Shown here: positions 1 through 64,000 of the stretch, piece after piece
Position numbering within the stretch: the stretch's first letter is position 1
Layout: each line of letters opens with the position of its first letter
IMG/VR virus record: IMGVR_UViG_3300045988_159943
Location: 32,309-96,308 of that record
Reading direction: 5' to 3' (one strand)
Length of the DNA: 64,000 bases
Source: a virus
Notes under the pieces: generated by a model
Seen by the model: only the letters and a program-made list of their open reading frames with translations
The model's database searches: none
Told to the model about the DNA's origin: nothing
Translations under genes and position numbers: made by a program

Positions 1-3000
1 CCCAAGTGCATTCTCCAGTCGTGTCATGTTTTTCGTTTTGGAATTCTTGTACTTTAGTGGCATCAACACCAGCTTGGACCATTAAAGTCGGAGTGATACC
101 ATTAATAGCAGTATTGATATCTGCCGCAGCAGCAGTTGGGTCAACACCAAGTTTTGCTAAAATTTCTGGACTTGACTGTTGTAATGCAGCAATTGTTGTA
201 TTTAAATCAGCCTGTGCTTGTGTTGTATCTCCACCAACAGCAGTCTGAATCTCAAGAGTGTTGTAATTAGTTTTAAACTCATTAATGAGATTTATTACAT
301 TCTGAACATCTGTTTCAGAAGTGCTTGTATCAACCTGTAATATTGCAGGGGTTTCTAAAGCTTGTTTTCTAGAGATTAGAGTGGCAAGCATTACTTGGGC
401 CTCTTCACAGCCCTCTGCTTCTATATTGATTGTGCCATCAGAGTTCACAAAATGATTTAGGGCTTTTTGTGCTTCTTGAATTTGGCTTATAATATCATCA
501 ATATTGTTAGATTCAATATTAAATGTATAATCTGTTGCTCCAGTTTCTTTTAAAGTGTCATTAGCCTTTTCTGCTTCTTTGTTTCTTTTTTCAGATTTAT
601 TGATTGCTGCATCAATTTCTGCTTCAACATCATAATCTCCGTCTGAAATTTTCTTCAGTATTGCAGCAAGTTCTTTTAAAGATTCTAGTGAGTCTTTAGT
701 GTTAATATTAAGATCAGGCATGCCATCAAGAGTATCCTTGACTTCTTCTAGTAAAGACTTAGTTTCTTTTAACTGATCATTTGTATTTTCTTGCTCTGTA
801 GTAGTAGAACCTTCAATTTGTTTTTTTTGATTTAACAAAGTTAAATAATCTTCTACTTTTTTCTTTTCTTCCTCGCTTAAATTTGCCTTTACTTCTGCTG
901 GAATAGTCCATTCTCCATTTTCATCTTGTATCAACTTAGGAGTAACTTTCAATTCCAGTTCAGCATTGTCAGCTTTCCATTGTTCTATTTGCCCATTAAT
1001 ACTATCAAGAGCCAATTGAATAACAACCTCAGAAGGTTCTATTAATTGACTTTTAACATCAACTGCCTGTTGTAATTCTGTTGTAGCTGCCGCAAGCTCA
1101 TCTGTTTTTACTTGAATTTCTGCCTCGCTTGCGCCATCTTCTTTCATTTGAGCAATTTCATCGTTTAAACTTTTAACCTTATCGTAAGCAGTTTGATAAT
1201 TATTATTCGCATCAATCCATGCCGCTGCACTTTCCTGGGCTTTCTTAGCATTGTCACTTTGTGTTTTAGATAACTCCTGATATTTGGCATTATATTCATC
1301 TACACTAACTTCTCCATTAGCCATTGCATGCTCCAAATCAGCCATTGCAGAAGTTGTTTCATAAATAGAAGTAGAAAGCTTATTTGGATCAAGTTGATCT
1401 AAGAAACTTTGATTATCTCCATTGATCCACTCGCCATCCATCTTCTCCATATTTACTAACAAAGCGTATGCTGCTTCTTCTGTAATATTAAACGCTTCTG
1501 CAAATTGCTTTAAAGAAGTAATGTCCTTACTTAGCTCAATATGGTTATTGTCCTTCCCGGTAAATACTCCAAGAGCCCTGCCATCCTTAATTAAATTGGT
1601 CATATTATCCCAAGTAGAATCAATATTGCCGTCACTATCAATAGTGAAATAACGACCCAGATCTTGCTTGGCATAATTATAAATTGCCTGCATCTTTGCT
1701 TCGACAGTATCTAAATCTTTGTAGACGCTTTCAGGAACCATACCAGCAATTGCCGCCTTAAAGGTTTCAGTTCCTACCATACCAGTTTCAAAGCCGTCTA
1801 ACAGAGCAGATAACATATTCTCTGTGTTGCTAATGTAATCAGTAGCAGAGTCTGCGGCTTGGGCCTGTTCGAACTGAGTGTACGCATTTGTTGCACCAAG
1901 AATTTCTTGTTCAAGCATACTATATTTAGTTATAGTCTGCTCAAGCGCATTCATTTGGTCATAAATGGCATTAACCTGTTCTCTCTGTGCGTCAGTTAGT
2001 TGATTTGTGCCATTTGTTAACTCGTGCATTTGTTTATAAAGCTCATAGTACTTCAATTGAGATTGTGATTTTGCAAGTCTTGTATTTTCTAGAACACCCT
2101 TTTTAGCATTTTGCACATATTGATTTAACAAATCAACATTAGTAACAATATTACCATTCTCTGTATCAATACATTTACCAACTTGCTCTGCTGTCAAACC
2201 AATAGAAGAAAGTGAAGTAACATAATCATCAGATGCCTGCATACCTTCGACAGTTAATTCAGCAGTATTAGATAAAGCTTCATTATAAGTTTCAAGATCT
2301 GTTGCTAAAACAGAATATGTTTTAATTTCTGTTGGGCCTTTTTCAATTATTGGATTGAGTACATCATCTATATTTTCTTCTGATACATTTTCCCATTCAA
2401 CTTCAAAAAGTCTTTGGACAGTTATTGGATCAAGATTATTAATATAATTTGTCGCTTGCTCCTCTGTCATTCCCTTAAAATCCTGAAGTGCTTGCTTAAC
2501 TTTTCCTTCATAGACTGATGTATCTGGAATTTCAATGCCCATCATCTTGAAGAAATCATCTTCGGACATTTTTGTACCATTTTCGCCTAATGTGTTATTA
2601 TCTCCACCAAAAGCATTCCAAAGATCTTCTCTATTTTTTGCAATAGTCTTTTGATATTCTGCCCAATTTAATCCACTCATGTCTGGTTCGAGTAGATTCT
2701 GATATGCCTCTGTGATAGCAGCTGACGTATTAGGGTCTGTAAATGGAGAAAGGATATTAGCGTCAATCCAAGCATATAATGCGTCTGCAGAATCAAAGCG
2801 ATTAAGAGTATCTGCATCTAAACTAGAAATAATTGTATCAACTGCGCTTTGAGCCTTATTATCTAATTTTGCATAATCTAAATCTTCACCAAGATATGCA
2901 TCCATTAAAGTTTTAACTTTACTAGTTTCTGCATTAATTGTTGCCACAGATGTTTTTAAATAAGATTGAAGTTTTGGCATAGCTTTTTGCAAAGCTTCCA

Positions 3001-6000
3001 AATCTACACCTGTACTAGCATCCCATACATCGCCTTTATCTATGCCAACGCTATTAAGCATATTTTTTAAATCTGTTTCTGAATAAGATGCCCCAATAGG
3101 TACGTCAAAGAACGAGTTAAGCCCACCAATATTCTCATTGCCAATCAAATTAACTAAGCGCTCTGCTAATTCAACTTGTTGTTTTAAGCCAGTATCTTTT
3201 TCCCAGAACCATTGTGCAGAATTATCATAATCACCTTTAAATGCATTAAATACATCATCTGCACCTGCAATAGCTGCTTGACGTGCCGCCTGTGCTTGTT
3301 CTTCATATGCTGCAGTTAGCGCTTCTACATTGCCTTTATTTTTTAAAATAGCATTTCCTTCAGCATCATAACCACTAACCATTGTCGGAAATTGTGATGC
3401 AATTTGATTGCAAATTTCATGATAACGTTCATATTGATCAGATGTTAGACTAATATTATTACCAAATGCATCTACACCTTTTGCAAGAGTCTCATATTCG
3501 CTTCCAACAGAATTAATAAGGTCTTTAGATTTATTCGCATTTTCTTTTGCATCACTATAAGTATCAAGTACTTCTTTGGCACTTTCTCTAAGGTTTTCTT
3601 GTTTATGAATTAAATCATCAATCCAACCAATTGTCTTTTCAATAGCAAAAGATACTAATAAGCCAATACCAAAAGTGAGTACAGCATTAAGTAATTTAAC
3701 ACCAGCACTTGCAGCTTTAGCTGCTACACCTACTAATTTTGTTTTGTTTGCGTTTGCTTCATTTGCAGCACCTGCAGCCTTACTGGAAGCAGACTGTCTC
3801 TTTTGCGCATCAGATAAGTCGTCCATTCCATCAACAGCGCCACTGGTAAAGTTTATAAAATCATCCATTTGCATATCATCTGTTACATTTGAAAAAGACG
3901 ACCCTAAAATATCTGCCATTTCATCAGCAGCATCTCCTACATCTTTAACAAATGCATTTTTAATTTTTGAACCAAGATCTTTAAATGAAAAATCAGATAA
4001 ACCATTTACAATTGACGCACCAAAATTCTTAACAGATTGGCCGCTTCCACCTAATTTAAACCATCCATCTTGAAAGGTGATAAAGTCTCCAAGTGAATTA
4101 CTTTTAAATGCACTAAATGTAAATATACCTGCCATAGCAGCGTTTAGCAATCCTACATTATCTGTGGCTTCAACTATAACTCTTCCAAGGTCGATAAAGA
4201 ATTTTAACATATCAGAGTTTAGTGCATTCATCCACATCGTTTGAAGAGAATTATTAAATTGGTCTATTTTACCTTGAACACTGTCTAAATAGGCTTCGTT
4301 TTCTTGCATTGCACTGCCTTCGGCATTTAGAGCAGATTCATAAGCACCAGAGAGGTCGTCCATGTTGCCCAAAAGGGCAGCTAGAACGTTAGAACGGTTC
4401 TTGCCTGCCATGAGTTCGAGGAGCGCTGCCTGGTCTACGTCGCTCATATCTTCCCAAACTTGGCCTATTTCTTTTAAAATCGTATATGTATCTTTGTAAT
4501 CTCCTGTCTCGGTTAAAATATTTACTCCACTGGCAGCTTTAATTTTTGCTTGCATTTTACTAATGCCTTCAACAATACCGTCAGTTTCTTCCCCGAGCTC
4601 TTGCATAACCTCAAGCGAGGTTCCACGTAAACGTAGAGAAATTGTACGCAAAGCGTTACCTACTTGGTTGGGATCTTGTACAACCTTGTTCGCTGCTGCA
4701 ATCAAGGCCACTGATTGTTCGAGGTTATTTCCACCTTCCATAAGGGCACTTGCTGAATCTTGTAGTGCTGTTGCGAGACCATCACTAGACACCGCAAAAT
4801 TGTTTCCTACTTCATTTAAAATATCAACAACGTGCTGACTATCATCCGCAGTATATTGGAAAGCCTGCATTGTACTAATTAATGCCTCAGATGCCTGTGT
4901 CGCATCAGTAAATTCAGAAACATTTAGTAGAATTGCAGTACTTTCTGCGAGTTTAGCTGAATCTTCAATTGAGTAGCCTAATCTTGCCCATTCTGCACTC
5001 ATCGTAGTGAGCTCAGAAACGGTACTTCCAATTACTCCGGCAGTTTTTGAAGCAGTCTGTAAAAATTGATTATAAGTTGCGTCTGTTTCATTTGTAACTT
5101 TTTTCAATTCAGTAAGAGCAGTATCAATTTCTCTTACATATTGAATACCATTTCGAACCTGTTGAATAACTTCATCAATGCCTATTCTTGCGGCGGTATA
5201 TTGAAGTAACTCTTTACCTTTTTTTTTAAGTTCACCGAACACTGAAGTCAACACATTCGTAGATTTTTCTACTTTTTGTGTGGTACTTCCAATCATGCTC
5301 ATAGATGTATCAAAAGAGGCACTCATTTGCGAAACTGTACCATCAGCATTTTTTAATGTAAAACTTAATTTTTTTACGCTATCATCAAATTCACCTATGG
5401 CCGCATCTGCACCATAAACATTTTGAACATAATCTTTTAAAGCATTACCTCGGCCAGCTTCATCATCTAAATCATATGCACCATTAAGCTTTTCAATATT
5501 CTTATTTTTACTTTGAAAAGATTCAGATTGCTTAATAAGATTACTTAACGCTCTGGCACAATCATTATATTTTATTTTTAATTCACCAAATTCGACTATT
5601 GCCTGCGAAGCCTCTGCAGAATTTGAATCTTGAATTGCGCTAAACTTTTTCTGCGCATTAATTAAATTATTTAATGCCGCAGTATATTTGTTTAATGCAT
5701 CTTCAGCAAGAGTAGAGCCACTTTGAACATAAGGTATAGCGCTTTGAGATAATGCATTATATCTAGATGTTGCTGCATATACATAACTTTTCCCATAGTT
5801 TGCCATACTCTTTGTTGACTTCTTCGCCGTTTGATCAGTTATATTATTTTGCACCTTATAGGCATTAATTTCCTTCTCTAACGCTGCAATAACGGTATTA
5901 ATGTCATTCACCTGTGCGCTAGTTGCATTTGCAGAGTTCTTTTTAAGCGCCTTTATTTGTGTAATAATATCTTGATACTTATCTGCAATTGATTTTTGCT

Positions 6001-9000
6001 CTGAGGTCAAGTCAGGTGTAGTTAAATCAAAGTCAAGAGATTTAAATAATTTATTTACCTTGTCTTTTTGTGCCTTTGTTGTCTGTTCAATCTTTGCCAT
6101 ATTTTTCTCGGCATTGAACGCCGAGAAAGCAGAGTCTAACTCTTTAATTGCTTGCTCAGCCGTCTTTGCGCCAGATTGAACTTCATTAGCCAAATTATCC
6201 CAAATGTTAGAAAATTGACTAGACTGTTGAAATTCATTTCCAAGAGATTTTAAATGAGATTCAAGTTGTTGAACTTCAGATATGTTTTGTTCAACATTTG
6301 AGACACTCATTGTGTCGTCAAACAAATTAATTTGCCCATCAAGATTTTCAATATTTTTAACAGTATCCTCTAATTTAGATGCACTATCATTTGCTTTCTG
6401 CGCATCTTCAGCCATATTTTCAAAAAGAGACATCTGCCCACTTGGAGTTTCATACAACTTCTTTTCTTTACCGTCACCAAAGCCTTCTTTATCGTAGCCA
6501 CGGTCTTCATTTCTAGTCTTTATCTCTCCAAGTTCTGTTTTGGCTTTATTGAAAGCCTCATTAACTTGTTCTAACTCATCAGCAGTTATTTTTCCTTGTT
6601 CGCCAAGCGCATCCAACTCTTTCTTTGCAGTTTCAAGTTTTTCTGTATTAATACCAACATCAAAATTAGACATATCGTCTCTCGTCCAAGCACTTGAAAT
6701 ATCGCTACAAAGTTTATTGAATTCTTCTACTTTATTTGATGCGTCTTGTGCTTCGGTGCCCATTTCTCCAATTGTTGCGCTAGTCTTTTGAAATTCACTA
6801 GGATCAATGCCAAAATCTGCGGCCATTCTTGCGGCTAATTGGTCAACAGTCATTAGGCCGTCTTCTACATCAACTATGTAATCCCTAAGTTGATCTACAT
6901 CAGCAGGATGATAGAATTTATCTAAAAAAGAAGAATCATTGTCAGAGAAAATCTTTTTTATTCCATCATTTATATCAGAATATGTTAAGTTTGCTTCCTC
7001 TCGAAGCTCTTTGTATTTATTTTTCTGTTCCTCTAAATTTCTCTTCGCATCTTCAACAGAACTTTTGGCTATTTTACTAGCTTGTACCAAAGAACCATCT
7101 TCGTCTATAATATTTTCCCGTTTCGCAATTTTATTAAAAATTTCTGCCGCATTATCTTCGGAAAAATTTTCAAATAAATCTTCATATTTTGAAAGATCAA
7201 TAGTTCCATTTTTAAAAGTTGACAGTAATGCTTTAAATTTTTCAAGAGGCGTAAGTGATTTACCTGCATTTTCTCCAACATTAGAGATATATTGCGCTAA
7301 CTCATTAAACTGAGAAGTATCCCACGTCTTTGCTACATTGGCATAGTCGGGATTAATTTCAGCCAGAATACTATTAAACTTTTTTGCACTGATACTTCTT
7401 GTTTTTGATTTTGCTACGGCAGCATCCACTTTTTCTACGGCCACAGCTAAATCTTCAAGCTTCACCTTGGTTAAGTCAATGGTCGTAATATAATTATCCC
7501 CAACCATTGCGCTTAAAGGCGCTAGTCCACTTTTATATGTTTTAACTGCATTACTAAAATCATCAGAGTTGATATTAGCACTTAAACCTTGGTGTGAATG
7601 CGCATTAACAAGAGTATTTGAATTTAAGTTTGCTAAATAAGAATCTACGACAGTATTTAATGGCACCGATTTATTTGCGCCAGCTCGCATGTCTATCTCT
7701 TGCCCATTAACTAAAATTTTATACTCAACTTCTGATTTTTGAGATCCTACGTCAAACATTCTTCGAAGCGCATTTGCCATATTGTTAATATATTCAGTTG
7801 CGCTAATAGCCTTTTGGCCAGCTTGGTCTATTGCGGCAGCAGGCCCTTGTGTACCATCACTAATAATTCCCTTCATATTGGCAATAACCTGTTGTGTAGT
7901 CTCTTCGTCGAGGCCAAGGTCAGTTAATGTCATCTTTTTGTTTGCTTCTAATTTATTTAATGCCTCTTCTTGAATATTAAACGTTTCTTTGAATTTTTCT
8001 TTTAAAGAGTCTAATTTATCCTCAAGAAGATCATAAGCTTTTGGACTCAGTTCAACATTATTTAGCTTTTGAGCCCATAAATCAATTTCTCTTAAACTTC
8101 TTTCAACTGGGTCTGTATATTGTTCAAGATCTTTTGCACTGACAAGCCCATCAATACTTTTAAGCGCCCTTACAGTTTCCTTATTATCAGCAATAGCTTG
8201 CTGAATAAAATCTTGTTGATTAGCTTTGATAACCTTATTATATTGATCTGCACTCATTCCAGAGTAAAATTTCAACGTATCATATAAATTCTTTTTGCCT
8301 TTCCGTGCGCCATTCTCAGTAGCCTTGAACGTCTCCATTAATGCATTATCGTTTTTTACAGTATCGGATGCCTTTTGCACTTTCATTGTTGCATCTGCTA
8401 GCTGAAGCAAACTATTTGCATATTCTTCTGCAGATAATTTTCCAGAACTAATTTTCTGGCTCAACATATCAATTTCATCAAAAAGTTTGATAATATTATC
8501 AGTCGTTATTTCAATTCCATAATCATCTGAAATTGCAACGGGGCCATTTTTCTTAACATCAGCTACTAAATCTGCTTTTTTACTTATTTGGGTTTTAAGT
8601 TTTTTTAATCTATCAATTTGTTGATTTATTTCATCAATTTGCTTTTGAGTTTCTTCACTAAATTTTTTTCCTTTATTTTTTACATTTTTAGTAGCATCAT
8701 CAAAACCCTCGGCAATTTCATCACCAATACCATCTACTTGAGAAGAATCAATTTTTCCGATAGAAAGAGTTATTTGTGAACCAATTTGATTAATATATCC
8801 AATTAATTCATCTCTTTGCTCTCCTAAGCTCTTGGCATCAAATATGTCAAAATCAATCTTACTGGCAAGCCCAAGACCTGCCATCATAGTATTAATCTGA
8901 GTTGCAATATCTCTAATTTGTGTTGAAGCATTAGATTTTCTCAAATCAACATTGAGAATGTTTTCAGATAGCCCTCGTGTATCGTTAATTAATTTAGATA

Positions 9001-9265
9001 AATTTCCAAACTCTTTATCTAAATTATCCAAATATCCACCACGTAATTGCTTGCCAAAACTTTCTCTTAACTTGTCGCTATCTCTAGTAAGTCCTGCGAC
9101 TAAATCATCCATGCGCAAAAATGTTTCAAGGAGCTTATTCAGATTACCACGATTGCCAATCATGCCCATAACTTTTTCTGCTGATACAGCTTCGGCTTTT
9201 AAATTTTTTAGTCCAGATACCAAACTATCAATATTGATACTAGGTTTATAAGTATAATCCGCCAT
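1..9265 (-). CDS. Tail tape measure protein, 5' portion; ORF continues past the window start, so at least ~3088 aa
   Basis: The minus strand has no stop from the ATG at 9265-9263 to coordinate 1, because no minus ORF is listed in the track and plus ORFs here are short. My own translation shows an alpha-helical A/K/E/L-rich protein. It contains the TP901-family tape measure core, around ...GVIGSTVSELTTMSAEWARLGYSIED...NKVVQDPNQVGNALRTISLRLRG... RBS GGAGGTGAAATAAATG. Confidence 0.75.
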   Translation of the reverse strand, partial: MADYTYKPSINIDSLVSGLKNLKAEAVSAEKVMGMIGNRGNLNKLLETFLRMDDLVAGLTRDSDKLRESFGKQLRGGYLDNLDKEFGNLSKLINDTRGLSENILNVDLRKSNASTQIRDIATQINTMMAGLGLASKIDFDIFDAKSLGEQRDELIGYINQIGSQITLSIGKIDSSQVDGIGDEIAEGFDDATKNVKNKGKKFSEETQKQIDEINQQIDRLKKLKTQISKKADLVADVKKNGPVAISDDYGIEITTDNIIKLFDEIDMLSQKISSGKLSAEEYANSLLQLADATMKVQKASDTVKNDNALMETFKATENGARKGKKNLYDTLKFYSGMSADQYNKVIKANQQDFIQQAIADNKETVRALKSIDGLVSAKDLEQYTDPVERSLREIDLWAQKLNNVELSPKAYDLLEDKLDSLKEKFKETFNIQEEALNKLEANKKMTLTDLGLDEETTQQVIANMKGIISDGTQGPAAAIDQAGQKAISATEYINNMANALRRMFDVGSQKSEVEYKILVNGQEIDMRAGANKSVPLNTVVDSYLANLNSNTLVNAHSHQGLSANINSDDFSNAVKTYKSGLAPLSAMVGDNYITTIDLTKVKLEDLAVAVEKVDAAVAKSKTRSISAKKFNSILAEINPDYANVAKTWDTSQFNELAQYISNVGENAGKSLTPLEKFKALLSTFKNGTIDLSKYEDLFENFSEDNAAEIFNKIAKRENIIDEDGSLVQASKIAKSSVEDAKRNLEEQKNKYKELREEANLTYSDINDGIKKIFSDNDSSFLDKFYHPADVDQLRDYIVDVEDGLMTVDQLAARMAADFGIDPSEFQKTSATIGEMGTEAQDASNKVEEFNKLCSDISSAWTRDDMSNFDVGINTEKLETAKKELDALGEQGKITADELEQVNEAFNKAKTELGEIKTRNEDRGYDKEGFGDGKEKKLYETPSGQMSLFENMAEDAQKANDSASKLEDTVKNIENLDGQINLFDDTMSVSNVEQNISEVQQLESHLKSLGNEFQQSSQFSNIWDNLANEVQSGAKTAEQAIKELDSAFSAFNAEKNMAKIEQTTKAQKDKVNKLFKSLDFDLTTPDLTSEQKSIADKYQDIITQIKALKKNSANATSAQVNDINTVIAALEKEINAYKVQNNITDQTAKKSTKSMANYGKSYVYAATSRYNALSQSAIPYVQSGSTLAEDALNKYTAALNNLINAQKKFSAIQDSNSAEASQAIVEFGELKIKYNDCARALSNLIKQSESFQSKNKNIEKLNGAYDLDDEAGRGNALKDYVQNVYGADAAIGEFDDSVKKLSFTLKNADGTVSQMSASFDTSMSMIGSTTQKVEKSTNVLTSVFGELKKKGKELLQYTAARIGIDEVIQQVRNGIQYVREIDTALTELKKVTNETDATYNQFLQTASKTAGVIGSTVSELTTMSAEWARLGYSIEDSAKLAESTAILLNVSEFTDATQASEALISTMQAFQYTADDSQHVVDILNEVGNNFAVSSDGLATALQDSASALMEGGNNLEQSVALIAAANKVVQDPNQVGNALRTISLRLRGTSLEVMQELGEETDGIVEGISKMQAKIKAASGVNILTETGDYKDTYTILKEIGQVWEDMSDVDQAALLELMAGKNRSNVLAALLGNMDDLSGAYESALNAEGSAMQENEAYLDSVQGKIDQFNNSLQTMWMNALNSDMLKFFIDLGRVIVEATDNVGLLNAAMAGIFTFSAFKSNSLGDFITFQDGWFKLGGSGQSVKNFGASIVNGLSDFSFKDLGSKIKNAFVKDVGDAADEMADILGSSFSNVTDDMQMDDFINFTSGAVDGMDDLSDAQKRQSASSKAAGAANEANANKTKLVGVAAKAASAGVKLLNAVLTFGIGLLVSFAIEKTIGWIDDLIHKQENLRESAKEVLDTYSDAKENANKSKDLINSVGSEYETLAKGVDAFGNNISLTSDQYERYHEICNQIASQFPTMVSGYDAEGNAILKNKGNVEALTAAYEEQAQAARQAAIAGADDVFNAFKGDYDNSAQWFWEKDTGLKQQVELAERLVNLIGNENIGGLNSFFDVPIGASYSETDLKNMLNSVGIDKGDVWDASTGVDLEALQKAMPKLQSYLKTSVATINAETSKVKTLMDAYLGEDLDYAKLDNKAQSAVDTIISSLDADTLNRFDSADALYAWIDANILSPFTDPNTSAAITEAYQNLLEPDMSGLNWAEYQKTIAKNREDLWNAFGGDNNTLGENGTKMSEDDFFKMMGIEIPDTSVYEGKVKQALQDFKGMTEEQATNYINNLDPITVQRLFEVEWENVSEENIDDVLNPIIEKGPTEIKTYSVLATDLETYNEALSNTAELTVEGMQASDDYVTSLSSIGLTAEQVGKCIDTENGNIVTNVDLLNQYVQNAKKGVLENTRLAKSQSQLKYYELYKQMHELTNGTNQLTDAQREQVNAIYDQMNALEQTITKYSMLEQEILGATNAYTQFEQAQAADSATDYISNTENMLSALLDGFETGMVGTETFKAAIAGMVPESVYKDLDTVEAKMQAIYNYAKQDLGRYFTIDSDGNIDSTWDNMTNLIKDGRALGVFTGKDNNHIELSKDITSLKQFAEAFNITEEAAYALLVNMEKMDGEWINGDNQSFLDQLDPNKLSTSIYETTSAMADLEHAMANGEVSVDEYNAKYQELSKTQSDNAKKAQESAAAWIDANNNYQTAYDKVKSLNDEIAQMKEDGASEAEIQVKTDELAAATTELQQAVDVKSQLIEPSEVVIQLALDSINGQIEQWKADNAELELKVTPKLIQDENGEWTIPAEVKANLSEEEKKKVEDYLTLLNQKKQIEGSTTTEQENTNDQLKETKSLLEEVKDTLDGMPDLNINTKDSLESLKELAAILKKISDGDYDVEAEIDAAINKSEKRNKEAEKANDTLKETGATDYTFNIESNNIDDIISQIQEAQKALNHFVNSDGTINIEAEGCEEAQVMLATLISRKQALETPAILQVDTSTSETDVQNVINLINEFKTNYNTLEIQTAVGGDTTQAQADLNTTIAALQQSSPEILAKLGVDPTAAAADINTAINGITPTLMVQAGVDATKVQEFQNEKHDTTGECTW

Positions 9266-9284
9266 TTATTTCACCTCCTAATGA

Positions 9285-9830
9285 TTATAGATATATTTTA
9301 ATTAATGACATAAAAATACTATCAAGATATGGCTTTAAATACGCATCACCATAAGCTTTTTTATATTTATTAATTGTTCGATTCACATTTGGACTAGCTT
9401 TAATCTCTCTATATTTAAGCTCTGAGACACCAGATTGTGGCCATCCATTTGTCCATGGGTGAGTACCTCTCATAAAATTATCAAAAACATATTGCCCACC
9501 AACAGTAGCCCATTTTTTACTTGCATGACTATGATAAATGCCTTCCAATTTGCCAGGGTCCATGTTTAAAGTAACCGTCATATTAACATTCTTTGCAGTC
9601 TTTTTTAGACTTGTAGTAACAGTATAAATGTTGTATAAACTATGCGTTCTTCCGTATCTAGTATATTGCCCTCTTACATATTCGTAATATGAATCAACTG
9701 TACCCTTAGCCATTTCTTCAAAATCTTGTTGCATTTTTTGGTTTGCTAAATTCCCAGCAGTCACGGCTGCTAACTCTATATTATCAATTAACATTTGTAT
9801 AGCTTCGCTTACTAACATTCCACTTGCCAT
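9285..9830 (-). CDS. hypothetical protein (181 aa)
   Basis: ORF with RBS GGAGTGATGATGTATG; no recognisable motif. Confidence 0.4.
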   Translation of the reverse strand: MASGMLVSEAIQMLIDNIELAAVTAGNLANQKMQQDFEEMAKGTVDSYYEYVRGQYTRYGRTHSLYNIYTVTTSLKKTAKNVNMTVTLNMDPGKLEGIYHSHASKKWATVGGQYVFDNFMRGTHPWTNGWPQSGVSELKYREIKASPNVNRTINKYKKAYGDAYLKPYLDSIFMSLIKIYL

Positions 9831-9853
9831 ACATCATCACTCCATCAAATTAT

Positions 9854-10390
9854 TTAATTTCCTAATGTTTTTAGCAAATCTGTTAATTTACTTATATCCT
9901 CTTCTGTAATACTTTCCTTAAACATATTTACCTGACCAGATAAACTTTCTAGTGCTGTATCAAGTTTATTATTTAACCCATATAAAAACTGAGTTATTTG
10001 GCACTCAATGCTATTAGACTTTAAAATAAAATCTGCCTTCATACTTAACATACTAAGAGTTGCGTTATATTCCGCAGAAAATAGCTCAACAATTTCATTT
10101 AATAGCCCATACTCACATAACATGTCATACTCTTCAATTAATTCATCATAATCTGTAGAGAATTCAAGGTTGGTATATGCTTGAATGACACTGGTTGTAA
10201 AGACAATATACTTCTTCATTTCATCAAACTGAATGTAACCATTTGTAACCACTTTGCAACTTTCTGTAACTGATTCAATAAGCTCTTGCTTTTCAACAAA
10301 TGGTAAATAATTCTTTACCGTAATGATATTTTTTAGTCCATTAATATTATTAGTTTTTTTGGCCTTTTCAATAAATTCCTTAATCTTCAT
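9854..10390 (-). CDS. putative tail assembly chaperone (acidic helical protein immediately upstream of the tape measure gene)
   Basis: Start corrected to the internal Met (MKIKEFIEKAKK) at 10390, preceded by AAAGGAGA and the conserved promoter-like motif. Acidic helical composition and position before the tape measure gene. Confidence 0.4.
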   Translation of the reverse strand: MKIKEFIEKAKKTNNINGLKNIITVKNYLPFVEKQELIESVTESCKVVTNGYIQFDEMKKYIVFTTSVIQAYTNLEFSTDYDELIEEYDMLCEYGLLNEIVELFSAEYNATLSMLSMKADFILKSNSIECQITQFLYGLNNKLDTALESLSGQVNMFKESITEEDISKLTDLLKTLGN

Positions 10391-10411
10391 AATTAAAATC
10401 TCCTTTAATAA

Positions 10412-10426
10412 ATAATTTTGTATTGT
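10412..10426 (-). promoter_or_regulatory. conserved motif copy 1 (minus: ACAATACAAAATTAT) upstream of 9854..10390
   Basis: Exact 15-mer ataattttgtattgt on plus; ~20 nt upstream of the RBS. Confidence 0.5.
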
Positions 10427-10460
10427 ATATAAAACGGCTTTATCCGTATAGTTTTCTATT

Positions 10461-10982
10461 TTAAGGGCCCCAATACCAGCAATCATCCTTAACATCTTCG
10501 ACTCGAATATTAATCTTTGGTAAATTAAAACCTGACCTTGCTAATAGAATACTTTCTGCTTCGTCATCAGTAACTTCTATTTCATATTCTTGTTTAACAG
10601 CCTTAATTGCTTCAAGCTTTAAAACTTCACGTTTTACATTTCTACTTTGCTCTAATCCAATTTTTTTTCTCCATTCTGAAGGAACAGGATTTTCAAATTT
10701 AATATTATGTTGATAAGCATAGAGCATAACTACACCAGCGAGGGCACTAAGTTTTTGCACAGTGTCTACGTTTGAACGAAGGACACTTTTTTCCATAATG
10801 ATTACATCAATATTGTCAATATTATCTAAATACTCCCAAATTTTATTTGACATCATAGGGATTCTTTTTGTAACATCCTTTTCTTTATGGCAGTCAATAA
10901 GTGTATGTGTTACATATTCATTATCTTGAAATATACAAATTCCTGTCTTATTTGTGGATGCATCAATTCCAATTACCTTCAT
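10461..10982 (-). CDS. RuvC-like Holliday junction resolvase
   Basis: Start corrected to MKVIGIDASTNKTGICIF, with RBS AGGAGTGAAAAGGATATG. N-terminal IGID.S.N.TG and C-terminal DDEAESILLA are typical of phage RuvC-family resolvases. Confidence 0.7.
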   Translation of the reverse strand: MKVIGIDASTNKTGICIFQDNEYVTHTLIDCHKEKDVTKRIPMMSNKIWEYLDNIDNIDVIIMEKSVLRSNVDTVQKLSALAGVVMLYAYQHNIKFENPVPSEWRKKIGLEQSRNVKREVLKLEAIKAVKQEYEIEVTDDEAESILLARSGFNLPKINIRVEDVKDDCWYWGP

Positions 10983-11003
10983 ATCCTTTTCACTCCTAAA
11001 ACA

Positions 11004-11038
11004 TAAAAAAAATAGGGACACCCACAATAGGTGTCCCT
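11004..11038 (-). terminator. rho-independent terminator after the CHAP lysin gene
   Basis: 9-bp stem agggacacc/ggtgtccct with loop cacaata. It is followed on the minus strand by a U-run (plus strand aaaaaaaa at 11004-11013). Confidence 0.6.
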
Positions 11039-11064
11039 TGAACATAACTACTAACAATATTCAA

Positions 11065-11814
11065 CTACTTCAATAGTGATGTCCAAGTATTTTTACCGAC
11101 TATTCCATCAACTTCTAAACCTTTTTTAGCTTGATATTTTTTCACGGCAGATAAAGTAGCAGAGCCGAAATCTCCATCGGCTCCACTTGAACCACAAGAG
11201 CAATTATTACCTATAAGTAATAACTGTAATGCCTTAACACTATTTCCCTTACTGCCTTGTTTTAAAATTTTCAATTCCACGCTACATACACTCTCCTTTA
11301 GTTGCACATTTTCTTCAGTTGCCTTGGATGTAAAGCTTGGACACCCAAAACCCCTAATATATTTCGCATTAACCGCAATTGTTCTATAACTAACAGAATC
11401 ATTTTTATTTCCCTCTATAACTTTGATATTGTTACCTGAAACGCTTACTACAATTCCAACATGGTCAGAAACACCTTCATTATCTCCAATACCATTATCA
11501 TCAAAATCATAATAAATTATATCTCCCATACTCGGAGTGTAGCTGTCATCTTCTTGCCACCTCCCCAGCTTTTGCCAGAGAGCAATTTGCCTTGGACAAC
11601 TACACTCCGCTGGTATGATATTTAATAATCCACAAAGTTTAGCAATTGCGCTAACAAATGTCGCACACCAAGAATCAGTGTATTTAACCTTATATCCTTG
11701 AGGCAAAGGTTGAATCTTATTATAAGTATCAACAATATACTTATGTTTCTCACTACCTTCAACCACTCCCAAGTAGGATATAGCTGTGCTTACAAAATTT
11801 TGTCTATCGTTCAT
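11065..11814 (-). CDS. endolysin: CHAP-domain peptidase with C-terminal PG_binding_1 domain
   Basis: Cys motif DSWCATFVS and His motif SDHVGIVVSV (CHAP). C-terminus DGDFGSATLSAVKKYQAKKGLEVDGIVGKNTWTSL matches the PG_binding_1 consensus. Confidence 0.8.
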   Translation of the reverse strand: MNDRQNFVSTAISYLGVVEGSEKHKYIVDTYNKIQPLPQGYKVKYTDSWCATFVSAIAKLCGLLNIIPAECSCPRQIALWQKLGRWQEDDSYTPSMGDIIYYDFDDNGIGDNEGVSDHVGIVVSVSGNNIKVIEGNKNDSVSYRTIAVNAKYIRGFGCPSFTSKATEENVQLKESVCSVELKILKQGSKGNSVKALQLLLIGNNCSCGSSGADGDFGSATLSAVKKYQAKKGLEVDGIVGKNTWTSLLK

Positions 11815-11878
11815 AATTACCTCCTATGAAAAACTCATAGAGGTCATTACCCAAGTTGTCATTTTCCTAGAGTTTTAA

Positions 11879-12346
11879 TTAATTTTCTTCTTCAACTTCA
11901 TCCGCATGAGTAGAATCATAATCTACTTCCCAATCTCGCATTTCATCAAGCAAATACTTTGCAAAGCTATTACAATGCAATTTATCAATATATAATTCCT
12001 CAATGCTCATTAAAGTTTTCTTCTCATACAAAGGAAGAACTTCTGTCTCTTTGTACTTATAAAATATATTTTTGATTAAATTACGACATGACGTTTTTGT
12101 AAATTCTAACGCAATTGCATTGGATTGCCGAGTTTCTTCACGAAATTCACTATCTTCCTGTATATGTTTTATGAGCATTTCTTTAATTTCTTTAATATCT
12201 TCACTTGACTCATCTGCATGACTATACTTACTTACAGCCTTCTTAAAAATGTCACGTGCATTTTTAGAAATAAGAGTTATTACAGCGACAGCAGCAGTAA
12301 TACATCCAAGAACTGTCGCTATATTTTCAATCCATGTAATAATCAT
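11879..12346 (-). CDS. membrane-anchored protein (N-terminal TM) in lysis cassette
   Basis: N-terminal hydrophobic helix IATVLGCITAAVAVITLI followed by a charged soluble domain; lies between a holin-like gene and the CHAP lysin. Confidence 0.4.
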   Translation of the reverse strand: MIITWIENIATVLGCITAAVAVITLISKNARDIFKKAVSKYSHADESSEDIKEIKEMLIKHIQEDSEFREETRQSNAIALEFTKTSCRNLIKNIFYKYKETEVLPLYEKKTLMSIEELYIDKLHCNSFAKYLLDEMRDWEVDYDSTHADEVEEEN

Positions 12347-12675
12347 GATTCAACCACCTGCTCTTTTTCAGGAGCATTGACCTTCTTACTCATAGCACAA
12401 AGACTATCAATCATTTCACTTACAACTTCCATGTCAATATCATAGTTAACTAAATTTGCAGAAGCTTGAACCATACCCATAACCCACGCTTTTTTATCAG
12501 CGCCATTATCAAAGAGCGTCTCTGCCTCTTCCATATACTTTGTAACCATAGACATTAGCCCCGGCCAATTTTGTTCACGATGATAGTTTTTAATTGTAGA
12601 AGTAAGCTTAATAACTAACGGTATAGCTGTGCAAATACCAGCTAAAATTGCTAAAATATACTCTAAATACTCCAT
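12343..12675 (-). CDS. putative holin (Holin_LLH-like; single N-terminal TM)
   Basis: 110 aa with TM YILAILAGICTAIPLVI followed by an amphipathic region (KYMEEAETLF..KKAWVMG) recalled as typical of LL-H family holins. Adjacent to the endolysin. Confidence 0.45.
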   Translation of the reverse strand: MEYLEYILAILAGICTAIPLVIKLTSTIKNYHREQNWPGLMSMVTKYMEEAETLFDNGADKKAWVMGMVQASANLVNYDIDMEVVSEMIDSLCAMSKKVNAPEKEQVVES

Positions 12676-12696
12676 GTCCTCAACTCCTTTATTATA

Positions 12697-13011
12697 TTAA
12701 ATTGTTGGCTCATCATACTCGCAATTTTGTTGTGTTGGCTCTACAGAATATTCAGACCCTGTCATTTCGATTTTCATTAATTGTTCAGACTTTGATTTTT
12801 GATAATAAAATGCCGCACTAACACCGTAAGCAGCCCAAGCAGCAGAAACCATAGTAGCAACCCATGGCAAAGAACCAGAGAACTGATTAACAATACATAA
12901 TTCCGCAAGGTGAACACCAGAATATGTCAAAAATGACACAATAGCCGTCTCAAACAGAATTAACAACTTAGAAAATTGAAAACTAAAAACGAAGTTAATA
13001 AATTTCTTCAT
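12697..13011 (-). CDS. putative holin (two TM segments)
   Basis: 104 aa with two hydrophobic helices and a charged C-terminus; 4-nt overlap with the amidase gene upstream. Confidence 0.45.
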   Translation of the reverse strand: MKKFINFVFSFQFSKLLILFETAIVSFLTYSGVHLAELCIVNQFSGSLPWVATMVSAAWAAYGVSAAFYYQKSKSEQLMKIEMTGSEYSVEPTQQNCEYDEPTI

Positions 13012-13808
13012 TTTACAAACCCTAATCTATCAAGCACTGTTACAAATTCATCGCGCTTCAAATAGCTTTCTGGTCTAGTTCCATCAACCAAACCACTCTC
13101 AGAAGCTCTACTCCAAACATCTTGAGCCCATGCTGGAGTTTCCTTTGCGGCAACATAAGCATTTGCTTTTAACAACAAATTATAAGCCTCTTCATTAGTT
13201 AAACTATTTAAAAATTCTGCCTTAGTCATATCTAATTCATCCTCCTTTTGTGTTACAGTTCCATTAAGTCTTTTATTCACTTCATTAGCAATATCTCCAT
13301 ATCTACCAAATAGATAGTTCCCCGGACAACTCTTACCTTTACTTGTTGTATAGCGGTGTGGAACTAGATTGCATACATCCCATCGTCCCGTATAAGCTGG
13401 ACAATTCTCTTTGCCCTCTTTCCAAAGAAGTTTCTTGATCCCATTGCGCTTGCAGATATCTACACATAAGTTGATAAGACTTTCATACGCTTTTGCGCTG
13501 CATCTATATGGTTCTTTATATGTATCAAGACTCGCAACCTCAATAGTAACAACAGAGTGATCTACAGAATGTTCGCAACACCACGCACGATTTGCTTCAT
13601 CTACATATTGTCCAATACGACCATCTGAACCAATGCCATAATGAGAAGATGCTTTCCTCGTCTGGAATACATTACCACAACCTTCAACACTTCCATCAGC
13701 AGCCATTGTGTGAATTGAAATACCTTTAATTTTTGAATTTCTTGGTTTTGTGCAATGGGGAGACCATTTTGTATAATTTACAAGTTTGCTATTGCTCATT
13801 CCCATCAT
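13008..13808 (-). CDS. endolysin: N-acetylmuramoyl-L-alanine amidase (Amidase_2/PGRP family) with C-terminal binding domain
   Basis: KGISIHTMAADGS...SSHYGIGSDGRIGQYVDEANRAWCCEHSVDHSVVTIEVAS matches Amidase_2 zinc-amidase motifs. Confidence 0.8.
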   Translation of the reverse strand: MMGMSNSKLVNYTKWSPHCTKPRNSKIKGISIHTMAADGSVEGCGNVFQTRKASSHYGIGSDGRIGQYVDEANRAWCCEHSVDHSVVTIEVASLDTYKEPYRCSAKAYESLINLCVDICKRNGIKKLLWKEGKENCPAYTGRWDVCNLVPHRYTTSKGKSCPGNYLFGRYGDIANEVNKRLNGTVTQKEDELDMTKAEFLNSLTNEEAYNLLLKANAYVAAKETPAWAQDVWSRASESGLVDGTRPESYLKRDEFVTVLDRLGFVK

Positions 13809-13821
13809 CTCCTTCTTTTAT

Positions 13822-13856
13822 ATACAAAAATAAGTGCCTTCAAAAATAAAAGCACT
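13822..13856 (-). terminator. putative rho-independent terminator between the membrane protein gene and the amidase gene
   Basis: Stem aagtgcctt/aaggcact (one G·U pair) with an 8-nt loop, followed on the minus strand by UAUUUUUGU. Confidence 0.4.
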
Positions 13857-13859
13857 CTT

Positions 13860-14288
13860 TTAAATTAATTTATAATGTGGTTTTTCTTCTTTGAACAAAA
13901 AGTAACGTAAAAAATCATCTACAATAATAGCCACGCATGAAAGGGGAATCCATAGTAAGAAATATTGCAAACAAACCTGTCCCGCAATATTATAAGGATA
14001 GAATGAATAATCCCACACATTAAGATTGAGATATACATTCAAAATAAGACCTGAAACAAATTCTAACGCAGTAATCATAATTGCCCCAATAAGAGATTGC
14101 TGAATAAGACCAAGATCCCATGGGAATACCTCGTTCAGTAATCCGAGCATGATAAAACAAATAGCCCCAAGCCATATCATTGAGGCATGACTACTACCAC
14201 GCCACATTACTTCAAGTCCATAATATGAAAAACCACCAATCACAGCTAAAACAATATATTCAAATATCAATTGCAAACATCTTTTCAT
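13860..14288 (-). CDS. integral membrane protein (about 4 TM) in lysis cassette
   Basis: 142 aa with four hydrophobic segments; located directly upstream of the endolysin. Confidence 0.4.
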   Translation of the reverse strand: MKRCLQLIFEYIVLAVIGGFSYYGLEVMWRGSSHASMIWLGAICFIMLGLLNEVFPWDLGLIQQSLIGAIMITALEFVSGLILNVYLNLNVWDYSFYPYNIAGQVCLQYFLLWIPLSCVAIIVDDFLRYFLFKEEKPHYKLI

Positions 14289-14449
14289 TCGTCAACCACC
14301 TGCACATCATCTTTTTCAGCGCTTGATAACTCTTTATAAATTGTTTTCAATTCTTGTTTAGCTAAACACATAACTTCTACGTTATCACCAGAAACAGGAA
14401 TTGTACTAATAAGACTAAATACTTTATCTAAACTCTTTTTAATGTCCAT
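14285..14449 (-). CDS. small hypothetical protein (54 aa)
   Basis: Start corrected to MDIKKSLDK, with RBS TTGGAGGCAAATTAAAATG just after the fibre gene stop. Confidence 0.35.
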   Translation of the reverse strand: MDIKKSLDKVFSLISTIPVSGDNVEVMCLAKQELKTIYKELSSAEKDDVQVVDE

Positions 14450-14450
14450 T

Positions 14451-15758
14451 TTAATTTGCCTCCAATTGCTCAATACGAGATTCTAATTGTTTTATTTTTG
14501 CGGTGAGGATACCGATAAATTCGTCGTAACGAAGCATATAAGTGCCATTGTCATTTTCATCTTTATCTTTCACGAAACCACCAAAATCTTGAGAATCAAT
14601 ACCAACAACAGCCATAGCTTCTTCAACATCTTGTGCAATAAAACCAACATGATAACGACCAGATGTGCCATCATTCATTTTATAGCGTTTTGCTTCAAGA
14701 TTATCAAATAATGCAATATATTTATCTGGTAAAGACTCAATGCTATTCTTTTGATTTCGGTCAGATGTCTGAATTGTTCCACTGGATATGTATACTGTAT
14801 TCCACCTATTTGCACTTAAACCAAGATATCGTGAACCACTAGTCTCTGGGTAGAGTGCAGTACTGCCAAAATAATAGTTTGTTCCTTTTGCAGTTACACC
14901 TACTCCTGACGCAGTTGCACCAATTTGATTAGAGGTTCCATCATACTTCATATATGCACCACTATTTGTTATATGTATGACCGAATTGCCATTAGGCGAA
15001 AACAAACCCATTCCTTCAATTGTGCTAGAGTTATCCGAAATCTTAGGCTTAATAGAACCAGTTATATTTCCATTTTTTTCGTTATAAATATAAACTACAG
15101 ATCCTGCCAAATAATCTGCTACCACAGTCCCTGTTTTAAGAGAAGATCCGTTTATAGAAGTAGTTCCATCACCATTTATCCAGTCTGTTATTTGACTTAA
15201 CGCCCTTGTTCCTGCAACTGTATTATTAGCGGCAATATTAGCAGTATCAATAGCAGCATTGGCATCTTTTTGGGCATCAACAGCTTTTTTATATGCATCC
15301 AATGCATCTTGCGCAGCACCCGTAACTGTAGTATTACTGTCAATTAAATTATCAACTGTTGTAGTACCATCGCTAATATCACTAAACCTAATTGCCCCAG
15401 TCAAATTTAAGTTAGTAGTATCAATATTGCCACCATCAATAATCGTCTTCCCATTCTCAGTAGTAATAGTTAATCCATCAAGAGTAGCTTTAATTTCTGT
15501 ATAGTCTTCATTTGCTCCTTCTACCTTTTCAATTCTTGCGGTAAAATCACTAACAGTTTGGGTCAAAGTAGAAGTCTGACTTGATATTCCATTTATATTT
15601 TCTGTTTGTGCTTCAACAGTACTAGTAATGCCATCAACAGTTCCTTCAATTTGAGCCAATTTTGTTGTTTGTTCAAAATCAGACTTTTCCAACTGAGACA
15701 CTCTTAATAAAAATTCACTACTAGAAATTTGACTTGCTGGCCCATAGTTAACTAGCAT
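14451..15758 (-). CDS. tail fibre/tailspike with C-terminal peptidase S74 intramolecular chaperone (auto-cleaving) domain
   Basis: C-terminus DKYIALFDNLEAKRYKMNDGTSGRYHVGFIAQDVEEAMAVVGIDSQDFGGFVKDKDE...YDEFIGILTAKIKQLESRIEQLE matches the endosialidase-type intramolecular chaperone domain. Start taken at MLVNYG, with RBS GAGGGGGTGG. Confidence 0.7.
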   Translation of the reverse strand: MLVNYGPASQISSSEFLLRVSQLEKSDFEQTTKLAQIEGTVDGITSTVEAQTENINGISSQTSTLTQTVSDFTARIEKVEGANEDYTEIKATLDGLTITTENGKTIIDGGNIDTTNLNLTGAIRFSDISDGTTTVDNLIDSNTTVTGAAQDALDAYKKAVDAQKDANAAIDTANIAANNTVAGTRALSQITDWINGDGTTSINGSSLKTGTVVADYLAGSVVYIYNEKNGNITGSIKPKISDNSSTIEGMGLFSPNGNSVIHITNSGAYMKYDGTSNQIGATASGVGVTAKGTNYYFGSTALYPETSGSRYLGLSANRWNTVYISSGTIQTSDRNQKNSIESLPDKYIALFDNLEAKRYKMNDGTSGRYHVGFIAQDVEEAMAVVGIDSQDFGGFVKDKDENDNGTYMLRYDEFIGILTAKIKQLESRIEQLEAN

Positions 15759-16281
15759 TCTCTGCCACCCCCTCATCTGTATTTGATGCCATATTTACGT
15801 CTTGAATAACAATATATGCGTTAACAGCGCACTGCACATCATCAACAGCAGGAATAGAACTCGCAGAAAAAGTGATAGTGTTTTCCCCCTGTTCTGTTGC
15901 AGTTACTTTTGCTGCATTATATGCATCTTCACTGTCTGGATCTGGAGATACAGAAATCCATTGTGTATTAACATCTGCATCTACTCCAGGTACATCAGCA
16001 GTTTGGGTGTAATATGTCTCGCCGGTTTCATCATCTATTTGTGCAGTCCAGCCTGGGTCTGTCAATGGTAAAGTAATTTTAAGCATGACAGGGATTCTTG
16101 CAGCCCCAATTGCATTTGGGTCAAGAGGGTCAGTGCCAGTAGACCAATGGTTCTCTGCGTGTTGAGCTGGTGCCACTCCAAGAGCTTCTGGAGAAAGGTC
16201 TGGTTTATTTGTTACACCTAATACATAGTCGAGTGGCAAATCTCCTGCCGTAGTTCTAATCGCAGTTACATAATCTGGCAT
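15748..16281 (-). CDS. hypothetical structural protein (177 aa)
   Basis: ORF in the fibre operon with a D/T/P-rich sequence. Confidence 0.4.
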   Translation of the reverse strand: MPDYVTAIRTTAGDLPLDYVLGVTNKPDLSPEALGVAPAQHAENHWSTGTDPLDPNAIGAARIPVMLKITLPLTDPGWTAQIDDETGETYYTQTADVPGVDADVNTQWISVSPDPDSEDAYNAAKVTATEQGENTITFSASSIPAVDDVQCAVNAYIVIQDVNMASNTDEGVAENAS

Positions 16282-16310
16282 TCACATCACTCTCCTTTTA
16301 TTCATTTTTT

Positions 16311-18290
16311 TTAATTCCAAACATTATTTATTCCATATTGTGCGCTTGCGGGTACCCAAACGCCATTTACCCCATAATAAATCTTTGCCATTTTCCAAAC
16401 ACCATTTACCCCATAATACACATTACCTTCTTCTTCATTCCAAATAGCATAAACAGTCCTTTCACCATCATCCCAAAGTGCACTCCAAGTGCTATAAGTT
16501 TCAGACTCACTAGTTGTAGCCCAACCAGCTAATGTATGTTGTGCTTTAGAAAGTGATGGTTCCACAGGATAATTATTTGTTGTGCTCCCAGTGCCATATA
16601 AATAATTGGTTGTAGAAACAGTGCCCGACTCATCACCATTTTCAGGATAATATGTCATTGACTCAGTTTTACTATAAGTGCCATAAACAGTTGTGTTTCC
16701 GCCTTCAAACAAATCTATTGCAGAAGATGTGCTTGATTGGGTATTTGTATTTGCGGCAAAACCTAAAAATGTCCAACCGCTTACAGCGCACGATGTATTG
16801 ATTGCTCCCCAAGAAACAGTAGTTTCACCCCCAGAGGATTGACCAGTCCCATAAATACATAAGCCACTTGTGGTTGTTGTTTTTGCCACAGAATTCTTAG
16901 TATTATTTCCTCGGTAATAATAATATGTTTCATCAGAACTAGTGGAATCTTTTGTATAAATTCCATAAATAGTAGTATAAGTATCAAATGCACTGGCTGC
17001 ACTTGTATATTCTACAGTTTGTGAAGATGAATCACCTGTCCAACCTTTAAAAGTATAAGTATCATCTGTGGCACATGTAGTATCAATATCACCATATGAA
17101 TAAGATGTTGCTCCTTCTTGTTTAGTGCCCGTTCCATAATAATAAGATTCTCCGACAGTGGTAGTCTTTACTACAGTATTCATGGCTCGACTACCTCTAT
17201 AATAATAAACTCTTGAGGCGCTAGAGGTACTATCTTTTTTAAACACACCATAAATAGTAGTATAACCCGCCGCAAACGTAGTCGCCGCATCTGTAGAATA
17301 TATTGATGTGCTACTAGACGATGTGGCCCAACCCTGGAATGAATAGGTGCTATCGCTGGCACAGTTTGTACTTACACTCCCATATGTAGATGTTTCTGAG
17401 CCACCAGTTTGCAAGCCTGTCCCATAAATATATGCCGTTTCACTTACTGTAGTTTTGGTTACAGAATTTTTTATGCTACTTCCTCTGTAATAATAAACTG
17501 TACTATTTGAGGTACTTCCGGCCTTTTCGTAAACCCCATAAACAGTAGTATATCCATCATTAGCGGCGTCTTGTAGTGTACTATAAGCATAATCTATAGA
17601 ATTTCGAACAGAAGACCAACCTAAGAATGAATAGGTGCTATCGCTACTACATGTTCTTGTTGGTTCGTCCATTTCAATAGGTGAGGAAAGTCCTTTCCCA
17701 TATTTGTAATATTTCATAGATGCTGTACGTGCAGCACTAGAACCACGATAATAAGTCATATCTTCTGACATAGAAATACAGGCATACATTGTTGTTCCAT
17801 TGTAAGTAGGCCCACTAGAACAACTTAATGAGCCAACTTCTAAGTAATTTGAAAAACTCCCTGGCCAAGTACTCTGAGTTGACCAACCCAATAAAACATT
17901 GCCACTCCAAGAAATCCCATAATCAGAAATATCAATTGTACCCGAAGTGCTAGTCCATGAAATAACATGTGGAGTAGAGGAACCGACGTATACTTGCATC
18001 GCAAATCTAGGCACTTCATATGCAAGTGGCCCAGACGTAAAAGATAAAGATGTTGAACTACCCATATCTGTACTCGAACGAATTATATAAATTGTTTTAG
18101 ATGTGGATGTAGTATCTGCATCTATTGTAAATGTACTACCACTACTTGCTTTTTTATAATAAGTTCCACTCATTGCACTTCCAACATAAATATAAGGATA
18201 AGAAGAACTAGTGTTAATTTGTATTGTACATCCACCATAATAGCCACTATATCCAACCAAAGATGCGCTGGTTGCTGCCTGAGTACCCAT
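16311..18290 (-). CDS. receptor-binding-like protein with 5 Flg_new (Listeria-Bacteroides) repeats and C-terminal YxGxNGxW repeats
   Basis: Repeats such as CSSDSTYSFLGWSS...TTVYGVYEK and CATDDTYTFKGWTG...TTIYGIYTK. C-terminus VYYGVNGVWKMAKIYYGVNGVWV. Confidence 0.55.
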   Translation of the reverse strand: MGTQAATSASLVGYSGYYGGCTIQINTSSSYPYIYVGSAMSGTYYKKASSGSTFTIDADTTSTSKTIYIIRSSTDMGSSTSLSFTSGPLAYEVPRFAMQVYVGSSTPHVISWTSTSGTIDISDYGISWSGNVLLGWSTQSTWPGSFSNYLEVGSLSCSSGPTYNGTTMYACISMSEDMTYYRGSSAARTASMKYYKYGKGLSSPIEMDEPTRTCSSDSTYSFLGWSSVRNSIDYAYSTLQDAANDGYTTVYGVYEKAGSTSNSTVYYYRGSSIKNSVTKTTVSETAYIYGTGLQTGGSETSTYGSVSTNCASDSTYSFQGWATSSSSTSIYSTDAATTFAAGYTTIYGVFKKDSTSSASRVYYYRGSRAMNTVVKTTTVGESYYYGTGTKQEGATSYSYGDIDTTCATDDTYTFKGWTGDSSSQTVEYTSAASAFDTYTTIYGIYTKDSTSSDETYYYYRGNNTKNSVAKTTTTSGLCIYGTGQSSGGETTVSWGAINTSCAVSGWTFLGFAANTNTQSSTSSAIDLFEGGNTTVYGTYSKTESMTYYPENGDESGTVSTTNYLYGTGSTTNNYPVEPSLSKAQHTLAGWATTSESETYSTWSALWDDGERTVYAIWNEEEGNVYYGVNGVWKMAKIYYGVNGVWVPASAQYGINNVWN

Positions 18291-18303
18291 ACTCTACACC
18301 ACC

Positions 18304-18612
18304 TTACGCATCATAGGCAATTAAAATTGCACCATCAACTACTTCAGGCAAATCTGTCGTACTTGTAGAAATCATAATGGCCTGTGGCTCATAGGAATCA
18401 AGCTTGGTTTTATCAGTCGATTCCATTAAACCATTTTCTGTTCCTGTTGCAGCATTCATATTTGAAAGCTGTTCAGCAACATAATCAGTAGTTGCCAAAT
18501 TTGTTGGCTTATTTTTAATATAATCAAAAGCTAATTCATCTGTTTGCTCCCAATCTGCTTGAGATGAGTGAGCATAAACTAAATTACCAAAAATTGATTG
18601 ATTATCTGCCAT
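18304..18612 (-). CDS. hypothetical protein (102 aa)
   Basis: ORF with RBS AAAAGGAGGCATAAAAAATG, just downstream of a terminator. Confidence 0.4.
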   Translation of the reverse strand: MADNQSIFGNLVYAHSSQADWEQTDELAFDYIKNKPTNLATTDYVAEQLSNMNAATGTENGLMESTDKTKLDSYEPQAIMISTSTTDLPEVVDGAILIAYDA

Positions 18613-18625
18613 TTTTTATGCCTCC

Positions 18626-18669
18626 TTTTAAAATAAAAAGAGGGGGCTAAAATACACTAGCCCCGCTCT
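18626..18669 (-). terminator. rho-independent terminator
   Basis: 11-bp stem agagggggcta/tagccccgctct with one bulge and an 8-nt loop. On the minus strand it is followed by CUUUUUAUUUU. Confidence 0.6.
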
Positions 18670-18670
18670 A

Positions 18671-19051
18671 TCAAAAATTAATTAACCACTCAGGAGCCTC
18701 TGGAATAATCTTAGTTTCAGTTACATCAAGCCAGGCTTGATACCATATATTAAGCTCAGCTATTTGAACATCAGATAATCTGTTATACCAAAGGTCTCCA
18801 CGGTTAATATATGGAAAACAAATTTTTTCACGCTGAGAGCGCAAATTAGATAAAACTTTATTATTTTCTAATTCAGCTTGTTTTTCATTGCTTTTAATAA
18901 GCATATTATCATCAGAAAGATAATAGCTCCGATAATTTACCTGAAAATCTTCAATGTCTTCAGGCTCATCGACTACTAAAGAAGGAGATTCAAATCCACC
19001 AATAAGGGCATAGCTATCTACAAACCCTTGTTCATTTAAAATAACCTGCAT
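18671..19051 (-). CDS. hypothetical protein (126 aa)
   Basis: ORF in the fibre operon. Confidence 0.4.
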   Translation of the reverse strand: MQVILNEQGFVDSYALIGGFESPSLVVDEPEDIEDFQVNYRSYYLSDDNMLIKSNEKQAELENNKVLSNLRSQREKICFPYINRGDLWYNRLSDVQIAELNIWYQAWLDVTETKIIPEAPEWLINF

Positions 19052-19064
19052 ATATTGCGCCTCC

Positions 19065-20672
19065 TTAACTTACTCTATAAACATACTTTAATGCACTATT
19101 ATTTGAATCAGAAACCCAGACAATCTTAGCATACACATTATCATCGCTAGTCTTATAATAAAAATAGAAACTGACATAACCAGTTTCATCGGCAATTTGA
19201 AGTTTATATTTAGTTGTATTAGTAGTTAAGAAATAACGAGGAATATAAACGGTAGAATAAGTTCCCGTATCAGTGGCTTGCCCCGCAACTACCCATGCTT
19301 GGCAGCCATATCTACTACCAAGGTTAATCTCTGCATTTAGCGTAGCCGTACCACTCCATGCCAACTCACAACCAGATAATAACCACCATTGACTCCATCC
19401 ATTATCACCAACTGTAGGGTCTGACCCAAGATGGCGAGAATACCATTGGAAGCTGGTAGTGTCTACTGTGCCAACCCTAAAGAACACCTGTCTTACACGA
19501 GTACCGTCAGACATAACAAGCATATGTCCATTTGAACCAACAGGACAATGTAATGCTGCAGTCTCAGAAGAAACATAATAAAGACCACTAGTAGTTATAG
19601 TATTTAGATCAACTGCAGAATAAGTCTTTACTTTATCAATTTTGTCATCCAGTTGATCTTTCAAGGACGTCCAGTTCACTTTGTTTCCCTCGATGGCATA
19701 GTTACCATAAACAATATTATTATATGTAGCTGCACTTGAACCATAAATAATCATCATGCTAACACGGGCAGAATTTAAACCCTTTTGGATAATTGCAACC
19801 CCATTTGTTGTATTACCCCAGTCAGAAATAGTCTGAGTACTATAAGTTGTATTGGCTCCATTAATCCGTCTAGTATCTATAACAATCATACTATTAGCAG
19901 GAATATTCATGGCAATATATTGCATTGTCGTTGGAAAAGTTGTAATGCCTGCATCTGTAAGATTGCTAAAAACATTATGAACATGACTAGAATTTGCTTT
20001 TCCATCCAAAGCGGCGTTAATCACTTTATTTTGCACAGGATTTGTAGAAGTACTGCTAAGCGCAGAATCAATAGTAATTGCCGAAGGAATTGTAGGTTTA
20101 TCAGTCAAATCATTATAAGAACCGCTAAATGTGCTCTTTGCATTCCAAGAAGCCTTCTCTGCATCTGTAACAGTACGATGAGTTGTATCATCAGAAAGGT
20201 CAGCTAGAGTTGTAGTACTTGGCATGGCACCAACTTCACTAGCTGTATATGTGGGCTTAGTAGTAGCCTTTGCCCAGGCAGGAACAGTTGGATCTGTTTC
20301 AGTATAAGATTGCAAAGCGCTATCGGCTTTAGCTAGAGAAGATTGCACGTCAGACGCAAGATCAGACTTGGGGATACCGGTTGAAGGTTTGGAATATTTA
20401 GATTCATATACAGAGTGAGTATGATCTGCTGTTGCAAAATCACTTGCGTGTTTACCATCTACAGTATCTGCATCACCACCATTAGCAGGAAGGGCGGTTG
20501 GTTTATTAGTTAAATCATTATAGCTATGAGTATGACTGGTATCTGATTTACCTGATTGAAGCGTTTCAATATCAGATTCAATATCTTCTAGGTTAATAGT
20601 TAGACATTTTAGCATATTGTCGTCTCGCCAAATATTATTAGTACTATATACAGGATCAAATTCTCCATTCAT
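19065..20672 (-). CDS. tail fibre protein
   Basis: N-terminal motifs SHTHSYNDLTNKPTALPANGGDADTVDGKHASDFATADHTHS and YNDLTDKPTIPS are typical of phage tail-fibre N-termini; the remainder is a beta-rich domain. Confidence 0.55.
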   Translation of the reverse strand: MNGEFDPVYSTNNIWRDDNMLKCLTINLEDIESDIETLQSGKSDTSHTHSYNDLTNKPTALPANGGDADTVDGKHASDFATADHTHSVYESKYSKPSTGIPKSDLASDVQSSLAKADSALQSYTETDPTVPAWAKATTKPTYTASEVGAMPSTTTLADLSDDTTHRTVTDAEKASWNAKSTFSGSYNDLTDKPTIPSAITIDSALSSTSTNPVQNKVINAALDGKANSSHVHNVFSNLTDAGITTFPTTMQYIAMNIPANSMIVIDTRRINGANTTYSTQTISDWGNTTNGVAIIQKGLNSARVSMMIIYGSSAATYNNIVYGNYAIEGNKVNWTSLKDQLDDKIDKVKTYSAVDLNTITTSGLYYVSSETAALHCPVGSNGHMLVMSDGTRVRQVFFRVGTVDTTSFQWYSRHLGSDPTVGDNGWSQWWLLSGCELAWSGTATLNAEINLGSRYGCQAWVVAGQATDTGTYSTVYIPRYFLTTNTTKYKLQIADETGYVSFYFYYKTSDDNVYAKIVWVSDSNNSALKYVYRVS

Positions 20673-20782
20673 ACAAATTCCTCCTTTAAAATAGAAGCTT
20701 TATCATTAGTTTTAATTTTCATTAATTATAATTTTACAGCATATTAAAAATTTATAATCAACATCTTTCTTGCTTACGTCTA

Positions 20783-22270
20783 TTACCAAATTTGTTTTAT
20801 TACACCGCTTATGCTGCTATACCCTATAGTAACGTTTTTAGGAACGCCATTAACTCCAATATAAATACTTGTTACCCTGTGGGGTGTTCCATTAATACCA
20901 ACATACATTGGCTTGATGGCTTCTTCCCAAAGTGCATAATAAGTAATTGTAGAGGTGGAAGTTGAGGCAGCAATAGTTGCCCCGGGGGCTAACGCTGTGG
21001 TGCTAGATGTACTTGTCCCCCAACCCAAAAAATTATAAAATTGCTTTGTTGGCTGAGATGTCGTTAAGGTATAAGCCTCATTATAATATCTACTTGTATT
21101 AGCGATTGACCCTTCTCCGCCATTTAAATTATAAGTAACAGTATAAGAGTTGGGATAATAATTCCTATACACTGTACTTGCTGCAGAAACTGAAGATATT
21201 GTTGTACAACTACTATAATAATAACCAGTATACGAAGAGGTTGTTCCCCAGTCAGAACCCTTAGCAGTGCTTCCAGATGTATAAGTCGCTGTTCCTACGG
21301 TTGTTGTACTTAATAACGTGCCAGAAGAAGAATATTTTCTATCTTTGCAAGTAATAGTATAAGATGGTGGGGTTAACACTATATAAAGTGTTGTACCACT
21401 GACTGCAGTACTTGAGCTATAAGCATGTACATCAATTTCATAACTTGTCCCTGCGGTAACCTCATATGAATAAGAAAAATTATTATCTGTTCCACTATCA
21501 TCATCTTTAGTATAAACAGTTCCACCAGTTAGCGCACTTGATCCATTTCCCGTACTCAAAGAACAACTTCCATTAGTTAACCAACCATATGTATCTATAC
21601 TACCTTCTGTATAAACTTGTAATGTTCCACTAATAGAAGGAGTGAAATTAATATATCCTAGTTGTCCAGCAGATAAAGATAAAGACATAGTAACACTATC
21701 TGTATCGCTTCCCAATGACTTCCAAGACCAAGGAGAAGATGAGCTACTACTTGGTTCGTAGAAGAAAACAACATATGGATTGCTTGCACTATGTGATGAA
21801 CAAGTAGTTCCAGTTCCATCATAACTTGATTGATTAATACAAGCTGTAAAAGAAGTATTATATTTATATCCATTATAAGTATACCCACTCACTGTCGGCC
21901 TTGTGATAGACGATGAAGTAGTGGATGTTGATGAAGTAAGGTATGCTGAATTAGTTTCATCGTAAGCACGATAATAATATGTTGTTGCTGCTGATGTTGT
22001 TGATTGTGTTTTCGCTCCTAACCATGTAACACCAGCATTGTCGCCTGTAGTATTATACCCTACGTTTAAAGTATAAGAAGTTGAAGCAGATAAACCAGTA
22101 ATTTTATGAGTATATGAATTTCCAGACGCAATAGCAGTCCAGTCATCACATACAATAGAACTTGTATCTGAAGTCAAACGACAAAATATTCTAAAATAGT
22201 AAGTTCCAGTTGCAGTGATTGTTACTTCGATGCGATCAGAACCTACATAATTTATCGAATAAGAAGACAT
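20783..22270 (-). CDS. receptor-binding-like protein (Fn3-like N-terminus, Flg_new repeat, C-terminal YxGxNG repeats)
   Basis: YTVTYNLNGGEG...FYNFLGWGTS...ITYYALWEE is a Flg_new repeat. C-terminus PMYVGINGTPHRVTSIYIGVNGVPK. Confidence 0.5.
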   Translation of the reverse strand: MSSYSINYVGSDRIEVTITATGTYYFRIFCRLTSDTSSIVCDDWTAIASGNSYTHKITGLSASTSYTLNVGYNTTGDNAGVTWLGAKTQSTTSAATTYYYRAYDETNSAYLTSSTSTTSSSITRPTVSGYTYNGYKYNTSFTACINQSSYDGTGTTCSSHSASNPYVVFFYEPSSSSSSPWSWKSLGSDTDSVTMSLSLSAGQLGYINFTPSISGTLQVYTEGSIDTYGWLTNGSCSLSTGNGSSALTGGTVYTKDDDSGTDNNFSYSYEVTAGTSYEIDVHAYSSSTAVSGTTLYIVLTPPSYTITCKDRKYSSSGTLLSTTTVGTATYTSGSTAKGSDWGTTSSYTGYYYSSCTTISSVSAASTVYRNYYPNSYTVTYNLNGGEGSIANTSRYYNEAYTLTTSQPTKQFYNFLGWGTSTSSTTALAPGATIAASTSTSTITYYALWEEAIKPMYVGINGTPHRVTSIYIGVNGVPKNVTIGYSSISGVIKQIW

Positions 22271-22283
22271 GCACTACACCACC

Positions 22284-25200
22284 TTACTCTTCATAAATAA
22301 ATAAAATTGTTCCATCTACCAATGATGTTGGAACCGTTGCAGAACTTGACTGGAACGTTATTGTAGTTTTGGGCAAATAACTCTCCAATTCTACCTTGGT
22401 GGCATAGGTTTCTATAATATTATTTCCATCTTCATCTGCAGTTGCCTTTGAAGCTGCCCCATAAAGATCTGCACCCGCAGGCTTATCATGCCCTTCAACA
22501 ATCCACTGGGCACCATCATAAACAACTCTAAATGGGAGCCCGGCACCCAACCAAGATGCAGTATATCCGCTTTGTGAAGAAGTAGCGATAGAAGTTAATC
22601 TACGCTTAATATTCTTCGCTCCAAGTCCATTAACGTCAAGAGTAGGAGATGTGCTTGTACTAACCACATGAGGTATCATAATAAAGCTTACACCAGCAGT
22701 TAATGTAGCAATTCCAGGCACAGTTGCAGTATAAGCTGCGCCATCTCCACCAGTAGTTACAGCATATTGACCGTTTGCGACATCTACCTTATCATTTAGA
22801 GCACTCGTAATCGCACTCTGTGTCATAGTGCCATCAGTGTTTGCCCCAGTTGCACTATAAAGTTTAGTTAAACCAGAGACGCTTGATGTTCCAGTGCTAT
22901 AGGTTGTATCTTGAGCAGGAATACCCAAATTTGTAATATCAGACTTAGTAACTGTAGTTGTGGCGCTTACGTGCCCAGTGTTATCAACAGTAACCTTATA
23001 AAGCCCAGAACTCTTAGGAGTATAGCTTGGATGAGTATATACTGTATCAACTGCAGAAATAGTGATTTTGTCACTATCTGCATCAGCGCTAATTGTGACA
23101 TTATCCCCAGCGGTCATAGTCAGAGCATCAGTTTTGCTATCGGCAGATATAGTTGTACTACCGACAACGATACTAGAAAATGCATTCTGGTTTACTTCTG
23201 CACCTTCAGCGATACTTGCTAATTTGGTCTTTTCTGTAGTCGTGTAGTCGTTAGTGGATAACACCTTGCCGTCAACTTTATCTACTTTGGTACCAATTTG
23301 ATTAGCCACTGTAGTTGCAAAGTTAGGATCATCTCCCAGAGCAGCGGCCAACTCATTTAGAGTATTTAAAGTCTCAGGAGCAGAATCTACAAGACCAGCA
23401 ACTTTATTATTAACATACGTCTCTGTAGCCAAACCATCAATAGAAGGAATTACAGTAGAGGCAGGCAAAGCCCCAACATCAGATGCGCTCAAAGTAATGT
23501 CGGCAGTTAAAGCCTTTCCATTGACTTTACGGCTAGAAGGCACTTTACTGTCAATGTCAGCTTGCACCGTAATAAATTTTGCATCTACAACTTTATTTTG
23601 TACAGGATTGGTACTAGTAGAATTCAAAGCACTATCTACTACGGTTTTATTGGCCCCTGACTCAATACCAGCTAACTTATTCTTCTCATCCGTCGTATAA
23701 TCATTTGAAGATAGACCTTTTCCCGTTTCTTTATTAACTTTAGATTCAAGGTCAGTTGTTGTAGCAAAATTACTATCATTGGTCAAATCACTAATCTTAG
23801 TAGGAACAGTGATGTTTACTTTCTTGTTAGAGTCAACTGTTAAATCTGTACCGTTCTTTTGAATGCCAACAATAACATTAGCCTCTGCGTCAGCAGGAGC
23901 ATGAGCCTGTTGGCTATGAGTGTAAGCTGCGTCATAGTTGGATTTTAAAGCATTAGTTAGGTCATTGGTAGATAAACCTTTACCAGCCTCAATATCCACC
24001 TTGCCGTTAATAGACGCTTGAACGCTATCAAACTTTGCATTAATAATTTTGTTCTGTACTGGATTGGTGCTCGTTGAACTTAGAGCACTATCTACTATAA
24101 CTTTAGCATTATCAACATCTGTTATAGTAGCAAAATTACTATCGTTAGTTAAATCACTTGTTTTAGTTGGGACAGTAATATTAACTTTTCTATTAGAATT
24201 AACAGTTAAATCCGTGCCATTCTTCTGAACACCAACAACTACATTCTTTTCAGCATCTACTGGGGCGTGTGCTTGCTGGCTATGCGTATAAGCAGTGTCA
24301 TAATTTGACTTTAAAGTAGCAGTTAAGTCGTTTGTTGATAAACCTTTTCCATCCACCTTGTCTACTTTACCGTCAAGTGTACTTTGTAATCCATCAACAT
24401 TTGCAACTATGTGATTGTGAGAATCATCATTTACTGAGACATTGCCAGCACTATCAACAGTAATATCTGTGCCAGATTTAACACCACCTAAAACATCAGA
24501 AGTGGCAACTGGCAAAGAATAATTGTTTGCATCAGGTTCGATCCCGGCCAGTTTATTCTTTTCATCAGTAGTATAATCATTGGTAGATAGCCCTTTTCCA
24601 TCGACTTTCTCAACCTTACTGTCAAGTTCTGCAATTGTAATAACACCATCTATTATAGTTGCATCTCCGCCAGTTTTCACTAAACCAAGACTTGCACCCG
24701 CAGCGCCATAAGTTGTATCTTTTGCAGTAATAGTAACTCCATTGTTATCCTCATCTGAGGTTAATGTAATATTATCGCCCGCAATGATTGTAAAAGTATC
24801 GGTCGTATTATCTGCGGTAATAATTTTATCTCCAACGATAACGTTGCTAAAAGCATTTTGATTTGCTTCGCCACCAATTGCAACAAGGCCATCAAGCCTG
24901 GATTTATCAGTAGCGCTCATCAAACCAGCAGAAGTAATAGTAGCTTCAGAGTACGTAGTATCCTGAGTAGGGACTCCAAGAGCAGTGATGTCTGCTTTAG
25001 TTACAGCACTTGCATCAGAAACATGCCCTGTATCATCAACTGTAATTTTATATAACCCATTAGACTTTGTGTCATACATTGGGTGAGTATACACAGTATC
25101 AGTGAATACCGCATCGGCAGGGACATCAGACTCTACAGTATGGTTGTTTACTGTATCAGCATTACCACCATCCGCAGGGAGTGCTGTAGGTTTATTTTTG

Positions 25201-25460
25201 ATATACGCATCAGAAGTTGTGTCAGTTATATTCCAATCTGATTGCACATTTACTTCTGCACCTTCAGCAATGTTATTTAATTTAACTTTATCTTCTGCGC
25301 TCATCAAGCCAGATTCGGTTTCAGTTGCATTGTCCTCAGACCCAGGAATAAGATATAGCTCATCCTCATTAATAAGGGAGTTTTGCTTCATATAATCATA
25401 AACTGTTTGACTTTCAACCTTGTTAATTACTAGATTACTTAAATTCTTTTCAGTAGACAT
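22284..25460 (-). CDS. long tail fibre protein with Phage_fiber_2-type repeats
   Basis: Repeated DKVDGKGLSTNDYTTDEKNKLAGIE, VDSALSSTSTNPVQNKIINAKFD and VPTKTSDLTNDSNFAT motifs. N-terminus KNKPTALPADGGNADTV. Confidence 0.7.
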   Translation of the reverse strand: MSTEKNLSNLVINKVESQTVYDYMKQNSLINEDELYLIPGSEDNATETESGLMSAEDKVKLNNIAEGAEVNVQSDWNITDTTSDAYIKNKPTALPADGGNADTVNNHTVESDVPADAVFTDTVYTHPMYDTKSNGLYKITVDDTGHVSDASAVTKADITALGVPTQDTTYSEATITSAGLMSATDKSRLDGLVAIGGEANQNAFSNVIVGDKIITADNTTDTFTIIAGDNITLTSDEDNNGVTITAKDTTYGAAGASLGLVKTGGDATIIDGVITIAELDSKVEKVDGKGLSTNDYTTDEKNKLAGIEPDANNYSLPVATSDVLGGVKSGTDITVDSAGNVSVNDDSHNHIVANVDGLQSTLDGKVDKVDGKGLSTNDLTATLKSNYDTAYTHSQQAHAPVDAEKNVVVGVQKNGTDLTVNSNRKVNITVPTKTSDLTNDSNFATITDVDNAKVIVDSALSSTSTNPVQNKIINAKFDSVQASINGKVDIEAGKGLSTNDLTNALKSNYDAAYTHSQQAHAPADAEANVIVGIQKNGTDLTVDSNKKVNITVPTKISDLTNDSNFATTTDLESKVNKETGKGLSSNDYTTDEKNKLAGIESGANKTVVDSALNSTSTNPVQNKVVDAKFITVQADIDSKVPSSRKVNGKALTADITLSASDVGALPASTVIPSIDGLATETYVNNKVAGLVDSAPETLNTLNELAAALGDDPNFATTVANQIGTKVDKVDGKVLSTNDYTTTEKTKLASIAEGAEVNQNAFSSIVVGSTTISADSKTDALTMTAGDNVTISADADSDKITISAVDTVYTHPSYTPKSSGLYKVTVDNTGHVSATTTVTKSDITNLGIPAQDTTYSTGTSSVSGLTKLYSATGANTDGTMTQSAITSALNDKVDVANGQYAVTTGGDGAAYTATVPGIATLTAGVSFIMIPHVVSTSTSPTLDVNGLGAKNIKRRLTSIATSSQSGYTASWLGAGLPFRVVYDGAQWIVEGHDKPAGADLYGAASKATADEDGNNIIETYATKVELESYLPKTTITFQSSSATVPTSLVDGTILFIYEE

Positions 25461-25471
25461 TCTATATCACC

Positions 25472-26983
25472 TCAATTCACAGTAAATCTTACATTCGTAA
25501 TAGTAACAGTAATTGGCAACGTACCACCATTAGCACTATAACTAGAAGAAGTATTAAACTGAATACCAGATGCAGTTACATCCATATCGGAATCACCACT
25601 AGTAATATGATACTGCTGATCTGTGCCATAGAAACCAATCTTCGCTGGAGTCTGAGAACCGTCACTGAATGTGATGCTATCAAAATAAATTCTACAAGTA
25701 CTAGATGTAGTAATATTGCCATCATTAATTAGAATGCCTTGAGATATAGCGGTGAAATTCAATTCTAAGTCATGAGTAGTATCATTAACAGAGAAAGTAA
25801 CGCCAGTTTCCTTATTGGGATTTATACTTACCATGGAGGAAGTTAGATATACATATCCGTCATCTTCACTACTACCACCACCAGAACCGCCAGCTTCAGG
25901 GGCTGTATACAAACGATACTGAGCAATAGGCAGATATCTTGTTACATAATCAGGGTCATCAGCACCCTTAAACTCAATAGCACGAATATCTACATGGTCT
26001 TCGTATACGTCTATAATAGCACCCTCTGATTGACCGGGCATAGAAACTCTAGTGCTACTTAGACTAGAATTGCAAACAGATGAGTCGATAGGACTTGCAC
26101 AAGATGGAATGTGAACACACCAAGCAGTAGTTCTTCCTACATTAGAAGTGGGCCATACATTTGCTTGAGGTTCACCAGACTGTAAATACCACTTCCAGTG
26201 AGAGTGACCACTAAACCAAATAGCTCTTGGATAATTGCCACGCAATGTTTTTAAATTATTTAATTGAGTTCCAGAAAGCCAGTTACCAGAAGGATAAATG
26301 CTTTGGAAATTACCAGCGGCATCAGGGAAGAACATATGAGTGAAAATGAAACATCTATCATTTTTATATGCTTCAAGTTTATTTCCAAGCCAAGTAATGT
26401 CTGCATCTAGATAAGTACTTGACGTAAACTCATACCGTCTCATTCCTAAGAATAGAAAGTGGTCGGTTACAGTTGTACCCTCAGAAGTATTATGAGTTTT
26501 AGTTACTTCATATGAATAAACAGCATCAGAAGTAAATAAATCACTAATACCCGCATAAGATTTAAAGGTGTTAATATCTATATCACTACTTTGAGGGCAG
26601 TCGTGGTTTCCAGTAGTTGGATATACAGGAGTACTATTGCTAATCGCCGCCAAATTGGCCTGATATAGAGTCATTTCTGTAGTTAAATCACCACTACTAT
26701 AACTATACTGAGTTAAATCACCTGTAATACAAGTAAATTCAATGTCTTCTCTTTGGTTAAAGAAATTTAAAGCATTTCTTAAATCGTTCTGATTTTCGGA
26801 ACTCTGGTCGCTTTCATTGTGAACGTCGGAAATAATACCAAAACGATAAAGCCTCTCGCCGTAAGCTGGTTTAAAATCTCCAAGGGGAATAGAGCCTACT
26901 CTTTCTCCACTTGAATTGTAAACACCAATTTGAGATGCGGCATAAGGGGCAACATTTGTTTTTATAAAATCATCATAAGCCAT
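25472..26983 (-). CDS. calcineurin-like metallophosphoesterase with C-terminal beta domain, encoded inside the fibre operon
   Basis: All five metallophosphoesterase motifs are present: GIISDVHNE, CITGDLT, TGNHD, FIFTHMFF and FSGHSHWKW. Confidence 0.7.
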   Translation of the reverse strand: MAYDDFIKTNVAPYAASQIGVYNSSGERVGSIPLGDFKPAYGERLYRFGIISDVHNESDQSSENQNDLRNALNFFNQREDIEFTCITGDLTQYSYSSGDLTTEMTLYQANLAAISNSTPVYPTTGNHDCPQSSDIDINTFKSYAGISDLFTSDAVYSYEVTKTHNTSEGTTVTDHFLFLGMRRYEFTSSTYLDADITWLGNKLEAYKNDRCFIFTHMFFPDAAGNFQSIYPSGNWLSGTQLNNLKTLRGNYPRAIWFSGHSHWKWYLQSGEPQANVWPTSNVGRTTAWCVHIPSCASPIDSSVCNSSLSSTRVSMPGQSEGAIIDVYEDHVDIRAIEFKGADDPDYVTRYLPIAQYRLYTAPEAGGSGGGSSEDDGYVYLTSSMVSINPNKETGVTFSVNDTTHDLELNFTAISQGILINDGNITTSSTCRIYFDSITFSDGSQTPAKIGFYGTDQQYHITSGDSDMDVTASGIQFNTSSSYSANGGTLPITVTITNVRFTVN

Positions 26984-26996
26984 AACTTATACCTCC

Positions 26997-28811
26997 TTAT
27001 TTAGTAATGGTTCCGATTGAATCCCAACCCTCAAGTTTCGTCCCATCTGCATCTTCGTAATATAATGTATAATCACCAGATGCCAAACTTGCGTCGGTCA
27101 AAGAAATTGTATTATCACTAGCAATCGTTCCTACCTCTTCACCAGTAGTGATTGTACCACCGTTATATCCATTAAATTCAGTAGAACCAATTACATCCCA
27201 ATCGGTAAGTTTTTGTTTATTCTCATCTTCGTAATAGAAATAATATGTCTCGTTTGGAATAGAAGTGTCGGTAATTGTAATAGCATAATCAGAAGTAACT
27301 TCACCAATTACATCACTGATTATATGCCCTTTATAAATTAACTTTTCATTCTCTGCATGAGCATACTCAAACTCTACCCACACACCATTAATCTTCTTAT
27401 AAATTGTTAAAACTTTTTTCCAATCTCCATCTACTTTTACATAGTGGGCAGGTGGTTCTGCAAAAATAATTACTACTGTTGCATCTGCATCAACAGATGG
27501 AATGGTATAACTATAATATTCTTCTCCCACTCCCGCCGCTTCATAATTCATAGTGATTTCATTTAAAACTAACCAGTTTGAAATAGTAGAGTTAGCATAA
27601 ATTCTTACGTATTTAATATTATTCGCATTAGTAATAGATGAGAATGTTGTCGTCTGACTATCTGAGAAAGTTCCTATATCTGTCCAACTCGAATTATCTG
27701 CAGATACTTGTAATACATTACAAGACTGAGGATAGTCCGTACTGTTAGAAGAATACGTTGAAAAAGAACTTAAGTTAACAAAATCACTAAAAGTAATTAA
27801 AATATACTTTCCACTAGCTTGCGCTTGATTTGACCAAAAATAGGTAGAATCATCACCATCATAAGCATTTGACAAAGCATATGTAGAATAAGTACCATAG
27901 TTAGTACTAACCGCATATGTCGGCAAAGGAGCAGGAGCGTTCTTGGTAATAGGAGTCACTTCAACTCCATTTACTGTCATTGACGAGAAAGTATAATCAG
28001 TTTCACCATTAAAAGTAACTTCGCAATCATCCCCGTCACTAACAGTCATAGAAGCAGTTGTTGGGGTTCTTAATGTACCACCAGTAATTGAAGTTGAAAC
28101 AGTATGCGTTATTAGTTGATTAAAAACGGCACTAACAGCTTTATCTTCGTCAACAACAAAAGATGTACCAGATAATACATTCCCATTTACATAAATATTT
28201 TCAAGCTCATACCCATCAGATGGAGTAGCGGTTGCAGTAACAGTTGTACCTTCAAGCACTTGTCCACTTTGAGATAGGCTAATAGTACCGCCAGTAGATT
28301 GAGTAACTGAAACAGTATGATATGTTGGTACAGTATAATCTACTAAAATTTCAGCACCATAAATATATACATAACCTGTCGTATAACGACTAGCTCTTCT
28401 ACAGTTAATACGAATACCAAAATTACTTCCATAACCTACAATAGTATCCCAATCTGCTGTCACACCAGTAAAAGTAAGCGTTTGAGCAGAAGTTGTAATA
28501 GCAGAACAAGAAGAAGTAATAGTTGTAGTATTATTTACTAGCATTGGAGCATAAGAAGAGCTGGTGCTAACACCACTTTCATATGCTTTTAATTTTACTG
28601 TAAAAGAATTTACAATTGCATTACTTGGGATATCATCAAAATTAAATCCTTTAAGATAAATGTAATATGAGGTCGTACTAGTTCTTGAGTTAGTTACAGT
28701 AGCATAAGTTGTGCTGTCTGTATTATCATACATGTTTGAAGCATTAGAAACGCTTAAATATGAAGTATTACTTAATGAATAAGCACTAGGGATTAATCTA
28801 ATTGTTGCCAT
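26997..28811 (-). CDS. structural protein with discoidin (F5/8 type C, CBM32-like) carbohydrate-binding domain and C-terminal YxGxNGxW-like repeats
   Basis: YALSNAYDGDDSTYFWS...GKYILITFSDFVNL...NVLQVSADNSSWTDIGTF...IKYVRIYANS..SNWLVLNEITM fits the discoidin fold. C-terminus HYVKVDGDWKKVLTIYKKINGVWVEFEY. Confidence 0.6.
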   Translation of the reverse strand: MATIRLIPSAYSLSNTSYLSVSNASNMYDNTDSTTYATVTNSRTSTTSYYIYLKGFNFDDIPSNAIVNSFTVKLKAYESGVSTSSSYAPMLVNNTTTITSSCSAITTSAQTLTFTGVTADWDTIVGYGSNFGIRINCRRASRYTTGYVYIYGAEILVDYTVPTYHTVSVTQSTGGTISLSQSGQVLEGTTVTATATPSDGYELENIYVNGNVLSGTSFVVDEDKAVSAVFNQLITHTVSTSITGGTLRTPTTASMTVSDGDDCEVTFNGETDYTFSSMTVNGVEVTPITKNAPAPLPTYAVSTNYGTYSTYALSNAYDGDDSTYFWSNQAQASGKYILITFSDFVNLSSFSTYSSNSTDYPQSCNVLQVSADNSSWTDIGTFSDSQTTTFSSITNANNIKYVRIYANSTISNWLVLNEITMNYEAAGVGEEYYSYTIPSVDADATVVIIFAEPPAHYVKVDGDWKKVLTIYKKINGVWVEFEYAHAENEKLIYKGHIISDVIGEVTSDYAITITDTSIPNETYYFYYEDENKQKLTDWDVIGSTEFNGYNGGTITTGEEVGTIASDNTISLTDASLASGDYTLYYEDADGTKLEGWDSIGTITK

Positions 28812-28824
28812 TTACAATCCCTCC

Positions 28825-31428
28825 TTATCTAACAACCTTAAAGTACAAATCTCCATCCTCACCAGTTGTTGATTCTGGAGTAGTAGTTCCAGTGTAATAA
28901 TTTTGAACTACTAAAGTGCCAGTTACTTTAGCTCCATTGACATATGCAGTTTTCCCACTGACAATATCTGCATCAGTGGCAGTAGCATCAGAGGTATCTA
29001 TGCCACTGCCACCTTGATGAGTACCAGTCACACCAAAAATGCTAACTCCAGATGCAATATTTTCTGGGACAAGATTAGCGTCACCCTGGATAGTTTGAGT
29101 GCCAGACAGATATTGGCCTGCGTCAATTGTTTGGTCAGTTGTAGTTGGAGTATAAGTGGCTGCGTCTTTGGATGGCATGGTACCGGTAATTTTTAATCCG
29201 CTTTCAGACGTAAAAGTTTTACCGCTTATTACATCAACAGTAGTAGCATCACCAAAATTTGAAGCATTTGTATATACCTTATTGTTGCCTGTAGAACGAA
29301 TAACACAGTCATTTACAACAGGAATACTTATTGCGATTCTTGGAGTACCCAGTGGCAACGTAACTGCTTGATATCCATAACTAGGTTCGCCAACATTAAC
29401 ACCTAAAGAATTTTGTAATGTACCTTCAACTTTTATACCATTAACATACGCATTTTTGCTTATTACAATGTCACTTGCTGTAGCATTTGCGTCACTAGTA
29501 TCAACATAATTTTCAGGAATTTCAGCTACTAAAATGTCTCCTGTTACATAAGTCCCTGTAGAAACGGCAGTTTGAGAAGAAGTGCTAGGTGTAATAGTAG
29601 TTGCTTCTTTAGTAGTCAATTGCAAAGTCTTAGTTGCAGAAGTGTCTAAATAACCAGAAGTAGCTACACCCACTGTCACAACACCAGTACTTGTATTAAT
29701 AGTAGGATTACTTAAAGCGCCAGTAGGCATTGCAGATACTTCAATATTCCCTGTCACGTAAGTTCCAGAAGATACAACAGTTTGAGATGATGTTGAAGGA
29801 GTTACAGTCTTAGCTCCCTGTGTAGGAACCCCGCTACCAACATAAGTTGAAGGGATTGCAGAGATTGTCTGAGCGCCATCTAAATATTGACCAGCAGAAA
29901 TTACCTGTTCAGATTCAGTAGGGGTTATAATTGCCGCAGACTTACGAGTTACATCACTACCCACATAGTCAGATGGAATAGCAGAGATTGTTTGCACACC
30001 AGTTAAATACTGATTAGCGGCAATAGTCTGTTCTGATTCGGATGGAATAATCGTAGCAGCTTCTTTACGGGTTACACCACTTCCTACATAGGTTGAGGAA
30101 ATAGCAGCAATCGTCTGGTCTCCGTCAAGATACTGCCCTGCACTAATAATTTGTGCATTTTCTGTAGGTGTATATGTCTCTGCTGATTTATGAGCAATTC
30201 CAGACCCAATATAAGTTGAAGAAATTGCTCCTACTGTCACGCTAGACAAGCCATCATAACCTGCATCGGGGCCAACAACCTGTTCAGATTCAGTGGGAGT
30301 TACAGACTTTTCCTGAGTATCAAAAGTATCTCCAACAACACTTACACTTACAGAAGAAAAGTACTTTCCATCGCTAGGAGTATAAGTTCCATTTGCGGTA
30401 ATACTCTTTGTCTCAGTAGGTACAGCAGAAACAATAACATCTCCAGTTGCATATGTACCAAAAGAAATAGCGGTTTGGCTATTAGAATTAGGAGTAATAG
30501 TTGTTGCTCCCTTAGTTGGAACTGCGCTACCTACATATGTAGAAGAAATAGGATTCACTGTAACGGTAGATAATCCATCATAACCGTTATCAGGAGAAAC
30601 AGTTTGAGTAGATTCTGTAGGAGTTACAGTTTTTGTCTGAGTATTAAATGTCTCTGCGGGGACATTAACAGTCACAGACGAAAAATACTTGCCACTTGTA
30701 GGATTATATGTTCCGTTTGAAGTAACAGATTTAGTTTCTGTTTGAATAGCTTCCACATCTACCTGGGTTAAATATTTCCCAGAAGTTGGAGTTATTGTTT
30801 GTGCAGAAGTTGTGGGAGTCACAGACTTAGTTTCTGTTTGAATTGCATTTACAGTTACATCACTCAATGCATCATACCCGTCATCCGCTGTTACTGTTTG
30901 AGCTGAAGTAGATGGAGAAACAGTTTTAGATTGATAAGTAGGAACATCCCCGGCAACAGCAACTTCAACAGAAGAAAAATATTTACCACTTGAGGGAGAA
31001 TATGTTCCATTCGCTGTAATTGTCTTTATTTCTGTAGGAACTGCAGATACAGTAATTTTCCCGGTGGTATAAACGCCAGAGTCAACTGCTGTCTGGCTTG
31101 CAGACGAAGGAGTAATTGTCGTGGCTGCTTTGGTAGTTAGCTGTTGAGTAACAGTTTTAGTTGTTGCACTTGATTGATAGCCTTTTGGGTTAGACACACT
31201 AGCTGTGATTAATCCACTATCAGATACTGAAATTGTAGGAGTTGGAGCACTAACTGTAGCAATTGTACCCGTATACTTTGTCCCTTTACTATATGCAGTA
31301 ACACCTGAAAGCATTTGTGCACCAGAAGTTAATGTAGCATCACTAGTATCAGTGCCACTTGTGGTTCCACTTCCATCAAATGCAACTGTGACTCTAGTAA
31401 CTTTATCATTTCCTAAATAAAGTGGCAT
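28825..31428 (-). CDS. highly repetitive fibre protein (867 aa, S/T/G-rich)
   Basis: Many ~30-aa repeats (ISSTYVGSGV..K.A.TI.P.ESEQ.I.A.QYL.G.QTISAIPS). RBS GGAGGTGTAAATATG. Confidence 0.5.
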   Translation of the reverse strand: MPLYLGNDKVTRVTVAFDGSGTTSGTDTSDATLTSGAQMLSGVTAYSKGTKYTGTIATVSAPTPTISVSDSGLITASVSNPKGYQSSATTKTVTQQLTTKAATTITPSSASQTAVDSGVYTTGKITVSAVPTEIKTITANGTYSPSSGKYFSSVEVAVAGDVPTYQSKTVSPSTSAQTVTADDGYDALSDVTVNAIQTETKSVTPTTSAQTITPTSGKYLTQVDVEAIQTETKSVTSNGTYNPTSGKYFSSVTVNVPAETFNTQTKTVTPTESTQTVSPDNGYDGLSTVTVNPISSTYVGSAVPTKGATTITPNSNSQTAISFGTYATGDVIVSAVPTETKSITANGTYTPSDGKYFSSVSVSVVGDTFDTQEKSVTPTESEQVVGPDAGYDGLSSVTVGAISSTYIGSGIAHKSAETYTPTENAQIISAGQYLDGDQTIAAISSTYVGSGVTRKEAATIIPSESEQTIAANQYLTGVQTISAIPSDYVGSDVTRKSAAIITPTESEQVISAGQYLDGAQTISAIPSTYVGSGVPTQGAKTVTPSTSSQTVVSSGTYVTGNIEVSAMPTGALSNPTINTSTGVVTVGVATSGYLDTSATKTLQLTTKEATTITPSTSSQTAVSTGTYVTGDILVAEIPENYVDTSDANATASDIVISKNAYVNGIKVEGTLQNSLGVNVGEPSYGYQAVTLPLGTPRIAISIPVVNDCVIRSTGNNKVYTNASNFGDATTVDVISGKTFTSESGLKITGTMPSKDAATYTPTTTDQTIDAGQYLSGTQTIQGDANLVPENIASGVSIFGVTGTHQGGSGIDTSDATATDADIVSGKTAYVNGAKVTGTLVVQNYYTGTTTPESTTGEDGDLYFKVVR

Positions 31429-31440
31429 ATTTACACCTCC

Positions 31441-31728
31441 TTAAATTATGTCCGCACTTGTCCATGAGACAAGTTTAACAGAAGTTTTTTCAGAAAGAGC
31501 ATCAAAAACTGCCTTAGAAGTTGGAATTTCTATTTCACTAGAAGTTAGTATTGTAGATAAAGATGCACCCGAAAGGGTTTCTGCATCTTTGGCATTCAAT
31601 TTAATACGTTGCCCATTCATGTCAACATAAAAATCTCCACTGTGAGTTACATAACAATAACCTTCATGATATGGTGTTATATCTGTGGAGATACGTGAGT
31701 CATTTCCGTGTAAAATTTTAAATAACAT
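31441..31728 (-). CDS. small protein carrying only the fibre N-terminal motif (95 aa)
   Basis: TPYHEGYCYVTHSGDFYVDMNGQRIKLNA resembles the N-terminal motif of ORFs 33622..35388 and 35438..36307. RBS AAAGGAAG. Confidence 0.4.
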   Translation of the reverse strand: MLFKILHGNDSRISTDITPYHEGYCYVTHSGDFYVDMNGQRIKLNAKDAETLSGASLSTILTSSEIEIPTSKAVFDALSEKTSVKLVSWTSADII

Positions 31729-31835
31729 TTCAAACTTCCTTTCGTATAATAAGTTTAAAATGTTGGCTTTATGTTAAGAGTTAATGCTTAGTGGCTCTGC
31801 CTAACCTAAAGCTCAACTAATTATTTTTTAAAATT

Positions 31836-31850
31836 ATAATTTTGTATTGT
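31836..31850 (-). promoter_or_regulatory. conserved motif copy 2 (ACAATACAAAATTAT), followed by TATAAT
   Basis: Exact 15-mer; about 110 nt upstream of the 31728 start. Confidence 0.5.
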
Positions 31851-31857
31851 TATATAA

Positions 31858-33327
31858 TCATTCAAACACACGCCATGGTTCTTCTTTTTTTATTCGGTTG
31901 TATTCTTGTCGAGTTATATGTTTAAAATGAAACCCATGTGTAGAAGCATTAACCCCACACAAATTATTGATAATACATTTTTTGTTTATAAAAATTCCAA
32001 ATAATGATTCACTATAATTAGAACATATCGTTGAGTATGGAAATACATATCCATTATCTAAACATAGCACTGGCATTTTCATTTTTGGCTCATATTCAAC
32101 CCATCCAAGATTATGCCCTTTACTTAAATACGCACTTACAGTACAAGAAGCTTTATTCATTATTCTAGCAATTTCACTTGCGTTATGAATTCCACCATTC
32201 CATAAGTTACATGCTATTTTTATTAAATTGCTACATGCATATTTATCGCATTCATTCCAATCAATATCATTTTCAGAAAAATTAAAAATATTTGGAAGTA
32301 TGCTAGACATTATTGAGTTTTTTATAAAAATTTTATCAGATTTTCTACAATCAATAACAACATAATTCTCTGGTTTAATACCGTTTTGAATTGCCAAATT
32401 ATATTTAAATAAGTCATTTGCTTGTTCTTCTACTAAAGTTCTTCCTCCGCAATATTCAAAACCACCATCTTCATAATGTTGGGCACCATGAGCTTCAATG
32501 ATTATATCTGTATTATAAATCAAATAAAAATCATATATCCTTCTTGGTCTTGTCCCATTTATTTTTTTAGACCATTCAAATGTTTTCTCGGGTTCAAAAG
32601 AAAAATCATTTTTATTCTGTATTTGTTTTAAAAAACTATATATAAATTTATTAGCATAGCTTATATTGTCTCCACACTTAGAACATGAATACCTATCTCC
32701 ATTACGAAAGGCATTGAATATTTCAGTATATTTTTCATATCCACAATCAGGGCACTTAAACCATGCTTTTTTACCACTTCTAATACTATATTTTAATGTG
32801 TCATCTAAATTCTTAAAGTATTTAACAAATTTTGGATGTGTAGTTGCTATATCATTATATCCACTAAGAGTGATTCTTCCTACACATACTGGACAATTTT
32901 TATGATTTTTAAACTCTTGTTCTGTTTTTATCCCACAATAACCATCTATCAAACATTTATAACCATATGTCTTTCTATTTTTATCATCTCTATACCTATT
33001 AGTAATTAACAAATGGTCATTAATTATGTCGCCAATATTATATATAAATTTAGCATATTGTTTCGCTTTTAATATGTTTCCAAGACGCACATTTATAATT
33101 GACCCTGTATTAACTAAATAATGAGACACATATCCATTTATATCAATATATACTTTTTGGTTGTTATAGTACTCAGATATTAAAATTGTAGAACGAATGT
33201 CATTATATTGAAACTCAATTGTTTTTCCAATTGATTTTTCCCACCAAACTCTTTTTCCTCTCATTGAAAGATTACTTAAATCAACCCATCCATAATCACT
33301 ATAATTTATCATTTGTTTATTTTTCAT
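31858..33327 (-). CDS. homing-endonuclease-like protein (zinc ribbons, Vsr/DUF559-like nuclease core, IENR/NUMOD-like DNA-binding repeats)
   Basis: CPVCVGR / CPDCGYEK / CSKCGD zinc ribbons. IIIEAHGAQHYEDGG...LVEEQANDLFKYNLAIQNGI is the nuclease core. C-terminal VLCLDNGYVFPYSTICSNYSESLFG...HGFHFKHITRQEY resembles intron-endonuclease DNA-binding repeats. Confidence 0.5.
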   Translation of the reverse strand: MKNKQMINYSDYGWVDLSNLSMRGKRVWWEKSIGKTIEFQYNDIRSTILISEYYNNQKVYIDINGYVSHYLVNTGSIINVRLGNILKAKQYAKFIYNIGDIINDHLLITNRYRDDKNRKTYGYKCLIDGYCGIKTEQEFKNHKNCPVCVGRITLSGYNDIATTHPKFVKYFKNLDDTLKYSIRSGKKAWFKCPDCGYEKYTEIFNAFRNGDRYSCSKCGDNISYANKFIYSFLKQIQNKNDFSFEPEKTFEWSKKINGTRPRRIYDFYLIYNTDIIIEAHGAQHYEDGGFEYCGGRTLVEEQANDLFKYNLAIQNGIKPENYVVIDCRKSDKIFIKNSIMSSILPNIFNFSENDIDWNECDKYACSNLIKIACNLWNGGIHNASEIARIMNKASCTVSAYLSKGHNLGWVEYEPKMKMPVLCLDNGYVFPYSTICSNYSESLFGIFINKKCIINNLCGVNASTHGFHFKHITRQEYNRIKKEEPWRVFE

Positions 33328-33357
33328 TATGAATTTACCTCACTTCATTAAAACAGA

Positions 33358-33543
33358 CTATTTACTTATTTTATTTGTAATCCACTCATCAAGCGCTTCA
33401 TTAAATTCTTTTTTTGTCCTATCATAAACCCAAAATATCTTGTTACTATTTGGATTTAAGCCACAAACTCCATGCTTAATTCCTCTACTAGACAGGAACA
33501 CCTTGAGTTGTGGATTGTATGTGATATAAAAAACATTATCCAT
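33358..33543 (-). CDS. small paralog-family protein (DUF5659-like), copy A
   Basis: Start corrected to MDNVFYITY, with RBS AAAGGAGAATAAATATG. Shares G...KIFWVYD....EALDEW with four other small ORFs in the window. Confidence 0.45.
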   Translation of the reverse strand: MDNVFYITYNPQLKVFLSSRGIKHGVCGLNPNSNKIFWVYDRTKKEFNEALDEWITNKISK

Positions 33544-33571
33544 ATTTATTCTCCTTTGTATCTTTTTTAAT

Positions 33572-33606
33572 AAAGGACTAGTGGAAGTAATTTCCACTAG
33601 TCCTTT
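33572..33606. repeat. perfect 15-bp-arm palindrome (aaaggactagtggaa gtaat ttccactagtccttt)
   Basis: Read directly; lies between the fibre gene end at 33622 and the small gene start at 33543. Confidence 0.8.
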
Positions 33607-33621
33607 TAGTTAATTTAAATC

Positions 33622-35388
33622 TTAAAATTCACCCCATTGCATTAGAGCATGAATCTCATCAGTACTTAAAGTCTCAGTCTTTAGATAAACATCAGAACTA
33701 TTAGCTTTCTTAGCAATCTCAGTTTCTAGTGCAGTTTTTGCATCTGATAATGCGCCAGCAGCAGTAGCCTCGGCATTAGCTTGAGCAGAATCCCATGCAG
33801 AAACCTTTTCGGCAGTAATGTCATCTAGAACAGTCTTGTTGTCGTGGCTATGCTTCTTAGCAACAGCATCAGCTAAATCAGCTTCAGTCTGAGTATAAGT
33901 GTCTAGTAGAGCCTTATTAACGTGAGTATGAGAAGTTCCCTCTAAAGTAGTTACTCTACTACTAACGCCGTCAATGTTGCCCTGTAGCTCAGTCTTATCA
34001 GAAGCCTTTAGATAATCAGCAGCGATAGCATCAACATCAGCTTGAGCATCAGCAGCAGCGACTTGAGCGGCTTCAGCAAGAGCCTTATTTGCAGCCTCAG
34101 TAGCCTTAGCACGAGTTTCCTCAGCAGTAATAGCAGTAGTATTGTCGGCAACACTCTTTACAAGACCAGAAGTAGCGTCACCAACAGTAGTCTCTAGAGT
34201 AGTAATTCTTTCGCCCTCAGCAGAAACATCACCAAACTCGACAAAAGCTGTACCATTGAATACATATTCCTTTTCACCAACAATAATTACGTCACCAGCC
34301 TCATAACCAGTAACATCAGTAGGCACTTCTGTTTTTACACCCTCAAAATGCATAGCACCAGACAGACCAGTAATTTGACCTTCTAGAGTAGCAATACGAG
34401 CTACCTGTGCATCGTCAGCATCCTTGCGGGCTTTAGCCTCATTATCAATATTTGTCTGTAAGGTAGTATCAGCAGTTTCAAGAGCAGAAATCTTAGCATT
34501 ATAAACAGTTTGGTCAACCTTCTTGTCAATATTACCCTGTAGCTCAGTCTTATCAGCGGATGTTAAATAATCATCAGAGATTGTCTTAATACTTACAGCT
34601 AATTCAGTATCTTTAGCCTGATAAGCTGTCTCGACATCGCCAATCATGCCAACAACAGTCTTACCATCAGCAACAGTACCAACCTTATTGCTTAGAGCAG
34701 TTAAGTCAGTCTGAGCAGCTTTAGTATCAATATCTGCCTGTAGAGCTTCCTTATCCGCAGCCTTTAGGTAATCAGCCTCGATAGCATCAATAGCATCAGC
34801 GTTAGCCTGAACCTTGGCATCATTCTCAGTCTTGTAATTATCTAGAGCCTGTTTAACAGAAGCGGCAGTCTCAGAAGAACCACCCTGAGCAGCAGATAAA
34901 GTATCCTCGGCCTTCTTGTTGACATAAGCAACAACGGTATCATAAGTAGTATCGCCAATCTTTAGAGTACCAACCTTATCAGAAATCTTGCCATCAACAT
35001 CAGCGGCAGTCATATAAGTGGCACCCTTAGTTAGAGTGAGCTTACGTCCATTGGCATCATATACAGCCGCAGTTATTGCATTACCATCACCAGCAACTTC
35101 AATAGAAGTCATACCAGTGTCTTTGTTAATCTGGACATATTCAGCGCCATTCCACTTTGCTAGACAATTAATGTCACTTACATAATATAGAGCACTGGTA
35201 TTAGGATTAGTATTTGCAGTAAGAGCTGCAACACTAGCAAATTCTTGAAAATCACCTAGGCGGATACGAGTAGAAGCATCTACATCTAGATACATTGCAC
35301 GTTCATCAGTGGTTACATAGAAAGTACCAGCAGTTTTAGTTGCAGGTAAACTAGCTAATAAACCCTTCTTAAAGGAAACAGTAGCCAT
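33622..35388 (-). CDS. tail fibre protein (conserved N-terminal motif plus Ala-rich coiled-coil shaft)
   Basis: N-terminus KKGLLASLPATKTAGTFYVTTDERAMYLDVDASTRIRLGDF, followed by a long A/D/K-rich heptad region. Confidence 0.5.
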   Translation of the reverse strand: MATVSFKKGLLASLPATKTAGTFYVTTDERAMYLDVDASTRIRLGDFQEFASVAALTANTNPNTSALYYVSDINCLAKWNGAEYVQINKDTGMTSIEVAGDGNAITAAVYDANGRKLTLTKGATYMTAADVDGKISDKVGTLKIGDTTYDTVVAYVNKKAEDTLSAAQGGSSETAASVKQALDNYKTENDAKVQANADAIDAIEADYLKAADKEALQADIDTKAAQTDLTALSNKVGTVADGKTVVGMIGDVETAYQAKDTELAVSIKTISDDYLTSADKTELQGNIDKKVDQTVYNAKISALETADTTLQTNIDNEAKARKDADDAQVARIATLEGQITGLSGAMHFEGVKTEVPTDVTGYEAGDVIIVGEKEYVFNGTAFVEFGDVSAEGERITTLETTVGDATSGLVKSVADNTTAITAEETRAKATEAANKALAEAAQVAAADAQADVDAIAADYLKASDKTELQGNIDGVSSRVTTLEGTSHTHVNKALLDTYTQTEADLADAVAKKHSHDNKTVLDDITAEKVSAWDSAQANAEATAAGALSDAKTALETEIAKKANSSDVYLKTETLSTDEIHALMQWGEF

Positions 35389-35411
35389 ATTAAAATTCCT
35401 CCTATAATATT

Positions 35412-35426
35412 ATAATTTTGTATTGT
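35412..35426 (-). promoter_or_regulatory. conserved motif copy 3 (ACAATACAAAATTAT, followed by AATATTATAGGAGG ATG)
   Basis: Exact 15-mer; about 25 nt upstream of the 35388 start. Confidence 0.5.
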
Positions 35427-35437
35427 TGATAATATTC

Positions 35438-36307
35438 TTACATTTCAGTCCAAGACACAGCAGCCTCTAACTCTGCCTTAGTTGCATAAGTGTCAGGAAT
35501 ACTATCAATAAATGCCTTATCAACTGCACTTAGCGCACCAGCAACATCCTTAGTTGCCAAAGCTAGACTTAAAGAACCGTCAACAAAATGAAGTCCATTA
35601 GCCTCAGATCCAAGCTTAATGGAGAAAGTGCCATCAACTTCCTGTAAACCTTCTCCAGCTCTATAAACATCAACAAGACCTTTTACAGGAATGTAAATGT
35701 GATCTGCAGAAGCATTGCTTAGAGTTAGGTCTAAGAATGGATCTCCAATAACTGCCCCAGAATAAGGTACGTCTGTCTCAGCAACAACATCAAGTACACC
35801 AGAAGAAATTACTAAATCTTTAGGAATATTAATTGCATCACCAACATAATTGGACTCAGTACCAACGGTCATCTTTAATTTATAAGTGACTGCATCACCT
35901 TCATCAGCAGTAGCTTGCTTCTCAATTGAATACTCAGGTATCTCGACAGCAGTGGATGCATCGACAAATAAACCATCAGCCCTTAGAGATAAAGCATTAC
36001 CTGCTTCAGAGGAAATTGCCACTTTAATAGATCCATCTTCAATAACAATAGACCCATCGGCAGCAACATAACCAGACATTCCAGAGTCAACTAATGCGTC
36101 TAACTTAGCTTTATCAGCCGCAGACATTAGGCCTGACACTGTTGTAGTTGCTTCATTACCCTTAGCATGAAGTACTGCACCCTTGTATAGAAAAGACTCG
36201 CCAGTAGCTTCATCAGTAATAAAATATAACGCCAGAGGGTCTTTTGTTTCAAGAGCATCATACTTAGCTTTTGTTCCAAACATGAATCTCACGTTAGAAA
36301 TAGCCAT
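35438..36307 (-). CDS. fibre-like structural protein
   Basis: N-terminus MFGTKAKYDALETKDPLALYFITDEATGESFLYKG is a fibre N-terminal motif. Confidence 0.45.
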   Translation of the reverse strand: MAISNVRFMFGTKAKYDALETKDPLALYFITDEATGESFLYKGAVLHAKGNEATTTVSGLMSAADKAKLDALVDSGMSGYVAADGSIVIEDGSIKVAISSEAGNALSLRADGLFVDASTAVEIPEYSIEKQATADEGDAVTYKLKMTVGTESNYVGDAINIPKDLVISSGVLDVVAETDVPYSGAVIGDPFLDLTLSNASADHIYIPVKGLVDVYRAGEGLQEVDGTFSIKLGSEANGLHFVDGSLSLALATKDVAGALSAVDKAFIDSIPDTYATKAELEAAVSWTEM

Positions 36308-36369
36308 TTTTATTCATCCTTTCATAAAAATATTTAATATATATGGAAAGCTATCTTAGCTTAACCAAC

Positions 36370-37233
36370 TTAAATTAGTTCTTCCCAAATATAGTCGGAA
36401 GTGCTTGTTGACTCAGATACCTCATGCCAATTATTACTTTCATTAAGATCGAAAGACAATACCTTATCAGTTGCCTTATCAGCAAGAGTAAATGTCATAA
36501 TATCAGATTCCATAGATGGAATATAAATGCCCGCACAATCACTACCCGTCTTGCCAACAACTTCTTGAGTGCCATCGTTATATACAGCAATCAAATTACC
36601 ATCTGTGTCAATATGAATTTCGGATATACCAGAACAATTACAATTAAGAATAACTTTATCCCCAATTGCTTTTCCATTAGCAGTTAATTGCAGCGTTCTA
36701 GTTTCTTCATCAAATGTAATATTATCTGCTTTAGTTTCATCCAAATATTCATTAAACTCATTTGCTGCGTTAATCATTGCATCCACCATAAGTAATCTTT
36801 GATCAAGCGCACTCAGGGCGCTATCAGGAATAATATCACTCCATGCAGAGATGGGTAAAATAGTGACTGTTGTTGGACTAATTTTTCTTACTTGCTGAAT
36901 GTTGTTACCATCGGCATCGAGTGTTAATCTGGTAAAGGTCAACTGTAATTCAATTTTTCCTGCCTCTTTTGTAAGTGGTGTATCAAAGGGCAGCTTGTAT
37001 TCTAGATACTGATTCTTATAAAGTCCTTCAGATTTTACTAAAGTGTCAGTATGATATTCCCTACTTACAGGCAAAATATATTCCAAAGTCACAGTAAAAT
37101 CTGACATATCAATACCCTTATAATTGGGCTCAACTAAAAAATGCAGATTGTCAACAAGCTTACTGCGTTGCATAATTCTTTCTTTCACAGTAGTAATAAG
37201 TTCATTGGTATCATTCAATAAAAGAGTGTACAT
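36370..37233 (-). CDS. hypothetical structural protein (287 aa)
   Basis: ORF translationally coupled to an upstream small gene. Confidence 0.4.
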   Translation of the reverse strand: MYTLLLNDTNELITTVKERIMQRSKLVDNLHFLVEPNYKGIDMSDFTVTLEYILPVSREYHTDTLVKSEGLYKNQYLEYKLPFDTPLTKEAGKIELQLTFTRLTLDADGNNIQQVRKISPTTVTILPISAWSDIIPDSALSALDQRLLMVDAMINAANEFNEYLDETKADNITFDEETRTLQLTANGKAIGDKVILNCNCSGISEIHIDTDGNLIAVYNDGTQEVVGKTGSDCAGIYIPSMESDIMTFTLADKATDKVLSFDLNESNNWHEVSESTSTSDYIWEELI

Positions 37234-37236
37234 AGA

Positions 37237-37383
37237 TTACACCCCCTTTGCATTTTTTACAGAAATAATATAATCATATTCCTGTTGATCAATTTTTTTA
37301 GAACCTAATAATTCTTTTATTTTCTTTTCATCAATCTTATCAGCTTTATATAGCCTTGCTAGGCTTTCAATAAATTGACTCAT
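37237..37383 (-). CDS. XkdX-like small protein (48 aa; below the ORF-track size cutoff)
   Basis: My own translation is MSQFIESLARLYKADKIDEKKIKELLGSKKIDQQEYDYIISVKNAKGV, with a near-perfect RBS GAAGGAGGTATATTATG. The ...GKI...EYD.I pattern matches PBSX XkdX-family proteins. Confidence 0.55.
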   Translation of the reverse strand: MSQFIESLARLYKADKIDEKKIKELLGSKKIDQQEYDYIISVKNAKGV

Positions 37384-37700
37384 AATATACCTCCTTCAAG
37401 TAATGAAAGAGTATAAGCATCAATAATCTCTTGTGGAGTTTTGTAATTCAGTACTTTTAACTGTTCATATTCATATTTGTCAATTTCTACTAAATCAACA
37501 GTATCATATCCATCTGCTGGGATATTAAGCAGCCAATTAAGATGCCAAACATATGAGCCGTCAGAGGACACAATTGCTTGTGCCTCTGACTTTTCACATA
37601 AAATCATAATGTCATGCTTTTTTTGATATTTGACAAAAATAAGATGGTCGAGTACGTCAATTACTTTTCCATCTTTTACAACTTTATAATACATACACAA
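37380..37700 (-). CDS. putative XkdW-like protein (106 aa)
   Basis: DGSYVWHLNWLLNIPADG resembles the XkdW/DUF2977 core; sits immediately upstream of the XkdX-like gene. Confidence 0.35.
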   Translation of the reverse strand: MCMYYKVVKDGKVIDVLDHLIFVKYQKKHDIMILCEKSEAQAIVSSDGSYVWHLNWLLNIPADGYDTVDLVEIDKYEYEQLKVLNYKTPQEIIDAYTLSLLEGGIL

Positions 37701-37710
37701 CCACCTCCAT

Positions 37711-40700
37711 TTAAATCGAGAACATAATTCTTACAGCGTACTCTTGTGTAGGAACTATAAACCCATACATGTCACCAGCAGTACGAACTACCCAAACGTA
37801 AGCATTATCTTTGTTTGGAGAACGAGTCCAATATGTCACGGCATTACCATCTTTGTCATAAAGAATTCTTGATGCTTGCGTGGTAAAGTAATCAATCGTA
37901 GAACCTTCACTAATATATGGATCAGTATTTTTAGTAGAATCAACTTCTATAGCCGAAGGAATGGCAATATAACAATCAGAAGTTGTAACTTCTAACGACT
38001 GGTCACCAATAGAAGATTTTATTTTTACTTGCTTCATTAACTGCTTCCACTTTTCTGGGAAAGCGTTATAAATTCTATTGTTCAAGTAAGCATTTAATTT
38101 CCATGTTGCCCAACCGCCAGTATTTTTACTTTCTGCACTTAATGACACTTTTCTAGAAAGTGGAGCAGAAGCTAGGAAAGACATAGAACAACGTTTGTTT
38201 GTATTATCACTTAAATAATAACGTTTAAACCCAGCCATTTCAAAATCAAATGCCTCATGGGGCCAATCAGCAATTTTCGCACAAATATTATCTCCTAAGT
38301 CTGCATACCAAATTTTACTCCAATATACAGTGCCAGCAGCATAATTTTCATATGCGCCATCGTCGGCCTTCCCACAACCGAATACAAGTGTATTGTTATG
38401 GATTGGAATACGTGAACCAGTTAATTCAACATAAGAGCTAGTTGTCGAAACAACGTTGGACGTATATATGTGCAATCCAGTTTCACCTTTCACGTGTCGT
38501 ATTACTAGCATCTCTCTATTACCAACGCTAGAAGGTGTAGTAGATGAAGTGCCCCATCCAAGTTTAATACCATTGTTATACCATAACTTAAATCCACTCA
38601 TACCATTATCAGAATAACATTGAGCAAAAATACTACTGTTCGTAGTAGAAGTCATTGAATAATCAATAGCTAAGACAAAATCTTTATCTTCGTCAAATAA
38701 CTTTTCTTTAGTATCAATATAATAGTCACTGCCATTAAAATTAGTTGGTTCAGAAACCAAAACCTTCTCTTGAATGTCTTCATAACTTACATCATTGCCA
38801 AGAGTAACAGTAATTGTATCTTTAGATTCTACATATTGACTTTCAAGGCCAAGTTGTATCATGGCATAAATTTCAACCGGACGCATAGTAGATATATCTT
38901 TGCCATCAAAATATCCTGCATTATATTCACAAGAATCATAGACAGCATTAATAGTCTTGTCACCATTCACATACCCACTCTTGTCCCATCCATCAAATAG
39001 ATAATACTTATAAGCTGATTCTTCTGCGGTATAAGTAGGAAGTTCTTCGGTATAAGTAACAATAGTTCCATAATTTGCTGTAGTCTCTTGTAGAACATTT
39101 CCATTAGACACATACTTTACGGTATATTGTCTTACAGACTCACTATAAACTGCACGAATTGTGGTATTTGCAAAAGTGTTTACAAATTCAGAATCCCAAC
39201 TAGCAAATGTAAAATCAGTACTTACAGTACTTGCTAGTGTTGGAGTTGGAATAGGGCTCTCTGCTCTAGTAATTGGGTCAACAGGCTTTGTACCCTTATC
39301 AACATACTGAATGTCAAGTACAGTATCGTCTTGATTTATAAATGTTACAGTGTATTGTGTGACTAGAGTGTTATAAGTAATTTCTAGATCTGGCCATGCG
39401 GCTTGATAACTTTCAAATTGTTTTTGCTTAATTACAGCACAATGAAAACTACCAGTAATAACAGACGTTATAGTTTCATAACCATCATTGTCAATACCTC
39501 TTAAAGATAAAAGTCTGTCTAAAACAGAAGAATCCTGAAGGTTATAATTTGCATCCCAATTTATACCGACTAGTCGTAAAATATTCAACTTATCAGCTAA
39601 ATTTACAACTTCGTAAGTGTTTATAAAAGGAGTATTTTCAATAATTAAAGTTTGAAGCCTATCATAACTTGCTACCTCAAACACTTCGATGTTGTTCAAA
39701 TTCTTCATAGTTAATGAAATAACAGATGGAATATATGCCCTTTCGAGCTTTCCACCATTTGAGAAGATGATGCCAGTTGCACCTGAGCCTTCCGCATGTA
39801 GTTCTAACAGGTTATTGCACTGAGACAAATCAACTACAGAATTAAGACCACTTACATTACGAATATCCAAATATTCTAGCAGCTTATTATTACCAAGCGT
39901 AATCTTAGTCATATATGTGTTTTCATAACCTTCAACATCACTACCAATGACTAAGTTCTGCAACCTTGATGCTTTAGAGAAATCATTATCACCAACATAG
40001 CACTTAGATAAATCTCCAATTGCTTGAATGAAGCTTGCGCCATATATCAACGTAATATCAGCCGTATCAGCATCAATAGAATAGGGGACTGTATATTCTA
40101 CTCCTGCTTTAGCTCTAAAGTTAACAGGAGAAACATTACCAAATTTAACACCTATATACATATCAGAATATGGAGTTAAATAAAGAGTAAAGTCTTGTGC
40201 CACAGTTGCACCAACAGGGTTATTAAAACGCATCATAATTTGATCCTGAGTAGCTTTATTGCCGAAATATTTTGTAGCCATGTAAAGCTCTTGATTGCGT
40301 TCAAACATTCTCCTTTGATATCTTTTTCTGCCATTTAACATTTCTACTAAGAAACGAGGGTTAGCAGTTCCTGCAATACTATTATCTATAGAGATGCCTT
40401 GATATGTACGTAAGTATTTTCTCTGAATATCTAGTCTCCATATCTCTTCTGGGAATTGACTTTGGGCCTTATCCCATTGACTAATTAGACTATCAGAACT
40501 CCAAGCGTTGGCATTTTCTCTATCTACAAACATTGCTTGTAGCTCAGACTTAAATAAATCACGAACTCTACAGAAGAAAGTACTCTCTGCTGCACGATAA
40601 ATATAGGAAGAAGAAGGATCTCCGTCTACGTAATAATCAACATCTTCTTTACCGTAGGTAAGAACTAGCTTACCTGTATTATCAATGCCTAAACATGTGT

Positions 40701-43700
40701 CGAAATCGTATCCGAAGGTTAAATCCCAACGATATCCATCATTGAACGCTGCTTGCTCATCATCAATGTATTCTTTGTCAACTTCATTGCCAAATTTTTC
40801 TGCAAAAGCGACTGCTTCCTCAGTAGTGAAATATGCTTTGCCATAATGCCAAAAACTATTTTTAGCTCGGTTATCGACCATAGTATATCTTTCAGTAAAT
40901 AGATAGTAGTAAAGCACTGAATCAACAACAAAATATTTCTTTAAATTAGCATAAAATTCTTCATCTGTTGAAGTAACAACGAACTTATACATTTCACGCC
41001 AAGCATTAATATTGACTTCACGTTGTTCTTCAGTAATACCTTTCATTTCATATCTAAATTCATAAGATGTATTACCAAATGAATTAAATTCTCCATCTTT
41101 ATATTCATAAGGTGTATATAAATAGTCATATGCTGTGTTGCCCTCTTTCCATTCTCCCACAGGACAAATTTCTTTGCCATTACCAGTCGGAAATTCAGCA
41201 AGAGGTACATTATAGTCCATGATTTCAATGACACATTCTCTTGGGTCTTTCTTGTCGTTAACTCTAGTATCATCAGTCTTTTTAGAATCTCCAACGTTAC
41301 CGAGTGCGTAATAATGCCAATTTGTATCCTGGAATTCACGGTGAGTAGCAATATCTTCGTTGCGTTCTCTGATGAACACTACGCAGTTCACAAATTCCAT
41401 ACAATCCTTGACCTTATTATCCTTAACTTTGGCAGAACGACTAAAGGGATTATAGGTATTATAACGACTTGCCATTTGGGCATTATTCTGATTTTCAGAC
41501 GATGCTATGTTCACCTTTACATTTAAATAGTCAGTCGGTACAGAGTCTCTAGTTAATGTAATTGTTTTACTCGTAGTTATACCATCACCAAGAGTAAATA
41601 GAGAAGTATCTCTGTCCATAATCAAGTCTAGATTTCTTCCAGCATAACCATATTCGTTAGAGGAGGTACCTTGACCAGAATGTTGTGCTCCGGTACAAGT
41701 CCAATTGTCTAGCACTGGGTCACCATTCTTATAAATCATTGTTACATTAGTATCTTCAACCTTGTTCTTCTTGTCATTAGTAAACCAAGGGGCATCAACC
41801 ATAATAATTCTTAAATCAGGACATTTTTCTGCAAAAACTTCGGGGGTTAACAAACCATTCTCGTCGTAAATTTGATTACGATTATATCTTGCGACCATCT
41901 CATCTGCATTTCTTGCATCTGCAATAAAGTTAGACAAGATTCCCCTATCGCTTAAACTTGCAGAATAAGCTTTCATCCTATAGATATAAACATCACAATC
42001 ATCACTACCAATAGTAATTGGCTGTGGCGTGTTCTGCATAAAAGAAGCGTCGGAGCTATAAATCATAGGTCTATTGCCAACACCATCTTCATATGTCAAC
42101 ACCATAGGAATATCAGTATCTTTATTAATATTGAACTCAAACTCAATAATATCTTCTTCGCAATAAGGAGAATATAAACTACCATTACTAGAGTAGATAT
42201 TTGCACTTTCAACTTTCATATCTAAACCAATATTATTATCTATGCAAGAAATAAATGAAGTATCTCTTTTCTTAATATTGGTAGTTTTAAACACTACTTT
42301 AAACTCTTTACCATTTCTCTTCGGATCATCTGCAAATAAATTATAATTAATAACCGCATTAGTGCCAGATTTAACGCAGAAATACTGGTCACCATTTTCA
42401 TCAATCTGATATCCTCCATTAATCCAGTCAAAATTATCAGAAACAGTCATAGTCACATCACCATCTGACCATAGCCTATCTGCGTCATTATTTGACTTAC
42501 CAGAAGGATTAAAATCAAACTCTAATCCTGCAGTAACAGGTTCAACATTAATATCAAGCTTTTCAACAGTAACGTTAAGAGTTTTAACAGTTTCCCTACA
42601 AGTAATAGTGAGTACGTGGAGACCAATAATATCTGTTTTATATTGCCACGTCTGAGTGTTACTATTTAAGGTTAAAGTAGAAATAGTCTCTCCATCAACT
42701 GCTAAAGTTACAACTGGACTTTCAGTCGTTGGGTCATAAACAGTATAAATAATATTAGTGGCATCATATTGTCTTGCTGTAAACTCTTGTTGCGTACATC
42801 CAATAACTGGAGCGTCATTTAACTCATCATACCAAATAATATCTTTATAGATATGATTTGACTCAACAATATTCCCATTAATCTCTGCAGTCATATAAAC
42901 TTCAAGCAAATGCGCCCCATGCGTCTGAGCAGGAATTTCATATGCCATAGGAATACCAGACACTGAAGTGTTTACTGTACCAATTTCAACACCATCGAGT
43001 TTAAAATATACATTCTTTGAAACTGCACCATAAGGAGTGTAATCAAAAGATACTTTTCCAATAGGATATGTAAGTTGATCATTAAAAGTAGATTCAATGC
43101 GCACATCTACTTTTTGAACTGTCCAAGTCTTAGTGACTAAACTACCAGCCTCATCAGTGATACTTAAATTTACTTTTTGAGTACCAAGAGTTAGATAATC
43201 GGTCACATCAAAAGAATTCTCACCAGCAATTGCTGTATTTGTTGCTACAATTTTACCAGCAACTTTCCATGTAGCTGTACCGTCTAAAACAGGGTCTCCA
43301 GACGAGTCTGTACCAGAAAAATTATATTTAATTATTACAGCGTCATTTAATGTTGCTACAAGTGGAGTTTTAGTCACATATTCAATCTTAAGAGTACTAC
43401 TTGTTGCAGAACCTCCACTTCCACCAACAATAGTAAATTTCTTTTTCGCTTCTTTTACTTCACTCTCCAAGCCTTCATTCTCAATTTCATAAAAAACAAA
43501 GACATTTTCTCCAACATCTGGGTCTGCTGCGTCGTTATATGCTACGTCATATGTTTTCTTAGGGGAAGTATCAATACTATCAATCGTTGATTGCAGATCT
43601 TGAACCACTGTACTCAAAGAGGAAATATTAGATGTATTTGTCTCTATGCCTGCTGTCTTTGAGTCTACTTCGACTTTTGTGTAATAGCCACTAAGGTCAA

Positions 43701-44814
43701 CTTCTACATTTGAAATTGCAGTGTCTACTTCAGACTTTGTATAAACATCTGCGCTCTTAGCATAATCTTGTAATTGATCAGAAACATCAACTGCGGCTAC
43801 TGCGCCATCTACGTATGTTTCAGTAGCTAAGCCATCAATACTAGGGATTTCCGTTTTAAGAGCATAGGCACTTAGGTCTTGGTGCTCGGTTAAATACCCC
43901 TTGTCATCAAGCTCTATTTCAGTTACATATTCATCTGGAACACTAGTGATGTACCCAGAATCATTTGTTAACTCACTTGTTTTAGTAGGAACATCAGCTA
44001 TTTTTGCATAATCAGTTAAATCAACTTCAACATTTGAAATTGCAGTATCAACTTCTGCCTTAGTATAGTAATTTCCTAGTTCAGCTTGTACTGCTGTTTG
44101 AGCTTCTTCTGCGGCTTGTTGGGCATCAGCAGCAGCTTGTTTTGCCTCAGTGACTTGTTGATCTACTTGTGCTGCCGCAACCTTTTCAGCTACAGATATA
44201 GCAACATTTTCTACAATCTCTTGTACCCAGTCATCACCAACAACTACAGGCTCACAATTAGGATCTTCACATAGAGATTTTATAATATTAAATTTATCAG
44301 TTGATTTTGATTTCCAACGATAACCATAGGATGTTCCTGTAGAATCAGAAATGCTACCATCTGCATGAATTTCAAATTTAATATTTCCAGATATATGAGT
44401 GGCATTAGTGTCAACTAGCCATGCAAATCTAATTTTATCAGTGCTATATTCTACATTAACTGGTTTTGAAGCAAAATGCTGTCCATCACTTGTTGTAAAG
44501 TGAATAGAGAGCGCCATATCAGCTAAATCAATACCATCATATCTTCGGGCCATCTCAAATGGAACAAATTGACTATTAGACTCTTGAGAAATATTAACTT
44601 GAGAATTATCTACTGTAATATTTTTATTATCATCAACGTATGATATTTTATCATCAGTGTAATCATTGAAGTAAGCATATCTACCAGTTGTATCTTTTGT
44701 AAAAGTTTCATTTGTTGCCGCAAAAGTCATTGCATCGTTAGATAATGACATCATCATTGGTACTGCGGCTTGTTCCAATGCTTGCTTCTTAGATTCTTCG
44801 AAAGAAAGTGCCAT
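37711..44814 (-). CDS. giant multidomain virion-associated protein (2367 aa): coiled-coil and fibre repeats, CotH-like domain, leucine-rich repeats, Flg_new repeats, C-terminal LamG/ConA-like lectin domain
   Basis: Uninterrupted ORF with RBS AAAGGAGGATTCTATG. CotH-like signature MVDNRAKNSFWHYG...GYRWDLTFGYDFDTCLG. LRR stretch LEYLDIRNVSGLNSVVDLSQCNNLLELH.... Flg_new repeats QYTVTF...FASW / YTVKYV...FDGW. C-terminal Laminin_G_3-like FVLAIDYS...FKLWYNNGIKLGW...TLVFGCG. Confidence 0.7.
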   Translation of the reverse strand: MALSFEESKKQALEQAAVPMMMSLSNDAMTFAATNETFTKDTTGRYAYFNDYTDDKISYVDDNKNITVDNSQVNISQESNSQFVPFEMARRYDGIDLADMALSIHFTTSDGQHFASKPVNVEYSTDKIRFAWLVDTNATHISGNIKFEIHADGSISDSTGTSYGYRWKSKSTDKFNIIKSLCEDPNCEPVVVGDDWVQEIVENVAISVAEKVAAAQVDQQVTEAKQAAADAQQAAEEAQTAVQAELGNYYTKAEVDTAISNVEVDLTDYAKIADVPTKTSELTNDSGYITSVPDEYVTEIELDDKGYLTEHQDLSAYALKTEIPSIDGLATETYVDGAVAAVDVSDQLQDYAKSADVYTKSEVDTAISNVEVDLSGYYTKVEVDSKTAGIETNTSNISSLSTVVQDLQSTIDSIDTSPKKTYDVAYNDAADPDVGENVFVFYEIENEGLESEVKEAKKKFTIVGGSGGSATSSTLKIEYVTKTPLVATLNDAVIIKYNFSGTDSSGDPVLDGTATWKVAGKIVATNTAIAGENSFDVTDYLTLGTQKVNLSITDEAGSLVTKTWTVQKVDVRIESTFNDQLTYPIGKVSFDYTPYGAVSKNVYFKLDGVEIGTVNTSVSGIPMAYEIPAQTHGAHLLEVYMTAEINGNIVESNHIYKDIIWYDELNDAPVIGCTQQEFTARQYDATNIIYTVYDPTTESPVVTLAVDGETISTLTLNSNTQTWQYKTDIIGLHVLTITCRETVKTLNVTVEKLDINVEPVTAGLEFDFNPSGKSNNDADRLWSDGDVTMTVSDNFDWINGGYQIDENGDQYFCVKSGTNAVINYNLFADDPKRNGKEFKVVFKTTNIKKRDTSFISCIDNNIGLDMKVESANIYSSNGSLYSPYCEEDIIEFEFNINKDTDIPMVLTYEDGVGNRPMIYSSDASFMQNTPQPITIGSDDCDVYIYRMKAYSASLSDRGILSNFIADARNADEMVARYNRNQIYDENGLLTPEVFAEKCPDLRIIMVDAPWFTNDKKNKVEDTNVTMIYKNGDPVLDNWTCTGAQHSGQGTSSNEYGYAGRNLDLIMDRDTSLFTLGDGITTSKTITLTRDSVPTDYLNVKVNIASSENQNNAQMASRYNTYNPFSRSAKVKDNKVKDCMEFVNCVVFIRERNEDIATHREFQDTNWHYYALGNVGDSKKTDDTRVNDKKDPRECVIEIMDYNVPLAEFPTGNGKEICPVGEWKEGNTAYDYLYTPYEYKDGEFNSFGNTSYEFRYEMKGITEEQREVNINAWREMYKFVVTSTDEEFYANLKKYFVVDSVLYYYLFTERYTMVDNRAKNSFWHYGKAYFTTEEAVAFAEKFGNEVDKEYIDDEQAAFNDGYRWDLTFGYDFDTCLGIDNTGKLVLTYGKEDVDYYVDGDPSSSYIYRAAESTFFCRVRDLFKSELQAMFVDRENANAWSSDSLISQWDKAQSQFPEEIWRLDIQRKYLRTYQGISIDNSIAGTANPRFLVEMLNGRKRYQRRMFERNQELYMATKYFGNKATQDQIMMRFNNPVGATVAQDFTLYLTPYSDMYIGVKFGNVSPVNFRAKAGVEYTVPYSIDADTADITLIYGASFIQAIGDLSKCYVGDNDFSKASRLQNLVIGSDVEGYENTYMTKITLGNNKLLEYLDIRNVSGLNSVVDLSQCNNLLELHAEGSGATGIIFSNGGKLERAYIPSVISLTMKNLNNIEVFEVASYDRLQTLIIENTPFINTYEVVNLADKLNILRLVGINWDANYNLQDSSVLDRLLSLRGIDNDGYETITSVITGSFHCAVIKQKQFESYQAAWPDLEITYNTLVTQYTVTFINQDDTVLDIQYVDKGTKPVDPITRAESPIPTPTLASTVSTDFTFASWDSEFVNTFANTTIRAVYSESVRQYTVKYVSNGNVLQETTANYGTIVTYTEELPTYTAEESAYKYYLFDGWDKSGYVNGDKTINAVYDSCEYNAGYFDGKDISTMRPVEIYAMIQLGLESQYVESKDTITVTLGNDVSYEDIQEKVLVSEPTNFNGSDYYIDTKEKLFDEDKDFVLAIDYSMTSTTNSSIFAQCYSDNGMSGFKLWYNNGIKLGWGTSSTTPSSVGNREMLVIRHVKGETGLHIYTSNVVSTTSSYVELTGSRIPIHNNTLVFGCGKADDGAYENYAAGTVYWSKIWYADLGDNICAKIADWPHEAFDFEMAGFKRYYLSDNTNKRCSMSFLASAPLSRKVSLSAESKNTGGWATWKLNAYLNNRIYNAFPEKWKQLMKQVKIKSSIGDQSLEVTTSDCYIAIPSAIEVDSTKNTDPYISEGSTIDYFTTQASRILYDKDGNAVTYWTRSPNKDNAYVWVVRTAGDMYGFIVPTQEYAVRIMFSI

Positions 44815-44853
44815 AGAATCCTCCTTTCTAAAATATTAAATCCTTATTAAAGA

Positions 44854-45078
44854 TTATAATTCGTGGGCTTGCCACTTTTTATATAAATCAGATATCAATG
44901 GACTCTTTTTAAATACAAAAACGAGGCAATCTCTTTTGGTATCAGTAAATAAAATATCTACCAATTCACTTTCTGCCCCATTTTGTAAATATTTATAACA
45001 TTGAATCATGTTCGTCAAATAGACCACATTATTATTTGAAGGGTCATAATGACGATTTAATATACGACTATATGCCAT
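44854..45078 (-). CDS. small paralog-family protein (DUF5659-like), copy B
   Basis: VVYLTNMIQCYKYLQNGAESELVDI...CLVFVFKKSPLISDLYKKW matches the family pattern. Confidence 0.45.
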   Translation of the reverse strand: MAYSRILNRHYDPSNNNVVYLTNMIQCYKYLQNGAESELVDILFTDTKRDCLVFVFKKSPLISDLYKKWQAHEL

Positions 45079-45140
45079 AATTCTTTTCTCCTTTTATTTC
45101 CCTTTTTATCTTTTTTCAATGTACTCACGTGCTGCACACC

Positions 45141-45185
45141 GAAAAAAATAAGGCACTAACTGTCTTGTAGAAATAGTTAGCACCT
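45141..45185 (-). terminator. rho-independent terminator after the zinc-ribbon gene
   Basis: 12-bp stem aaggcactaact/agttagcacctt (2-nt internal mismatch) with a 13-nt loop, followed on the minus strand by AUUUUUUUC. Confidence 0.5.
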
Positions 45186-45192
45186 TATGGTT

Positions 45193-45549
45193 TTATTCTA
45201 TTGTAACTACTCCATTTAAAGATTCTTGAATCTCTTCTTTAACATCTTCGGAAATATCTTCTTCGATGACCCCAGCTTTTACCCTGAATCCACGCTTGGG
45301 TTTTGTCATAATTTCTTCAATTTCGCTGCGATAATGATCATTAAGCTTAATAGATAAATCGCAAGTAGATAAAGCCTCACTAGCCTCTTCTTTAGTGATT
45401 TTTTTTAAATTATAGTCAGTCAATGCTTTTGATATATTTTTACAATTCTCACTATCATAAATTGTATACCACGTTTCTTTTTTTGCATCTTTTCGGCAAC
45501 TCGGGCAATATTCATATTCTTTACCACATAAAATACATTTTCTAGCCAT
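45193..45549 (-). CDS. zinc-ribbon protein (118 aa)
   Basis: CILCGKEYEYCPSCRKD motif followed by an acidic C-terminus. Confidence 0.4.
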   Translation of the reverse strand: MARKCILCGKEYEYCPSCRKDAKKETWYTIYDSENCKNISKALTDYNLKKITKEEASEALSTCDLSIKLNDHYRSEIEEIMTKPKRGFRVKAGVIEEDISEDVKEEIQESLNGVVTIE

Positions 45550-45574
45550 TAACTAACCTCCAATCATAAATTAT

Positions 45575-45612
45575 TTATATAAATAAAGAGGAGGGATGAT
45601 ACCCTCCTCTTC
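45575..45612 (-). terminator. strong rho-independent terminator after the major tail protein gene
   Basis: 10-bp GC-rich stem aagaggaggg/ccctcctctt with loop atgata, followed on the minus strand by UUUAUUUAU. Confidence 0.7.
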
Positions 45613-45622
45613 TCAACTAATA

Positions 45623-46384
45623 TTATTCAACAATAACCAGTCTATAAAGCTCTTTCTTGGTATCACAATAATTTTGCATTGCCATACCAGAGAAAGGATG
45701 AGTTCCATCAGTGGCGATAGACCAGTCAAAATCAGGAGAAATCTTGAAGTTGGGGAAGATCAGGTAAGCATAAATGAGCTTTTCCTGGTCGCAAACGTCA
45801 CAACCAAGAACCTCAAGAACCAACTCACAAGCATTAGGGAATTCGCTTGCAGAATTAACAACTGCAACGGCCTCGGTTGCATCATACTCGTAAACAGCCA
45901 TATACTGCTTCTCATCATCAAGTCCAGTTACTGTAGTACCCTCAAGCACAAATCCACCATCAGTGCCTCCATCAGCAGACTTCTTAACCTCGGCACCAAA
46001 AGAACCGTCTCCATTAACCTCATAAATCTTAACCTCATCGGCAGGGACAGGAGTGTGTGCGAGTTCGCCATTCTCAATGGAATCGAAAGCAGGAACTTCC
46101 TTAACGGCACCTCTAATAACGCCTTCCTTGCTACCAGCCTGAACTGCCATTAAGTTCATATCAAACAGAGCATTCTCTGCAGAAAACTCACAAGACTTTG
46201 CTCTATTGAACACAGCAATACGGCTACCAAGTGCATCAACAGCCTCGGAAGTCTCAGAAGTAACACTTAAAGAAGGATTGGTAACCTGATTGATTGCAAA
46301 CAGAACGTCTCCGGCTTTGCTCTTACCAACAGCACGAAGGATTCTATCAATAACAAAATTGTTCATATTAATATCAAAAGCCAT
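45623..46384 (-). CDS. putative major tail (tube) protein
   Basis: 253 aa. Its N-terminus (VIDRILRAVGKSKAGDVLFAINQVTNPSLSVTSETSE..ALGSRIAVFN) resembles siphovirus major tail proteins. The gene is flanked by terminators and sits downstream of the head genes. Confidence 0.55.
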   Translation of the reverse strand: MAFDINMNNFVIDRILRAVGKSKAGDVLFAINQVTNPSLSVTSETSEAVDALGSRIAVFNRAKSCEFSAENALFDMNLMAVQAGSKEGVIRGAVKEVPAFDSIENGELAHTPVPADEVKIYEVNGDGSFGAEVKKSADGGTDGGFVLEGTTVTGLDDEKQYMAVYEYDATEAVAVVNSASEFPNACELVLEVLGCDVCDQEKLIYAYLIFPNFKISPDFDWSIATDGTHPFSGMAMQNYCDTKKELYRLVIVE

Positions 46385-46421
46385 AATTGTTTACCTCCAT
46401 AAAATATATTTTAATTTTGTG

Positions 46422-46460
46422 CATAATAAAAGAGCTAGGTTTAATCTTTATCTAGCTCTT
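46422..46460 (-). terminator. rho-independent terminator overlapping the stop of ORF 46441..47187, upstream of the major tail protein gene
   Basis: 9-bp stem aagagctag/ctagctctt with a 13-nt loop, followed on the minus strand by UUUUAUUAU. Confidence 0.5.
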
Positions 46461-47187
46461 TCATCCAATTTAATGCGCTTTTGTCAATTTTTTTTGCATC
46501 TATCATACCGCCGTACATCCCATGAAGTAATGCGTCGGCGTTTGATATAACTTGAATTCTTTGTAAATCGTCCATGAATTCATAAATTCCCATTTTTTTT
46601 ACATAATCTTTTGTATATCCCATGCGAACTTTAACCGCAGATACCAACGGCGTTAGAAATGACTTATATGGTTTTTTCTTATTCAACTCTATATTTCTAC
46701 GGTCTTCCTCAATTAAAACTCGTTTTGTATGCTTATTAGCTGCATGCTCAACTTTCTTTTTAAGTCCATGTACTTTCCTTAAATAATTGACAATTCGTTC
46801 ATAAATTAACAAGTCTATTTTTAAACCTGTTTCCTTATCAACCATTATTGGAAGACCATTCTGAGGGTCTGGATAAATTTTTAATTTGGAAAAATCTATA
46901 TCTCCAAAAAGTATAGAGGTTGCCTCTCGAGGAAGAGTTGGCGCAAGCATTTGAAAAAGCTGAAAATCTTCGACTTGCTCATAATCAAAGCCCATATCGT
47001 CAAGTTGAGATTTCATGTCAGACGGAATCGCACATAAAGTATAAATCATTGTATAATACTTCCGCTCTCCATAACTTGAAATCTCTTCAATAGTTGGTTG
47101 TGAAATTTTAATATGCTCATTTATAACATACGGATCTCCAAAATATAATTGAAGTTGATCAATCTCGAATAATGAGCCCATGTTCAT
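46441..47187 (-). CDS. hypothetical head/tail completion protein (248 aa)
   Basis: ORF in the morphogenesis operon. Confidence 0.4.
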   Translation of the reverse strand: MNMGSLFEIDQLQLYFGDPYVINEHIKISQPTIEEISSYGERKYYTMIYTLCAIPSDMKSQLDDMGFDYEQVEDFQLFQMLAPTLPREATSILFGDIDFSKLKIYPDPQNGLPIMVDKETGLKIDLLIYERIVNYLRKVHGLKKKVEHAANKHTKRVLIEEDRRNIELNKKKPYKSFLTPLVSAVKVRMGYTKDYVKKMGIYEFMDDLQRIQVISNADALLHGMYGGMIDAKKIDKSALNWMKELDKD

Positions 47188-47728
47188 TCACCTTATCATT
47201 AATTCTTGGAGTTGGCCTACGTCTACCATTACTTAGGGAGTTTGGTTTTGTAGCCTCGAACTTCAATAGTCTACAAGAATAATTAGTATCCGTAATACTT
47301 TCTTGGTTATAAATAAGTTTAAATTGCAATCCGATAATGTTAGTGAAATTAAAAATATCTCTCACAAAATATCCCAAAAGATCATGCCGTGAAATACCCA
47401 GCCCAGTATCAATATCATCTGCATGACAAAAGATTTCAAATTGGATATATTGAGTTTTCATAACATCATTGTCACGAGCTGGCTCAATATCATCAACTGA
47501 AAAACAAATGAAATTTTTAACCTTGTCTAAAGTCCCAGGAATCCTTATAAATGGCAAAATATTTACCCCATAATAATCATCTGGGTCTGCCCCAACACGT
47601 TCAAGTTCGTCATTATGAAGATACTTAATTACATCGGCATCTTTACATAACTTTTCCTTAATTACACGCTTGGCAAATAAAATATCATCATCAATATTTT
47701 GCAGATCACGTCCCATTTCAGTTATCAT
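47159..47728 (-). CDS. hypothetical morphogenesis protein (189 aa)
   Basis: ORF whose ends overlap both neighbouring genes. Confidence 0.4.
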   Translation of the reverse strand: MITEMGRDLQNIDDDILFAKRVIKEKLCKDADVIKYLHNDELERVGADPDDYYGVNILPFIRIPGTLDKVKNFICFSVDDIEPARDNDVMKTQYIQFEIFCHADDIDTGLGISRHDLLGYFVRDIFNFTNIIGLQFKLIYNQESITDTNYSCRLLKFEATKPNSLSNGRRRPTPRINDKVNEHGLIIRD

Positions 47729-49104
47729 AAGCTATCCACCTCCGCTTCAATTGAAGCAGATAAAGTACCAGACGCATTATCTGCTGTAATAATCAATGTA
47801 TTGCCAATCATATCAAGAATAGAAAGACTACGTAGTTTTAAATTATTAGGTGTAGATGCATCATAAGAATACTGAATTCCAAACACATCTTTGCTATCAA
47901 GTTTGTACAATATTTTTCTATCTAGAGAAATAATAAAGTCTCCAGAAGAATTATCTGGAACTAAATTTTCTCCATCGTAGATAAAATGAATTTCACAAAC
48001 AGGTTTATTCGCCACAATATAAACAATCTTCCAATAGGGCTGATACTCTACAAATTCTTCATTTTGATAAAAATTCGCAGTATATGTTTTATAACTTCCG
48101 CCACATTTTAGATTTGGTTTCATCCCGCTAAATGAAATAATACTATTGTCGGCTATTTGTTCATCTGCGGGTGTATGTTGAACCATATCATTTGTGCGAG
48201 GTTGAAAGAAATCATAATTAATACCATGCTCCGTATCTGAAAGCTTGTCTGTTATTGTATTAACCCAAGATGGGTCATCGAGTATTTCGACTGCTTGTTC
48301 TTGTTTAAATGTTAATTTTGTAACACCGATTGGGGCAGTATCATCTCTCTTAGAGACTTCCCATCCCATACGATTATATGGATTATCACTAATTGTAAAG
48401 TGATGATTATATGTTATTGTGCGAGTATCATCATTAGTTGGCACCCAAGCCAACTTGGTATTTTCCGGTGATGTGGTCAAATAGTCGGTCCATACGCCAG
48501 AATTATACGAACTCTGAGTACGTGCTATTGCCCATGTAAAATATGAGCCAATATCCATATGAACACCCTCATAATTCGGTACATCATCATGGGATATATA
48601 CCACTTCAATAATAAATCACACTTTAACACATAAAATTGTGGAAATTGTGGACGGTCATCTCTTTGGACAATCATCCACAACTCATATTTTCCAAGATCA
48701 TTTGGTATAAAAACATACGCACCAACACGAATATTTGGATTCATACCATGCGCATTTGGTCTAAATTCTAAATACATATCTACTGCATCAGATTTAGAAA
48801 TGCTTAAATATGTATGCAACAACCACTTCGCATCAATAGGAGAAAATCCCTTAAGTTCTCTTGGATCATATTCTGCCCTGCCAGCATAAATATCTTTGGC
48901 TTGCTTATAGCTCCAAACGGTTTGTTCTGGGAAAATAGTATCTCTATCTTGAAGATAACATTTACGAAAAACTATATCTCTTTTAAATGTAGCATCCATA
49001 ATCATATCAGATTGACGTTTGAGCGCCTTTCCCATTTGACCACCCTGGGCCATCATTCTACCTTTAAAGGAATCAAACATCGGAATCACCTTCCTCAATT
49101 TCAT
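47725..49104 (-). CDS. hypothetical structural protein (459 aa)
   Basis: ORF; no recognisable motif. Confidence 0.4.
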   Translation of the reverse strand: MKLRKVIPMFDSFKGRMMAQGGQMGKALKRQSDMIMDATFKRDIVFRKCYLQDRDTIFPEQTVWSYKQAKDIYAGRAEYDPRELKGFSPIDAKWLLHTYLSISKSDAVDMYLEFRPNAHGMNPNIRVGAYVFIPNDLGKYELWMIVQRDDRPQFPQFYVLKCDLLLKWYISHDDVPNYEGVHMDIGSYFTWAIARTQSSYNSGVWTDYLTTSPENTKLAWVPTNDDTRTITYNHHFTISDNPYNRMGWEVSKRDDTAPIGVTKLTFKQEQAVEILDDPSWVNTITDKLSDTEHGINYDFFQPRTNDMVQHTPADEQIADNSIISFSGMKPNLKCGGSYKTYTANFYQNEEFVEYQPYWKIVYIVANKPVCEIHFIYDGENLVPDNSSGDFIISLDRKILYKLDSKDVFGIQYSYDASTPNNLKLRSLSILDMIGNTLIITADNASGTLSASIEAEVDSL

Positions 49105-49423
49105 CCACTAGAGAACAGGCATCAAGAATTGCCTTTCGGTATTTCTTAAAATCTGTCTCATAACGAGCTGATTCTAAAATACTCATTAGGCGTAAAACTT
49201 TTGCTTGCTCTCCAAAAAGATAGTTTAGACCATTGATACGTTGTTGCAACGAAACAAAATATGCGTCCAAAAATTCATAAGACTCCTCTTTATAAGGAAG
49301 TAGTTTATATACTGCACTTTGTAAATGTGCTTTTTCTTTATGTATCTGAGATTGAGGTATAGTACCATACTTGTATTTCATATGAGCACCTGCCTTAATC
49401 TTCAAAATAATTATTACCACCAA
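49073..49423 (-). CDS. hypothetical protein (start probably at the internal MKYKYG)
   Basis: ORF in the connector region. Confidence 0.35.
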   Translation of the reverse strand: MVVIIILKIKAGAHMKYKYGTIPQSQIHKEKAHLQSAVYKLLPYKEESYEFLDAYFVSLQQRINGLNYLFGEQAKVLRLMSILESARYETDFKKYRKAILDACSLVDEIEEGDSDV

Positions 49424-49832
49424 AATAGGTGTAATCTCTCATTAACTTTCTGGCTTCGGTACGTATCCCATCCCTGAGAGCCTTAAGCTCTGACAAATGA
49501 TTTGCTTGTGCATAAAATTTTTCTTCTTTTCCACCAAACATTTGTAAAGTGAGATTGACAGAATTGACCTGTGGTTCAAGCCATTCACCCACAACTAATA
49601 GTGCAAGAATTTCAATTTCTTCATCAATCAAATCAACGTTAAAAGTCCCAAGCTCATCATCGCGGTCAGATAAATCATTTTTACATTTTCTAAATTTAGA
49701 AATTGCACTCATCAACCACCCATGAAGCATCGCTTGAAGATCATCATTTGGTATTGTCGCCAAGTCATAATCGGTTATTTTTGACAAAGCCTTTTCATAA
49801 ATTTTAGAATATGGAGTTGCCATATTAAGCAC
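49395..49832 (-). CDS. putative head-tail connector/adaptor protein
   Basis: Small acidic protein (…DLSDRDDELGTFNVDLIDEEIEILA…) positioned after the capsid genes. Confidence 0.4.
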   Translation of the reverse strand: MLNMATPYSKIYEKALSKITDYDLATIPNDDLQAMLHGWLMSAISKFRKCKNDLSDRDDELGTFNVDLIDEEIEILALLVVGEWLEPQVNSVNLTLQMFGGKEEKFYAQANHLSELKALRDGIRTEARKLMRDYTYFGGNNYFED

Positions 49833-49841
49833 CTCCTACAA

Positions 49842-50390
49842 TTAAGATAGATAAAGCTTTAAATCCGTACCAAGAATTTCGTCAATGGCCTTAATTTTAG
49901 CAAGACTATCAAGTGAGCCATTCATAATCTTCTCACCGGCAATATTCTTAACTGCTTGCTGAACACCCTTTGGAGCCTTCTTTAGTGCAGCTTTGAACTT
50001 ACCAATTGGAAGCTTAAATAAATCTTCAACGTCTACTTCTACAATATTGTTATACATATCTTGAAAGTCCTTACCCCACTGGGCGACTAGTTCTTCGTCT
50101 TCAATAACAATCCGAGGCCTAAAAAGGTAACTGGAACGAGTAGAACGAAGAGCCTGAAGATCTTGGAAATCAACATAAGTAACATCATTGTAGTTGGCCC
50201 AACTATAAAGCAGCTTAGATTTAGGCCCTGTCAATAGCAGCTCACCATAAGTAATACTACGACAAGGAATCTGTTCATCTGGCTCATATTTGCGAGATGT
50301 CTTAACTACAGGCTTCTTAGGAGCCTCTGTAACAACATCATTTTCTACGGATTCAACTTCATCTGCAATAATATCTTTCTTTGTTGCCAT
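49842..50390 (-). CDS. hypothetical head protein (182 aa)
   Basis: ORF preceded by the conserved motif and RBS AAAAGGAGA. Confidence 0.4.
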   Translation of the reverse strand: MATKKDIIADEVESVENDVVTEAPKKPVVKTSRKYEPDEQIPCRSITYGELLLTGPKSKLLYSWANYNDVTYVDFQDLQALRSTRSSYLFRPRIVIEDEELVAQWGKDFQDMYNNIVEVDVEDLFKLPIGKFKAALKKAPKGVQQAVKNIAGEKIMNGSLDSLAKIKAIDEILGTDLKLYLS

Positions 50391-50416
50391 ATTTTATTTA
50401 TCTCCTTTTATATCCT

Positions 50417-50431
50417 ATAATTTTGTATTGT
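50417..50431 (-). promoter_or_regulatory. conserved motif copy 4 (ACAATACAAAATTAT)
   Basis: Exact 15-mer, followed by AGGATATAAAAGGAGA and the ATG at 50390. Confidence 0.5.
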
Positions 50432-50437
50432 TATTGA

Positions 50438-51544
50438 TTAAGCAATATTCCAAACACCGAATAGTAGACCAATCATGACAGCTACGCCCATCTTAAACAT
50501 GTAACGATAGTCGTAAGTCATATCAAGATTAGTGGTATTGTCCTGAACTTGACGCATTTCAGGTTGACCTTCATTAACCAACTTTACAAACTTATTATTG
50601 CCAGTAGGCATAATAAACAGTTGCTTATCATTAATTAGTCTATTAGTAGTGTCATTTAGACGGAAACCCTGCTTCAATTCAACTAAACGAACACCCTCAA
50701 AGTAACCAATACGACCAGTGGTATTACGCTCAACCTTCATGTCGTTGGACACCCAATTGATATCTTGCATACCCTCTAACTTGCTTAGCGCAGACTTGGT
50801 GCCCATAATAACAACATCCATACCAGTAGCCATCTGAACATCTTCAATAAGGGTCATAAAGGTGTCCTTAGTAGTAGTGTTTAGAGTACCAGTCTTAACC
50901 CACTGGCCTGCTCCACCAGTACCACCAGGAAGCTTCTCAGCAGCATCACAGAAAGCCTGATAAATAGATTCATTTACAAACTTATCAACTGCCTCATATA
51001 ACTTGGTGACAAAAGTAGCAAAATCTTCAGCGCCAGTCAGTAAACGCTCGTACTCGCTATACACTGCAATACCATACCAACTTGTTGCAATAGAGAAAGA
51101 AGTTCCCTTGCCAAGTCTCTGACGATCAATATCCCAGTGGTTACCAGAGACTTTAGAAACACTTAGAATAGTCTCGTCTTCGGTATAGAAAACGTTCTGG
51201 TCACCAATGTCAATATTTCTAGTTTCAACATATTCATTAAAGAAAGGATTGTCCTGCCAGCCACTTTGTAACAGATTGGGAACAACCTCTTCAATCAAAT
51301 CAAATAAAACTTGCTGATTCTTGCGAATTGCCTTACGAATTTCTGCCTTAGTAGAGTGCTCATCACAACCAATGATTTGCTTAAACATAGATACAATCTT
51401 CTCATTAGCTTCCTTGGCACTAATACCTTCCTCAAAACTAGAATTAGCGGCATCTAACATCAGCTTATTAAAAGCATAGAACTTTGCATCGTCATTTTCA
51501 AAAATATCACGTACATGTGCATCAAAATTCATTAATTTAGCCAT
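50438..51544 (-). CDS. putative major capsid protein
   Basis: 368 aa, in the expected position after the scaffold/decoration genes. Weak resemblance to HK97-fold capsid C-termini. The call rests mainly on position and size. Confidence 0.45.
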   Translation of the reverse strand: MAKLMNFDAHVRDIFENDDAKFYAFNKLMLDAANSSFEEGISAKEANEKIVSMFKQIIGCDEHSTKAEIRKAIRKNQQVLFDLIEEVVPNLLQSGWQDNPFFNEYVETRNIDIGDQNVFYTEDETILSVSKVSGNHWDIDRQRLGKGTSFSIATSWYGIAVYSEYERLLTGAEDFATFVTKLYEAVDKFVNESIYQAFCDAAEKLPGGTGGAGQWVKTGTLNTTTKDTFMTLIEDVQMATGMDVVIMGTKSALSKLEGMQDINWVSNDMKVERNTTGRIGYFEGVRLVELKQGFRLNDTTNRLINDKQLFIMPTGNNKFVKLVNEGQPEMRQVQDNTTNLDMTYDYRYMFKMGVAVMIGLLFGVWNIA

Positions 51545-51570
51545 AATTATTACATCCTCCTTTCCTAAAC

Positions 51571-52086
51571 TTACAGGCTTACAACCTGAATCTTATACAT
51601 GTTCATATTACTACGAACAATCTTAGTTAGCACCTGAGCACAGAATTGAGTATCATCGGCAGAATCGCCTACAACATAATTCTTTGCAGAAGCGTCGAAA
51701 GTAACATACTGCTTTTCAGTAGGAGCAGTATCAAATGCTTCCTCAGATAGAGTAATTCTATCTCCAACTCTTAGGGTATAAGCACGGACTCTATCGCCTT
51801 CTGCATTATAAAATCTATCCTCAGTAGCATAACCCTGTAGTCCAGTAAAAGGAACAACAGGAGGATTTAATAGTAATAGGGGCTCATCACCAGCAGCATA
51901 AGCCTTCATCTTCCAAACTTCATCCTCATATTCATCAGCAACATAAGCATCTCTAGCAACTAGAAGACCATTATCCATGTCTTCAGTAATGGCGATACTA
52001 TAAATATGACCGCCACCAAAATTAGTGGACAAGATATTAGTAGACTCAGCTACAATGTGGCCACCCTTAATCATGTCTTGTGCCAT
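51571..52086 (-). CDS. hypothetical head protein (possible decoration protein)
   Basis: 171 aa; preceded by a motif variant. Confidence 0.35.
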   Translation of the reverse strand: MAQDMIKGGHIVAESTNILSTNFGGGHIYSIAITEDMDNGLLVARDAYVADEYEDEVWKMKAYAAGDEPLLLLNPPVVPFTGLQGYATEDRFYNAEGDRVRAYTLRVGDRITLSEEAFDTAPTEKQYVTFDASAKNYVVGDSADDTQFCAQVLTKIVRSNMNMYKIQVVSL

Positions 52087-52109
52087 AATTAAAATTCCTC
52101 ACTTTCATA

Positions 52110-52124
52110 ATAATTTAGTATTGT
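52110..52124 (-). promoter_or_regulatory. conserved motif copy 5, variant (ACAATACTAAATTAT)
   Basis: One mismatch to the consensus; about 25 nt upstream of the ATG at 52086. Confidence 0.4.
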
Positions 52125-52138
52125 AATTAAATGTAATA

Positions 52139-53791
52139 TTACTTATCAAAAAGTCCTGCGTAAGCTTCCTGCTTCTTAGACTTCTCACTAAAGTTAAATC
52201 CAATTTTCTTAATAGACTTTTTGCTACCATCAGCAGAGTAACTACCCTTAGCCATAATTTCCTCAGCAAATAAAACCTTACATTTTTCAGAAATTTCATC
52301 TACGCTAAACTTAGAAGCATCCTTCTTTAATTGCTCAAACTTCTCATTATCTGCCAAAATAGCATACTGCTCATCATTGAAAATTTCATCCTTTTGAGCC
52401 TGCTCTTGGGCAGCAACAGTGTCATCGTGGAATTTCTTTAACTCGTCATATTGAGAACGAATCATATCTAGAGCAGTCTTTTCACTCTCAGTCACAAAAG
52501 TAGAGAATACCTGTACTGCATCACCACTTAGGTTAACTTCATCGTTGTTCTTAGAATAGCTCTGCTTATAATACTTAGACTCATATCTATCCCCATTCCA
52601 GGATTCCTTCTGATAGACAAAGTAATTATCATAAACTTCACAAATCCAAGAATAAGAGTTATCATTCCAATCGGATTCCAATAAACTATACAGTGCCATA
52701 CGAATAGAATCATGACTTAGCTCAAATTCAATAGTTCCATCCTCTTTATTCAGAGAACAACGCTTCTTTTTTTTCTTTCCCCCACATCCAGCAAAGTCTT
52801 CATCATCAGAGTCTTCATCTTCTTTGGAGGCACACTTCTTCTTTTTCTTAAACTCTTCGGCGTCGCCAAAGGCTTCAGTAAAAGCATTCTCAAGCTCCTC
52901 GTCGGACAAGCCCTCAGTTGAAAAATCAAGCTCCTCTAAGGTCAATTCGTATGCTTCTAAAAGTTCATTTAGTTTGTCCATATTCTCATTCACTCCTTCC
53001 TGATTATCATTTTTTTGTATATTGAAATTAGAAATAGTAGCATTCAGCTTTTCTAAAATTTCAAACAATTTATTGTTTAACTCATTATCAGATTTATTCA
53101 TAACAGAATTATTCTCTACATTAAATTCAGCAAAAGATTCAATATCTGCACGAGACCCAGCCATCCCCTCAGTAACGTGATCTCCAAGTAAGCAAACTCC
53201 CAAAAAGGAGAAATCAATAATATCAAGGATACCAGTATTCTCATCGTAACTCATATTATCAATACTAATTTCACAACTAACTTTTGTGCCACCTTTACGA
53301 CGAATGATATCAGCAGATGCTGTATATTCGAGAGGAATTACTGCCTTGGCCATCAGATAAGTTTTATCCTGCTCTTCATCATACTGCAAAAAGGGTTCGT
53401 CATTAGTAAAACAACCAACTTGCTTTTCAATATAAATTGGATTGCCATTATCATCGAATTCTATGTCATGACTATTAAAATCAAGTACAGATGAATCGTC
53501 AGGGCTTGGAATAATTGAAGCTAAAACGGGACGATAATTGATGGTATTTTTATATTTTTCGAGATTTTCTTTAGAAATTTTTGACATGTTACGATTTTCA
53601 CCTGCATGGCAAACTTTAAATACTAAATGCATAAATCCGTCGTCAATCTGTTCTTGCACCTCTTCAAATGTGGCCATATTATCTACCCTAACACAAACCT
53701 GTTGGCCATATTCTTTTGCATCAAACTTATAAATCTTTTGAGATTTACAAAATTGTACTAAATCTTCCATTGTCAAAATTCTTTTTGGCAT
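52139..53791 (-). CDS. putative prohead protease and/or scaffolding protein
   Basis: Start corrected to MPKRILTMED, with RBS GAAAGGAGGTTTAAGAATG. Acidic, lysine-rich C-terminal half; located between the portal region and the capsid gene. Confidence 0.35.
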   Translation of the reverse strand: MPKRILTMEDLVQFCKSQKIYKFDAKEYGQQVCVRVDNMATFEEVQEQIDDGFMHLVFKVCHAGENRNMSKISKENLEKYKNTINYRPVLASIIPSPDDSSVLDFNSHDIEFDDNGNPIYIEKQVGCFTNDEPFLQYDEEQDKTYLMAKAVIPLEYTASADIIRRKGGTKVSCEISIDNMSYDENTGILDIIDFSFLGVCLLGDHVTEGMAGSRADIESFAEFNVENNSVMNKSDNELNNKLFEILEKLNATISNFNIQKNDNQEGVNENMDKLNELLEAYELTLEELDFSTEGLSDEELENAFTEAFGDAEEFKKKKKCASKEDEDSDDEDFAGCGGKKKKKRCSLNKEDGTIEFELSHDSIRMALYSLLESDWNDNSYSWICEVYDNYFVYQKESWNGDRYESKYYKQSYSKNNDEVNLSGDAVQVFSTFVTESEKTALDMIRSQYDELKKFHDDTVAAQEQAQKDEIFNDEQYAILADNEKFEQLKKDASKFSVDEISEKCKVLFAEEIMAKGSYSADGSKKSIKKIGFNFSEKSKKQEAYAGLFDK

Positions 53792-53840
53792 TCTTAAACC
53801 TCCTTTCCTTGAAAGTCTATATTGCAACTCCGAAAAGAGA

Positions 53841-54635
53841 TTACAAACTTAAACATGAATTATTTTGTTCCATTAACCATTCATCATAATATATAAATCT
53901 ATTATGCTTTTTACATCTATTACAAATAGTATCTCTATGTACATCGTTGTCTTCTGCTGCTTCTTTTACACAATCATAAATTTTATTATCAGACAACCTT
54001 ATAACCTTTCTCGCTTTTGGGTTTCCACTTCCGGTAAGCCGATCTGAATATTCTTTCCTCAATGAGTCAGTCCACTTTTTTTTCATACTTTCCTTTATTT
54101 TTTCTTTTGTATCTTGCGCGAGATGCTTTCCAATATTTATTTGTCTTAAATATTCTTTTCGTTCGTCAGTCATATTCGAAATAGCGGCACTCCTCATTTT
54201 CTGTCTTGTTTCTTTTGACAAATTTGATTTTGACTTACTAATTTTTCTTTTCGTCTCATCTGTATGATGTTTGCCATACATTGGGTTATTTTGTGGATCA
54301 GAGAATTTTTCTTTCATATGACGACTACTGGTTTCAGAATACACAATTCTTATCTCTTCATATTCTTTTGGAGTAAGTTCATATTGTCGTCCATCATTTT
54401 TTACAAATGCCATACAAGACCATGCGTATACTAGTTTCCATTCTTGAGGATTTTCCAATGCCAGTAACCTATGAGCCTCAAAATGTTCCCTAGCGAACAA
54501 GTCAATCAGGTTTTCTTCATCGTTTGTCCCACCCATACACTTTGGTAAAATATGATGACGTTCATGATATTCATCTCCACAAGCAAATCTTCCACGGGTG
54601 TCTAAAATATTTTGTATAAACTCTGTATAACTCAT
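53841..54635 (-). CDS. HNH homing endonuclease with NUMOD3/IENR-like DNA-binding repeats
   Basis: HERHHILPKCMGGTNDEENLIDLFAREHFEAHRL is an HNH motif. NPMYGKHHTDETKRKIS is a NUMOD3-like repeat. Confidence 0.8.
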   Translation of the reverse strand: MSYTEFIQNILDTRGRFACGDEYHERHHILPKCMGGTNDEENLIDLFAREHFEAHRLLALENPQEWKLVYAWSCMAFVKNDGRQYELTPKEYEEIRIVYSETSSRHMKEKFSDPQNNPMYGKHHTDETKRKISKSKSNLSKETRQKMRSAAISNMTDERKEYLRQINIGKHLAQDTKEKIKESMKKKWTDSLRKEYSDRLTGSGNPKARKVIRLSDNKIYDCVKEAAEDNDVHRDTICNRCKKHNRFIYYDEWLMEQNNSCLSL

Positions 54636-54660
54636 ATTAAAACCTCCATATTAATTTCCA

Positions 54661-54693
54661 AATTAAAAAGACGCTTACTTTTTGCGTAAGCGC
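54661..54693 (-). terminator. rho-independent terminator overlapping the 3' end of the small gene 54676..54848
   Basis: Stem cgcttac/gtaagcg with loop tttttgc, followed on the minus strand by UUUUUAAUUU. Confidence 0.45.
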
Positions 54694-54848
54694 CATTCAT
54701 TCAATAATTTCGTTATTTGCTCCCCATTTTCAAAAACCCAAAAGGTTTTTCCTGTGTTTAAATTTTTTGAATACATAATAATCTCACAACCATTTTGAAT
54801 AAAGAACTCTTTCATGGGCCATGAATAACAGTAAAAATATTTTTTCAT
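54676..54848 (-). CDS. small paralog-family protein (DUF5659-like), copy C (57 aa; not in the ORF track)
   Basis: My own translation is MKKYFYCYSWPMKEFFIQNGCEIIMYSKNLNTGKTFWVFENGEQITKLLNEWRLRKK, with RBS ATTATAGGAGAAGATACATATG. Confidence 0.45.
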
Positions 54849-54862
54849 ATGTATCTTCTCCT

Positions 54863-54877
54863 ATAATTTTGTACTGT
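54863..54877 (-). promoter_or_regulatory. conserved motif copy 6, variant (ACAGTACAAAATTAT)
   Basis: Immediately upstream of the RBS of 54676..54848. Confidence 0.45.
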
Positions 54878-55068
54878 TAAAATGTAAGCTTATTTGTAAA
54901 AACAAATTTCTTTCTATCAAGTTGCTCAAAACTAAAAGTCTTCGGGGGCTGATTGATAAAAATATATCCTCCACCGCTTTGAGACAGGAGTTTAAATCCT
55001 GCTGCTATAAAAATTTTTGCAGTTAACTCATCAGTTGTTAAAATAAACTTGTCATTTTTAGTAGGCAT
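54877..55068 (-). CDS. small paralog-family protein (DUF5659-like), copy D
   Basis: FILTTDELTAKIFIAAGFKLLSQS...YIFIN fits the family pattern. RBS TTAGGGGTGATTTAATG. Confidence 0.45.
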   Translation of the reverse strand: MPTKNDKFILTTDELTAKIFIAAGFKLLSQSGGGYIFINQPPKTFSFEQLDRKKFVFTNKLTF

Positions 55069-55081
55069 TAAATCACCCCTA

Positions 55082-55096
55082 ATAATTTTGTATTGT
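55082..55096 (-). promoter_or_regulatory. conserved motif copy 7 (ACAATACAAAATTAT)
   Basis: Exact 15-mer immediately upstream of the RBS of 54877..55068. Confidence 0.5.
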
Positions 55097-55101
55097 ATAA
55101 T

Positions 55102-56655
55102 TTACATCTTATTCTTTTCCTGATCTTTTGTCTTAGAACCTTCATCGGTAAGCTGGTCTGGAGACTTTTCTGGTGCACCACCAGTATCTCCACTTGCCGT
55201 TTGAACATAAGAACTCTGCAATGGATACTTCCAATTGTCTTGCAATTTAAGAATGTTATTTTCAAGATAAGACATACTATAACCTTCAAGAGGAGAGAGT
55301 CCAAGTAAAGCCATATATTGAGTCTTTACAGGGAGTCCAAGACTCGCCGCATCCTTAATCTGTTGAATCTTCTCGTCTTTATTATATGGCGTGACACGAA
55401 TATATTTAACTCGCATTCCATTATTAGGTAATATAACATCAATAAATCTATTTACATTTGCCTCAATTTGCCAAAGTAAAGGATTCTGACTGTACAATCC
55501 GTCTAAAATTTGGGCAGCACGTACTGCTGTTGCGCCAGTCAGTTTATCATTATCAAAAATTTGACTTACAGAAGCCGCTTCCCATAATGCTGAATTGGCC
55601 TTGCTAATTTTGTTAACATCATCTGTATCAGAATTCTCAAAATTGATTGGCTCAACAGTCATCGGTGAAAGCACTATACCAATCTGTTCTGGAACAATTC
55701 CTAACATCTTGTTATAAAAACCAACCGCAGTATCTAAGTCAACAGCAAAATCATCAGGATCAGTGGCATTACTTAAAGTATCTATCTTTGCTACTAAAAG
55801 TTTATAAATTGAAAGTTTATCTTTGACACTCATAATCCCTTGTAAGTCAGCAAGGTCAATAAGATTCTCAAATAAAGACGCAAAAGGAGGAATGACTCTA
55901 TCAGTTTGATCATAATTAAACTTTAACACAAAAGTACGAGTCGAATCTAATTCTTGCCAACGCAACTTAGAGTCACTTTTATAACTATTATACTTAGTTG
56001 TAAATTCCTTGTCCCACCATTCAAGGCTTTTTGCATTTGTACTATTATCAAAATATGAAAAATCAAATGCCATGTTTAAAGTTCCATCATAATTTATAGA
56101 ACTAATACGGCAATAGTCTGGGTCTAGTGGAAATAACACAAAACTATTAATATCACTTTCTCCACTATCATCATAATAAATATAGTTATATGACATATCT
56201 TCACGCCAACAAGTCACTAAAATACTAAAAATTTGTCCTGCTAAGTTCATTTTTTCAATCCATTTTGCTGTCGCCTCATAATTTTTTAAGATAGTTTCAT
56301 CATCATTATCTTCCGTCATACTAATATTTGGCACAATAGTATAGGCAGTTAAATCTATTTGACTAGCAAAATAAGCAATAAGCCTTCTATACTGAGAGCT
56401 CAAAACATATAAATATTGACTTAACTTTCTTAAATTCTTACTATTACTATCTGAAAGTGGATTTTTCAAATAAGTTCTCAGTGATTCTTTATTGTACGTT
56501 GTATAACTCTTTGTAGTAATATTTTCTAAGTCAATAAGTTGTAATACACTTTGAACTTGTTTTGCCCAAGCAGCTTTTTTTTGCTGTTCAGCAAACTCAG
56601 CAATCTCTTTTGCAGTCTTACTAGTTCCATGTTCTATATTTTTTGATGTAGCCAT
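55102..56655 (-). CDS. portal protein
   Basis: 517 aa, immediately downstream of the large terminase gene. Size and position are typical; weak resemblance to SPP1 gp6-family portals. Confidence 0.55.
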   Translation of the reverse strand: MATSKNIEHGTSKTAKEIAEFAEQQKKAAWAKQVQSVLQLIDLENITTKSYTTYNKESLRTYLKNPLSDSNSKNLRKLSQYLYVLSSQYRRLIAYFASQIDLTAYTIVPNISMTEDNDDETILKNYEATAKWIEKMNLAGQIFSILVTCWREDMSYNYIYYDDSGESDINSFVLFPLDPDYCRISSINYDGTLNMAFDFSYFDNSTNAKSLEWWDKEFTTKYNSYKSDSKLRWQELDSTRTFVLKFNYDQTDRVIPPFASLFENLIDLADLQGIMSVKDKLSIYKLLVAKIDTLSNATDPDDFAVDLDTAVGFYNKMLGIVPEQIGIVLSPMTVEPINFENSDTDDVNKISKANSALWEAASVSQIFDNDKLTGATAVRAAQILDGLYSQNPLLWQIEANVNRFIDVILPNNGMRVKYIRVTPYNKDEKIQQIKDAASLGLPVKTQYMALLGLSPLEGYSMSYLENNILKLQDNWKYPLQSSYVQTASGDTGGAPEKSPDQLTDEGSKTKDQEKNKM

Positions 56656-56670
56656 ACTTCACCGCCTTTC

Positions 56671-58731
56671 TTAACCAAATATAGATTCATGCCCCTGTGG
56701 AGCACGTATTTTAAATTGATCTAATATACTTTTAGTTTCAGGTTTTTTACGTTGCCTAATATTAGACATACGTTTTTCAGATAACCAATATGAAGCCATT
56801 ACATAGGTGTATGCTCGGTCATCATGAAGCTTTCCAACCTTTTCTGGTATCAATTCAAAAGAATCTTTCCCCGAATCACGTTTAATACGCCTCATATTAA
56901 CAAGTTCTTCTTTGAGTGCATCAATATTTGCTAACGCAATTTCTTGATAAGGATCTAATTTGACCATTTTGCTTTTAACAACAGAAGACTTTTTAAGTTC
57001 TTCCTTCAACCTAAAAGCAAATTCCTCTTCAGAGACTTTTTCTTTTTTGAGCCTATCTTCAATAGATTTTTTAACTTTTGCAGTTTCCGCATCATCAGTT
57101 TGGAATAAAGTTAAATATCCCTTATTATCATAATCTGCAGTGAAATTAACAAAATTACTGTTTGTCATCTCAATGGCCGATTCATACATAATAGACTTAT
57201 ACTTACTTGGTTCAAGTAATTTAACTTTATCTATTGCATTTGGATATTTTCTAGAATATCCAGTTCCAAGTTGTTTGTCTGTCTCTTTGTCAATTAATCC
57301 ATGATGAAGTTTACCTTTATGGTCAACCCAATCTTGCATCAACATATCAGCAATAACTTTACCTGCGCCACCGGCACCAGCATCAATTAAAACAGCCTCG
57401 ATATTTTTATATTCAGGAGCATCTCCGTTATAATCTAAAATTAACTGTCTTAAATAATCTACTTGATCTGGAGTTTGCATAGGAGCTTTACGTTTATTGC
57501 TAACATCAATCATATTAACACAATTAACAATGCGTCCTTTATATCCGTCACGGTCTGTATATATTTCCATAACCGTAATAATACTATTATCTCTACTTCT
57601 CGCAGGGTCAAAACATAAAACAAATTTTTTCTCATTTGTATCATTATATAACAGTGGAACTCTAGTTTCGCTATTACGTGTAATAACTCCACGCCTTATA
57701 ATTGCCTCATTGCCTGCATCAGAAGTAAATTCACAATAATATTCACGTCTTGCTTTTTCAGGATTTGTTCTTACTGCTGTTTCTATATCACTCTTTTTTA
57801 ATAACGCATTAACTACTTCACCATGAATAGTTGGCTTAAGGACTATATCACATGGCACTTGTACAACACAATAATCTCGGTCTCCCATGATTTGTCTTTT
57901 TGAAAATTCTCTATATAATCTATAAAATTTAGTATCGGTGCTAGATGCAGAACTGATATAAAATTTTTGATTGGGAATATTAGTTGCAAAAGTACGAAGT
58001 CTAATAGGATCAATCATTTTGCCATTTCTATCTTTACCAGAAGCGAATCCCTTATTAACTGCAGCAAATGCTCCATAGACTTCAAGCATTTCTTCTGATA
58101 AGAAACCACATTCGTCAAAAATAACATTACCACGCATACCACGTTTTTTATCAATATTACTATTTAACGTCTGAGTAAATGAACCATTGTATAGACTATA
58201 TTTAAATCCATTGTTTCCATGGCTAAATCCATCGCCTGATGCATTATTAATTTCAACTTCATTCTTAAAAATATAACCAGTTGAGTTTCTAAATTCGTCA
58301 ATCCCGTCATTTGCAAGACGTTCAAGGGTAGTAAATGTCTGTTCTGCCTGACTACCAGAACCAGACGCTATATAACTCCATATATTGCAGAACAACATAT
58401 CTTTTGCCATTAACATCAAGTCAATAACAGTACTTTTACCAAATGCACGACTTGCAAGGACTAACACATTTGGGCAATTCCATGTTCTTGCAACAATATA
58501 TGCCTGAGCATCAAGCAACGTAATATTAAAAAAGTCTTCAATAAATCTAACTGGGTTACATTGATAATATCTTTGTATTTCTGCAATATGTATTAAAGAT
58601 TCTAATTTTCTATCAGACATTGCATATACGCCCGGCTTAACATATATAACAGTACCATCATTAAAAATTGACATCAAATCTTCATCATCAATTCTATCGA
58701 CAATTGCAAGCGTCATATTATCCATCGTCAT
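56671..58731 (-). CDS. terL: terminase large subunit
   Basis: Walker A-like VLVLASRAFGKST, a C-terminal nuclease-like region with acidic residues, 686 aa, upstream of the portal gene. Confidence 0.7.
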   Translation of the reverse strand: MTMDNMTLAIVDRIDDEDLMSIFNDGTVIYVKPGVYAMSDRKLESLIHIAEIQRYYQCNPVRFIEDFFNITLLDAQAYIVARTWNCPNVLVLASRAFGKSTVIDLMLMAKDMLFCNIWSYIASGSGSQAEQTFTTLERLANDGIDEFRNSTGYIFKNEVEINNASGDGFSHGNNGFKYSLYNGSFTQTLNSNIDKKRGMRGNVIFDECGFLSEEMLEVYGAFAAVNKGFASGKDRNGKMIDPIRLRTFATNIPNQKFYISSASSTDTKFYRLYREFSKRQIMGDRDYCVVQVPCDIVLKPTIHGEVVNALLKKSDIETAVRTNPEKARREYYCEFTSDAGNEAIIRRGVITRNSETRVPLLYNDTNEKKFVLCFDPARSRDNSIITVMEIYTDRDGYKGRIVNCVNMIDVSNKRKAPMQTPDQVDYLRQLILDYNGDAPEYKNIEAVLIDAGAGGAGKVIADMLMQDWVDHKGKLHHGLIDKETDKQLGTGYSRKYPNAIDKVKLLEPSKYKSIMYESAIEMTNSNFVNFTADYDNKGYLTLFQTDDAETAKVKKSIEDRLKKEKVSEEEFAFRLKEELKKSSVVKSKMVKLDPYQEIALANIDALKEELVNMRRIKRDSGKDSFELIPEKVGKLHDDRAYTYVMASYWLSEKRMSNIRQRKKPETKSILDQFKIRAPQGHESIFG

Positions 58732-60010
58732 CTTCCTCCTCTTCGGGAATAACCATATCTCCGAAAGGTGAGAATAAATCTTTTAGATTTTTTAATGACC
58801 CAATGTCTAATAATTCATTTTCTTCCAACGTATCTCTTAAATCAAGATTTTCTCTTAACAAAATTCTATTTACTTCTTTATAAACATCACGTTCATTTTG
58901 AAGATCAACTATCATTTTACGTTGGTCTGCAACCATATCTGACCATTCAGATTCATCAAGACGCAATTGTTTCATTATAGAAGCGTCACTCATGTCAAGA
59001 ACTTGCTGCATACCCCTACAAGTCCCTATGTCAAACCCATTAACCTCTGCTTCTCTAAGATCCATATCTTTAAGCTTTTTAATTTTACCAGTCCAAGTGT
59101 TTTCACCCTTACTAGCATTTTTATTATGCTTTAAGCTCAAACAACTTTGTTCGGCCAATGTAGAAATTGTCGAACTAATTTTTTGTTTTGAATCTAATAA
59201 TGATTTAATTTCACCAGTTTTTCCATCTCTGCCGATATTCTTCATCGCACCAGAAATCATATCATCTATCTTTGCTTGTTGCAAAAATCCACGAACAATA
59301 GTGATGGCAGAACTGGTTCGCATCATATCCTCATTATCTCCACCCAAATCAAGATATCCAACTAACTGAGAATATAGTAATGGCTTGTCAGCTTCTGCCT
59401 CACTACCAAATGGGTCATATCCAAGCAAGCGAATAACGCTACTTTTGTTTTTCATATACTCATTATAAATTTCTTGATCCTTTGGGACTTCAACTTTTTC
59501 TTCTTTTGGGGTGATAATATCATAAGCTTCTTCTTTATTCTCTTCAATTTTTGCTTGTGTTTGATATGTAGTAAATAAATCTCCATCTTGCCAACGCATA
59601 CCTTTGTATTGGCTTAATGATGTAATATTTTTAATATAAGTTCCCCACAAAGTTGACCTTTTCAATCCTGCATTTGGATTGTTAAATTCATTATAGCTGG
59701 ACTCATAAATATCTTCAAGCCAAGGTTTATCAAGCCTTTCGAGTGCAGCCTGTATAGATGCTTTCGTGCAATCACCATATTCGCCAGTATTTGGATTGTA
59801 GTTTCTTGCAATCTTGCCAGCACAATCTCTACACATAGTTGTTAATCCAGTAAGTACAAGTGGGTCAGTGCTAACATAAAAAGCATCTTTACCTTTTTCT
59901 TTATCACAATATGGGCATAAATACTTACGATCTGGATCTACATCCTTAGTTTTAACTGCCTTTTTCCTACCTCTAGTTTCGGTTTTACGTCCACCCATCG
60001 AAGTAGCCAT
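58718..60010 (-). CDS. putative terminase small subunit or DNA-packaging accessory protein (zinc-ribbon, coiled-coil, acidic tail)
   Basis: CPYCDKEK...CRDC zinc ribbon; overlaps the terL start by 14 nt. The call is by position only. Confidence 0.3.
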   Translation of the reverse strand: MATSMGGRKTETRGRKKAVKTKDVDPDRKYLCPYCDKEKGKDAFYVSTDPLVLTGLTTMCRDCAGKIARNYNPNTGEYGDCTKASIQAALERLDKPWLEDIYESSYNEFNNPNAGLKRSTLWGTYIKNITSLSQYKGMRWQDGDLFTTYQTQAKIEENKEEAYDIITPKEEKVEVPKDQEIYNEYMKNKSSVIRLLGYDPFGSEAEADKPLLYSQLVGYLDLGGDNEDMMRTSSAITIVRGFLQQAKIDDMISGAMKNIGRDGKTGEIKSLLDSKQKISSTISTLAEQSCLSLKHNKNASKGENTWTGKIKKLKDMDLREAEVNGFDIGTCRGMQQVLDMSDASIMKQLRLDESEWSDMVADQRKMIVDLQNERDVYKEVNRILLRENLDLRDTLEENELLDIGSLKNLKDLFSPFGDMVIPEEEEDDDG

Positions 60011-60062
60011 TACTCATCCTCCCTTCTATCGAATCTTTTGTAAATAAAAAGAAGACAACGAC

Positions 60063-60281
60063 TTATTCAGCCGTTGCCTCTTTCTTGGATTCTGCAATTT
60101 CTCTATTAATCTGAGCAAAGGCCTCTTCAAACTCAGGTGTACGCTTAAAAACAAAAACAGTTTTGTCGTGGTTGTCTCTATCTGGCTTAAAATCAAAAAC
60201 AGGAACTCCCATTTTAGAATGAAGCCGTCTTGCTACACCTGCATTTCTAATACATTTGTACTCTTTTCTAATATCTTCCAT
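60063..60281 (-). CDS. small paralog-family protein (DUF5659-like), copy E
   Basis: GVARRLHSKMGVPVFDF...KTVFVFKRTPEFEEAFAQI fits the family pattern. Confidence 0.45.
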   Translation of the reverse strand: MEDIRKEYKCIRNAGVARRLHSKMGVPVFDFKPDRDNHDKTVFVFKRTPEFEEAFAQINREIAESKKEATAE

Positions 60282-60295
60282 GTTGTTTTTCCTCC

Positions 60296-60310
60296 ATAAT
60301 TTTGTATTGT
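60296..60310 (-). promoter_or_regulatory. conserved motif copy 8 (ACAATACAAAATTAT, followed by GGAGGAAAAACAACATG)
   Basis: Exact 15-mer directly abutting the RBS of 60063..60281. Confidence 0.5.
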
Positions 60311-61510
60311 TTAAAAAGTAATATTATATGAACAAATTTTACCGTCTTCTTCATTAAAAATACATAAAGTTTGTCCAGCCTTAGAATAAAGGCGCTTGTT
60401 ATTTGCATACTCATCAGTTCCACATAATGAACTAACAAGCACATTTTCTATTCCATAAAAATCAATTGACTCGCTATGATGTTTATCTCCAGAAAAGACG
60501 TATTCAACATCAAAACCAAATTGCTTGCTAAATAACATATGCATGTCTGTTCCTAATTTTTTGAAGCTATCTAAATCTCCATGAGTACCAATTACATCAT
60601 GACCACAAATGTTACAATAAATAAATTCATAAAATACGTTTTGACTAATAGATACTTTGTTATTATCTTTAAATCTTTGTTCTAGCCACCATGGTACAAT
60701 AGATTCTAAATTATCTGAATGAATGCTATCTTCTTTTTTTTGAACAATTCGTGCGTGATTGCCATAGGTAGAATACACATAAACATGATTTACATACTGT
60801 GATAATATATAAATAACCTCAGCAAGTAATTCTGAGGCATGCATCAACTGTTCACAGACATTTTCTTCTGAGGCAACCCTACAGGAAGTATGACATGCCC
60901 CATGTATCAAATCTCCAAGAACCATAATATGTAAATTGTTTACGCTATGTAGTTTTAAATATTCCCTTGCTTTACGTATAAACTTGTGTAATCTTGCTTC
61001 GCAAATTTGAACATTATATTTGTTCCAAACATTATCAGTGACCATGCCATAATGCCAGTCGGCAAAACAAATTAATGCATCATTTTTTGCATTAGTATTA
61101 TGATTTTCATCACAAGAAAAAGACTTTCCAAAATTAAGTCTGTTTGCCGCCTTAATAAGTTCTTCTTCTAGATGTTCAGAACGAGCATCGTATGTCAATA
61201 ACTTATTATATTCTCTTCGCTGATCCTGAAGTTGCTTCTTAGCCTTATATAATTCATCTTTTTCTTCTTGAATTTTCTTCAAATATTCATCATCAGAAAA
61301 GGCCCACTTCTCGTGAGCCTTCAATCCATTCTGAAAATATTGATATTTCTTTCGATATGCTGATGATGTATAGTTATTATTAAGTGCTCCATTTATAATA
61401 TCTGCAATTTCTTGCCAAGTCATACCAGAGCTATCTTTCATAGAGCAGATTCTAAATATATACTGCTCTTCATTTTCTTCATTTGGCTTAAATGCTAAAT
61501 CATTCATCAT
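60311..61510 (-). CDS. metallophosphoesterase with N-terminal HTH-like region
   Basis: Motifs LICFADWHYG, MVLGDLIHG, YGNHA, GTHGD and SGDKHHSE. Start corrected to MMNDLAFK, with RBS GAGGAG. Overlaps the stop of the upstream HU-like gene by 11 nt. Confidence 0.65.
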   Translation of the reverse strand: MMNDLAFKPNEENEEQYIFRICSMKDSSGMTWQEIADIINGALNNNYTSSAYRKKYQYFQNGLKAHEKWAFSDDEYLKKIQEEKDELYKAKKQLQDQRREYNKLLTYDARSEHLEEELIKAANRLNFGKSFSCDENHNTNAKNDALICFADWHYGMVTDNVWNKYNVQICEARLHKFIRKAREYLKLHSVNNLHIMVLGDLIHGACHTSCRVASEENVCEQLMHASELLAEVIYILSQYVNHVYVYSTYGNHARIVQKKEDSIHSDNLESIVPWWLEQRFKDNNKVSISQNVFYEFIYCNICGHDVIGTHGDLDSFKKLGTDMHMLFSKQFGFDVEYVFSGDKHHSESIDFYGIENVLVSSLCGTDEYANNKRLYSKAGQTLCIFNEEDGKICSYNITF

Positions 61511-61841
61511 CAGAAAACTCCTCATTTTCATCTTCCAGCGCATTGATTCTATTTCTATAAGATTGCTTAAATTTACAATATGGAATCAACTTTTCTGGAG
61601 TAATAATTTCACTTCTATCCCTTGGGTCGCAATAGGGACGCTCTGGCAATCGTTTTGCACCCAACCTCCATCCTGAAAAAAGTCGTATCTCTGATGGTTC
61701 ATCAAATGTAGCTGTGTTCATAGCCTCAATAATTATATTATCAAGTTCTTCAAGAACAATTTTTAATTCACGCTTATAAAAACCTGTACGTTCACTTAGT
61801 TCATCTATAACATCTTTTTGTGTCATATAAGTTGAAATCAT
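61500..61841 (-). CDS. HU/IHF-like DNA-binding protein
   Basis: TQKDVIDELSERTGFYKRELKIVLEEL...IRLFSGWRLGAKRLPERPYCDPRDRSEIITPEKLIPYCKFKQ aligns with the HU fold (arm with conserved R/P). Confidence 0.55.
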   Translation of the reverse strand: MISTYMTQKDVIDELSERTGFYKRELKIVLEELDNIIIEAMNTATFDEPSEIRLFSGWRLGAKRLPERPYCDPRDRSEIITPEKLIPYCKFKQSYRNRINALEDENEEFSDDE

Positions 61842-61875
61842 TTTGCACCACCTACCTTTTTTAAAATGTTAAGTA

Positions 61876-62064
61876 TTATTCTTCTTGCCCATACTCTTCT
61901 GCATAAGCAATAGATAGGGTACATTCTCTTGCATCAAATTCTTGGGCCAAAGATGCAACAGGGATTACTTCACCAGTATTTGCATCCTCAAAAGAGATAA
62001 CATTGTTCTCTACATAGAGAATTGCCTTGATGCTTAGAGTGTGTTTCTTATTAATCTTAGACAT
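61876..62064 (-). CDS. hypothetical small protein (62 aa)
   Basis: ORF with RBS AAGAAGGAACTAGAATG; motif copy 9 lies 110 nt upstream. Confidence 0.3.
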   Translation of the reverse strand: MSKINKKHTLSIKAILYVENNVISFEDANTGEVIPVASLAQEFDARECTLSIAYAEEYGQEE

Positions 62065-62173
62065 TCTAGTTCCTTCTTTCTGTATTTATTGCATTGATAG
62101 ACGTATAAATATTCATCTCTTCTATCACTACTATTGTTTTTTGAGGACATTAAAAAAACGCAACAATTTACTA

Positions 62174-62188
62174 ATAATTTTGTACTGT
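62174..62188 (-). promoter_or_regulatory. conserved motif copy 9, variant (ACAGTACAAAATTAT)
   Basis: One mismatch to the consensus; in the 152-nt gap 62065-62216. Confidence 0.4.
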
Positions 62189-62216
62189 GGTAATTAAAAA
62201 AACAACTGACCACAAC

Positions 62217-63134
62217 TTATTTTATCCTTCTTAACTCTCGCATTGTCTCAGTTTTTTTATTCCGCCTATATATCTGATAACACTCATCACATAAATGTTT
62301 TGTCATATTTCTAGCGTCTACCTCAAACTCTTTTCCACATTCTAGATTAGCACATTTCAGTATTTTATACTCAACTTTATTATATTTAGGGGCACACTTT
62401 CTGCAATATTGAGTATTTGTTTTAGATTTAAATAATCTTCCACAACTCTTACACTCTTTATATCCGCCATTTTTCCAATTTAAATAAGTGAATGCCAATT
62501 CTTTATAATTACTCTCATCCAATTCTAAAACAATTTCATCATCAAGATTATATGAAACATAATTAAGTCTATAAATAACACTATTTTTTCTAGATCCATA
62601 AATCTCACGTTGAGCAAAACTGCCATTTTCTCTATCTTTAAATAAGAAATTTAAGAAATACGCCCTCTCTTTATATGGGCATGGCACCCGTGCAAGCTTA
62701 AAAATATCACTAATACTAAGATAAGAACTATTCCTTTCCTTACCGCTACACTGTGCGTGATATTTTGCATCTGCCAACAAAACAAATGCTATTTTTTCCT
62801 GTTTTTCATCATTTAAAGAAGATATTTTGTCCAATTCTCCTTTTGTAATAGGAACAGTTATGATATCTTTCCATACGCCGCTGTCTTTTACACCATTTAT
62901 GCACTCTTTTACTCGTTTAATACTACGTTGTTCGTGAAAATCTAAGGCGTTTAAATTCATATAACTCACTATACGTCGATAGCTTTTATCTTTATCAAAA
63001 CCTAAAGCAAAATAACAATATCTCGCTAATAATCGAATTGTCTTCATTGGGGCATTATTATCAACATAATTTGCTTCAATCATACTCTCAATATACTCTT
63101 TTTCGTTAAAAATATAGTCAACCATCTTGTTCAC
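62217..63134 (-). CDS. zinc-ribbon-rich protein (four CxxC pairs at the C-terminus)
   Basis: CKSCGRLF...CRKCAP...CANLECGKEF...CDECY. Confidence 0.35.
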   Translation of the reverse strand: MNKMVDYIFNEKEYIESMIEANYVDNNAPMKTIRLLARYCYFALGFDKDKSYRRIVSYMNLNALDFHEQRSIKRVKECINGVKDSGVWKDIITVPITKGELDKISSLNDEKQEKIAFVLLADAKYHAQCSGKERNSSYLSISDIFKLARVPCPYKERAYFLNFLFKDRENGSFAQREIYGSRKNSVIYRLNYVSYNLDDEIVLELDESNYKELAFTYLNWKNGGYKECKSCGRLFKSKTNTQYCRKCAPKYNKVEYKILKCANLECGKEFEVDARNMTKHLCDECYQIYRRNKKTETMRELRRIK

Positions 63135-63984
63135 CTCCTATATTTGCAACAACCATAGTAAATTGACTTCCCATACATTCAAAATCACCATCTTGCTCTA
63201 CTTTTTTAGGATATAATACATCTCCGCTCGTATGTCTTAAAAGATTATCAACAATGATATCACCACAAAGCTGCCAAACAATTTCTTTTTGATTGCGTCC
63301 AGAATAGCAAATATCTATTAAAATATCACACAGCATAACATCATCTGGGCATATAATATGGCACTGTTCACTAAACCAATCAACTACAGAGTCTTTATAG
63401 TCTGATAATTCTTCTCCAGAGAAGTCATCGTTAAACTCAAAAACAACTGTTTTAATGCTATTTTTGTATTTTTTATAAATTTGATCAATTTTATGCTTAA
63501 TACTAGGATTATATTGTCTTCCGCTTTTCAAAATTGAATAATCAAAAGGTTGTCTATCTTTTAATTTGAATTCATCCATATACTCTTCAATTTTAAAGCA
63601 AATTTTATTCATTGTGGATTGAGACATGTCCATTGGATTGCTCCTCAAATATGCGTCTACAAAATCACACTGCTCTTCTGTTTTATTTTCTAGGGACAAA
63701 AGTTCTTGTAGTGAGATTCCCCAATACATTGGGGCCTCTAATTCATATTTTTCTACATATTTTTTGTATTTTTCCATCTCAGAAGCATAATTATAGATAA
63801 AAAAGTAGGGTTTTCTATTCGCACAAAGTTTTTGGTATAGTTTTTTACGTGCTTTTTCATCAGAACTATCATCATCTTTGATTTTATTGGCTTTTTGGTC
63901 GTACCAACCTTTTGGCATTGGATTAGAGATAATTCCCTTGGCTTTATCTATTTCGGCCTGTTGTTGGGCTTGACCACACTGCAC
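63118..63984 (-). CDS. hypothetical protein (N-terminus may extend beyond the window end)
   Basis: ORF reaching to within 16 nt of the window edge. Confidence 0.35.
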   Translation of the reverse strand: MQCGQAQQQAEIDKAKGIISNPMPKGWYDQKANKIKDDDSSDEKARKKLYQKLCANRKPYFFIYNYASEMEKYKKYVEKYELEAPMYWGISLQELLSLENKTEEQCDFVDAYLRSNPMDMSQSTMNKICFKIEEYMDEFKLKDRQPFDYSILKSGRQYNPSIKHKIDQIYKKYKNSIKTVVFEFNDDFSGEELSDYKDSVVDWFSEQCHIICPDDVMLCDILIDICYSGRNQKEIVWQLCGDIIVDNLLRHTSGDVLYPKKVEQDGDFECMGSQFTMVVANIGGEQDG

Positions 63985-64000
63985 TCTATAGTATAAAATC

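Follow-up and report, generated by a model that had tools for sequence, protein, structure and literature searches.

The 64,000-nt stretch of DNA analysed here (the window) comprises the late genes of a gut prophage of the SPbeta type, and the 15-nt motif repeated along it is a phage-specific transcription-control element, distinct from the host −35/−10 pair. The likeliest reading from sequence comparison, at about an even chance, is that this 15-mer, ACAATACAAAATTAT, is the clade's own operator of the SPBRE type, serving a master repressor of the MrpR/YopR/SroF type. SPBRE, the SPbeta repeated element, is the site at which MrpR (YopR/SroF) acts as repressor in the Bacillus phage SPbeta (Kohm et al. 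2023, PMC10516654). The unusual point is that the candidate operator reaches the late cluster, where it has no sigma-A promoter to repress.

The window holds nine exact matches to ATAATTTWGTAYTGT, at the positions of the preliminary description, and the chance expectation is 0.00 (100 dinucleotide shuffles), which bears out the view that nine near-identical 15-mers are beyond chance. All nine matches are on the plus strand and, because all the genes of the window are on the minus strand, the gene-sense reading is ACA[A/G]TAC[A/T]AAATTAT. The motif had been described as always intergenic and always in gene orientation, and both statements hold: the core CAATACAA was found nine times on the gene strand and never antisense, and the intergenic share of the window (1815 nt, 2.8%) contains every copy, with the one at 54863–54877 having a single base in common with the upstream stop codon. 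As also described, the Shine-Dalgarno (SD) site is usually close, being 0–12 nt past the motif in seven of the nine copies, with the start codon 13–26 nt past the motif end in seven of nine, while for the copies at 31836 and 62174 the distance to the start is 107 and 109 nt, respectively. The AT-rich hexamer said to precede the motif proved to be mere AT-richness, as no flanking position is conserved across the 106 unique copies of the relatives described below, with only a weak t-G at +16/+17; the conserved unit by this comparison is 15–17 bp. Sigma-70-like matches in the window numbered 76, with 81 expected, and the late copies are without a sigma-A promoter.

The gene order matches that of SPbeta (YonK, an HU-like gene, YonJ, YonG, terminase, portal and YonD), and all window features given below are on the minus strand. 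A phage RNA polymerase, for which a search had been suggested, is present as YonO-type pieces directly upstream of the copy at 62174. The middle piece (63118–64000), whose ORF leaves the window, matches c-st CST178 by tblastn (35% identity, 6e-48), as well as a 924-aa protein of BUCT082 and a PMBT24 protein annotated 'RNA-dependent RNA polymerase'; the N-terminal part, in relatives, matches Pfam RdRP PF05183. The C-terminal piece (62217–63134; 305 aa, with zinc ribbons) overlaps that ORF, adjoins the polymerase in all relatives and has the same position as c-st CST177, annotated 'YonO-homolog (C-ter only)'. The motif copy ACAGTACAAAATTAT at 62174–62188 is 28 nt past the stop of this piece, in the position of the mapped YonO start region of SPbeta, between the polymerase gene and yonK. 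The first gene past it, 109 nt on, is YonK-like (61876–62064; Pfam YonK, 1.2e-3), and the leader between the two contains a conserved hairpin, GATAG...CTATC (62095–62128), which is present in the minimum-free-energy fold and shows, in the alignment, a compensatory change to GAAAG...CTTTC in the relative L008. Syntenic copies of 62174 were found in L002, L003, L007, L008, and L181.

Each of the nine late copies stands alone at the 5' boundary of a gene or block of genes. The copy ACAATACAAAATTAT at 60296–60310 directly follows the YonJ-like stop (0 nt gap) and precedes the GGAGG of a 72-aa DUF5659-like gene, at the end of which is an intrinsic-terminator-like hairpin (60052–60080); it has syntenic copies in L002, L003, L008, L014, L181, and L186. 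Past the portal gene, the copy at 55082–55096 is followed 13 nt on by a 63-aa small gene, and 14 nt past the copy ACAGTACAAAATTAT at 54863–54877, the one with the 1-nt stop codon overlap, begins a 57-aa DUF5659-like gene, also ending in an intrinsic-terminator-like hairpin (54670–54694). Three copies precede small DUF5659-like genes (the Pfam matches are weak), in agreement with the earlier statement that at least three small paralogs carry the motif. The copy ACAATACTAAATTAT at 52110–52124 precedes a 171-aa gene, itself ahead of the major capsid gene, and that at 50417–50431, with syntenic copies in L110, L117, L138, L162, and L191, is between the major capsid gene and a 182-aa gene. Farther on, the copy at 35412–35426 precedes a 588-aa gene, the one at 31836–31850 is 7 nt past the stop of a 489-aa zinc-ribbon protein and 107 nt ahead of a 95-aa gene, and the last, at 10412–10426, ends 21 nt ahead of 10390, the probable start codon of the gene 9854–10390. 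The degenerate relatives reported at the tail and fibre genes, ATGCACAAAATTAAA (46410–46424, preceding a 253-aa tail gene) and GCTGTAAAATTATAA (20726–20740, preceding a 535-aa gene), match in the 3' half, ACAAAATTA or TAAAATTAT, but not in the 5' half.

The relatives (45–70% protein identity) are prophages of roughly 150 kb, with integrases adjoining host genes and with SPbeta-like marks (Pfam YonK, YonJ_N, YonG_N, and YonD_N, and a YonO-type RNA polymerase), and they keep the same 15-mer in 106 unique copies. In 24 unique cases it is inside a consensus sigma-A promoter, as TTG-ACAATACAAAATTAT-tgtgg-TATAAT, and in 16 it is 4–36 nt past a sigma-A −10; altogether, 47 of the 75 strong sigma-A-like matches carry it. 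Reversed copies are located in the spacer of the promoter of an mrpR-like gene (TTGACA-att-ATAATTTTGTACTGT-ACAAT), in that of one other gene, and just past the −10 of the integrase promoter. Copies embedded in, trailing and reversed within promoters amount to operator behaviour, and no alternative conserved operator sequence was found at the relatives' 15-mer-bearing consensus promoters. The MrpR/SroF homologue (L100, 6624–7544), whose gene is adjoined by tyrosine recombinase genes, matches Pfam MrpR_N_CB (2.4e-12, 47.8 bits; cut-off 27), SPbeta YopR (6e-12, BLASTP) and, among PDB entries, 9rd5 SroF-phi3T best (4.7e-15), followed by 8a0a MrpR (1e-9). That the repressor gene is known from the relatives alone, because the window spans only late genes, is a point against the operator.

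On these sequence facts, promoter contexts and repressor homologue, we infer a mode of action in which the 15-mer would be a protein-recognition site on double-stranded DNA, and the repressor a monomeric protein of integrase fold clamping an asymmetric A-tract box. In the lysogen, each copy would be occupied by one monomer. Where the box is within or just behind a consensus sigma-A promoter, as in the early regions of the relatives, host RNA polymerase would be blocked; at the late copies, the bound repressor would stop any polymerase starting there or passing through, among them the phage's own YonO-type enzyme, which is insensitive to terminators and whose gene lies immediately upstream. If the operator reading is true, TTGACAATACAAAATTATTGTGGTATAAT would be repressed by the MrpR-like protein of a relative.

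The preliminary description had proposed a phage-specific promoter class. A control element other than the host −35/−10 pair, in a phage with its own RNA polymerase, is what stands of that proposal, while the promoter-embedded and reversed copies are operator-like. It is possible, though we consider it rather unlikely, that at the late copies the 15-mer is a promoter or promoter-specificity site of the YonO-type polymerase, perhaps in a dual role in which operator and promoter coexist and repressor and phage polymerase compete directly. An equally tentative detail is that the polymerase would read CAATACAA, open the AT-rich 3' portion of the site and begin transcription 1–2 nt past the 15-mer, so that leaders would be short and have their SD close to the 5' end. 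The polymerase pieces directly upstream of copy 62174 point this way, as does the location of this copy, which corresponds to the YonO-dependent start region of SPbeta; the 15-mer is the best-conserved block of this copy's intergenic region in six relatives. Late copies, though without a sigma-A promoter, are kept at syntenic sites, for example on both sides of the capsid region; an ungapped comparison of three clades showed a conserved CAATACAA, seven AT-rich variable bases and a purine; copies precede homing-endonuclease genes within an interrupted polymerase gene; and the window holds two motif-small gene-terminator units. However, such a promoter leaves unexplained both why the 15-mer makes up the −35 and spacer in two dozen host promoters of consensus type and why reversed copies occur in the mrpR-like and integrase promoters, and in a promoter-only role the strong prophage promoters would be left without a visible operator. 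The late genes of SPbeta have a single transcription start site, the 15-mer and the SPbeta start region (L006, 5100–5293) have only ACAATA in common, no repeated late-region motif was found in SPbeta, c-st or PMBT24, all with a YonO-type polymerase, and a terminator hairpin immediately follows several copies.

An element of the 5'-leader RNA (a processing site, an SD-adjacent translational enhancer or operator, or an antitermination signal) is improbable. The co-orientation with genes and the SD within 0–12 nt in seven of nine copies would suit it, as would the 15-mers at variable distance in the transcribed leaders of the relatives' sigma-A promoters and the A-rich ACAAATAYAAA stretches ahead of some SPbeta SDs; the RNA processing sites of T7, for instance, are cut by RNase III. 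But in 24 unique promoters the 15-mer occupies the −35 and spacer, ahead of the start site, and is therefore untranscribed from those promoters. Furthermore, reversed copies occur, over 100 nt separate two of the window copies from their start codons, no RNA hairpin or antisense partner for the 15-mer was found in the window, and the specificity of host RNases falls short of an exactly conserved 15 nt. Very improbable is a repeat that is mainly a recombination joint for the gain and loss of gene cassettes, with little regulatory role at the late copies, a reading that recalls the promoter-stem-loop cassettes of T4-type phages. The order motif-ClpP-PhoH-(gene)-motif-YonK in L003, L007, and L008, as opposed to a lone motif before YonK in the window and L002, would fit such a joint, and so would the two motif-small-gene units and HNH gene between portal and YonD in the window, an interval that in relatives contains a single small gene and lacks the motif, and the tyrosine recombinases encoded beside the mrpR-like gene. 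Any repeated operator or promoter would recombine, however; the constancy of 15 bases is left unexplained, and core-site copies are kept across relatives of 45–70% protein identity without cassette variation.

Among known systems, phage RNA polymerase promoters (the T7 class and YonO) resemble the 15-mer in being near-identical, spread through late genes, co-oriented and close to the ribosome-binding site, with a polymerase gene upstream and one copy syntenic with the YonO start region. The promoter sequence of SPbeta YonO is still undefined, with one late start site (Forrest et al. 2017, PMC5467207). Promoters of the T7 type, in contrast, are neither within host promoters nor reversed in lysogeny-gene promoters, whereas the 15-mer in relatives is both. 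SPBRE (ACAAATACAAAtAATATGTATA) has ACAA(A)TACAAA in common with the 15-mer and is likewise a repeated non-palindromic box (about 15–22 bp), either within the sigma-A −35/spacer/−10 or 4–7 nt behind the −10, sometimes abutting the SD, as at yopV (TTGACA-17-TATAGT-4 nt-box-SD); the phage family is also the same, and relatives of the window encode the repressor homologue. This similarity is partial, which counts against the operator, as the invariant SPBRE core ATATGTATA, contacted by MrpR, is absent from the 15-mer. Like the window copies, those of SPBRE all point the same way with respect to their genes, whereas a few copies of the 15-mer in relatives are reversed; the approximately 14 SPBRE copies are all outside the SPbeta late operon.

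Phi3TRE of phage phi3T is a 26-bp asymmetric A-tract box that SroF, a repressor of integrase fold, binds as a monomer at many dispersed sites (Chmielowska et al. 2025, bioRxiv 10.1101/2025.11.27.690993). The 15-mer is similarly asymmetric, dispersed and co-oriented, and the repressor homologue of the relatives has SroF-phi3T as its top PDB match. The sequence ATTTTATTTTTATTCTTAAT differs, however, and the length of 24–26 bp, against a conserved unit of 15–17 bp, also speaks against the operator. Our scan of phi3T detected about 16 boxes, which share a single orientation with respect to genes; several stand alone inside operons, with a start codon or ribosome-binding site directly after them. 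For boxes of this kind it is thus normal to be co-oriented and to have solitary copies next to an SD. In the phi3T late region (1–50 kb) no box was found, so that late operons with no box in SPbeta and phi3T stand against nine late-cluster copies, without sigma-A promoters, at positions conserved among relatives, a further point against the operator. Asymmetric operators of about 17 bp, bound by a monomeric repressor at many sites over a temperate genome of roughly 100 kb, are also those of C1 in phage P1, with the difference that the C1 fold is unrelated to the MrpR/SroF type and that the P1 operators overlap promoters.

The pattern ATAATTTWGTAYTGT was found nine times in the window, always on the plus strand, against a shuffled-sequence expectation of none. 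Because every long ORF of the window lies on the minus strand, the motif is read in gene sense as ACA[A/G]TAC[A/T]AAATTAT. All nine copies fall within the 1815 nt (2.8%) of the window that are non-coding, and their orientation to the genes is fixed, the gene strand having nine occurrences of the core CAATACAA and the antisense strand none. The preliminary description had listed nine exact copies, beyond chance, intergenic and oriented with the genes, and this was borne out; it had also held that a similar density of copies inside coding regions would speak against a promoter, and the exact copies were non-coding in every case. When up to two mismatches were allowed, six further matches appeared on the same strand as the exact copies, all six within coding sequence on inspection. 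The proposed placement next to the Shine-Dalgarno (SD) site holds for seven of the nine copies, which end 13–26 nt upstream of the start codon with the SD 0–12 nt past the motif, while the two copies said to lie about 110 nt away indeed precede the start by 107 and 109 nt. The AT-rich hexamer described upstream of the motif reflects base composition only, and the two supposed degenerate relatives match in their 3′ half and not in the rest of the motif. We conclude that this is a real and functional motif and not a random one.

Several common explanations for such an element were rejected. The 15-mer has no self-complementarity, inverted repeat or hairpin, and a terminator was ruled out for lack of a hairpin. 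No sigma-A pair (−35 TTGACA and −10 TATAAT at 16–18 bp spacing) is present at any of the nine window copies, and promoter-like matches in the window are not enriched (76 observed vs 81 expected), so a host sigma-A promoter was discarded at these sites, as had been anticipated. A reading like the T4 MotA box, which would place the motif at −30 and a −10 five nt past it, fails because there is no consistent −10 and because the start would fall behind the SD. Neither the IHF-like consensus WATCAANNNNTTR nor complementarity to the 16S rRNA 3′ end (by eye, against a B. subtilis-type tail) gave a fit, and neither the window nor close relatives matched any Rfam family.

Near-identical DNA was absent from the annotated phage collection, an exact-protein look-up of the window ORF gave no match, and a single-protein scan of viral contigs was also empty. 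The ORF at 63118–63999 is 35% identical to CST178 of phage c-st, and also matches a 924-aa protein of Spbetavirus BUCT082 (in its C-terminal third) and a PMBT24 protein annotated as 'RNA-dependent RNA polymerase'; in c-st, the ORFs adjoining CST178 are annotated as N- and C-terminal parts of YonO, the late RNA polymerase of SPbeta. From these matches and the annotation of the c-st neighbors, 63118–63999 is, judged by sequence, the middle piece and 62217–63134 the C-terminal piece of a YonO-type RNA polymerase, the kind of enzyme that the preliminary description had advised looking for. Downstream of these pieces are a YonK-like and an HU-like gene, to which the relatives add genes with the Pfam domains YonJ_N, YonG_N, and YonD_N, and the late-gene order of the window and its relatives is that of SPbeta. 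The last late-cluster gene seen is a giant minus-strand ORF (1–9265) that exceeds 3088 codons and continues past the left edge of the window.

Homologues of the polymerase piece led to the metagenomic contigs L002–L010. The exact 15-mer is kept, intergenic and on the gene strand, in L003/L004, L007, and L008 (43–63% identity in the polymerase piece) and also in the near-identical L002 (94% identity), and L005 has a variant ending in TTAA. Scanning genomes brought in another 80 loci, from Clostridia and Paenibacillus; L014 and L056 have either the motif or a variant. An exact-match scan of IMG/VR gave many contigs of true relatives, of about 100–160 kb, with identities of 69–70% for the terminase, 64% for the portal, 55% for the capsid, and 46–49% for the polymerase pieces. 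In total, 106 unique copies of the 15-mer were catalogued across the clade, and among them conservation is limited to the 15 bases and a weak tG immediately 3′. The positions of the late-cluster copies of the window are conserved in the relatives.

Two other clades have repeated elements of their own, TCAATACAATTAKAAAGA in the second and TCAATACAA followed by 7 AT-rich bases in the third (L017, L019, L022, and L033, e.g., L019 534, 3523, and 7056; and L053 3009, 5233, and 8761). The two elements, the latter with ATTTaCAG after its AT-rich bases, have the core CAATACAA in common; both are placed after consensus sigma-A promoters and after RNA polymerase genes, and both clades have a YonO-type polymerase.

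In the relatives, the 15-mer occurs in four contexts. In context A (24 unique cases and one shifted by 2 bp), it lies inside a consensus host promoter, TTG-ACAATACAAAATTAT-tgtgg-TATAAT, in such a way that ACA finishes the −35 and the remaining bases fill the 17-bp spacer. In context B (16 unique cases, one of them the promoter upstream of the polymerase gene), it lies 4–36 nt past the −10 of a consensus promoter. Context C, with at least 48 unique cases in addition to all nine window copies, is the 15-mer alone directly upstream of the ribosome-binding site (RBS), with no host promoter. In context R, the motif is reversed (6 unique cases), and is found in the promoter spacer of a gene for a 306-aa protein and of one other gene, and just past the −10 of an integrase gene bordering host genes. 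Motif copies accompany 47 of the 75 strong sigma-A-like matches in the loci of the relatives; overlap with a sigma-A promoter is confined to the relatives, the nine window copies being free of it. Nothing besides the 15-mer is conserved around the consensus promoters of the relatives.

The 306-aa protein (L100 6624–7544) is a homologue of MrpR/YopR/SroF, with a Pfam MrpR_N_CB score of 47.8 bits (cut-off 27), a BLASTP match to SPbeta YopR (6e-12), and matches to the PDB entries 8a0a (MrpR) and 9rd5 (SroF-phi3T). This repressor gene is known from the relatives, the window covering late genes only; in contig 120783, an mrpR-like gene (L170) and late genes (L181, L162) occur together. A 324-aa recombinase encoded beside the mrpR-like gene was rejected as a YopR homologue, being a true tyrosine recombinase. 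The integrase gene adjoins guanylate kinase and permease genes, and the relatives are therefore prophages.

Since the consensus promoters of a prophage need an operator and no other sequence is conserved there, we predict that the 15-mer, the repeated element of the clade, is the operator of an MrpR/SroF-type repressor and a variant of the SPBRE/SroF box, a reading that we hold with about even confidence. Ten promoters of SPbeta are bound by MrpR at the 15-bp SPBRE (PMC10516654), and the conserved block around SPBRE in the SPbeta sequence is ACAAATACAAAtAATATGTATA. This box has two placements, either within the −35, spacer and −10 (aimR, yonP, yosX) or a few nt past the −10 and against the SD (yopV, yonX), and these are contexts A and B of the 15-mer. 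SroF-phi3T binds as a monomer to a 26-bp A-tract box that is asymmetric, and its sites are numerous and dispersed (10.1101/2025.11.27.690993). Our scan of the phi3T sequence gave about 16 boxes, in one orientation relative to the genes, several of them directly upstream of the SD or start codon inside operons, so that co-orientation and context C are normal for such boxes. A bound repressor would block polymerases entering the late gene blocks, and such protein road-blocks would be useful against the phage polymerase if it were insensitive to terminators. Hairpins with T-runs, resembling terminators, close small genes that follow motif copies (60052–60080 and 54670–54694) and also occupy intergenic positions of the unidirectional late cluster (45550–45622, 45079–45192, 18613–18670, and 13809–13859). 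None of the late-cluster terminators is then followed by a motif copy; late transcription therefore presumably reads through them, and from this we infer that the phage polymerase ignores terminators.

The preliminary description had instead proposed a promoter for a phage polymerase. The YonO-type pieces at 63118–63999 and 62217–63134 are present, and the window copies lie upstream of late genes, co-oriented and without host promoter elements. In the relatives, however, the 15-mer is also part of host-type promoters (context A) or reversed (context R), and some copies are immediately 5′ of terminator hairpins. In the c-st and PMBT24 stretches with a polymerase and late genes, no k-mer of at least 12 bases is repeated. 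The SPbeta late genes are transcribed by YonO from one start site upstream of yonK (PMC5467207); the copy at 62174, between the C-terminal polymerase piece and the YonK-like gene, is syntenic with that start region, and no other block of its intergenic region is as well conserved as the 15-mer, but the single late start of SPbeta argues against a pure promoter. The pattern common to the clades (CAATACAA, 7 AT-rich bases, and a purine) and the copies upstream of endonuclease genes within the interrupted polymerase gene again favor a promoter. Taken together, we consider it rather unlikely that the 15-mer is the promoter of a YonO-type polymerase, and most of this probability belongs to a version with a dual role. 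In that version, which on its own seems a little less probable still, the same 15 bp would be both the promoter, or specificity site, of the YonO-family polymerase and an MrpR/SroF-type box, and repressor and polymerase would compete for it in each transcription unit; in early units the box would be surrounded by a host promoter as well, and in late units it would stand by itself. A role at the RNA level, in processing, translation or antitermination, would fit the placement close to the SD, but in context A the element is upstream of the start site and the reversed copies contradict such a role, which makes it very improbable.

The start site of SPbeta (genome position 2225998) could be placed no finer than 5100–5293 on the SPbeta locus L006, as bracketed by the published primer-extension primers (5076–5099 and about 5293–5319), the printed reverse primer having one T fewer than the SPbeta genome sequence; a scan of the B. 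subtilis genome was empty. In the window, the 109-nt leader from copy 62174 to the YonK-like gene contains a conserved hairpin, GATAG…CTATC (62095–62128, minus strand), with a compensatory change to GAAAG…CTTTC in the alignment with L008; upstream of the hairpin, an A-rich box includes another, partial ACAATA. At the same place, SPbeta has the 1.7-kb non-coding region from yonN to yonK (L006 4815–6497), downstream of the YonO start region, with the Rfam DUF3800-VIII RNA at 6175–6240.

Motif copies coincide with points of gene gain and loss, which we regard as a side effect of repetition. A ClpP protease-PhoH block flanked by two copies lies between the polymerase and YonK genes in L003 (11062–13598), L007 (11961–13461), and L008 (11709–13212), whereas the window (62065–62216) and L002 have no such block and a single copy, the pattern expected of recombination between repeats. 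In the relatives, a homing-endonuclease gene of the GIY-YIG or HNH type splits the polymerase gene between the N-terminal part, which carries Pfam RdRP, and the middle part (L003 6310–10132, L004 5406–9228, L005 7465–11134, L007 7336–11065, and L008 7012–10804). A conserved non-coding flank of the insert (…gaagtgccaaggttct…gatatagtct…; L005 9832–10000 vs L010 4462–4836) looks like a group I intron, with no Rfam call at the gathering threshold. The yonO gene of phi3T is likewise annotated in two pieces. The major capsid gene of several IMG/VR relatives also matches in two pieces (L117 350–2685, L110 4664–6476, and L191 2811–5055), its insert carrying a motif-embedded sigma-A promoter and the intron-like 'ggttcaacga' also seen in the polymerase insert. 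Between the portal and YonD-like genes, the minus strand of the window has two small DUF5659-like genes, both of which have a motif copy of their own, and an HNH/NUMOD3 endonuclease gene (53841–54635, 54675–54848, and 54877–55068); the same interval in L005, L007, and L008 has one small gene and no motif. Within the tail and fiber region, a minus-strand gene for a 489-aa protein with weak zinc-ribbon matches (DUF4379, IS1595-type; 31858–33327) lies ahead of a motif copy and a structured leader of 107 nt.

To our knowledge, work on SPBRE-type boxes and their integrase-fold repressors has been limited to Bacillus phages. The operator reading would extend the same logic to prophages of about 150 kb in gut Clostridia, where the box has a new sequence and its catalogued copies number over 100. 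The promoter of YonO-type polymerases has been sought since 2017, and the clade provides a candidate that is short, precisely delimited and open to in vitro tests; TTGACAATACAAAATTATTGTGGTATAAT is the sequence we name for reporter fusion. In the SPbeta record (L013), ACAAATAYAAA, which is the left half of SPBRE, also stands by itself at 101000, 115061, 116395, and 128674; three of these sites directly precede the yorG, yorV, and yosW RBSs, and the remaining one is just downstream of yorZ. These half-boxes are without the ATATGTATA core, and none of the four is among the reported MrpR peaks. SPBRE and the 15-mer have ACAA(A)TACAAA in common, but the ATATGTATA of SPBRE is absent from the 15-mer, and Phi3TRE, the SroF box of phi3T, bears no resemblance to it; boxes are reported to differ between repressor variants (10.1101/2025.11.27.690993). 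Whereas SPbeta and phi3T have no box in their late operon or region, nine boxes lie in the late cluster of the window, away from any host promoter. This departure from the model phages suggests either that a phage polymerase insensitive to terminators is directly repressed or road-blocked, or that repressor and polymerase share the site.

What the first reader, a model, noticed from the sequence alone, without database searches (positions are those of the whole stretch)
25472..28811. Metallophosphoesterase and discoidin-domain protein embedded among tail fibres: candidate phosphodiester-cleaving receptor-degrading module
ORF 25472..26983 has all five calcineurin-like phosphoesterase motifs fused to beta domains. 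The adjacent ORF 26997..28811 has an F5/8 type C (discoidin, CBM-like) carbohydrate-binding domain (about nt 27550-27950). Their location between fibre genes suggests they are virion-associated. Such enzymes could hydrolyse teichoic-acid or capsular phosphodiester linkages during adsorption, an activity more often attributed to glycerophosphodiesterase-type enzymes.
Basis: partly seen in the sequence, partly recalled or inferred. Interest (0 to 1): 0.6.

Follow-up and report, generated by a model that had tools for sequence, protein, structure and literature searches.

The report
Phage tail-cluster metallophosphoesterase with glycan-binding partner
An uncultured gut phage of about 160 kb carries, among its tail-fibre genes, a conserved two-gene cassette (a sugar-binding adaptor and an intact two-metal phosphoesterase) copied from enzymes that gut bacteria export, and it probably cuts phosphate-linked host surface polymers, though no one has tested this.

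Summary
Both ORFs exist at the stated coordinates, on the minus strand. ORF 25472..26983 (503 aa) is a calcineurin-like metallophosphoesterase (Pfam E=1.5e-12). All metal and catalytic residues are invariant across 114 divergent relatives. The model is confident (pLDDT 92.6), and its nearest solved folds are GpdQ glycerophosphodiesterase, purple acid phosphatases and acid sphingomyelinase. ORF 26997..28811 (604 aa) has a CBM32/discoidin-like domain at aa ~297-450, supported by fold rather than by Pfam thresholds.

New findings:
- The two genes form a conserved pair in related 160-200 kb phages.
- A ~45-aa "TYTLKYED" module ends the upstream protein. In many homologues it is fused directly to the enzyme, which suggests the two proteins form a complex.
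- Bacterial homologues are exported: 61 of 80 genome loci have a signal-peptide-like or lipoprotein N-terminus, against 0 of 60 viral loci.
- In at least four unrelated phage lineages the enzyme lies next to tail genes.
- No cultured phage has it.

The most likely role is a virion-borne phosphoesterase acting on a host envelope polymer. Virion association, substrate and host remain inferred. This would be a new variant of a known kind: tail-associated phosphodiesterases described so far are GDPD or beta-helix enzymes.

The parts
25472..26983 (-). Metallophosphoesterase gene (503 aa)
   Evidence: ORF. PF00149 E=1.5e-12. 555 close and 756 clustered homologues. Model pLDDT 92.6.
26849..26983 (-). 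N-terminal segment, aa 1-45 (beta hairpin; conserved N10, P13, 'YDDFI' start). Candidate docking surface for the partner's C-terminal module.
   Evidence: Conserved from residue 2-3 in all homologues. In fused homologues it directly follows the TYTLKYED module. The docking role is inferred.
25901..26848 (-). Catalytic metallophosphoesterase module, aa 46-361, with D53, H55, D89, N126, H127, H216, H260, H262 and the family-specific Q268 and H291
   Evidence: Invariant columns. Foldseek to GpdQ, PAP, ASMase and Rv0805, E 1e-10 to 1e-8. Profile hit to GpdQ over aa 53-252, E=6e-8.
25856..25900 (-). Disordered Gly/Ser-rich linker, aa ~362-376. This is the domain-swap boundary.
   Evidence: pLDDT below 50 at aa 364-374. 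Homologues share aa 1-361 but differ beyond that point.
25475..25855 (-). C-terminal ~130-aa beta-sandwich ('VGFY...QF(N/Q)TSSS' domain), undescribed. Present in 1-3 tandem copies in relatives. Candidate binding module.
   Evidence: Model. jackhmmer finds 102 copies in family proteins, some in tandem. No Pfam hit and no PDB sequence relative.
26992..26996 (-). Shine-Dalgarno GGAGG, directly after the upstream TAA stop and 8 nt before the ATG of the enzyme gene
   Evidence: Sequence read directly. The enzyme is translated as a separate polypeptide, tightly coupled to the upstream gene.
26997..28811 (-). Partner gene (604 aa): a modular glycan-binding adaptor
   Evidence: ORF. 2709 homologues on contigs of 160-205 kb. 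Model pLDDT 75.
28332..28811 (-). N-terminal beta-sandwich domain, aa 1-160 (jelly-roll/CBM-like). Highly conserved in the family.
   Evidence: pLDDT 76-91. Many invariant residues. 57% identity to the 531-aa class.
27927..28325 (-). Two Ig-like / InlB B-repeat-type domains, aa ~163-295. The first is absent in the 531-aa class.
   Evidence: PF18998 Flg_new_2 at aa 165-232, E=3.3e-10. pLDDT about 90. The 531-aa homologues skip aa ~211-235.
27462..27923 (-). CBM32 / F5/8 type C (discoidin)-like domain, aa ~297-450
   Evidence: Sub-threshold Pfam hits. PF00754 in homologues. Foldseek to CBM32, GnT-IVa lectin domain and galactose oxidase N-domain. phmmer to 7vmt, E=0.005.
27000..27320 (-). Two copies of the ~45-aa 'TYTLKYED' module, aa 498-546 and 556-604. 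The last copy ends the protein just before the enzyme gene.
   Evidence: Shared by otherwise unrelated upstream genes in L001, L004 and L006. Fused N-terminally to the enzyme module in 25 representative proteins and 23 genome loci; split onto the upstream ORF in 10 genome loci and 11 viral loci.
28825..31428 (-). Upstream 867-aa repeat protein; tentatively part of the same assembly
   Evidence: Its C-terminal region hits phrog_38337 and phrog_13589. The alternative partners of the enzyme in L001, L004 and L006 hit the same PHROGs. This association is inferred only.

Best explanation
The two ORFs are a conserved, co-translated cassette of an uncultured gut myophage of about 160 kb.

The 604-aa protein is a string of beta domains: an N-terminal jelly-roll, Ig-like repeats, a CBM32/discoidin lectin domain and two 'TYTLKYED' modules. 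The 503-aa protein is an active binuclear metallophosphoesterase followed by a novel beta-sandwich.

The enzyme family comes from exported phosphoesterases of gut bacteria: Alistipes surface lipoproteins and secreted Clostridia proteins. The phage copies have lost the export signal and have been placed in virion tail modules.

Proposed mechanism:
1. The enzyme docks non-covalently on the C-terminal TYTLKYED module of its partner. In other homologues this module is covalently fused to the enzyme.
2. The pair rides on the tail.
3. The CBM32 domain and the C-terminal beta-sandwich hold it on a host surface glycopolymer.
4. The two-metal centre hydrolyses phosphoester bonds in that polymer, most likely phosphodiester bonds in a teichoic-acid-like or sugar-phosphate polymer. 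This lets the tail reach the wall.

Shown here: gene structure, intact active site, fold, pair conservation, the module split/fusion pattern, the export-signal contrast, and tail-module placement in other phages.

Inferred: complex formation, virion incorporation, substrate class and host (probably a Gram-positive Clostridia member).
For: - Active site: the catalytic and metal ligands are invariant in 114 relatives. The model is confident.
- Fold: the nearest folds are GpdQ glycerophosphodiesterase, purple acid phosphatases, Rv0805 and acid sphingomyelinase. Mre11 ranks lower, and PhoD is also hit. The family profile aligns to GpdQ across motifs I-V. PhoD is a metallophosphoesterase-like endo-teichoicase (PMC7086022).
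- Export contrast: 61 of 80 genome loci have signal-peptide-like or lipobox N-termini, against 0 of 60 viral loci.
- Pair conservation: the 13-nt junction is conserved in L007, L009, L090 and L091, while the flanking fibre genes are swapped.
- Split/fused TYTLKYED module.
- Own ribosome-binding site.
- Tail context in independent phages: L099 has Tal, then the partner, then the enzyme. In L112 the enzyme lies between two tail proteins. In L113 a tail protein lies downstream. In L106 the enzyme lies before the endolysin.
- The window cluster runs from terminase, portal and fibres to lysis genes on one strand.
- CBM32 fold of the partner.
- Precedent: tail-borne phosphodiesterases that degrade teichoic acid are Ld17 GDPD, phi29 gp12 and enterococcal tail GDPDs (PMC10194240, PMC6116005).
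Against: - There is no proteomic or structural evidence of virion incorporation, and no cultured phage carries the family.
- Neither protein shares motifs with the window's bona fide fibre proteins or with tail PHROGs.
- In L004 the pair sits in a small opposite-strand island among methyltransferase genes. In L096 the enzyme follows the portal gene.
- Similarity to GpdQ and PhoD is only about 12-14% identity, so diesterase against monoesterase or nuclease cannot be decided.
- The host is not identified. The closest bacterial homologues (38-42% identity) are from Gram-negative Alistipes, which lacks teichoic acids.
- The signal-peptide count uses a crude hydrophobicity rule.
Confidence: 0.45

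Rival explanations
1. The enzyme is a soluble late protein, not a virion part. It is made with the structural and lysis genes and released at lysis. There it strips phosphate-linked wall polymers, either to help release or to destroy receptors on debris so that progeny are not trapped.
For: - No export signal, late-operon position and lysis genes downstream on the same strand.
- In L106 the enzyme is directly upstream of the endolysin.
- The pair has no fibre-like motifs.
Against: - The pair lies 11 kb from the amidase, with six fibre genes in between.
- In L099, L112 and L113 the enzyme lies between tail genes.
- The conserved docking module and the lectin-rich partner fit an assembled structure better than a free enzyme.
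Confidence: 0.2
2. The enzyme is virion-borne or released, but it acts on nucleic acid or nucleotides (for example extracellular DNA in mucus or biofilm) rather than on a wall glycopolymer.
For: - The metallophosphoesterase superfamily includes the Mre11/SbcD nucleases. The profile's top PDB sequence hits over motifs I-III are Mre11.
- Mre11 also appears among the fold matches.
Against: - Mre11 matches cover only motifs I-III and rank below GpdQ, PAP and ASMase by fold (TM-score 0.43 against 0.6-0.69).
- No SbcC/Rad50 partner is present.
- The partner and the C-terminal domains are lectin-like or beta-sandwich, not DNA-binding.
Confidence: 0.1
3. The enzyme works inside the cell, as a DNA-metabolism phosphoesterase or as a counter-defence phosphodiesterase that degrades cyclic-nucleotide signals. 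Its place among the fibre genes would then be incidental.
For: Metallophosphoesterases described in cultured phages are linked to DNA metabolism or predicted anti-signalling roles (PMC7824862; PMC10638138 and PMC12282133). In L004 the neighbours are methyltransferases.
Against: - Bacterial family members are exported proteins, so the ancestral substrate is extracytoplasmic.
- The pairing with a CBM32 protein is conserved.
- Tail-module placement recurs in unrelated phages.
Confidence: 0.07
4. The pair is an environment-adhesion or nutrient accessory. The CBM32 domain would bind mucin or dietary glycans (a BAM-like role). Alternatively the enzyme would serve as an auxiliary phosphate-scavenging gene, as suggested by bacterial homologues that lie next to phosphate-uptake genes.
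For: - CBM32 modules typically bind Gal, GalNAc or LacNAc (matches).
- Bacterial homologues lie next to pstSCAB-phoU (L082), a PHO4 transporter (L012) and GDPD genes (L014, L023).
Against: - The phosphate-gene association holds in only 4 of 80 loci.
- A phage enzyme without an export signal cannot feed phosphate uptake in a living host cell.
- The variable C-terminal domains and swapped neighbouring fibres look like host-range evolution.
Confidence: 0.1

Closest known systems
GpdQ, the promiscuous glycerophosphodiesterase of Enterobacter aerogenes (PDB 2zo9, 3d03, 2dxl)
   Same: Same superfamily and fold, with the same DxH / GD / GNH(D/E) / H / GHxH ligand set. It is the best structural match (E=1.5e-10, TM-score 0.67-0.69) and the only solved protein aligned by profile across all motifs. 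It cleaves phosphodiesters.
   Different: - Only about 14% identity.
- GpdQ is a cytoplasmic enzyme of 274 aa without the N-terminal hairpin, the extra invariant Q268 and H291, the C-terminal beta-sandwich or a lectin partner.
- Substrate cannot be transferred at this distance.
Tail-associated glycerophosphodiesterases (GDPD, PF03009) of Lactobacillus phage Ld17 and of enterococcal and staphylococcal phages, and the phi29 gp12 teichoic-acid hydrolase
   Same: The proposed role is the same: a virion-borne enzyme in the tail module that cuts phosphodiester-linked wall polymers during adsorption (PMC10194240, PMC6116005).
   Different: - The folds are unrelated: GDPD is a TIM barrel and gp12 is a beta-helix.
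- The window enzyme has no PF03009 hit.
- The enterococcal tail-lysin survey lists no metallophosphoesterase.
Bacillus subtilis PhoD, an endo-acting teichoicase (PDB 2yeq)
   Same: An exported metallophosphoesterase-like enzyme that cleaves wall teichoic acid (PMC7086022). It is a fold match (E=2e-5). Like some bacterial relatives of the window enzyme, it is tied to phosphate scavenging.
   Different: - A distant match (12% identity, TM-score 0.37-0.38).
- PhoD is Tat-exported and has a different metal site.
- It is not phage-encoded.
Exported metallophosphoesterases of gut bacteria: Alistipes/Rikenellaceae lipoproteins of about 870 aa and Clostridia secreted proteins of about 450 aa (uncharacterised)
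   Same: These are true family members. The Alistipes proteins are 38-42% identical over aa 3-495, with the same order of TYTLKYED module, enzyme and beta-sandwich.
   Different: - They carry signal peptides or lipoboxes and sit in cellular loci.
- The phage version lacks the signal, is split into two genes and sits in a tail cluster.
Phage SbcD/Mre11-type and other DNA-metabolism metallophosphoesterases
   Same: Same superfamily. This is the usual annotation for phage metallophosphoesterases.
   Different: - No SbcC partner, and a different genomic module.
- Lower structural similarity.
- The relatives of the window enzyme are exported proteins.
CBM32 / F5/8 type C lectin modules (C. perfringens GH31/GH84C CBM32, GnT-IVa lectin domain)
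   Same: Same fold and the 'DG..T.W' signature. 17-26% identity, TM-score 0.52-0.64.
   Different: - Below the Pfam cut-offs in this protein.
- The loop region aa 310-333 is modelled poorly.
- The ligand is unknown.

Membership tests
Calcineurin-like metallophosphoesterase superfamily (PF00149) | Match to the family HMM above the curated threshold | tested here: met
   48.8 bits against a cut-off of 21.5, E=1.5e-12, aa 47-263.
Calcineurin-like metallophosphoesterase superfamily (PF00149) | Five motifs that supply the dinuclear metal ligands and the catalytic His: DxH, GD, GNH(D/E), H, GHxH | tested here: met
   D53/H55, D89, N126/H127, H216 and H260/H262 are present and invariant or at least 99% conserved in 114 relatives.
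Calcineurin-like metallophosphoesterase superfamily (PF00149) | Four-layer alpha/beta-beta/alpha sandwich fold | tested here: met
   AlphaFold model pLDDT 92.6. 80 PDB matches with E<=1e-3, all metallophosphoesterases.
Calcineurin-like metallophosphoesterase superfamily (PF00149) | Metal-dependent phosphoester hydrolysis | not testable with these tools
   Needs a recombinant enzyme assay.
GpdQ-type glycerophosphodiesterase | Close sequence relationship that allows transfer of substrate specificity | tested here: not met
   About 14% identity. Profile E=6e-8 only.
GDPD tail-associated glycerophosphodiesterase (PF03009) | GDPD TIM-barrel domain | tested here: not met
   No PF03009 hit in either ORF. 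The fold is a metallophosphoesterase.
Mre11/SbcD nuclease | Full-length similarity including the capping domain, and an adjacent SbcC/Rad50 ATPase gene | tested here: not met
   Matches cover motifs I-III only. TM-score is about 0.43. The neighbours are fibre genes.
F5/8 type C (discoidin) / CBM32 | Match to the Pfam discoidin-type models above threshold | tested here: inconclusive
   The window protein gives PF22633 at 19.8 bits (cut-off 27.8) and PF23524 at 40.1 bits (cut-off 42.9). Many homologues of 72-85% identity carry precomputed PF00754 hits.
F5/8 type C (discoidin) / CBM32 | Beta-sandwich jelly-roll fold of CBM32 | tested here: met
   Foldseek probability 1.0 to 4lpl, 4lks, 2j1a, 7vmt, 7xtl and the galactose oxidase N-domain, TM-score 0.52-0.64.
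F5/8 type C (discoidin) / CBM32 | Carbohydrate binding | not testable with these tools
   Needs a glycan array or cell-binding assay.
Phage tail fibre / receptor-binding protein | Gene lies within the tail morphogenesis module | tested here: met
   Window: between the fibre genes 22284..25460 and 28825..31428. In other phages it lies next to Tal or other tail proteins.
Phage tail fibre / receptor-binding protein | Homology to known tail-fibre or tail-spike families, or shared fibre motifs | tested here: not met
   In PHROGs the enzyme hits only phrog_1649 'metallo-phosphoesterase, other', and the 604-aa protein hits nothing. No BLAST similarity to the other fibre ORFs of the window.
Phage tail fibre / receptor-binding protein | Physical presence in the virion | not testable with these tools
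   No cultured relative exists.

The most novel reading that the evidence does not exclude
This is the first example of a widespread, so far undescribed class of virion-borne metallophosphoesterase 'depolymerases'. Phages would have captured them from exported gut-bacterial enzymes and mounted them on the tail through a dedicated ~45-aa TYTLKYED docking module that can be either fused or split between two genes. Together with CBM32 and a new beta-sandwich domain, they would cleave phosphodiester-linked envelope glycopolymers of uncultured gut Firmicutes.
Probability: 0.35. Interest if true: 0.65.

Novelty: new variant of a known kind. Interest (0 to 1): 0.5.

Why it matters
Tail-borne enzymes decide which envelope polymers a phage can cross, and they are sought as tools against Gram-positive walls and biofilms. 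Only GDPD-type and beta-helix enzymes are documented for phosphodiester-linked polymers.

A metallophosphoesterase-type enzyme would add a new enzyme class for adsorption. This one is found in hundreds of protein clusters across uncultured gut phages from 40 kb to over 300 kb. It would also come with a ready-made lectin partner and a portable docking module.

The lectin and beta-sandwich domains could serve as probes to find the unknown hosts and receptors of an abundant gut phage lineage of about 160 kb. The exported bacterial relatives are themselves uncharacterised. They may be teichoicase-like or phosphoglycan-degrading enzymes of Alistipes and Clostridia.

Tried and rejected
- **Cultured phages.** megablast and tblastn of both proteins, and of two divergent family members, found no family member. 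The only hit was a remote CpdA-like gene. The terminase is at most 26% identical to Bacillus phage terminases, so no characterised relative can be used.
- **Extension domains.** Pfam and PHROGs scans of the N- and C-terminal extensions of long homologues found nothing beyond Metallophos.
- **C-terminal beta-sandwich.** A PDB profile search returned no hit.
- **Promoters and terminators.** A scan of the fibre cluster gave counts equal to shuffled sequence, so it gives no operon boundaries.
- **Fusion of the two ORFs by frameshift or read-through.** Rejected. The enzyme gene has its own GGAGG and ATG after a TAA stop, and the spacing varies among relatives.
- **Systematic link of bacterial homologues to phosphate-uptake genes.** Present in only 4 of 80 loci, so it is kept as a hint only.
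- **Region 1..9285 as non-coding or recoded.** Rejected. It is one giant minus-strand ORF that runs off the window.
- **Literature.** Searches for a tail- or virion-associated metallophosphoesterase returned nothing relevant.
- **Host assignment.** Unresolved. The hints conflict: a Lachnospiraceae bin, CW_7, CHAP and Dockerin domains on one side, and Alistipes-like closest bacterial homologues on the other.


Full report
**Observation**

Both ORFs exist with exactly the stated ends, on the minus strand. The window is a phage late region transcribed leftward. Its genes are:
- terminase, 56671..58731
- portal, 55102..56655
- a 2367-aa protein, 37711..44814
- a run of fibre-type genes, 31428..14451
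- Amidase_2, 13008..13808
- CHAP plus PG_binding_1, 11065..11814
- RuvC, 10461..11057

The genes in the fibre run are separated by 11-13 nt.

**The enzyme (25472..26983, 503 aa)**

- Family: it matches Pfam Metallophos at E=1.5e-12, well above threshold.
- Motifs: they are D53-x-H55, G88-D89, G125-N126-H127-D, H216 and G259-H260-S-H262.
- Conservation: in 114 relatives of 25-60% identity, all these residues are invariant or at least 99% conserved, as are N10, Q268 and H291. The catalytic centre is therefore under selection.
- Model: with a 72-sequence alignment, the AlphaFold model has pLDDT 92.6. It shows an N-terminal hairpin segment, the phosphoesterase core and cap (to aa ~361), a disordered Gly/Ser linker (aa 364-374) and a C-terminal beta-sandwich.
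- Fold matches: Foldseek against the PDB ranks GpdQ glycerophosphodiesterase first (E=1.5e-10, TM-score 0.67-0.69). Purple acid phosphatases, acid sphingomyelinase/SMPDL3A and Rv0805 follow. Mre11 and PhoD rank lower.
- Profile matches: the family profile aligns to GpdQ over aa 53-252 (E=6e-8) but to Mre11 only over motifs I-III.
- Limit: identity is about 14%, so the closest characterised enzyme is a diesterase, but substrate specificity cannot be transferred.

**The partner (26997..28811, 604 aa)**

- Pfam: it gives Flg_new_2 (aa 165-232) and sub-threshold MGAT4A_C and F5_F8_type_C_2 hits at aa 301-418.
- Homologues: many carry PF00754.
- Model: pLDDT is 75, with the C-terminal 150 aa poorly modelled. 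It matches CBM32 modules, the GnT-IVa lectin domain and the galactose oxidase N-domain (probability 1.0, TM-score 0.52-0.64).
- The discoidin/CBM32 call is therefore right, at nt ~27462..27923.

**The two genes are a unit**

- The pair recurs with a 13-nt junction and the same order in relatives with 74-76% identical proteins on contigs of 197 kb and 26 kb (L007, L009).
- It also recurs in a close relative (L090, L091), where the fibre genes on both sides have been exchanged.
- In other lineages (L001, L004, L006) the gene upstream of the enzyme is different. Even so, it ends with the same ~45-aa motif as the 604-aa protein (56-68% identity over aa ~556-604).
- This 'TYTLKYED' module occurs twice at the C-terminus of the 604-aa protein.
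- In 25 representative homologues the module sits inside the enzyme protein itself, ending a few residues before the conserved 'YDDFI' start of the enzyme module.
- Across fetched loci it is fused in 23 genome loci and 3 viral loci. It is split onto the preceding ORF in 10 genome loci and 11 viral loci.
- In the window the junction reads TAA-GGAGG-8 nt-ATG. The enzyme is therefore a separate polypeptide, not a frameshift product.
- A module that is fused in some genomes and split exactly at the domain border in others is classic evidence that the two proteins work together physically. The contact itself is inferred.

**Origin and site of action**

- The family has 756 clusters at 50% identity.
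- In a species-level genome collection, the closest non-phage members are Alistipes/Rikenellaceae proteins of about 870 aa (38-42% identity over aa 3-495). They have lipoprotein signal peptides.
- More distant members are Clostridia proteins of about 450 aa with signal peptides.
- By a simple hydrophobicity rule, 61 of 80 genome loci have an export signal, against 0 of 60 IMG/VR viral loci.
- A few bacterial members lie next to phosphate-acquisition genes: pstSCAB-phoU in L082, PHO4 in L012, and GDPD in L014 and L023. This is 4 of 80 loci and is a hint only.
- The ancestral enzyme therefore works outside the cytoplasm. A phage copy without a signal can reach such a substrate only on the virion or after lysis.

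**Placement in other phages**

- L099 (41 kb): the order is a 1214-aa Tal-type tail protein, a 367-aa partner with the module, then the enzyme.
- L112 (40 kb): the enzyme lies between two strong tail-protein matches.
- L113: the next gene resembles Lactobacillus phage tail proteins.
- L106: the enzyme precedes the endolysin.
- L096: it follows the portal gene.
- L006: the fibre cluster also carries GDSL-lipase and Y_phosphatase3 proteins and an Amidase_3-CW_7 endolysin.

These placements support a structural, tail-linked role better than the window alone does.

**Mechanism and rivals**

Best model, about 0.45: a virion-borne complex. The lectin partner and the C-terminal beta-sandwich position the dinuclear centre on a phosphate-linked host envelope polymer. 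This parallels the GDPD of phage Ld17 and gp12 of phi29 and the metallophosphoesterase-like teichoicase PhoD.

Rivals:
- a soluble late enzyme released at lysis, 0.2
- a nuclease or nucleotide target, 0.1
- an adhesion or phosphate accessory, 0.1
- an intracellular role, 0.07

Points against the main model:
- There are no proteomics data.
- Neither protein has homology to known fibre families.
- Placement is odd in L004 and L096.
- The host is unknown.

**Novelty**

- No cultured phage carries the family.
- Metallophosphoesterases described in cultured phages are tied to DNA metabolism or predicted anti-signalling roles.
- A survey of enterococcal tail lysins lists GDPD but no metallophosphoesterase.
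- Literature searches found no report of a tail-associated metallophosphoesterase.
- I file this as a new variant of a known kind (a tail-associated envelope-degrading enzyme), pending experiment.

Noticed in passing
window 1..9265, minus strand: One uninterrupted reading frame of more than 3088 codons runs off the left end of the window. It is not listed by the ORF listing for that reason. It encodes a giant protein downstream of the lysis and RuvC genes.
   Followed up: partly
L010:8001-9509; L092:6001-7506; L098:6001-7482: Relatives of the enzyme gene contain in-frame stop codons. L010 (73% identity; a 154-kb contig in a Lachnospiraceae bin) has 7 TAG codons, six of them at positions where the window protein has Gln. 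L092 has 1 TAG. L098 has 8 TGA. Related phages therefore use recoded stop codons, while the window uses the standard code.
   Followed up: partly
L090:13834-16017 and 16583-17716: A close relative has the same 2367-aa protein length and a 97% identical enzyme. It carries Dockerin_1 domains in fibre-cluster genes that replace the window's fibres. This may point to a host bearing a cellulosome or amylosome.
   Followed up: no
L006:13670-15958 and 16145-17983: The fibre cluster of a relative with a 79% identical enzyme also encodes a 762-aa Lipase_GDSL_2 protein with tail-fibre PHROG hits, and a 612-aa Y_phosphatase3 protein. This lineage seems to arm several tail proteins with enzymes, including a second phosphatase type.
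   Followed up: partly
window 25475..25855 (aa 377-503 of the enzyme); P0153, P0160: The C-terminal ~130-aa beta-sandwich (motifs 'SQGF', 'VGFY', 'QF(N/Q)TSSS') has no Pfam or PDB sequence match. It occurs in up to three tandem copies after the enzyme in relatives. It appears to be an undescribed domain family.
   Followed up: partly
window 31858..33327, minus strand: A 489-aa ORF with zinc-ribbon or treble-clef hits and a strong phrog_4538 match (unknown function) interrupts the fibre cluster. It lies in the lowest-GC stretch of the region (0.30 at 32001-34000), so it may be a mobile insertion.
   Followed up: no
window 16311..18290, 20783..22270 and 27321..27461 (C-terminal parts): Several proteins of the cluster carry repeats of the type 'Y(V/Y)G(V/I)NG(V)xK' near the C-terminus. 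In the 604-aa protein the repeat is 'YVKVDGDWKKV...KINGVWVEF'. Its function is unknown (BLAST link between two of them).
   Followed up: no
window 37711..44814, minus strand: A 2367-aa protein with a C-terminal DUF6273 and matches to phrog_14959 (unknown function) precedes the fibre genes. It shares a short fibre motif with ORF 22284..25460.
   Followed up: no
L014:9470-10534; L012:1750-4002; L082:10676-16903: Exported bacterial homologues of the enzyme sometimes sit beside a GDPD gene, a PHO4 phosphate transporter or a pst-phoU-kinase locus. This hints that the cellular enzymes scavenge phosphate from phosphodiester polymers, but it holds in only 4 of 80 loci.
   Followed up: yes

What the first reader, a model, noticed from the sequence alone, without database searches (positions are those of the whole stretch)
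37711..44814. 2367-aa virion-associated giant with a CotH-like (atypical kinase) domain, LRRs, Flg_new repeats and a LamG lectin domain, encoded where a tape measure would be expected
The gene follows the major tail protein and a zinc-ribbon gene, where a siphovirus normally has its tape measure. It is instead a beta-rich multidomain adhesin-like protein. Its N-terminus has a coiled coil and fibre-like repeats. Around nt 40690-40900 there is a CotH-family signature (MVDNRAKNSFWHYG ... RWDLTFGYDFD). Around 39500-40050 there is a leucine-rich-repeat block, around 39000-39400 there are Flg_new repeats, and the C-terminus (37711-38500) is a Laminin_G_3/ConA-like domain. A CotH kinase-like domain in a phage structural protein is rarely described and could phosphorylate or bind host surface components. 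The gene is followed by XkdW/XkdX-like genes, as the PBSX tail-fibre gene xkdV is.
Basis: partly seen in the sequence, partly recalled or inferred. Interest (0 to 1): 0.75.

Follow-up and report, generated by a model that had tools for sequence, protein, structure and literature searches.

The report
Giant phage fibre with CotH-like kinase fold
This is a real 2367-residue tail-fibre-type protein of a large gut Clostridia phage that carries a kinase-like (CotH-type) domain with an intact active site; the protein family has been noted in the literature but never studied, and it does not replace the tape measure protein.

Summary

The "tape measure position" reading is wrong. The real tape measure is a separate ORF of at least 3088 aa at 2-9265 (PF10145). 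The gene order resembles SPbeta, where a fibre module lies between the tube and tape measure genes.

The family is large (2611 cluster representatives). It includes the Hankyphage DGR target, and four papers already mention giant CotH/LamG/LRR phage proteins, all unstudied. So this is a new, non-DGR member of a known kind.

Side finding: many close relatives carry a mobile group I intron with a homing endonuclease exactly at the DxD codon; the window allele has no intron.

The parts
37711..44814 (-). Whole ORF, 2367 aa plus stop: giant modular fibre/adhesin-type protein
   Evidence: the identical protein is called on 160-kb and 14-kb metagenome contigs
44215..44814 (-). aa 1-200: N-terminal beta-rich domain, variable across the family; presumed anchor to the tail (inferred)
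   Evidence: Shared with only 11-19% of 106 giant homologues. No Pfam or PDB match. Not modelled.
43525..44202 (-). aa 205-430: A/Q/E-rich coiled coil followed by fibre-type repeats (YTKAEVDTAISNVEVDL occurs twice)
   Evidence: Weak coiled-coil-type Pfam hits; internal 47-bp repeat 44021-44067 / 43697-43743; direct reading of the sequence
42526..43509 (-). aa 436-763: beta-rich array, start of the conserved family core
   Evidence: phrog_14959 E 6.6e-79 and phrog_24896 E 1.9e-35, both of unknown function; conserved in >90% of giant homologues from aa ~500
41920..42525 (-). aa 764-965: LamG/ConA-like domain placed before the kinase fold, inferred by homology
   Evidence: Our aa 531-1016 aligns to the Hankyphage p00 DGR target (E 3e-18), whose corresponding region is Pfam Laminin_G_3 (E 8.3e-9). 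This is the most conserved stretch of the family. Pfam does not call it on the window protein itself.
40180..41814 (-). aa 1001-1545: CotH-type atypical protein-kinase fold with insertions
40858..40875 (-). D1314-N-R-A-K1318-N1319: catalytic-loop motif, matching CotH D228-x4-N233
   Evidence: D, K and N are 100% conserved in 116 family members. The motif falls at the same approximate Pfam profile position as the Bacillus CotH DGFVHN motif. D228Q inactivates CotH (PMC7821199).
40699..40710 (-). Y1369-D1370-F-D1372: metal-binding DxD motif, matching CotH W-D251-Y-D253; this is the intron insertion site in relatives
   Evidence: Y, D and D are 100% conserved. D251A inactivates CotH (PMC7821199). 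Relatives are split right after D1372.
39415..39972 (-). aa ~1615-1800: leucine-rich repeats
   Evidence: AF2 model pLDDT 90.6 with short periodic strands. Best Foldseek hit is InlB internalin domain + B-repeat, E 2.5e-6. Weak profile hit to an LRR protein, 7yjw. Pfam LRR is not reached. Boundaries estimated from the secondary-structure pattern.
38920..39360 (-). aa 1819-1965: two B-repeat (Flg_new-like) domains (QYTVTF...FASWD and QYTVKY...FDGWD)
   Evidence: InlB B-repeat structural match; Pfam Flg_new only E 0.35; signature read directly
38215..38817 (-). aa ~2000-2200: ConA-like jelly roll resembling legume lectins, CBM40 and pentraxin
   Evidence: Foldseek hits at E 2e-5 to 1e-4, prob 1.0, to legume lectins, sialic-acid-binding CBM40 modules and NanB. 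Boundaries inferred from the secondary-structure pattern. Pfam Laminin_G_3 is not reached.
37714..38133 (-). aa 2228-2367: DUF6273 C-terminal domain
   Evidence: Pfam PF19789, 54.8-57.9 bits against a cutoff of 23.5; present in 40 of 43 C-terminal homologues
45623..46384 (-). Context: tail tube protein (253 aa)
   Evidence: PF27173 YomU_Tube on the identical contig and on the 92%-identical L001 gene; phrog_2729 virion structural protein
45193..45549 (-). Context: 118-aa zinc-ribbon protein (C5, C8, C15, C18)
   Evidence: Direct reading; conserved in L001
44854..45078 (-). Context: 74-aa ORF immediately upstream
37380..37700 (-). Context: 104/106-aa ORF immediately downstream, in the position of XkdW; no family match
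   Evidence: conserved in L001 at 84%
37237..37383 (-). Context: 48-aa ORF in the position and of the size of XkdX; no significant match
   Evidence: called as a gene on other contigs
2..9265 (-). The real tape measure protein, at least 3088 aa, running off the start of the window
   Evidence: Stop-free frame; PF10145 PhageMin_Tail 46.8 bits against a cutoff of 33.2, continuing across my cut point

Best explanation
The gene encodes a giant modular tail-fibre/adhesin-type virion protein. The phage is an SPbeta-like siphovirus of about 160 kb that infects gut Clostridia. From N to C the protein has: a variable anchor domain; a coiled coil with fibre repeats; a beta-sandwich array; a LamG-like domain; a CotH-type atypical kinase fold; InlB-like LRR plus two B-repeats; a ConA/CBM40-like lectin fold; and DUF6273. 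Shown: the ORF, the folds (from predicted structure), the invariance of the catalytic motifs, the family size, the gene context and the separate tape measure. Inferred: (a) It is a fibre that recognises the host through its C-terminal LRR, lectin and DUF6273 modules and is attached through its exchangeable N-terminus. (b) The CotH-like domain is a working phosphotransferase rather than a decayed relic, because D1314, K1318, N1319, D1370 and D1372 never vary across members that otherwise share less than 50% identity. (c) Because ATP is available only inside the cell, it most likely acts during virion assembly in the infected cell. There it would phosphorylate the fibre itself or neighbouring virion proteins, as Bacillus CotH phosphorylates coat proteins to pattern the spore coat. 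Action on the host envelope after adsorption is a less likely alternative. It is not a substitute for the tape measure.
Against: There are no virion proteomics. The window protein itself scores only 8.5 bits against Pfam CotH. Profile comparisons with the Bacillus CotH clade found nothing. Residue equivalence therefore rests on motif pattern, order in the fold and approximate profile coordinates, not on a residue-level superposition. The nucleotide-binding residues of the N-lobe were not mapped. A virion fibre works outside the cell, where there is no ATP. No CotB/CotG-like serine-rich substrate was seen in the window. aa 1-980 were not modelled, and trimerisation is assumed from the coiled coil.
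Confidence: 0.6

Rival explanations
1. The CotH-like domain is a non-catalytic module. It would keep a metal/phosphate-binding pocket to bind a host-surface ligand (for example teichoic-acid phosphate or a nucleotide-sugar-like group), or serve only as a scaffold. In this reading the protein is purely an adhesin. Mucorales CotH proteins act as surface invasins, which is a precedent for an adhesive role.
For: The domain is embedded between binding modules: LamG-like before it, LRR and lectin after it. There is no ATP outside the cell. The window protein is far from canonical CotH in sequence. A metal-mediated phosphate-binding site would also conserve D/N/D.
Against: Pseudokinases usually lose the catalytic Asp or the DxD motif. 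Here D1314, K1318, N1319, D1370 and D1372 are invariant in 116 members, and the kinase core with the LamG domain is the most conserved part of the protein.
Confidence: 0.25
2. The protein, or its kinase part, is delivered into the host cell at infection and phosphorylates host proteins for takeover. Roux et al. suggested this for CotH-like DGR targets, and T7 gp0.7 is a precedent for a phage kinase acting on the host.
For: The catalytic motifs look intact. The literature speculates about host signalling.
Against: The architecture is that of an external fibre: coiled coil, LRR, lectin folds and DUF6273. The gene sits in a fibre cluster, not among early or internal-protein genes. In Hankyphage the homologue's C-terminus is DGR-diversified, as receptor-binding proteins are.
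Confidence: 0.08
3. The giant protein takes the place of the tape measure protein.
For: It follows the tube gene and two small ORFs, as a TMP does in many siphoviruses.
Against: A separate helical ORF of at least 3088 aa with PF10145 lies at 2..9265. The giant protein is beta-rich and multidomain. SPbeta has the same tube, fibre module, TMP order.
Confidence: 0.02

Closest known systems
Giant CotH/LamG/LRR variable proteins of gut phages: Hankyphage p00 DGR target; Wu et al. 2018 category f1; Roux et al. PC_00012; Macadangdang et al. 2024 'domain group 3'
   Same: More than 2000 aa. Same core order: carbohydrate-binding/LamG-like domain, then CotH-like kinase motifs, then LRR. Direct homology to the p00 protein over aa 531-1016 (E 3e-18) and to the NatCom_3357 protein over aa 508-1946 (30.7% identity). 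Tail-module location. Function unstudied in all of them.
   Different: There is no DGR: no C-type-lectin variable region and no template/variable repeat pair near the gene. The C-terminus is instead B-repeats + ConA-like fold + DUF6273. The host is Clostridia rather than Bacteroides. The phage is an SPbeta-like genome of about 160 kb. The gene lies between the tube and TMP genes rather than after Dit/Tal.
Bacillus CotH spore-coat kinase (PDB 5JD9/5JDA; Pfam PF08757)
   Different: Only 9-11% identity. About 545 aa with large insertions, against 359 aa. The window protein fails the Pfam threshold (8.5 against 23.8 bits). It is a domain inside a 2367-aa fibre, not a free-standing enzyme. Activity and substrates are unknown.
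SPbeta fibre module yomS-yomR(XkdV-like)-yomQ(XkdW-like)-yomP(XkdX) between the tube gene yomU and the tape measure yomI
   Same: Same position in the gene order: YomW/YomV/YomU_Tube homologues, then small ORFs, then the fibre gene, then two small ORFs of ~105 and ~48 aa, with the TMP much later.
   Different: No significant sequence similarity to YomR, YomQ, YomP or YomS. The protein is six times longer than YomR.
Listeria internalin B (LRR internalin domain + B-repeat)
   Same: Best structural match for aa ~1615-1965 (Foldseek E 2.5e-6). Same LRR followed by B-repeat order.
   Different: Here it is one module within a phage protein. The Pfam LRR and Flg_new thresholds are not reached.

Membership tests
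CotH kinase family (Pfam PF08757) | The protein's own sequence matches the family HMM above the gathering score (23.8 bits) | tested here: not met
   8.5 bits, E 1.8, aa ~1250-1327 to profile 123-197; no hit when the whole protein is scanned
CotH kinase family (Pfam PF08757) | Clear homologues match the family HMM above the gathering score (transitive homology) | tested here: met
   P0061 31.4 bits (profile 115-321 of 322) and P0029 25.1 bits; P0019 and P0056 fall just below; 4 of 11 members at E<=0.1. These proteins are 51-62% identical to the window protein.
CotH kinase family (Pfam PF08757) | CotH-type atypical protein-kinase fold | tested here: met
CotH kinase family (Pfam PF08757) | Catalytic Asp and Asn (B. 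subtilis D228, N233) and metal-binding Asp (D251) are present | tested here: met
   D1314-x4-N1319 and Y-D1370-F-D1372 are invariant in 116 members, in the same order and at the same approximate profile position as CotH DGFVHN and WDYD. Caveat: no residue-level superposition was possible.
CotH kinase family (Pfam PF08757) | ATP-dependent Ser/Thr phosphorylation | not testable with these tools
   Needs biochemistry.
Tape measure protein | Long, mostly helical protein with a TMP family domain; the only such gene in the tail module | tested here: not met
   The giant protein is beta-rich and multidomain. PF10145 lies on a different ORF, 2..9265.
Giant CotH/LamG/LRR phage variable proteins (DGR targets) | More than 2000 aa with a carbohydrate-binding/LamG domain, CotH-like motifs and LRR, encoded in a phage tail module | tested here: met
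   literature description
Giant CotH/LamG/LRR phage variable proteins (DGR targets) | C-terminal C-type-lectin variable region with a template repeat and reverse transcriptase nearby | tested here: not met
   No repeat pair involves the 3' end of the gene anywhere in the window. The C-terminus is DUF6273. No RT appeared among the ORFs scanned, but not every ORF in the window was scanned.
PBSX XkdV-type fibre followed by XkdW and XkdX | Sequence similarity of the fibre to XkdV/YomR, and of the two downstream ORFs to XkdW (PF09636) and XkdX (PF09693) | tested here: not met
   blastp against YomR E 1.3, YomQ no hit, YomP E 0.61. No Pfam hit for either small ORF. Only the position and sizes agree.
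Internalin-type LRR + B-repeat (Flg_new) | LRR solenoid followed by B-repeat domains | tested here: met
   At fold level only: 7pv9_A InlB E 2.5e-6. By sequence, Pfam Flg_new reaches only E 0.35 and LRR is not reached.
ConA-like lectin / Laminin_G_3 | ConA-like jelly-roll fold; Pfam PF13385 match | tested here: inconclusive
   The fold is met for aa ~2000-2200 (lectins and CBM40, E ~2e-5). Pfam Laminin_G_3 is not reached on the window protein or on 43 homologues. A second LamG-like domain at aa 764-965 is inferred only through the Hankyphage homologue.
DUF6273 (PF19789) | HMM match above the gathering score | tested here: met
   54.8-57.9 bits against 23.5, aa 2228-2367
Group I intron with homing endonuclease (in relatives L001 and L034, not in the window) | P1 helix between the 5' exon end and an internal guide sequence, with a U.G pair at the splice site; terminal G; intron ORF; precise in-frame exon junction | tested here: met
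   L001: exon ACUUCGAU pairs with intron GUCGAAGU. L034: exon ACAACGAU pairs with intron GUCGUUGU. That is two compensatory base-pair changes. Both inserts end in G and both restore the reading frame at D1372|T1373. The ORFs are 266 and 257 aa with an IEYDG(E/S)QHY motif.
Group I intron with homing endonuclease (in relatives L001 and L034, not in the window) | Match to the Rfam group I intron model / conserved P3-P9 core | tested here: not met
   No Rfam hit at E<=1 on L001 8700-10300. The ORF interrupts the core, which may explain the miss. The core helices were not analysed.

The most novel reading that the evidence does not exclude
The CotH-like domain is an active enzyme carried on the virion and is part of the infection mechanism itself. 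It could phosphorylate or transfer phosphate esters on a host envelope polymer or receptor after adsorption. Or it could phosphorylate the fibre and neighbouring virion proteins as a required assembly step. Either would be the first virion-borne kinase of the Fam20/CotH type, conserved across thousands of gut phage lineages.
Probability: 0.2. Interest if true: 0.8.

Novelty: new member of a known kind. Interest (0 to 1): 0.45.

Why it matters
Giant CotH/LamG/LRR proteins are among the largest and most widespread unannotated phage proteins in gut metagenomes: 2611 cluster representatives at 50% identity, most of them 2000-3100 aa. They include the DGR-diversified protein of Hankyphage. Nobody knows why a kinase fold with a perfectly conserved active site sits in the middle of a host-recognition fibre. 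This window offers a clean, intron-free, non-DGR example. Its homologues occur in cultured Clostridia (Ruminococcus sp. YE282, Clostridium transplantifaecale), so the question could be tested experimentally. The result also corrects database annotation: about 90 of the 120 best-scoring database homologues are ~1000-aa "DUF6273 proteins" that begin exactly at the intron site, and in the one such locus examined (L001) the protein is the second exon of an intron-split gene.

Tried and rejected
1. Profile and HMM comparisons with Bacillus CotH all found nothing. These were: hhalign of the 15-sequence alignment against the 5JD9 sequence; hmmsearch and hhalign of a 116-sequence domain alignment against 5JD9; the same against a 121-sequence Bacillus CotH alignment; and phmmer of CotH against all fetched proteins. 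The second large homologue search returned only Bacillaceae CotH at 57-98% identity, too narrow to bridge the gap.
2. PDB sequence searches with the family profile, P0061, the N-terminus and the middle region gave no CotH hit or any other hit.
3. Nguyen et al. 2016 (PNAS) is not held in the library. The catalytic residues were taken from PMC7821199 instead.
4. Megablast of the locus against phage records found no match.
5. Rfam on the intron region of L001 found no hit.
6. blastp of the window proteins against SPbeta YomN-YomW found nothing significant. The SPbeta link rests on precomputed Pfam YomU_Tube, YomV_2nd and YomW hits.
7. Pfam gave no XkdW or XkdX match for the two downstream small ORFs.
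8. The DGR idea was rejected because no template/variable repeat pair exists.
9. A scan for CotB/CotG-like serine-rich substrate proteins in the window found none. The most Ser-rich stretches lie in fibre-like proteins.
10. The literature search for YomU/YomV returned only unrelated papers.
Full report
**1. Observation**

The ORF at 37711..44814 on the minus strand starts with ATG and encodes 2367 aa.
- MVDNRAKNSFWHYG is aa 1312-1325 (nt 40840-40881).
- RWDLTFGYDFD is aa 1362-1372 (nt 40699-40731).

The identical protein is called on a 160,308-bp and a 13,928-bp metagenome contig.

**2. The CotH claim**

By sequence alone the claim is weak.
- Pfam on the whole protein finds only DUF6273 (aa 2228-2367, E 1.4e-14).
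- Scanning pieces at E<=10, PF08757 CotH scores 8.5 bits against a cutoff of 23.8. Flg_new reaches E 0.35. LRR and Laminin_G_3 do not appear.
- Homologues that are 51-62% identical do pass the CotH gathering score. P0061 scores 31.4 bits, covering profile positions 115-321 of 322. P0029 scores 25.1 bits.

Predicted structure gives a much stronger answer.
- The AlphaFold2 model of aa 981-1580 has mean pLDDT 81 and pTM 0.84.
- Foldseek against the PDB gives only two significant hits, both B. cereus CotH (5jda and 5jd9; E 1.7e-8, probability 1.0, target TM 0.68).

So the fold assignment is secure for a predicted structure.

**3. Catalytic residues**

PMC7821199 records that B. subtilis CotH D228Q and D251A are inactive. 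I recovered the true 5JD9 sequence by searching the PDB with a CotH sequence I recalled from memory. It shows the motifs QNFD-GFVH-N and PW-D-Y-D.

The window protein has V-D1314-NRAK-N1319, with the same D-x4-N spacing. After an insertion and a strand it has G-Y-D1370-F-D1372-TCLG. This parallels CotH P-W-D-Y-D-ATWG.

Naive Pfam profile coordinates put both motifs of the phage family in the same places as the Bacillus ones. The catalytic loop falls at about 187-190 in the phage family and 182-195 in Bacillus. The DxD motif falls at about 200-217 and 205-218 respectively.

In a 116-member alignment drawn from 50%-identity cluster representatives, D1314, K1318, N1319, Y1369, D1370 and D1372 are 100% conserved.

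I could not obtain a residue-level superposition. Every profile comparison with the narrow Bacillus CotH clade failed. The equivalence is therefore well supported but not proven.

**4. The rest of the protein**

The model of aa 1546-2367 (pLDDT 90.6) has these best matches:
- Listeria InlB internalin domain plus B-repeat (E 2.5e-6).
- Many ConA-like lectins, sialic-acid-binding CBM40 modules and pentraxin (E 2e-5 to 1e-4).

Read together with the sequence, this gives:
- LRR at aa ~1615-1800.
- Two B-repeats at aa 1819-1965 (QYTVTF...FASWD and QYTVKY...FDGWD).
- A ConA-like jelly roll at aa ~2000-2200.
- DUF6273 at aa 2228-2367.

Scanning 43 C-terminal homologues against Pfam finds only DUF6273, in 40 of 43. 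These three folds are therefore visible only structurally.

Upstream of the kinase fold:
- aa 436-1116 match two PHROGs of unknown function.
- aa 531-1016 align to the Hankyphage p00 protein, whose corresponding part is Pfam Laminin_G_3. This implies a LamG-like domain at aa ~764-965.
- The N-terminus has an A/Q/E-rich coiled coil and fibre repeats, with an internal 47-bp repeat.

**5. Family**

A profile search of 1.84 billion cluster representatives found 2611 relatives at E<=1e-3 and 1091 at E<=1e-30. Most are 2000-3100 aa.

Across 106 giant relatives, aa ~500-1950 are shared by nearly all. The first 350 aa are shared by only 11-22%. The LamG-like domain plus the kinase N-lobe (aa 751-1200) is the most conserved stretch. 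A conserved core with an exchangeable N-terminus and a less conserved C-terminus is the usual pattern for fibres.

**6. Context**

Upstream genes are homologues of SPbeta YomW, YomV and YomU_Tube (precomputed Pfam on the identical and near-identical contigs). They are followed by a zinc-ribbon ORF and a 74-aa ORF.

Downstream, in order:
- ORFs of 104/106 aa and 48 aa.
- A 23-kb run of genes with fibre or adhesin features: Flg_new_2, F5/8 type C, metallophosphoesterase, phage tail repeat, Flg_new and Peptidase_S74.
- An amidase and a CHAP/PG_binding lysin.
- A stop-free frame of at least 3088 aa at 2..9265 that runs off the window and carries PF10145 PhageMin_Tail (46.8 bits). This is the tape measure.

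SPbeta has the same logic: yomU (tube), small genes, the yomS/R/Q/P fibre module, then yomI (tape measure) much later.

In phage NatCom_3357, a homologue with 30.7% identity over aa 508-1946 lies after TMP-Dit-Tal and before holin/endolysin. In Hankyphage the homologue is the 2245-aa DGR target, located after the TMP, baseplate hub and minor tail protein.

The "tape measure position" reading is therefore rejected. The XkdW/XkdX likeness of the two small ORFs is positional only.

**7. Host**

A scan of species-representative genomes found 35 loci. Most are in Clostridia MAGs (Eubacteriales, Acutalibacteraceae, Lachnospiraceae, Ruminococcus). Three are in isolates: Ruminococcus sp. YE282, Clostridium transplantifaecale and Clostridium sp. 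chh4-2. Together with the Gram-positive-type lysins, this points to gut Clostridia as the host.

**8. Side finding: a mobile intron at the active-site codon**

About 90 of the 120 best database homologues are ~1000-aa proteins that start at aa 1373 or 1385.

In L001 (83-86% amino-acid identity to the window protein) the gene is split right after D1372 by a 1026-nt insert. The insert carries a 266-aa ORF with CxxC fingers and an IEYDGEQHY endonuclease-type motif. A distant relative, L034, has a homologous 1035-nt insert at the same codon.

In both loci the 5' exon ends in U, which pairs with G in a P1 helix formed with the start of the insert, and the insert ends in G.
- L001: exon ACUUCGAU pairs with intron GUCGAAGU.
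- L034: exon ACAACGAU pairs with intron GUCGUUGU.

That is two compensatory base-pair changes. This is strong evidence for a group I intron with a homing endonuclease, although Rfam gives no hit.

The window allele has no intron and has GAC rather than GAT at the junction. Introns of this kind typically home into highly conserved DNA, which fits the invariance of the DxD motif.

**9. Comparison with what is known**

Four papers already describe this kind of protein:
- Wu et al. 2018: ~2000-aa DGR targets with CotH and Laminin_G_3 motifs.
- Roux et al. 2020: PC_00012, a 2284-aa viral target with a CotH-like kinase.
- Benler et al. 2021: a CotH-family kinase domain in phage genomes, "currently unstudied".
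- Macadangdang et al. 2024: >2000-aa variable proteins with CotH active-region motifs next to carbohydrate-binding motifs and LRR.

The window protein belongs to the same kind but lacks a DGR. It has a different C-terminus and sits in a Clostridia SPbeta-like phage.

**10. Verdict**

The tape-measure framing is wrong, and the rarity claim is overstated.

The most likely role is a host-recognition fibre carrying a catalytically competent CotH-type phosphotransferase. When it acts and on what remain unknown. My best guess is that it acts on virion proteins inside the infected cell, by analogy with spore-coat CotH. I rate this a new member of a known but uncharacterised kind, of moderate interest.

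Noticed in passing
L001 8978-10003; L034 2383-3417 (relatives; the site corresponds to window nt 40698/40699): A mobile group I intron carrying a 257-266-aa endonuclease ORF (CxxC fingers, IEYDG(E/S)QHY motif) splits the gene right after the DxD codon in many close relatives. The P1 helix shows two compensatory base-pair changes between L001 and L034, a U.G pair at the splice site and a terminal G. The window allele has no intron and has GAC instead of GAT at the junction.
   Followed up: partly
window 2-9265 (-): The tape measure gene, at least 3088 aa with PF10145, runs off the window start. For that reason the ORF lister did not report it.
   Followed up: yes
database proteins P0002-P0118: About 90 of the 120 best hits are ~1000-aa 'DUF6273 proteins' starting at aa 1373 or 1385 of the giant protein. 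They are probably second-exon fragments of the intron-split gene rather than independent proteins.
   Followed up: partly
window 31858-33327 (-) and 33358-33597 (-): A 489-aa ORF with a treble-clef zinc finger (DUF4379, phrog_4538) and a 79-aa ORF have no counterpart in the otherwise syntenic L001. They lie in the lowest-GC stretch of the window (0.30). This may be a free-standing mobile or endonuclease-type insertion.
   Followed up: no
window 14451-37233 (-): An unusually long run (~23 kb) of fibre or adhesin-like genes lies between the giant gene and the lysins. Features include Flg_new_2 + F5/8 type C (26997-28811), a metallophosphoesterase (25472-26983), a 1058-aa protein with a phage tail repeat (22284-25460), Flg_new (20783-22270) and a Peptidase_S74 chaperone domain (14451-15776).
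   Followed up: partly
window 11065-11814 (-) and 13008-13808 (-): Two cell-wall hydrolases (CHAP + PG_binding_1, and Amidase_2) sit between the fibre cluster and the tape measure gene, not at the end of the structural module.
   Followed up: no
L025 ~3001-5670: Another relative has an extra ~880 nt inside the kinase-fold region, upstream of aa 1281. This is a second, different insertion site and was not examined.
   Followed up: no
L009, L011, L014, L024: Contigs carrying this gene, some of them 147-156 kb, are binned into Prevotella, Paludibacteraceae, Odoribacter or Parabacteroides MAGs, while most relatives are in Clostridia bins. These may be phage contigs that were mis-binned.
   Followed up: no
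window 43960-43993 vs 24141-24174: A short shared fibre-repeat segment (34 bp, 85% identity) links the N-terminal repeat region of the giant gene to the 1058-aa downstream gene.
   Followed up: no
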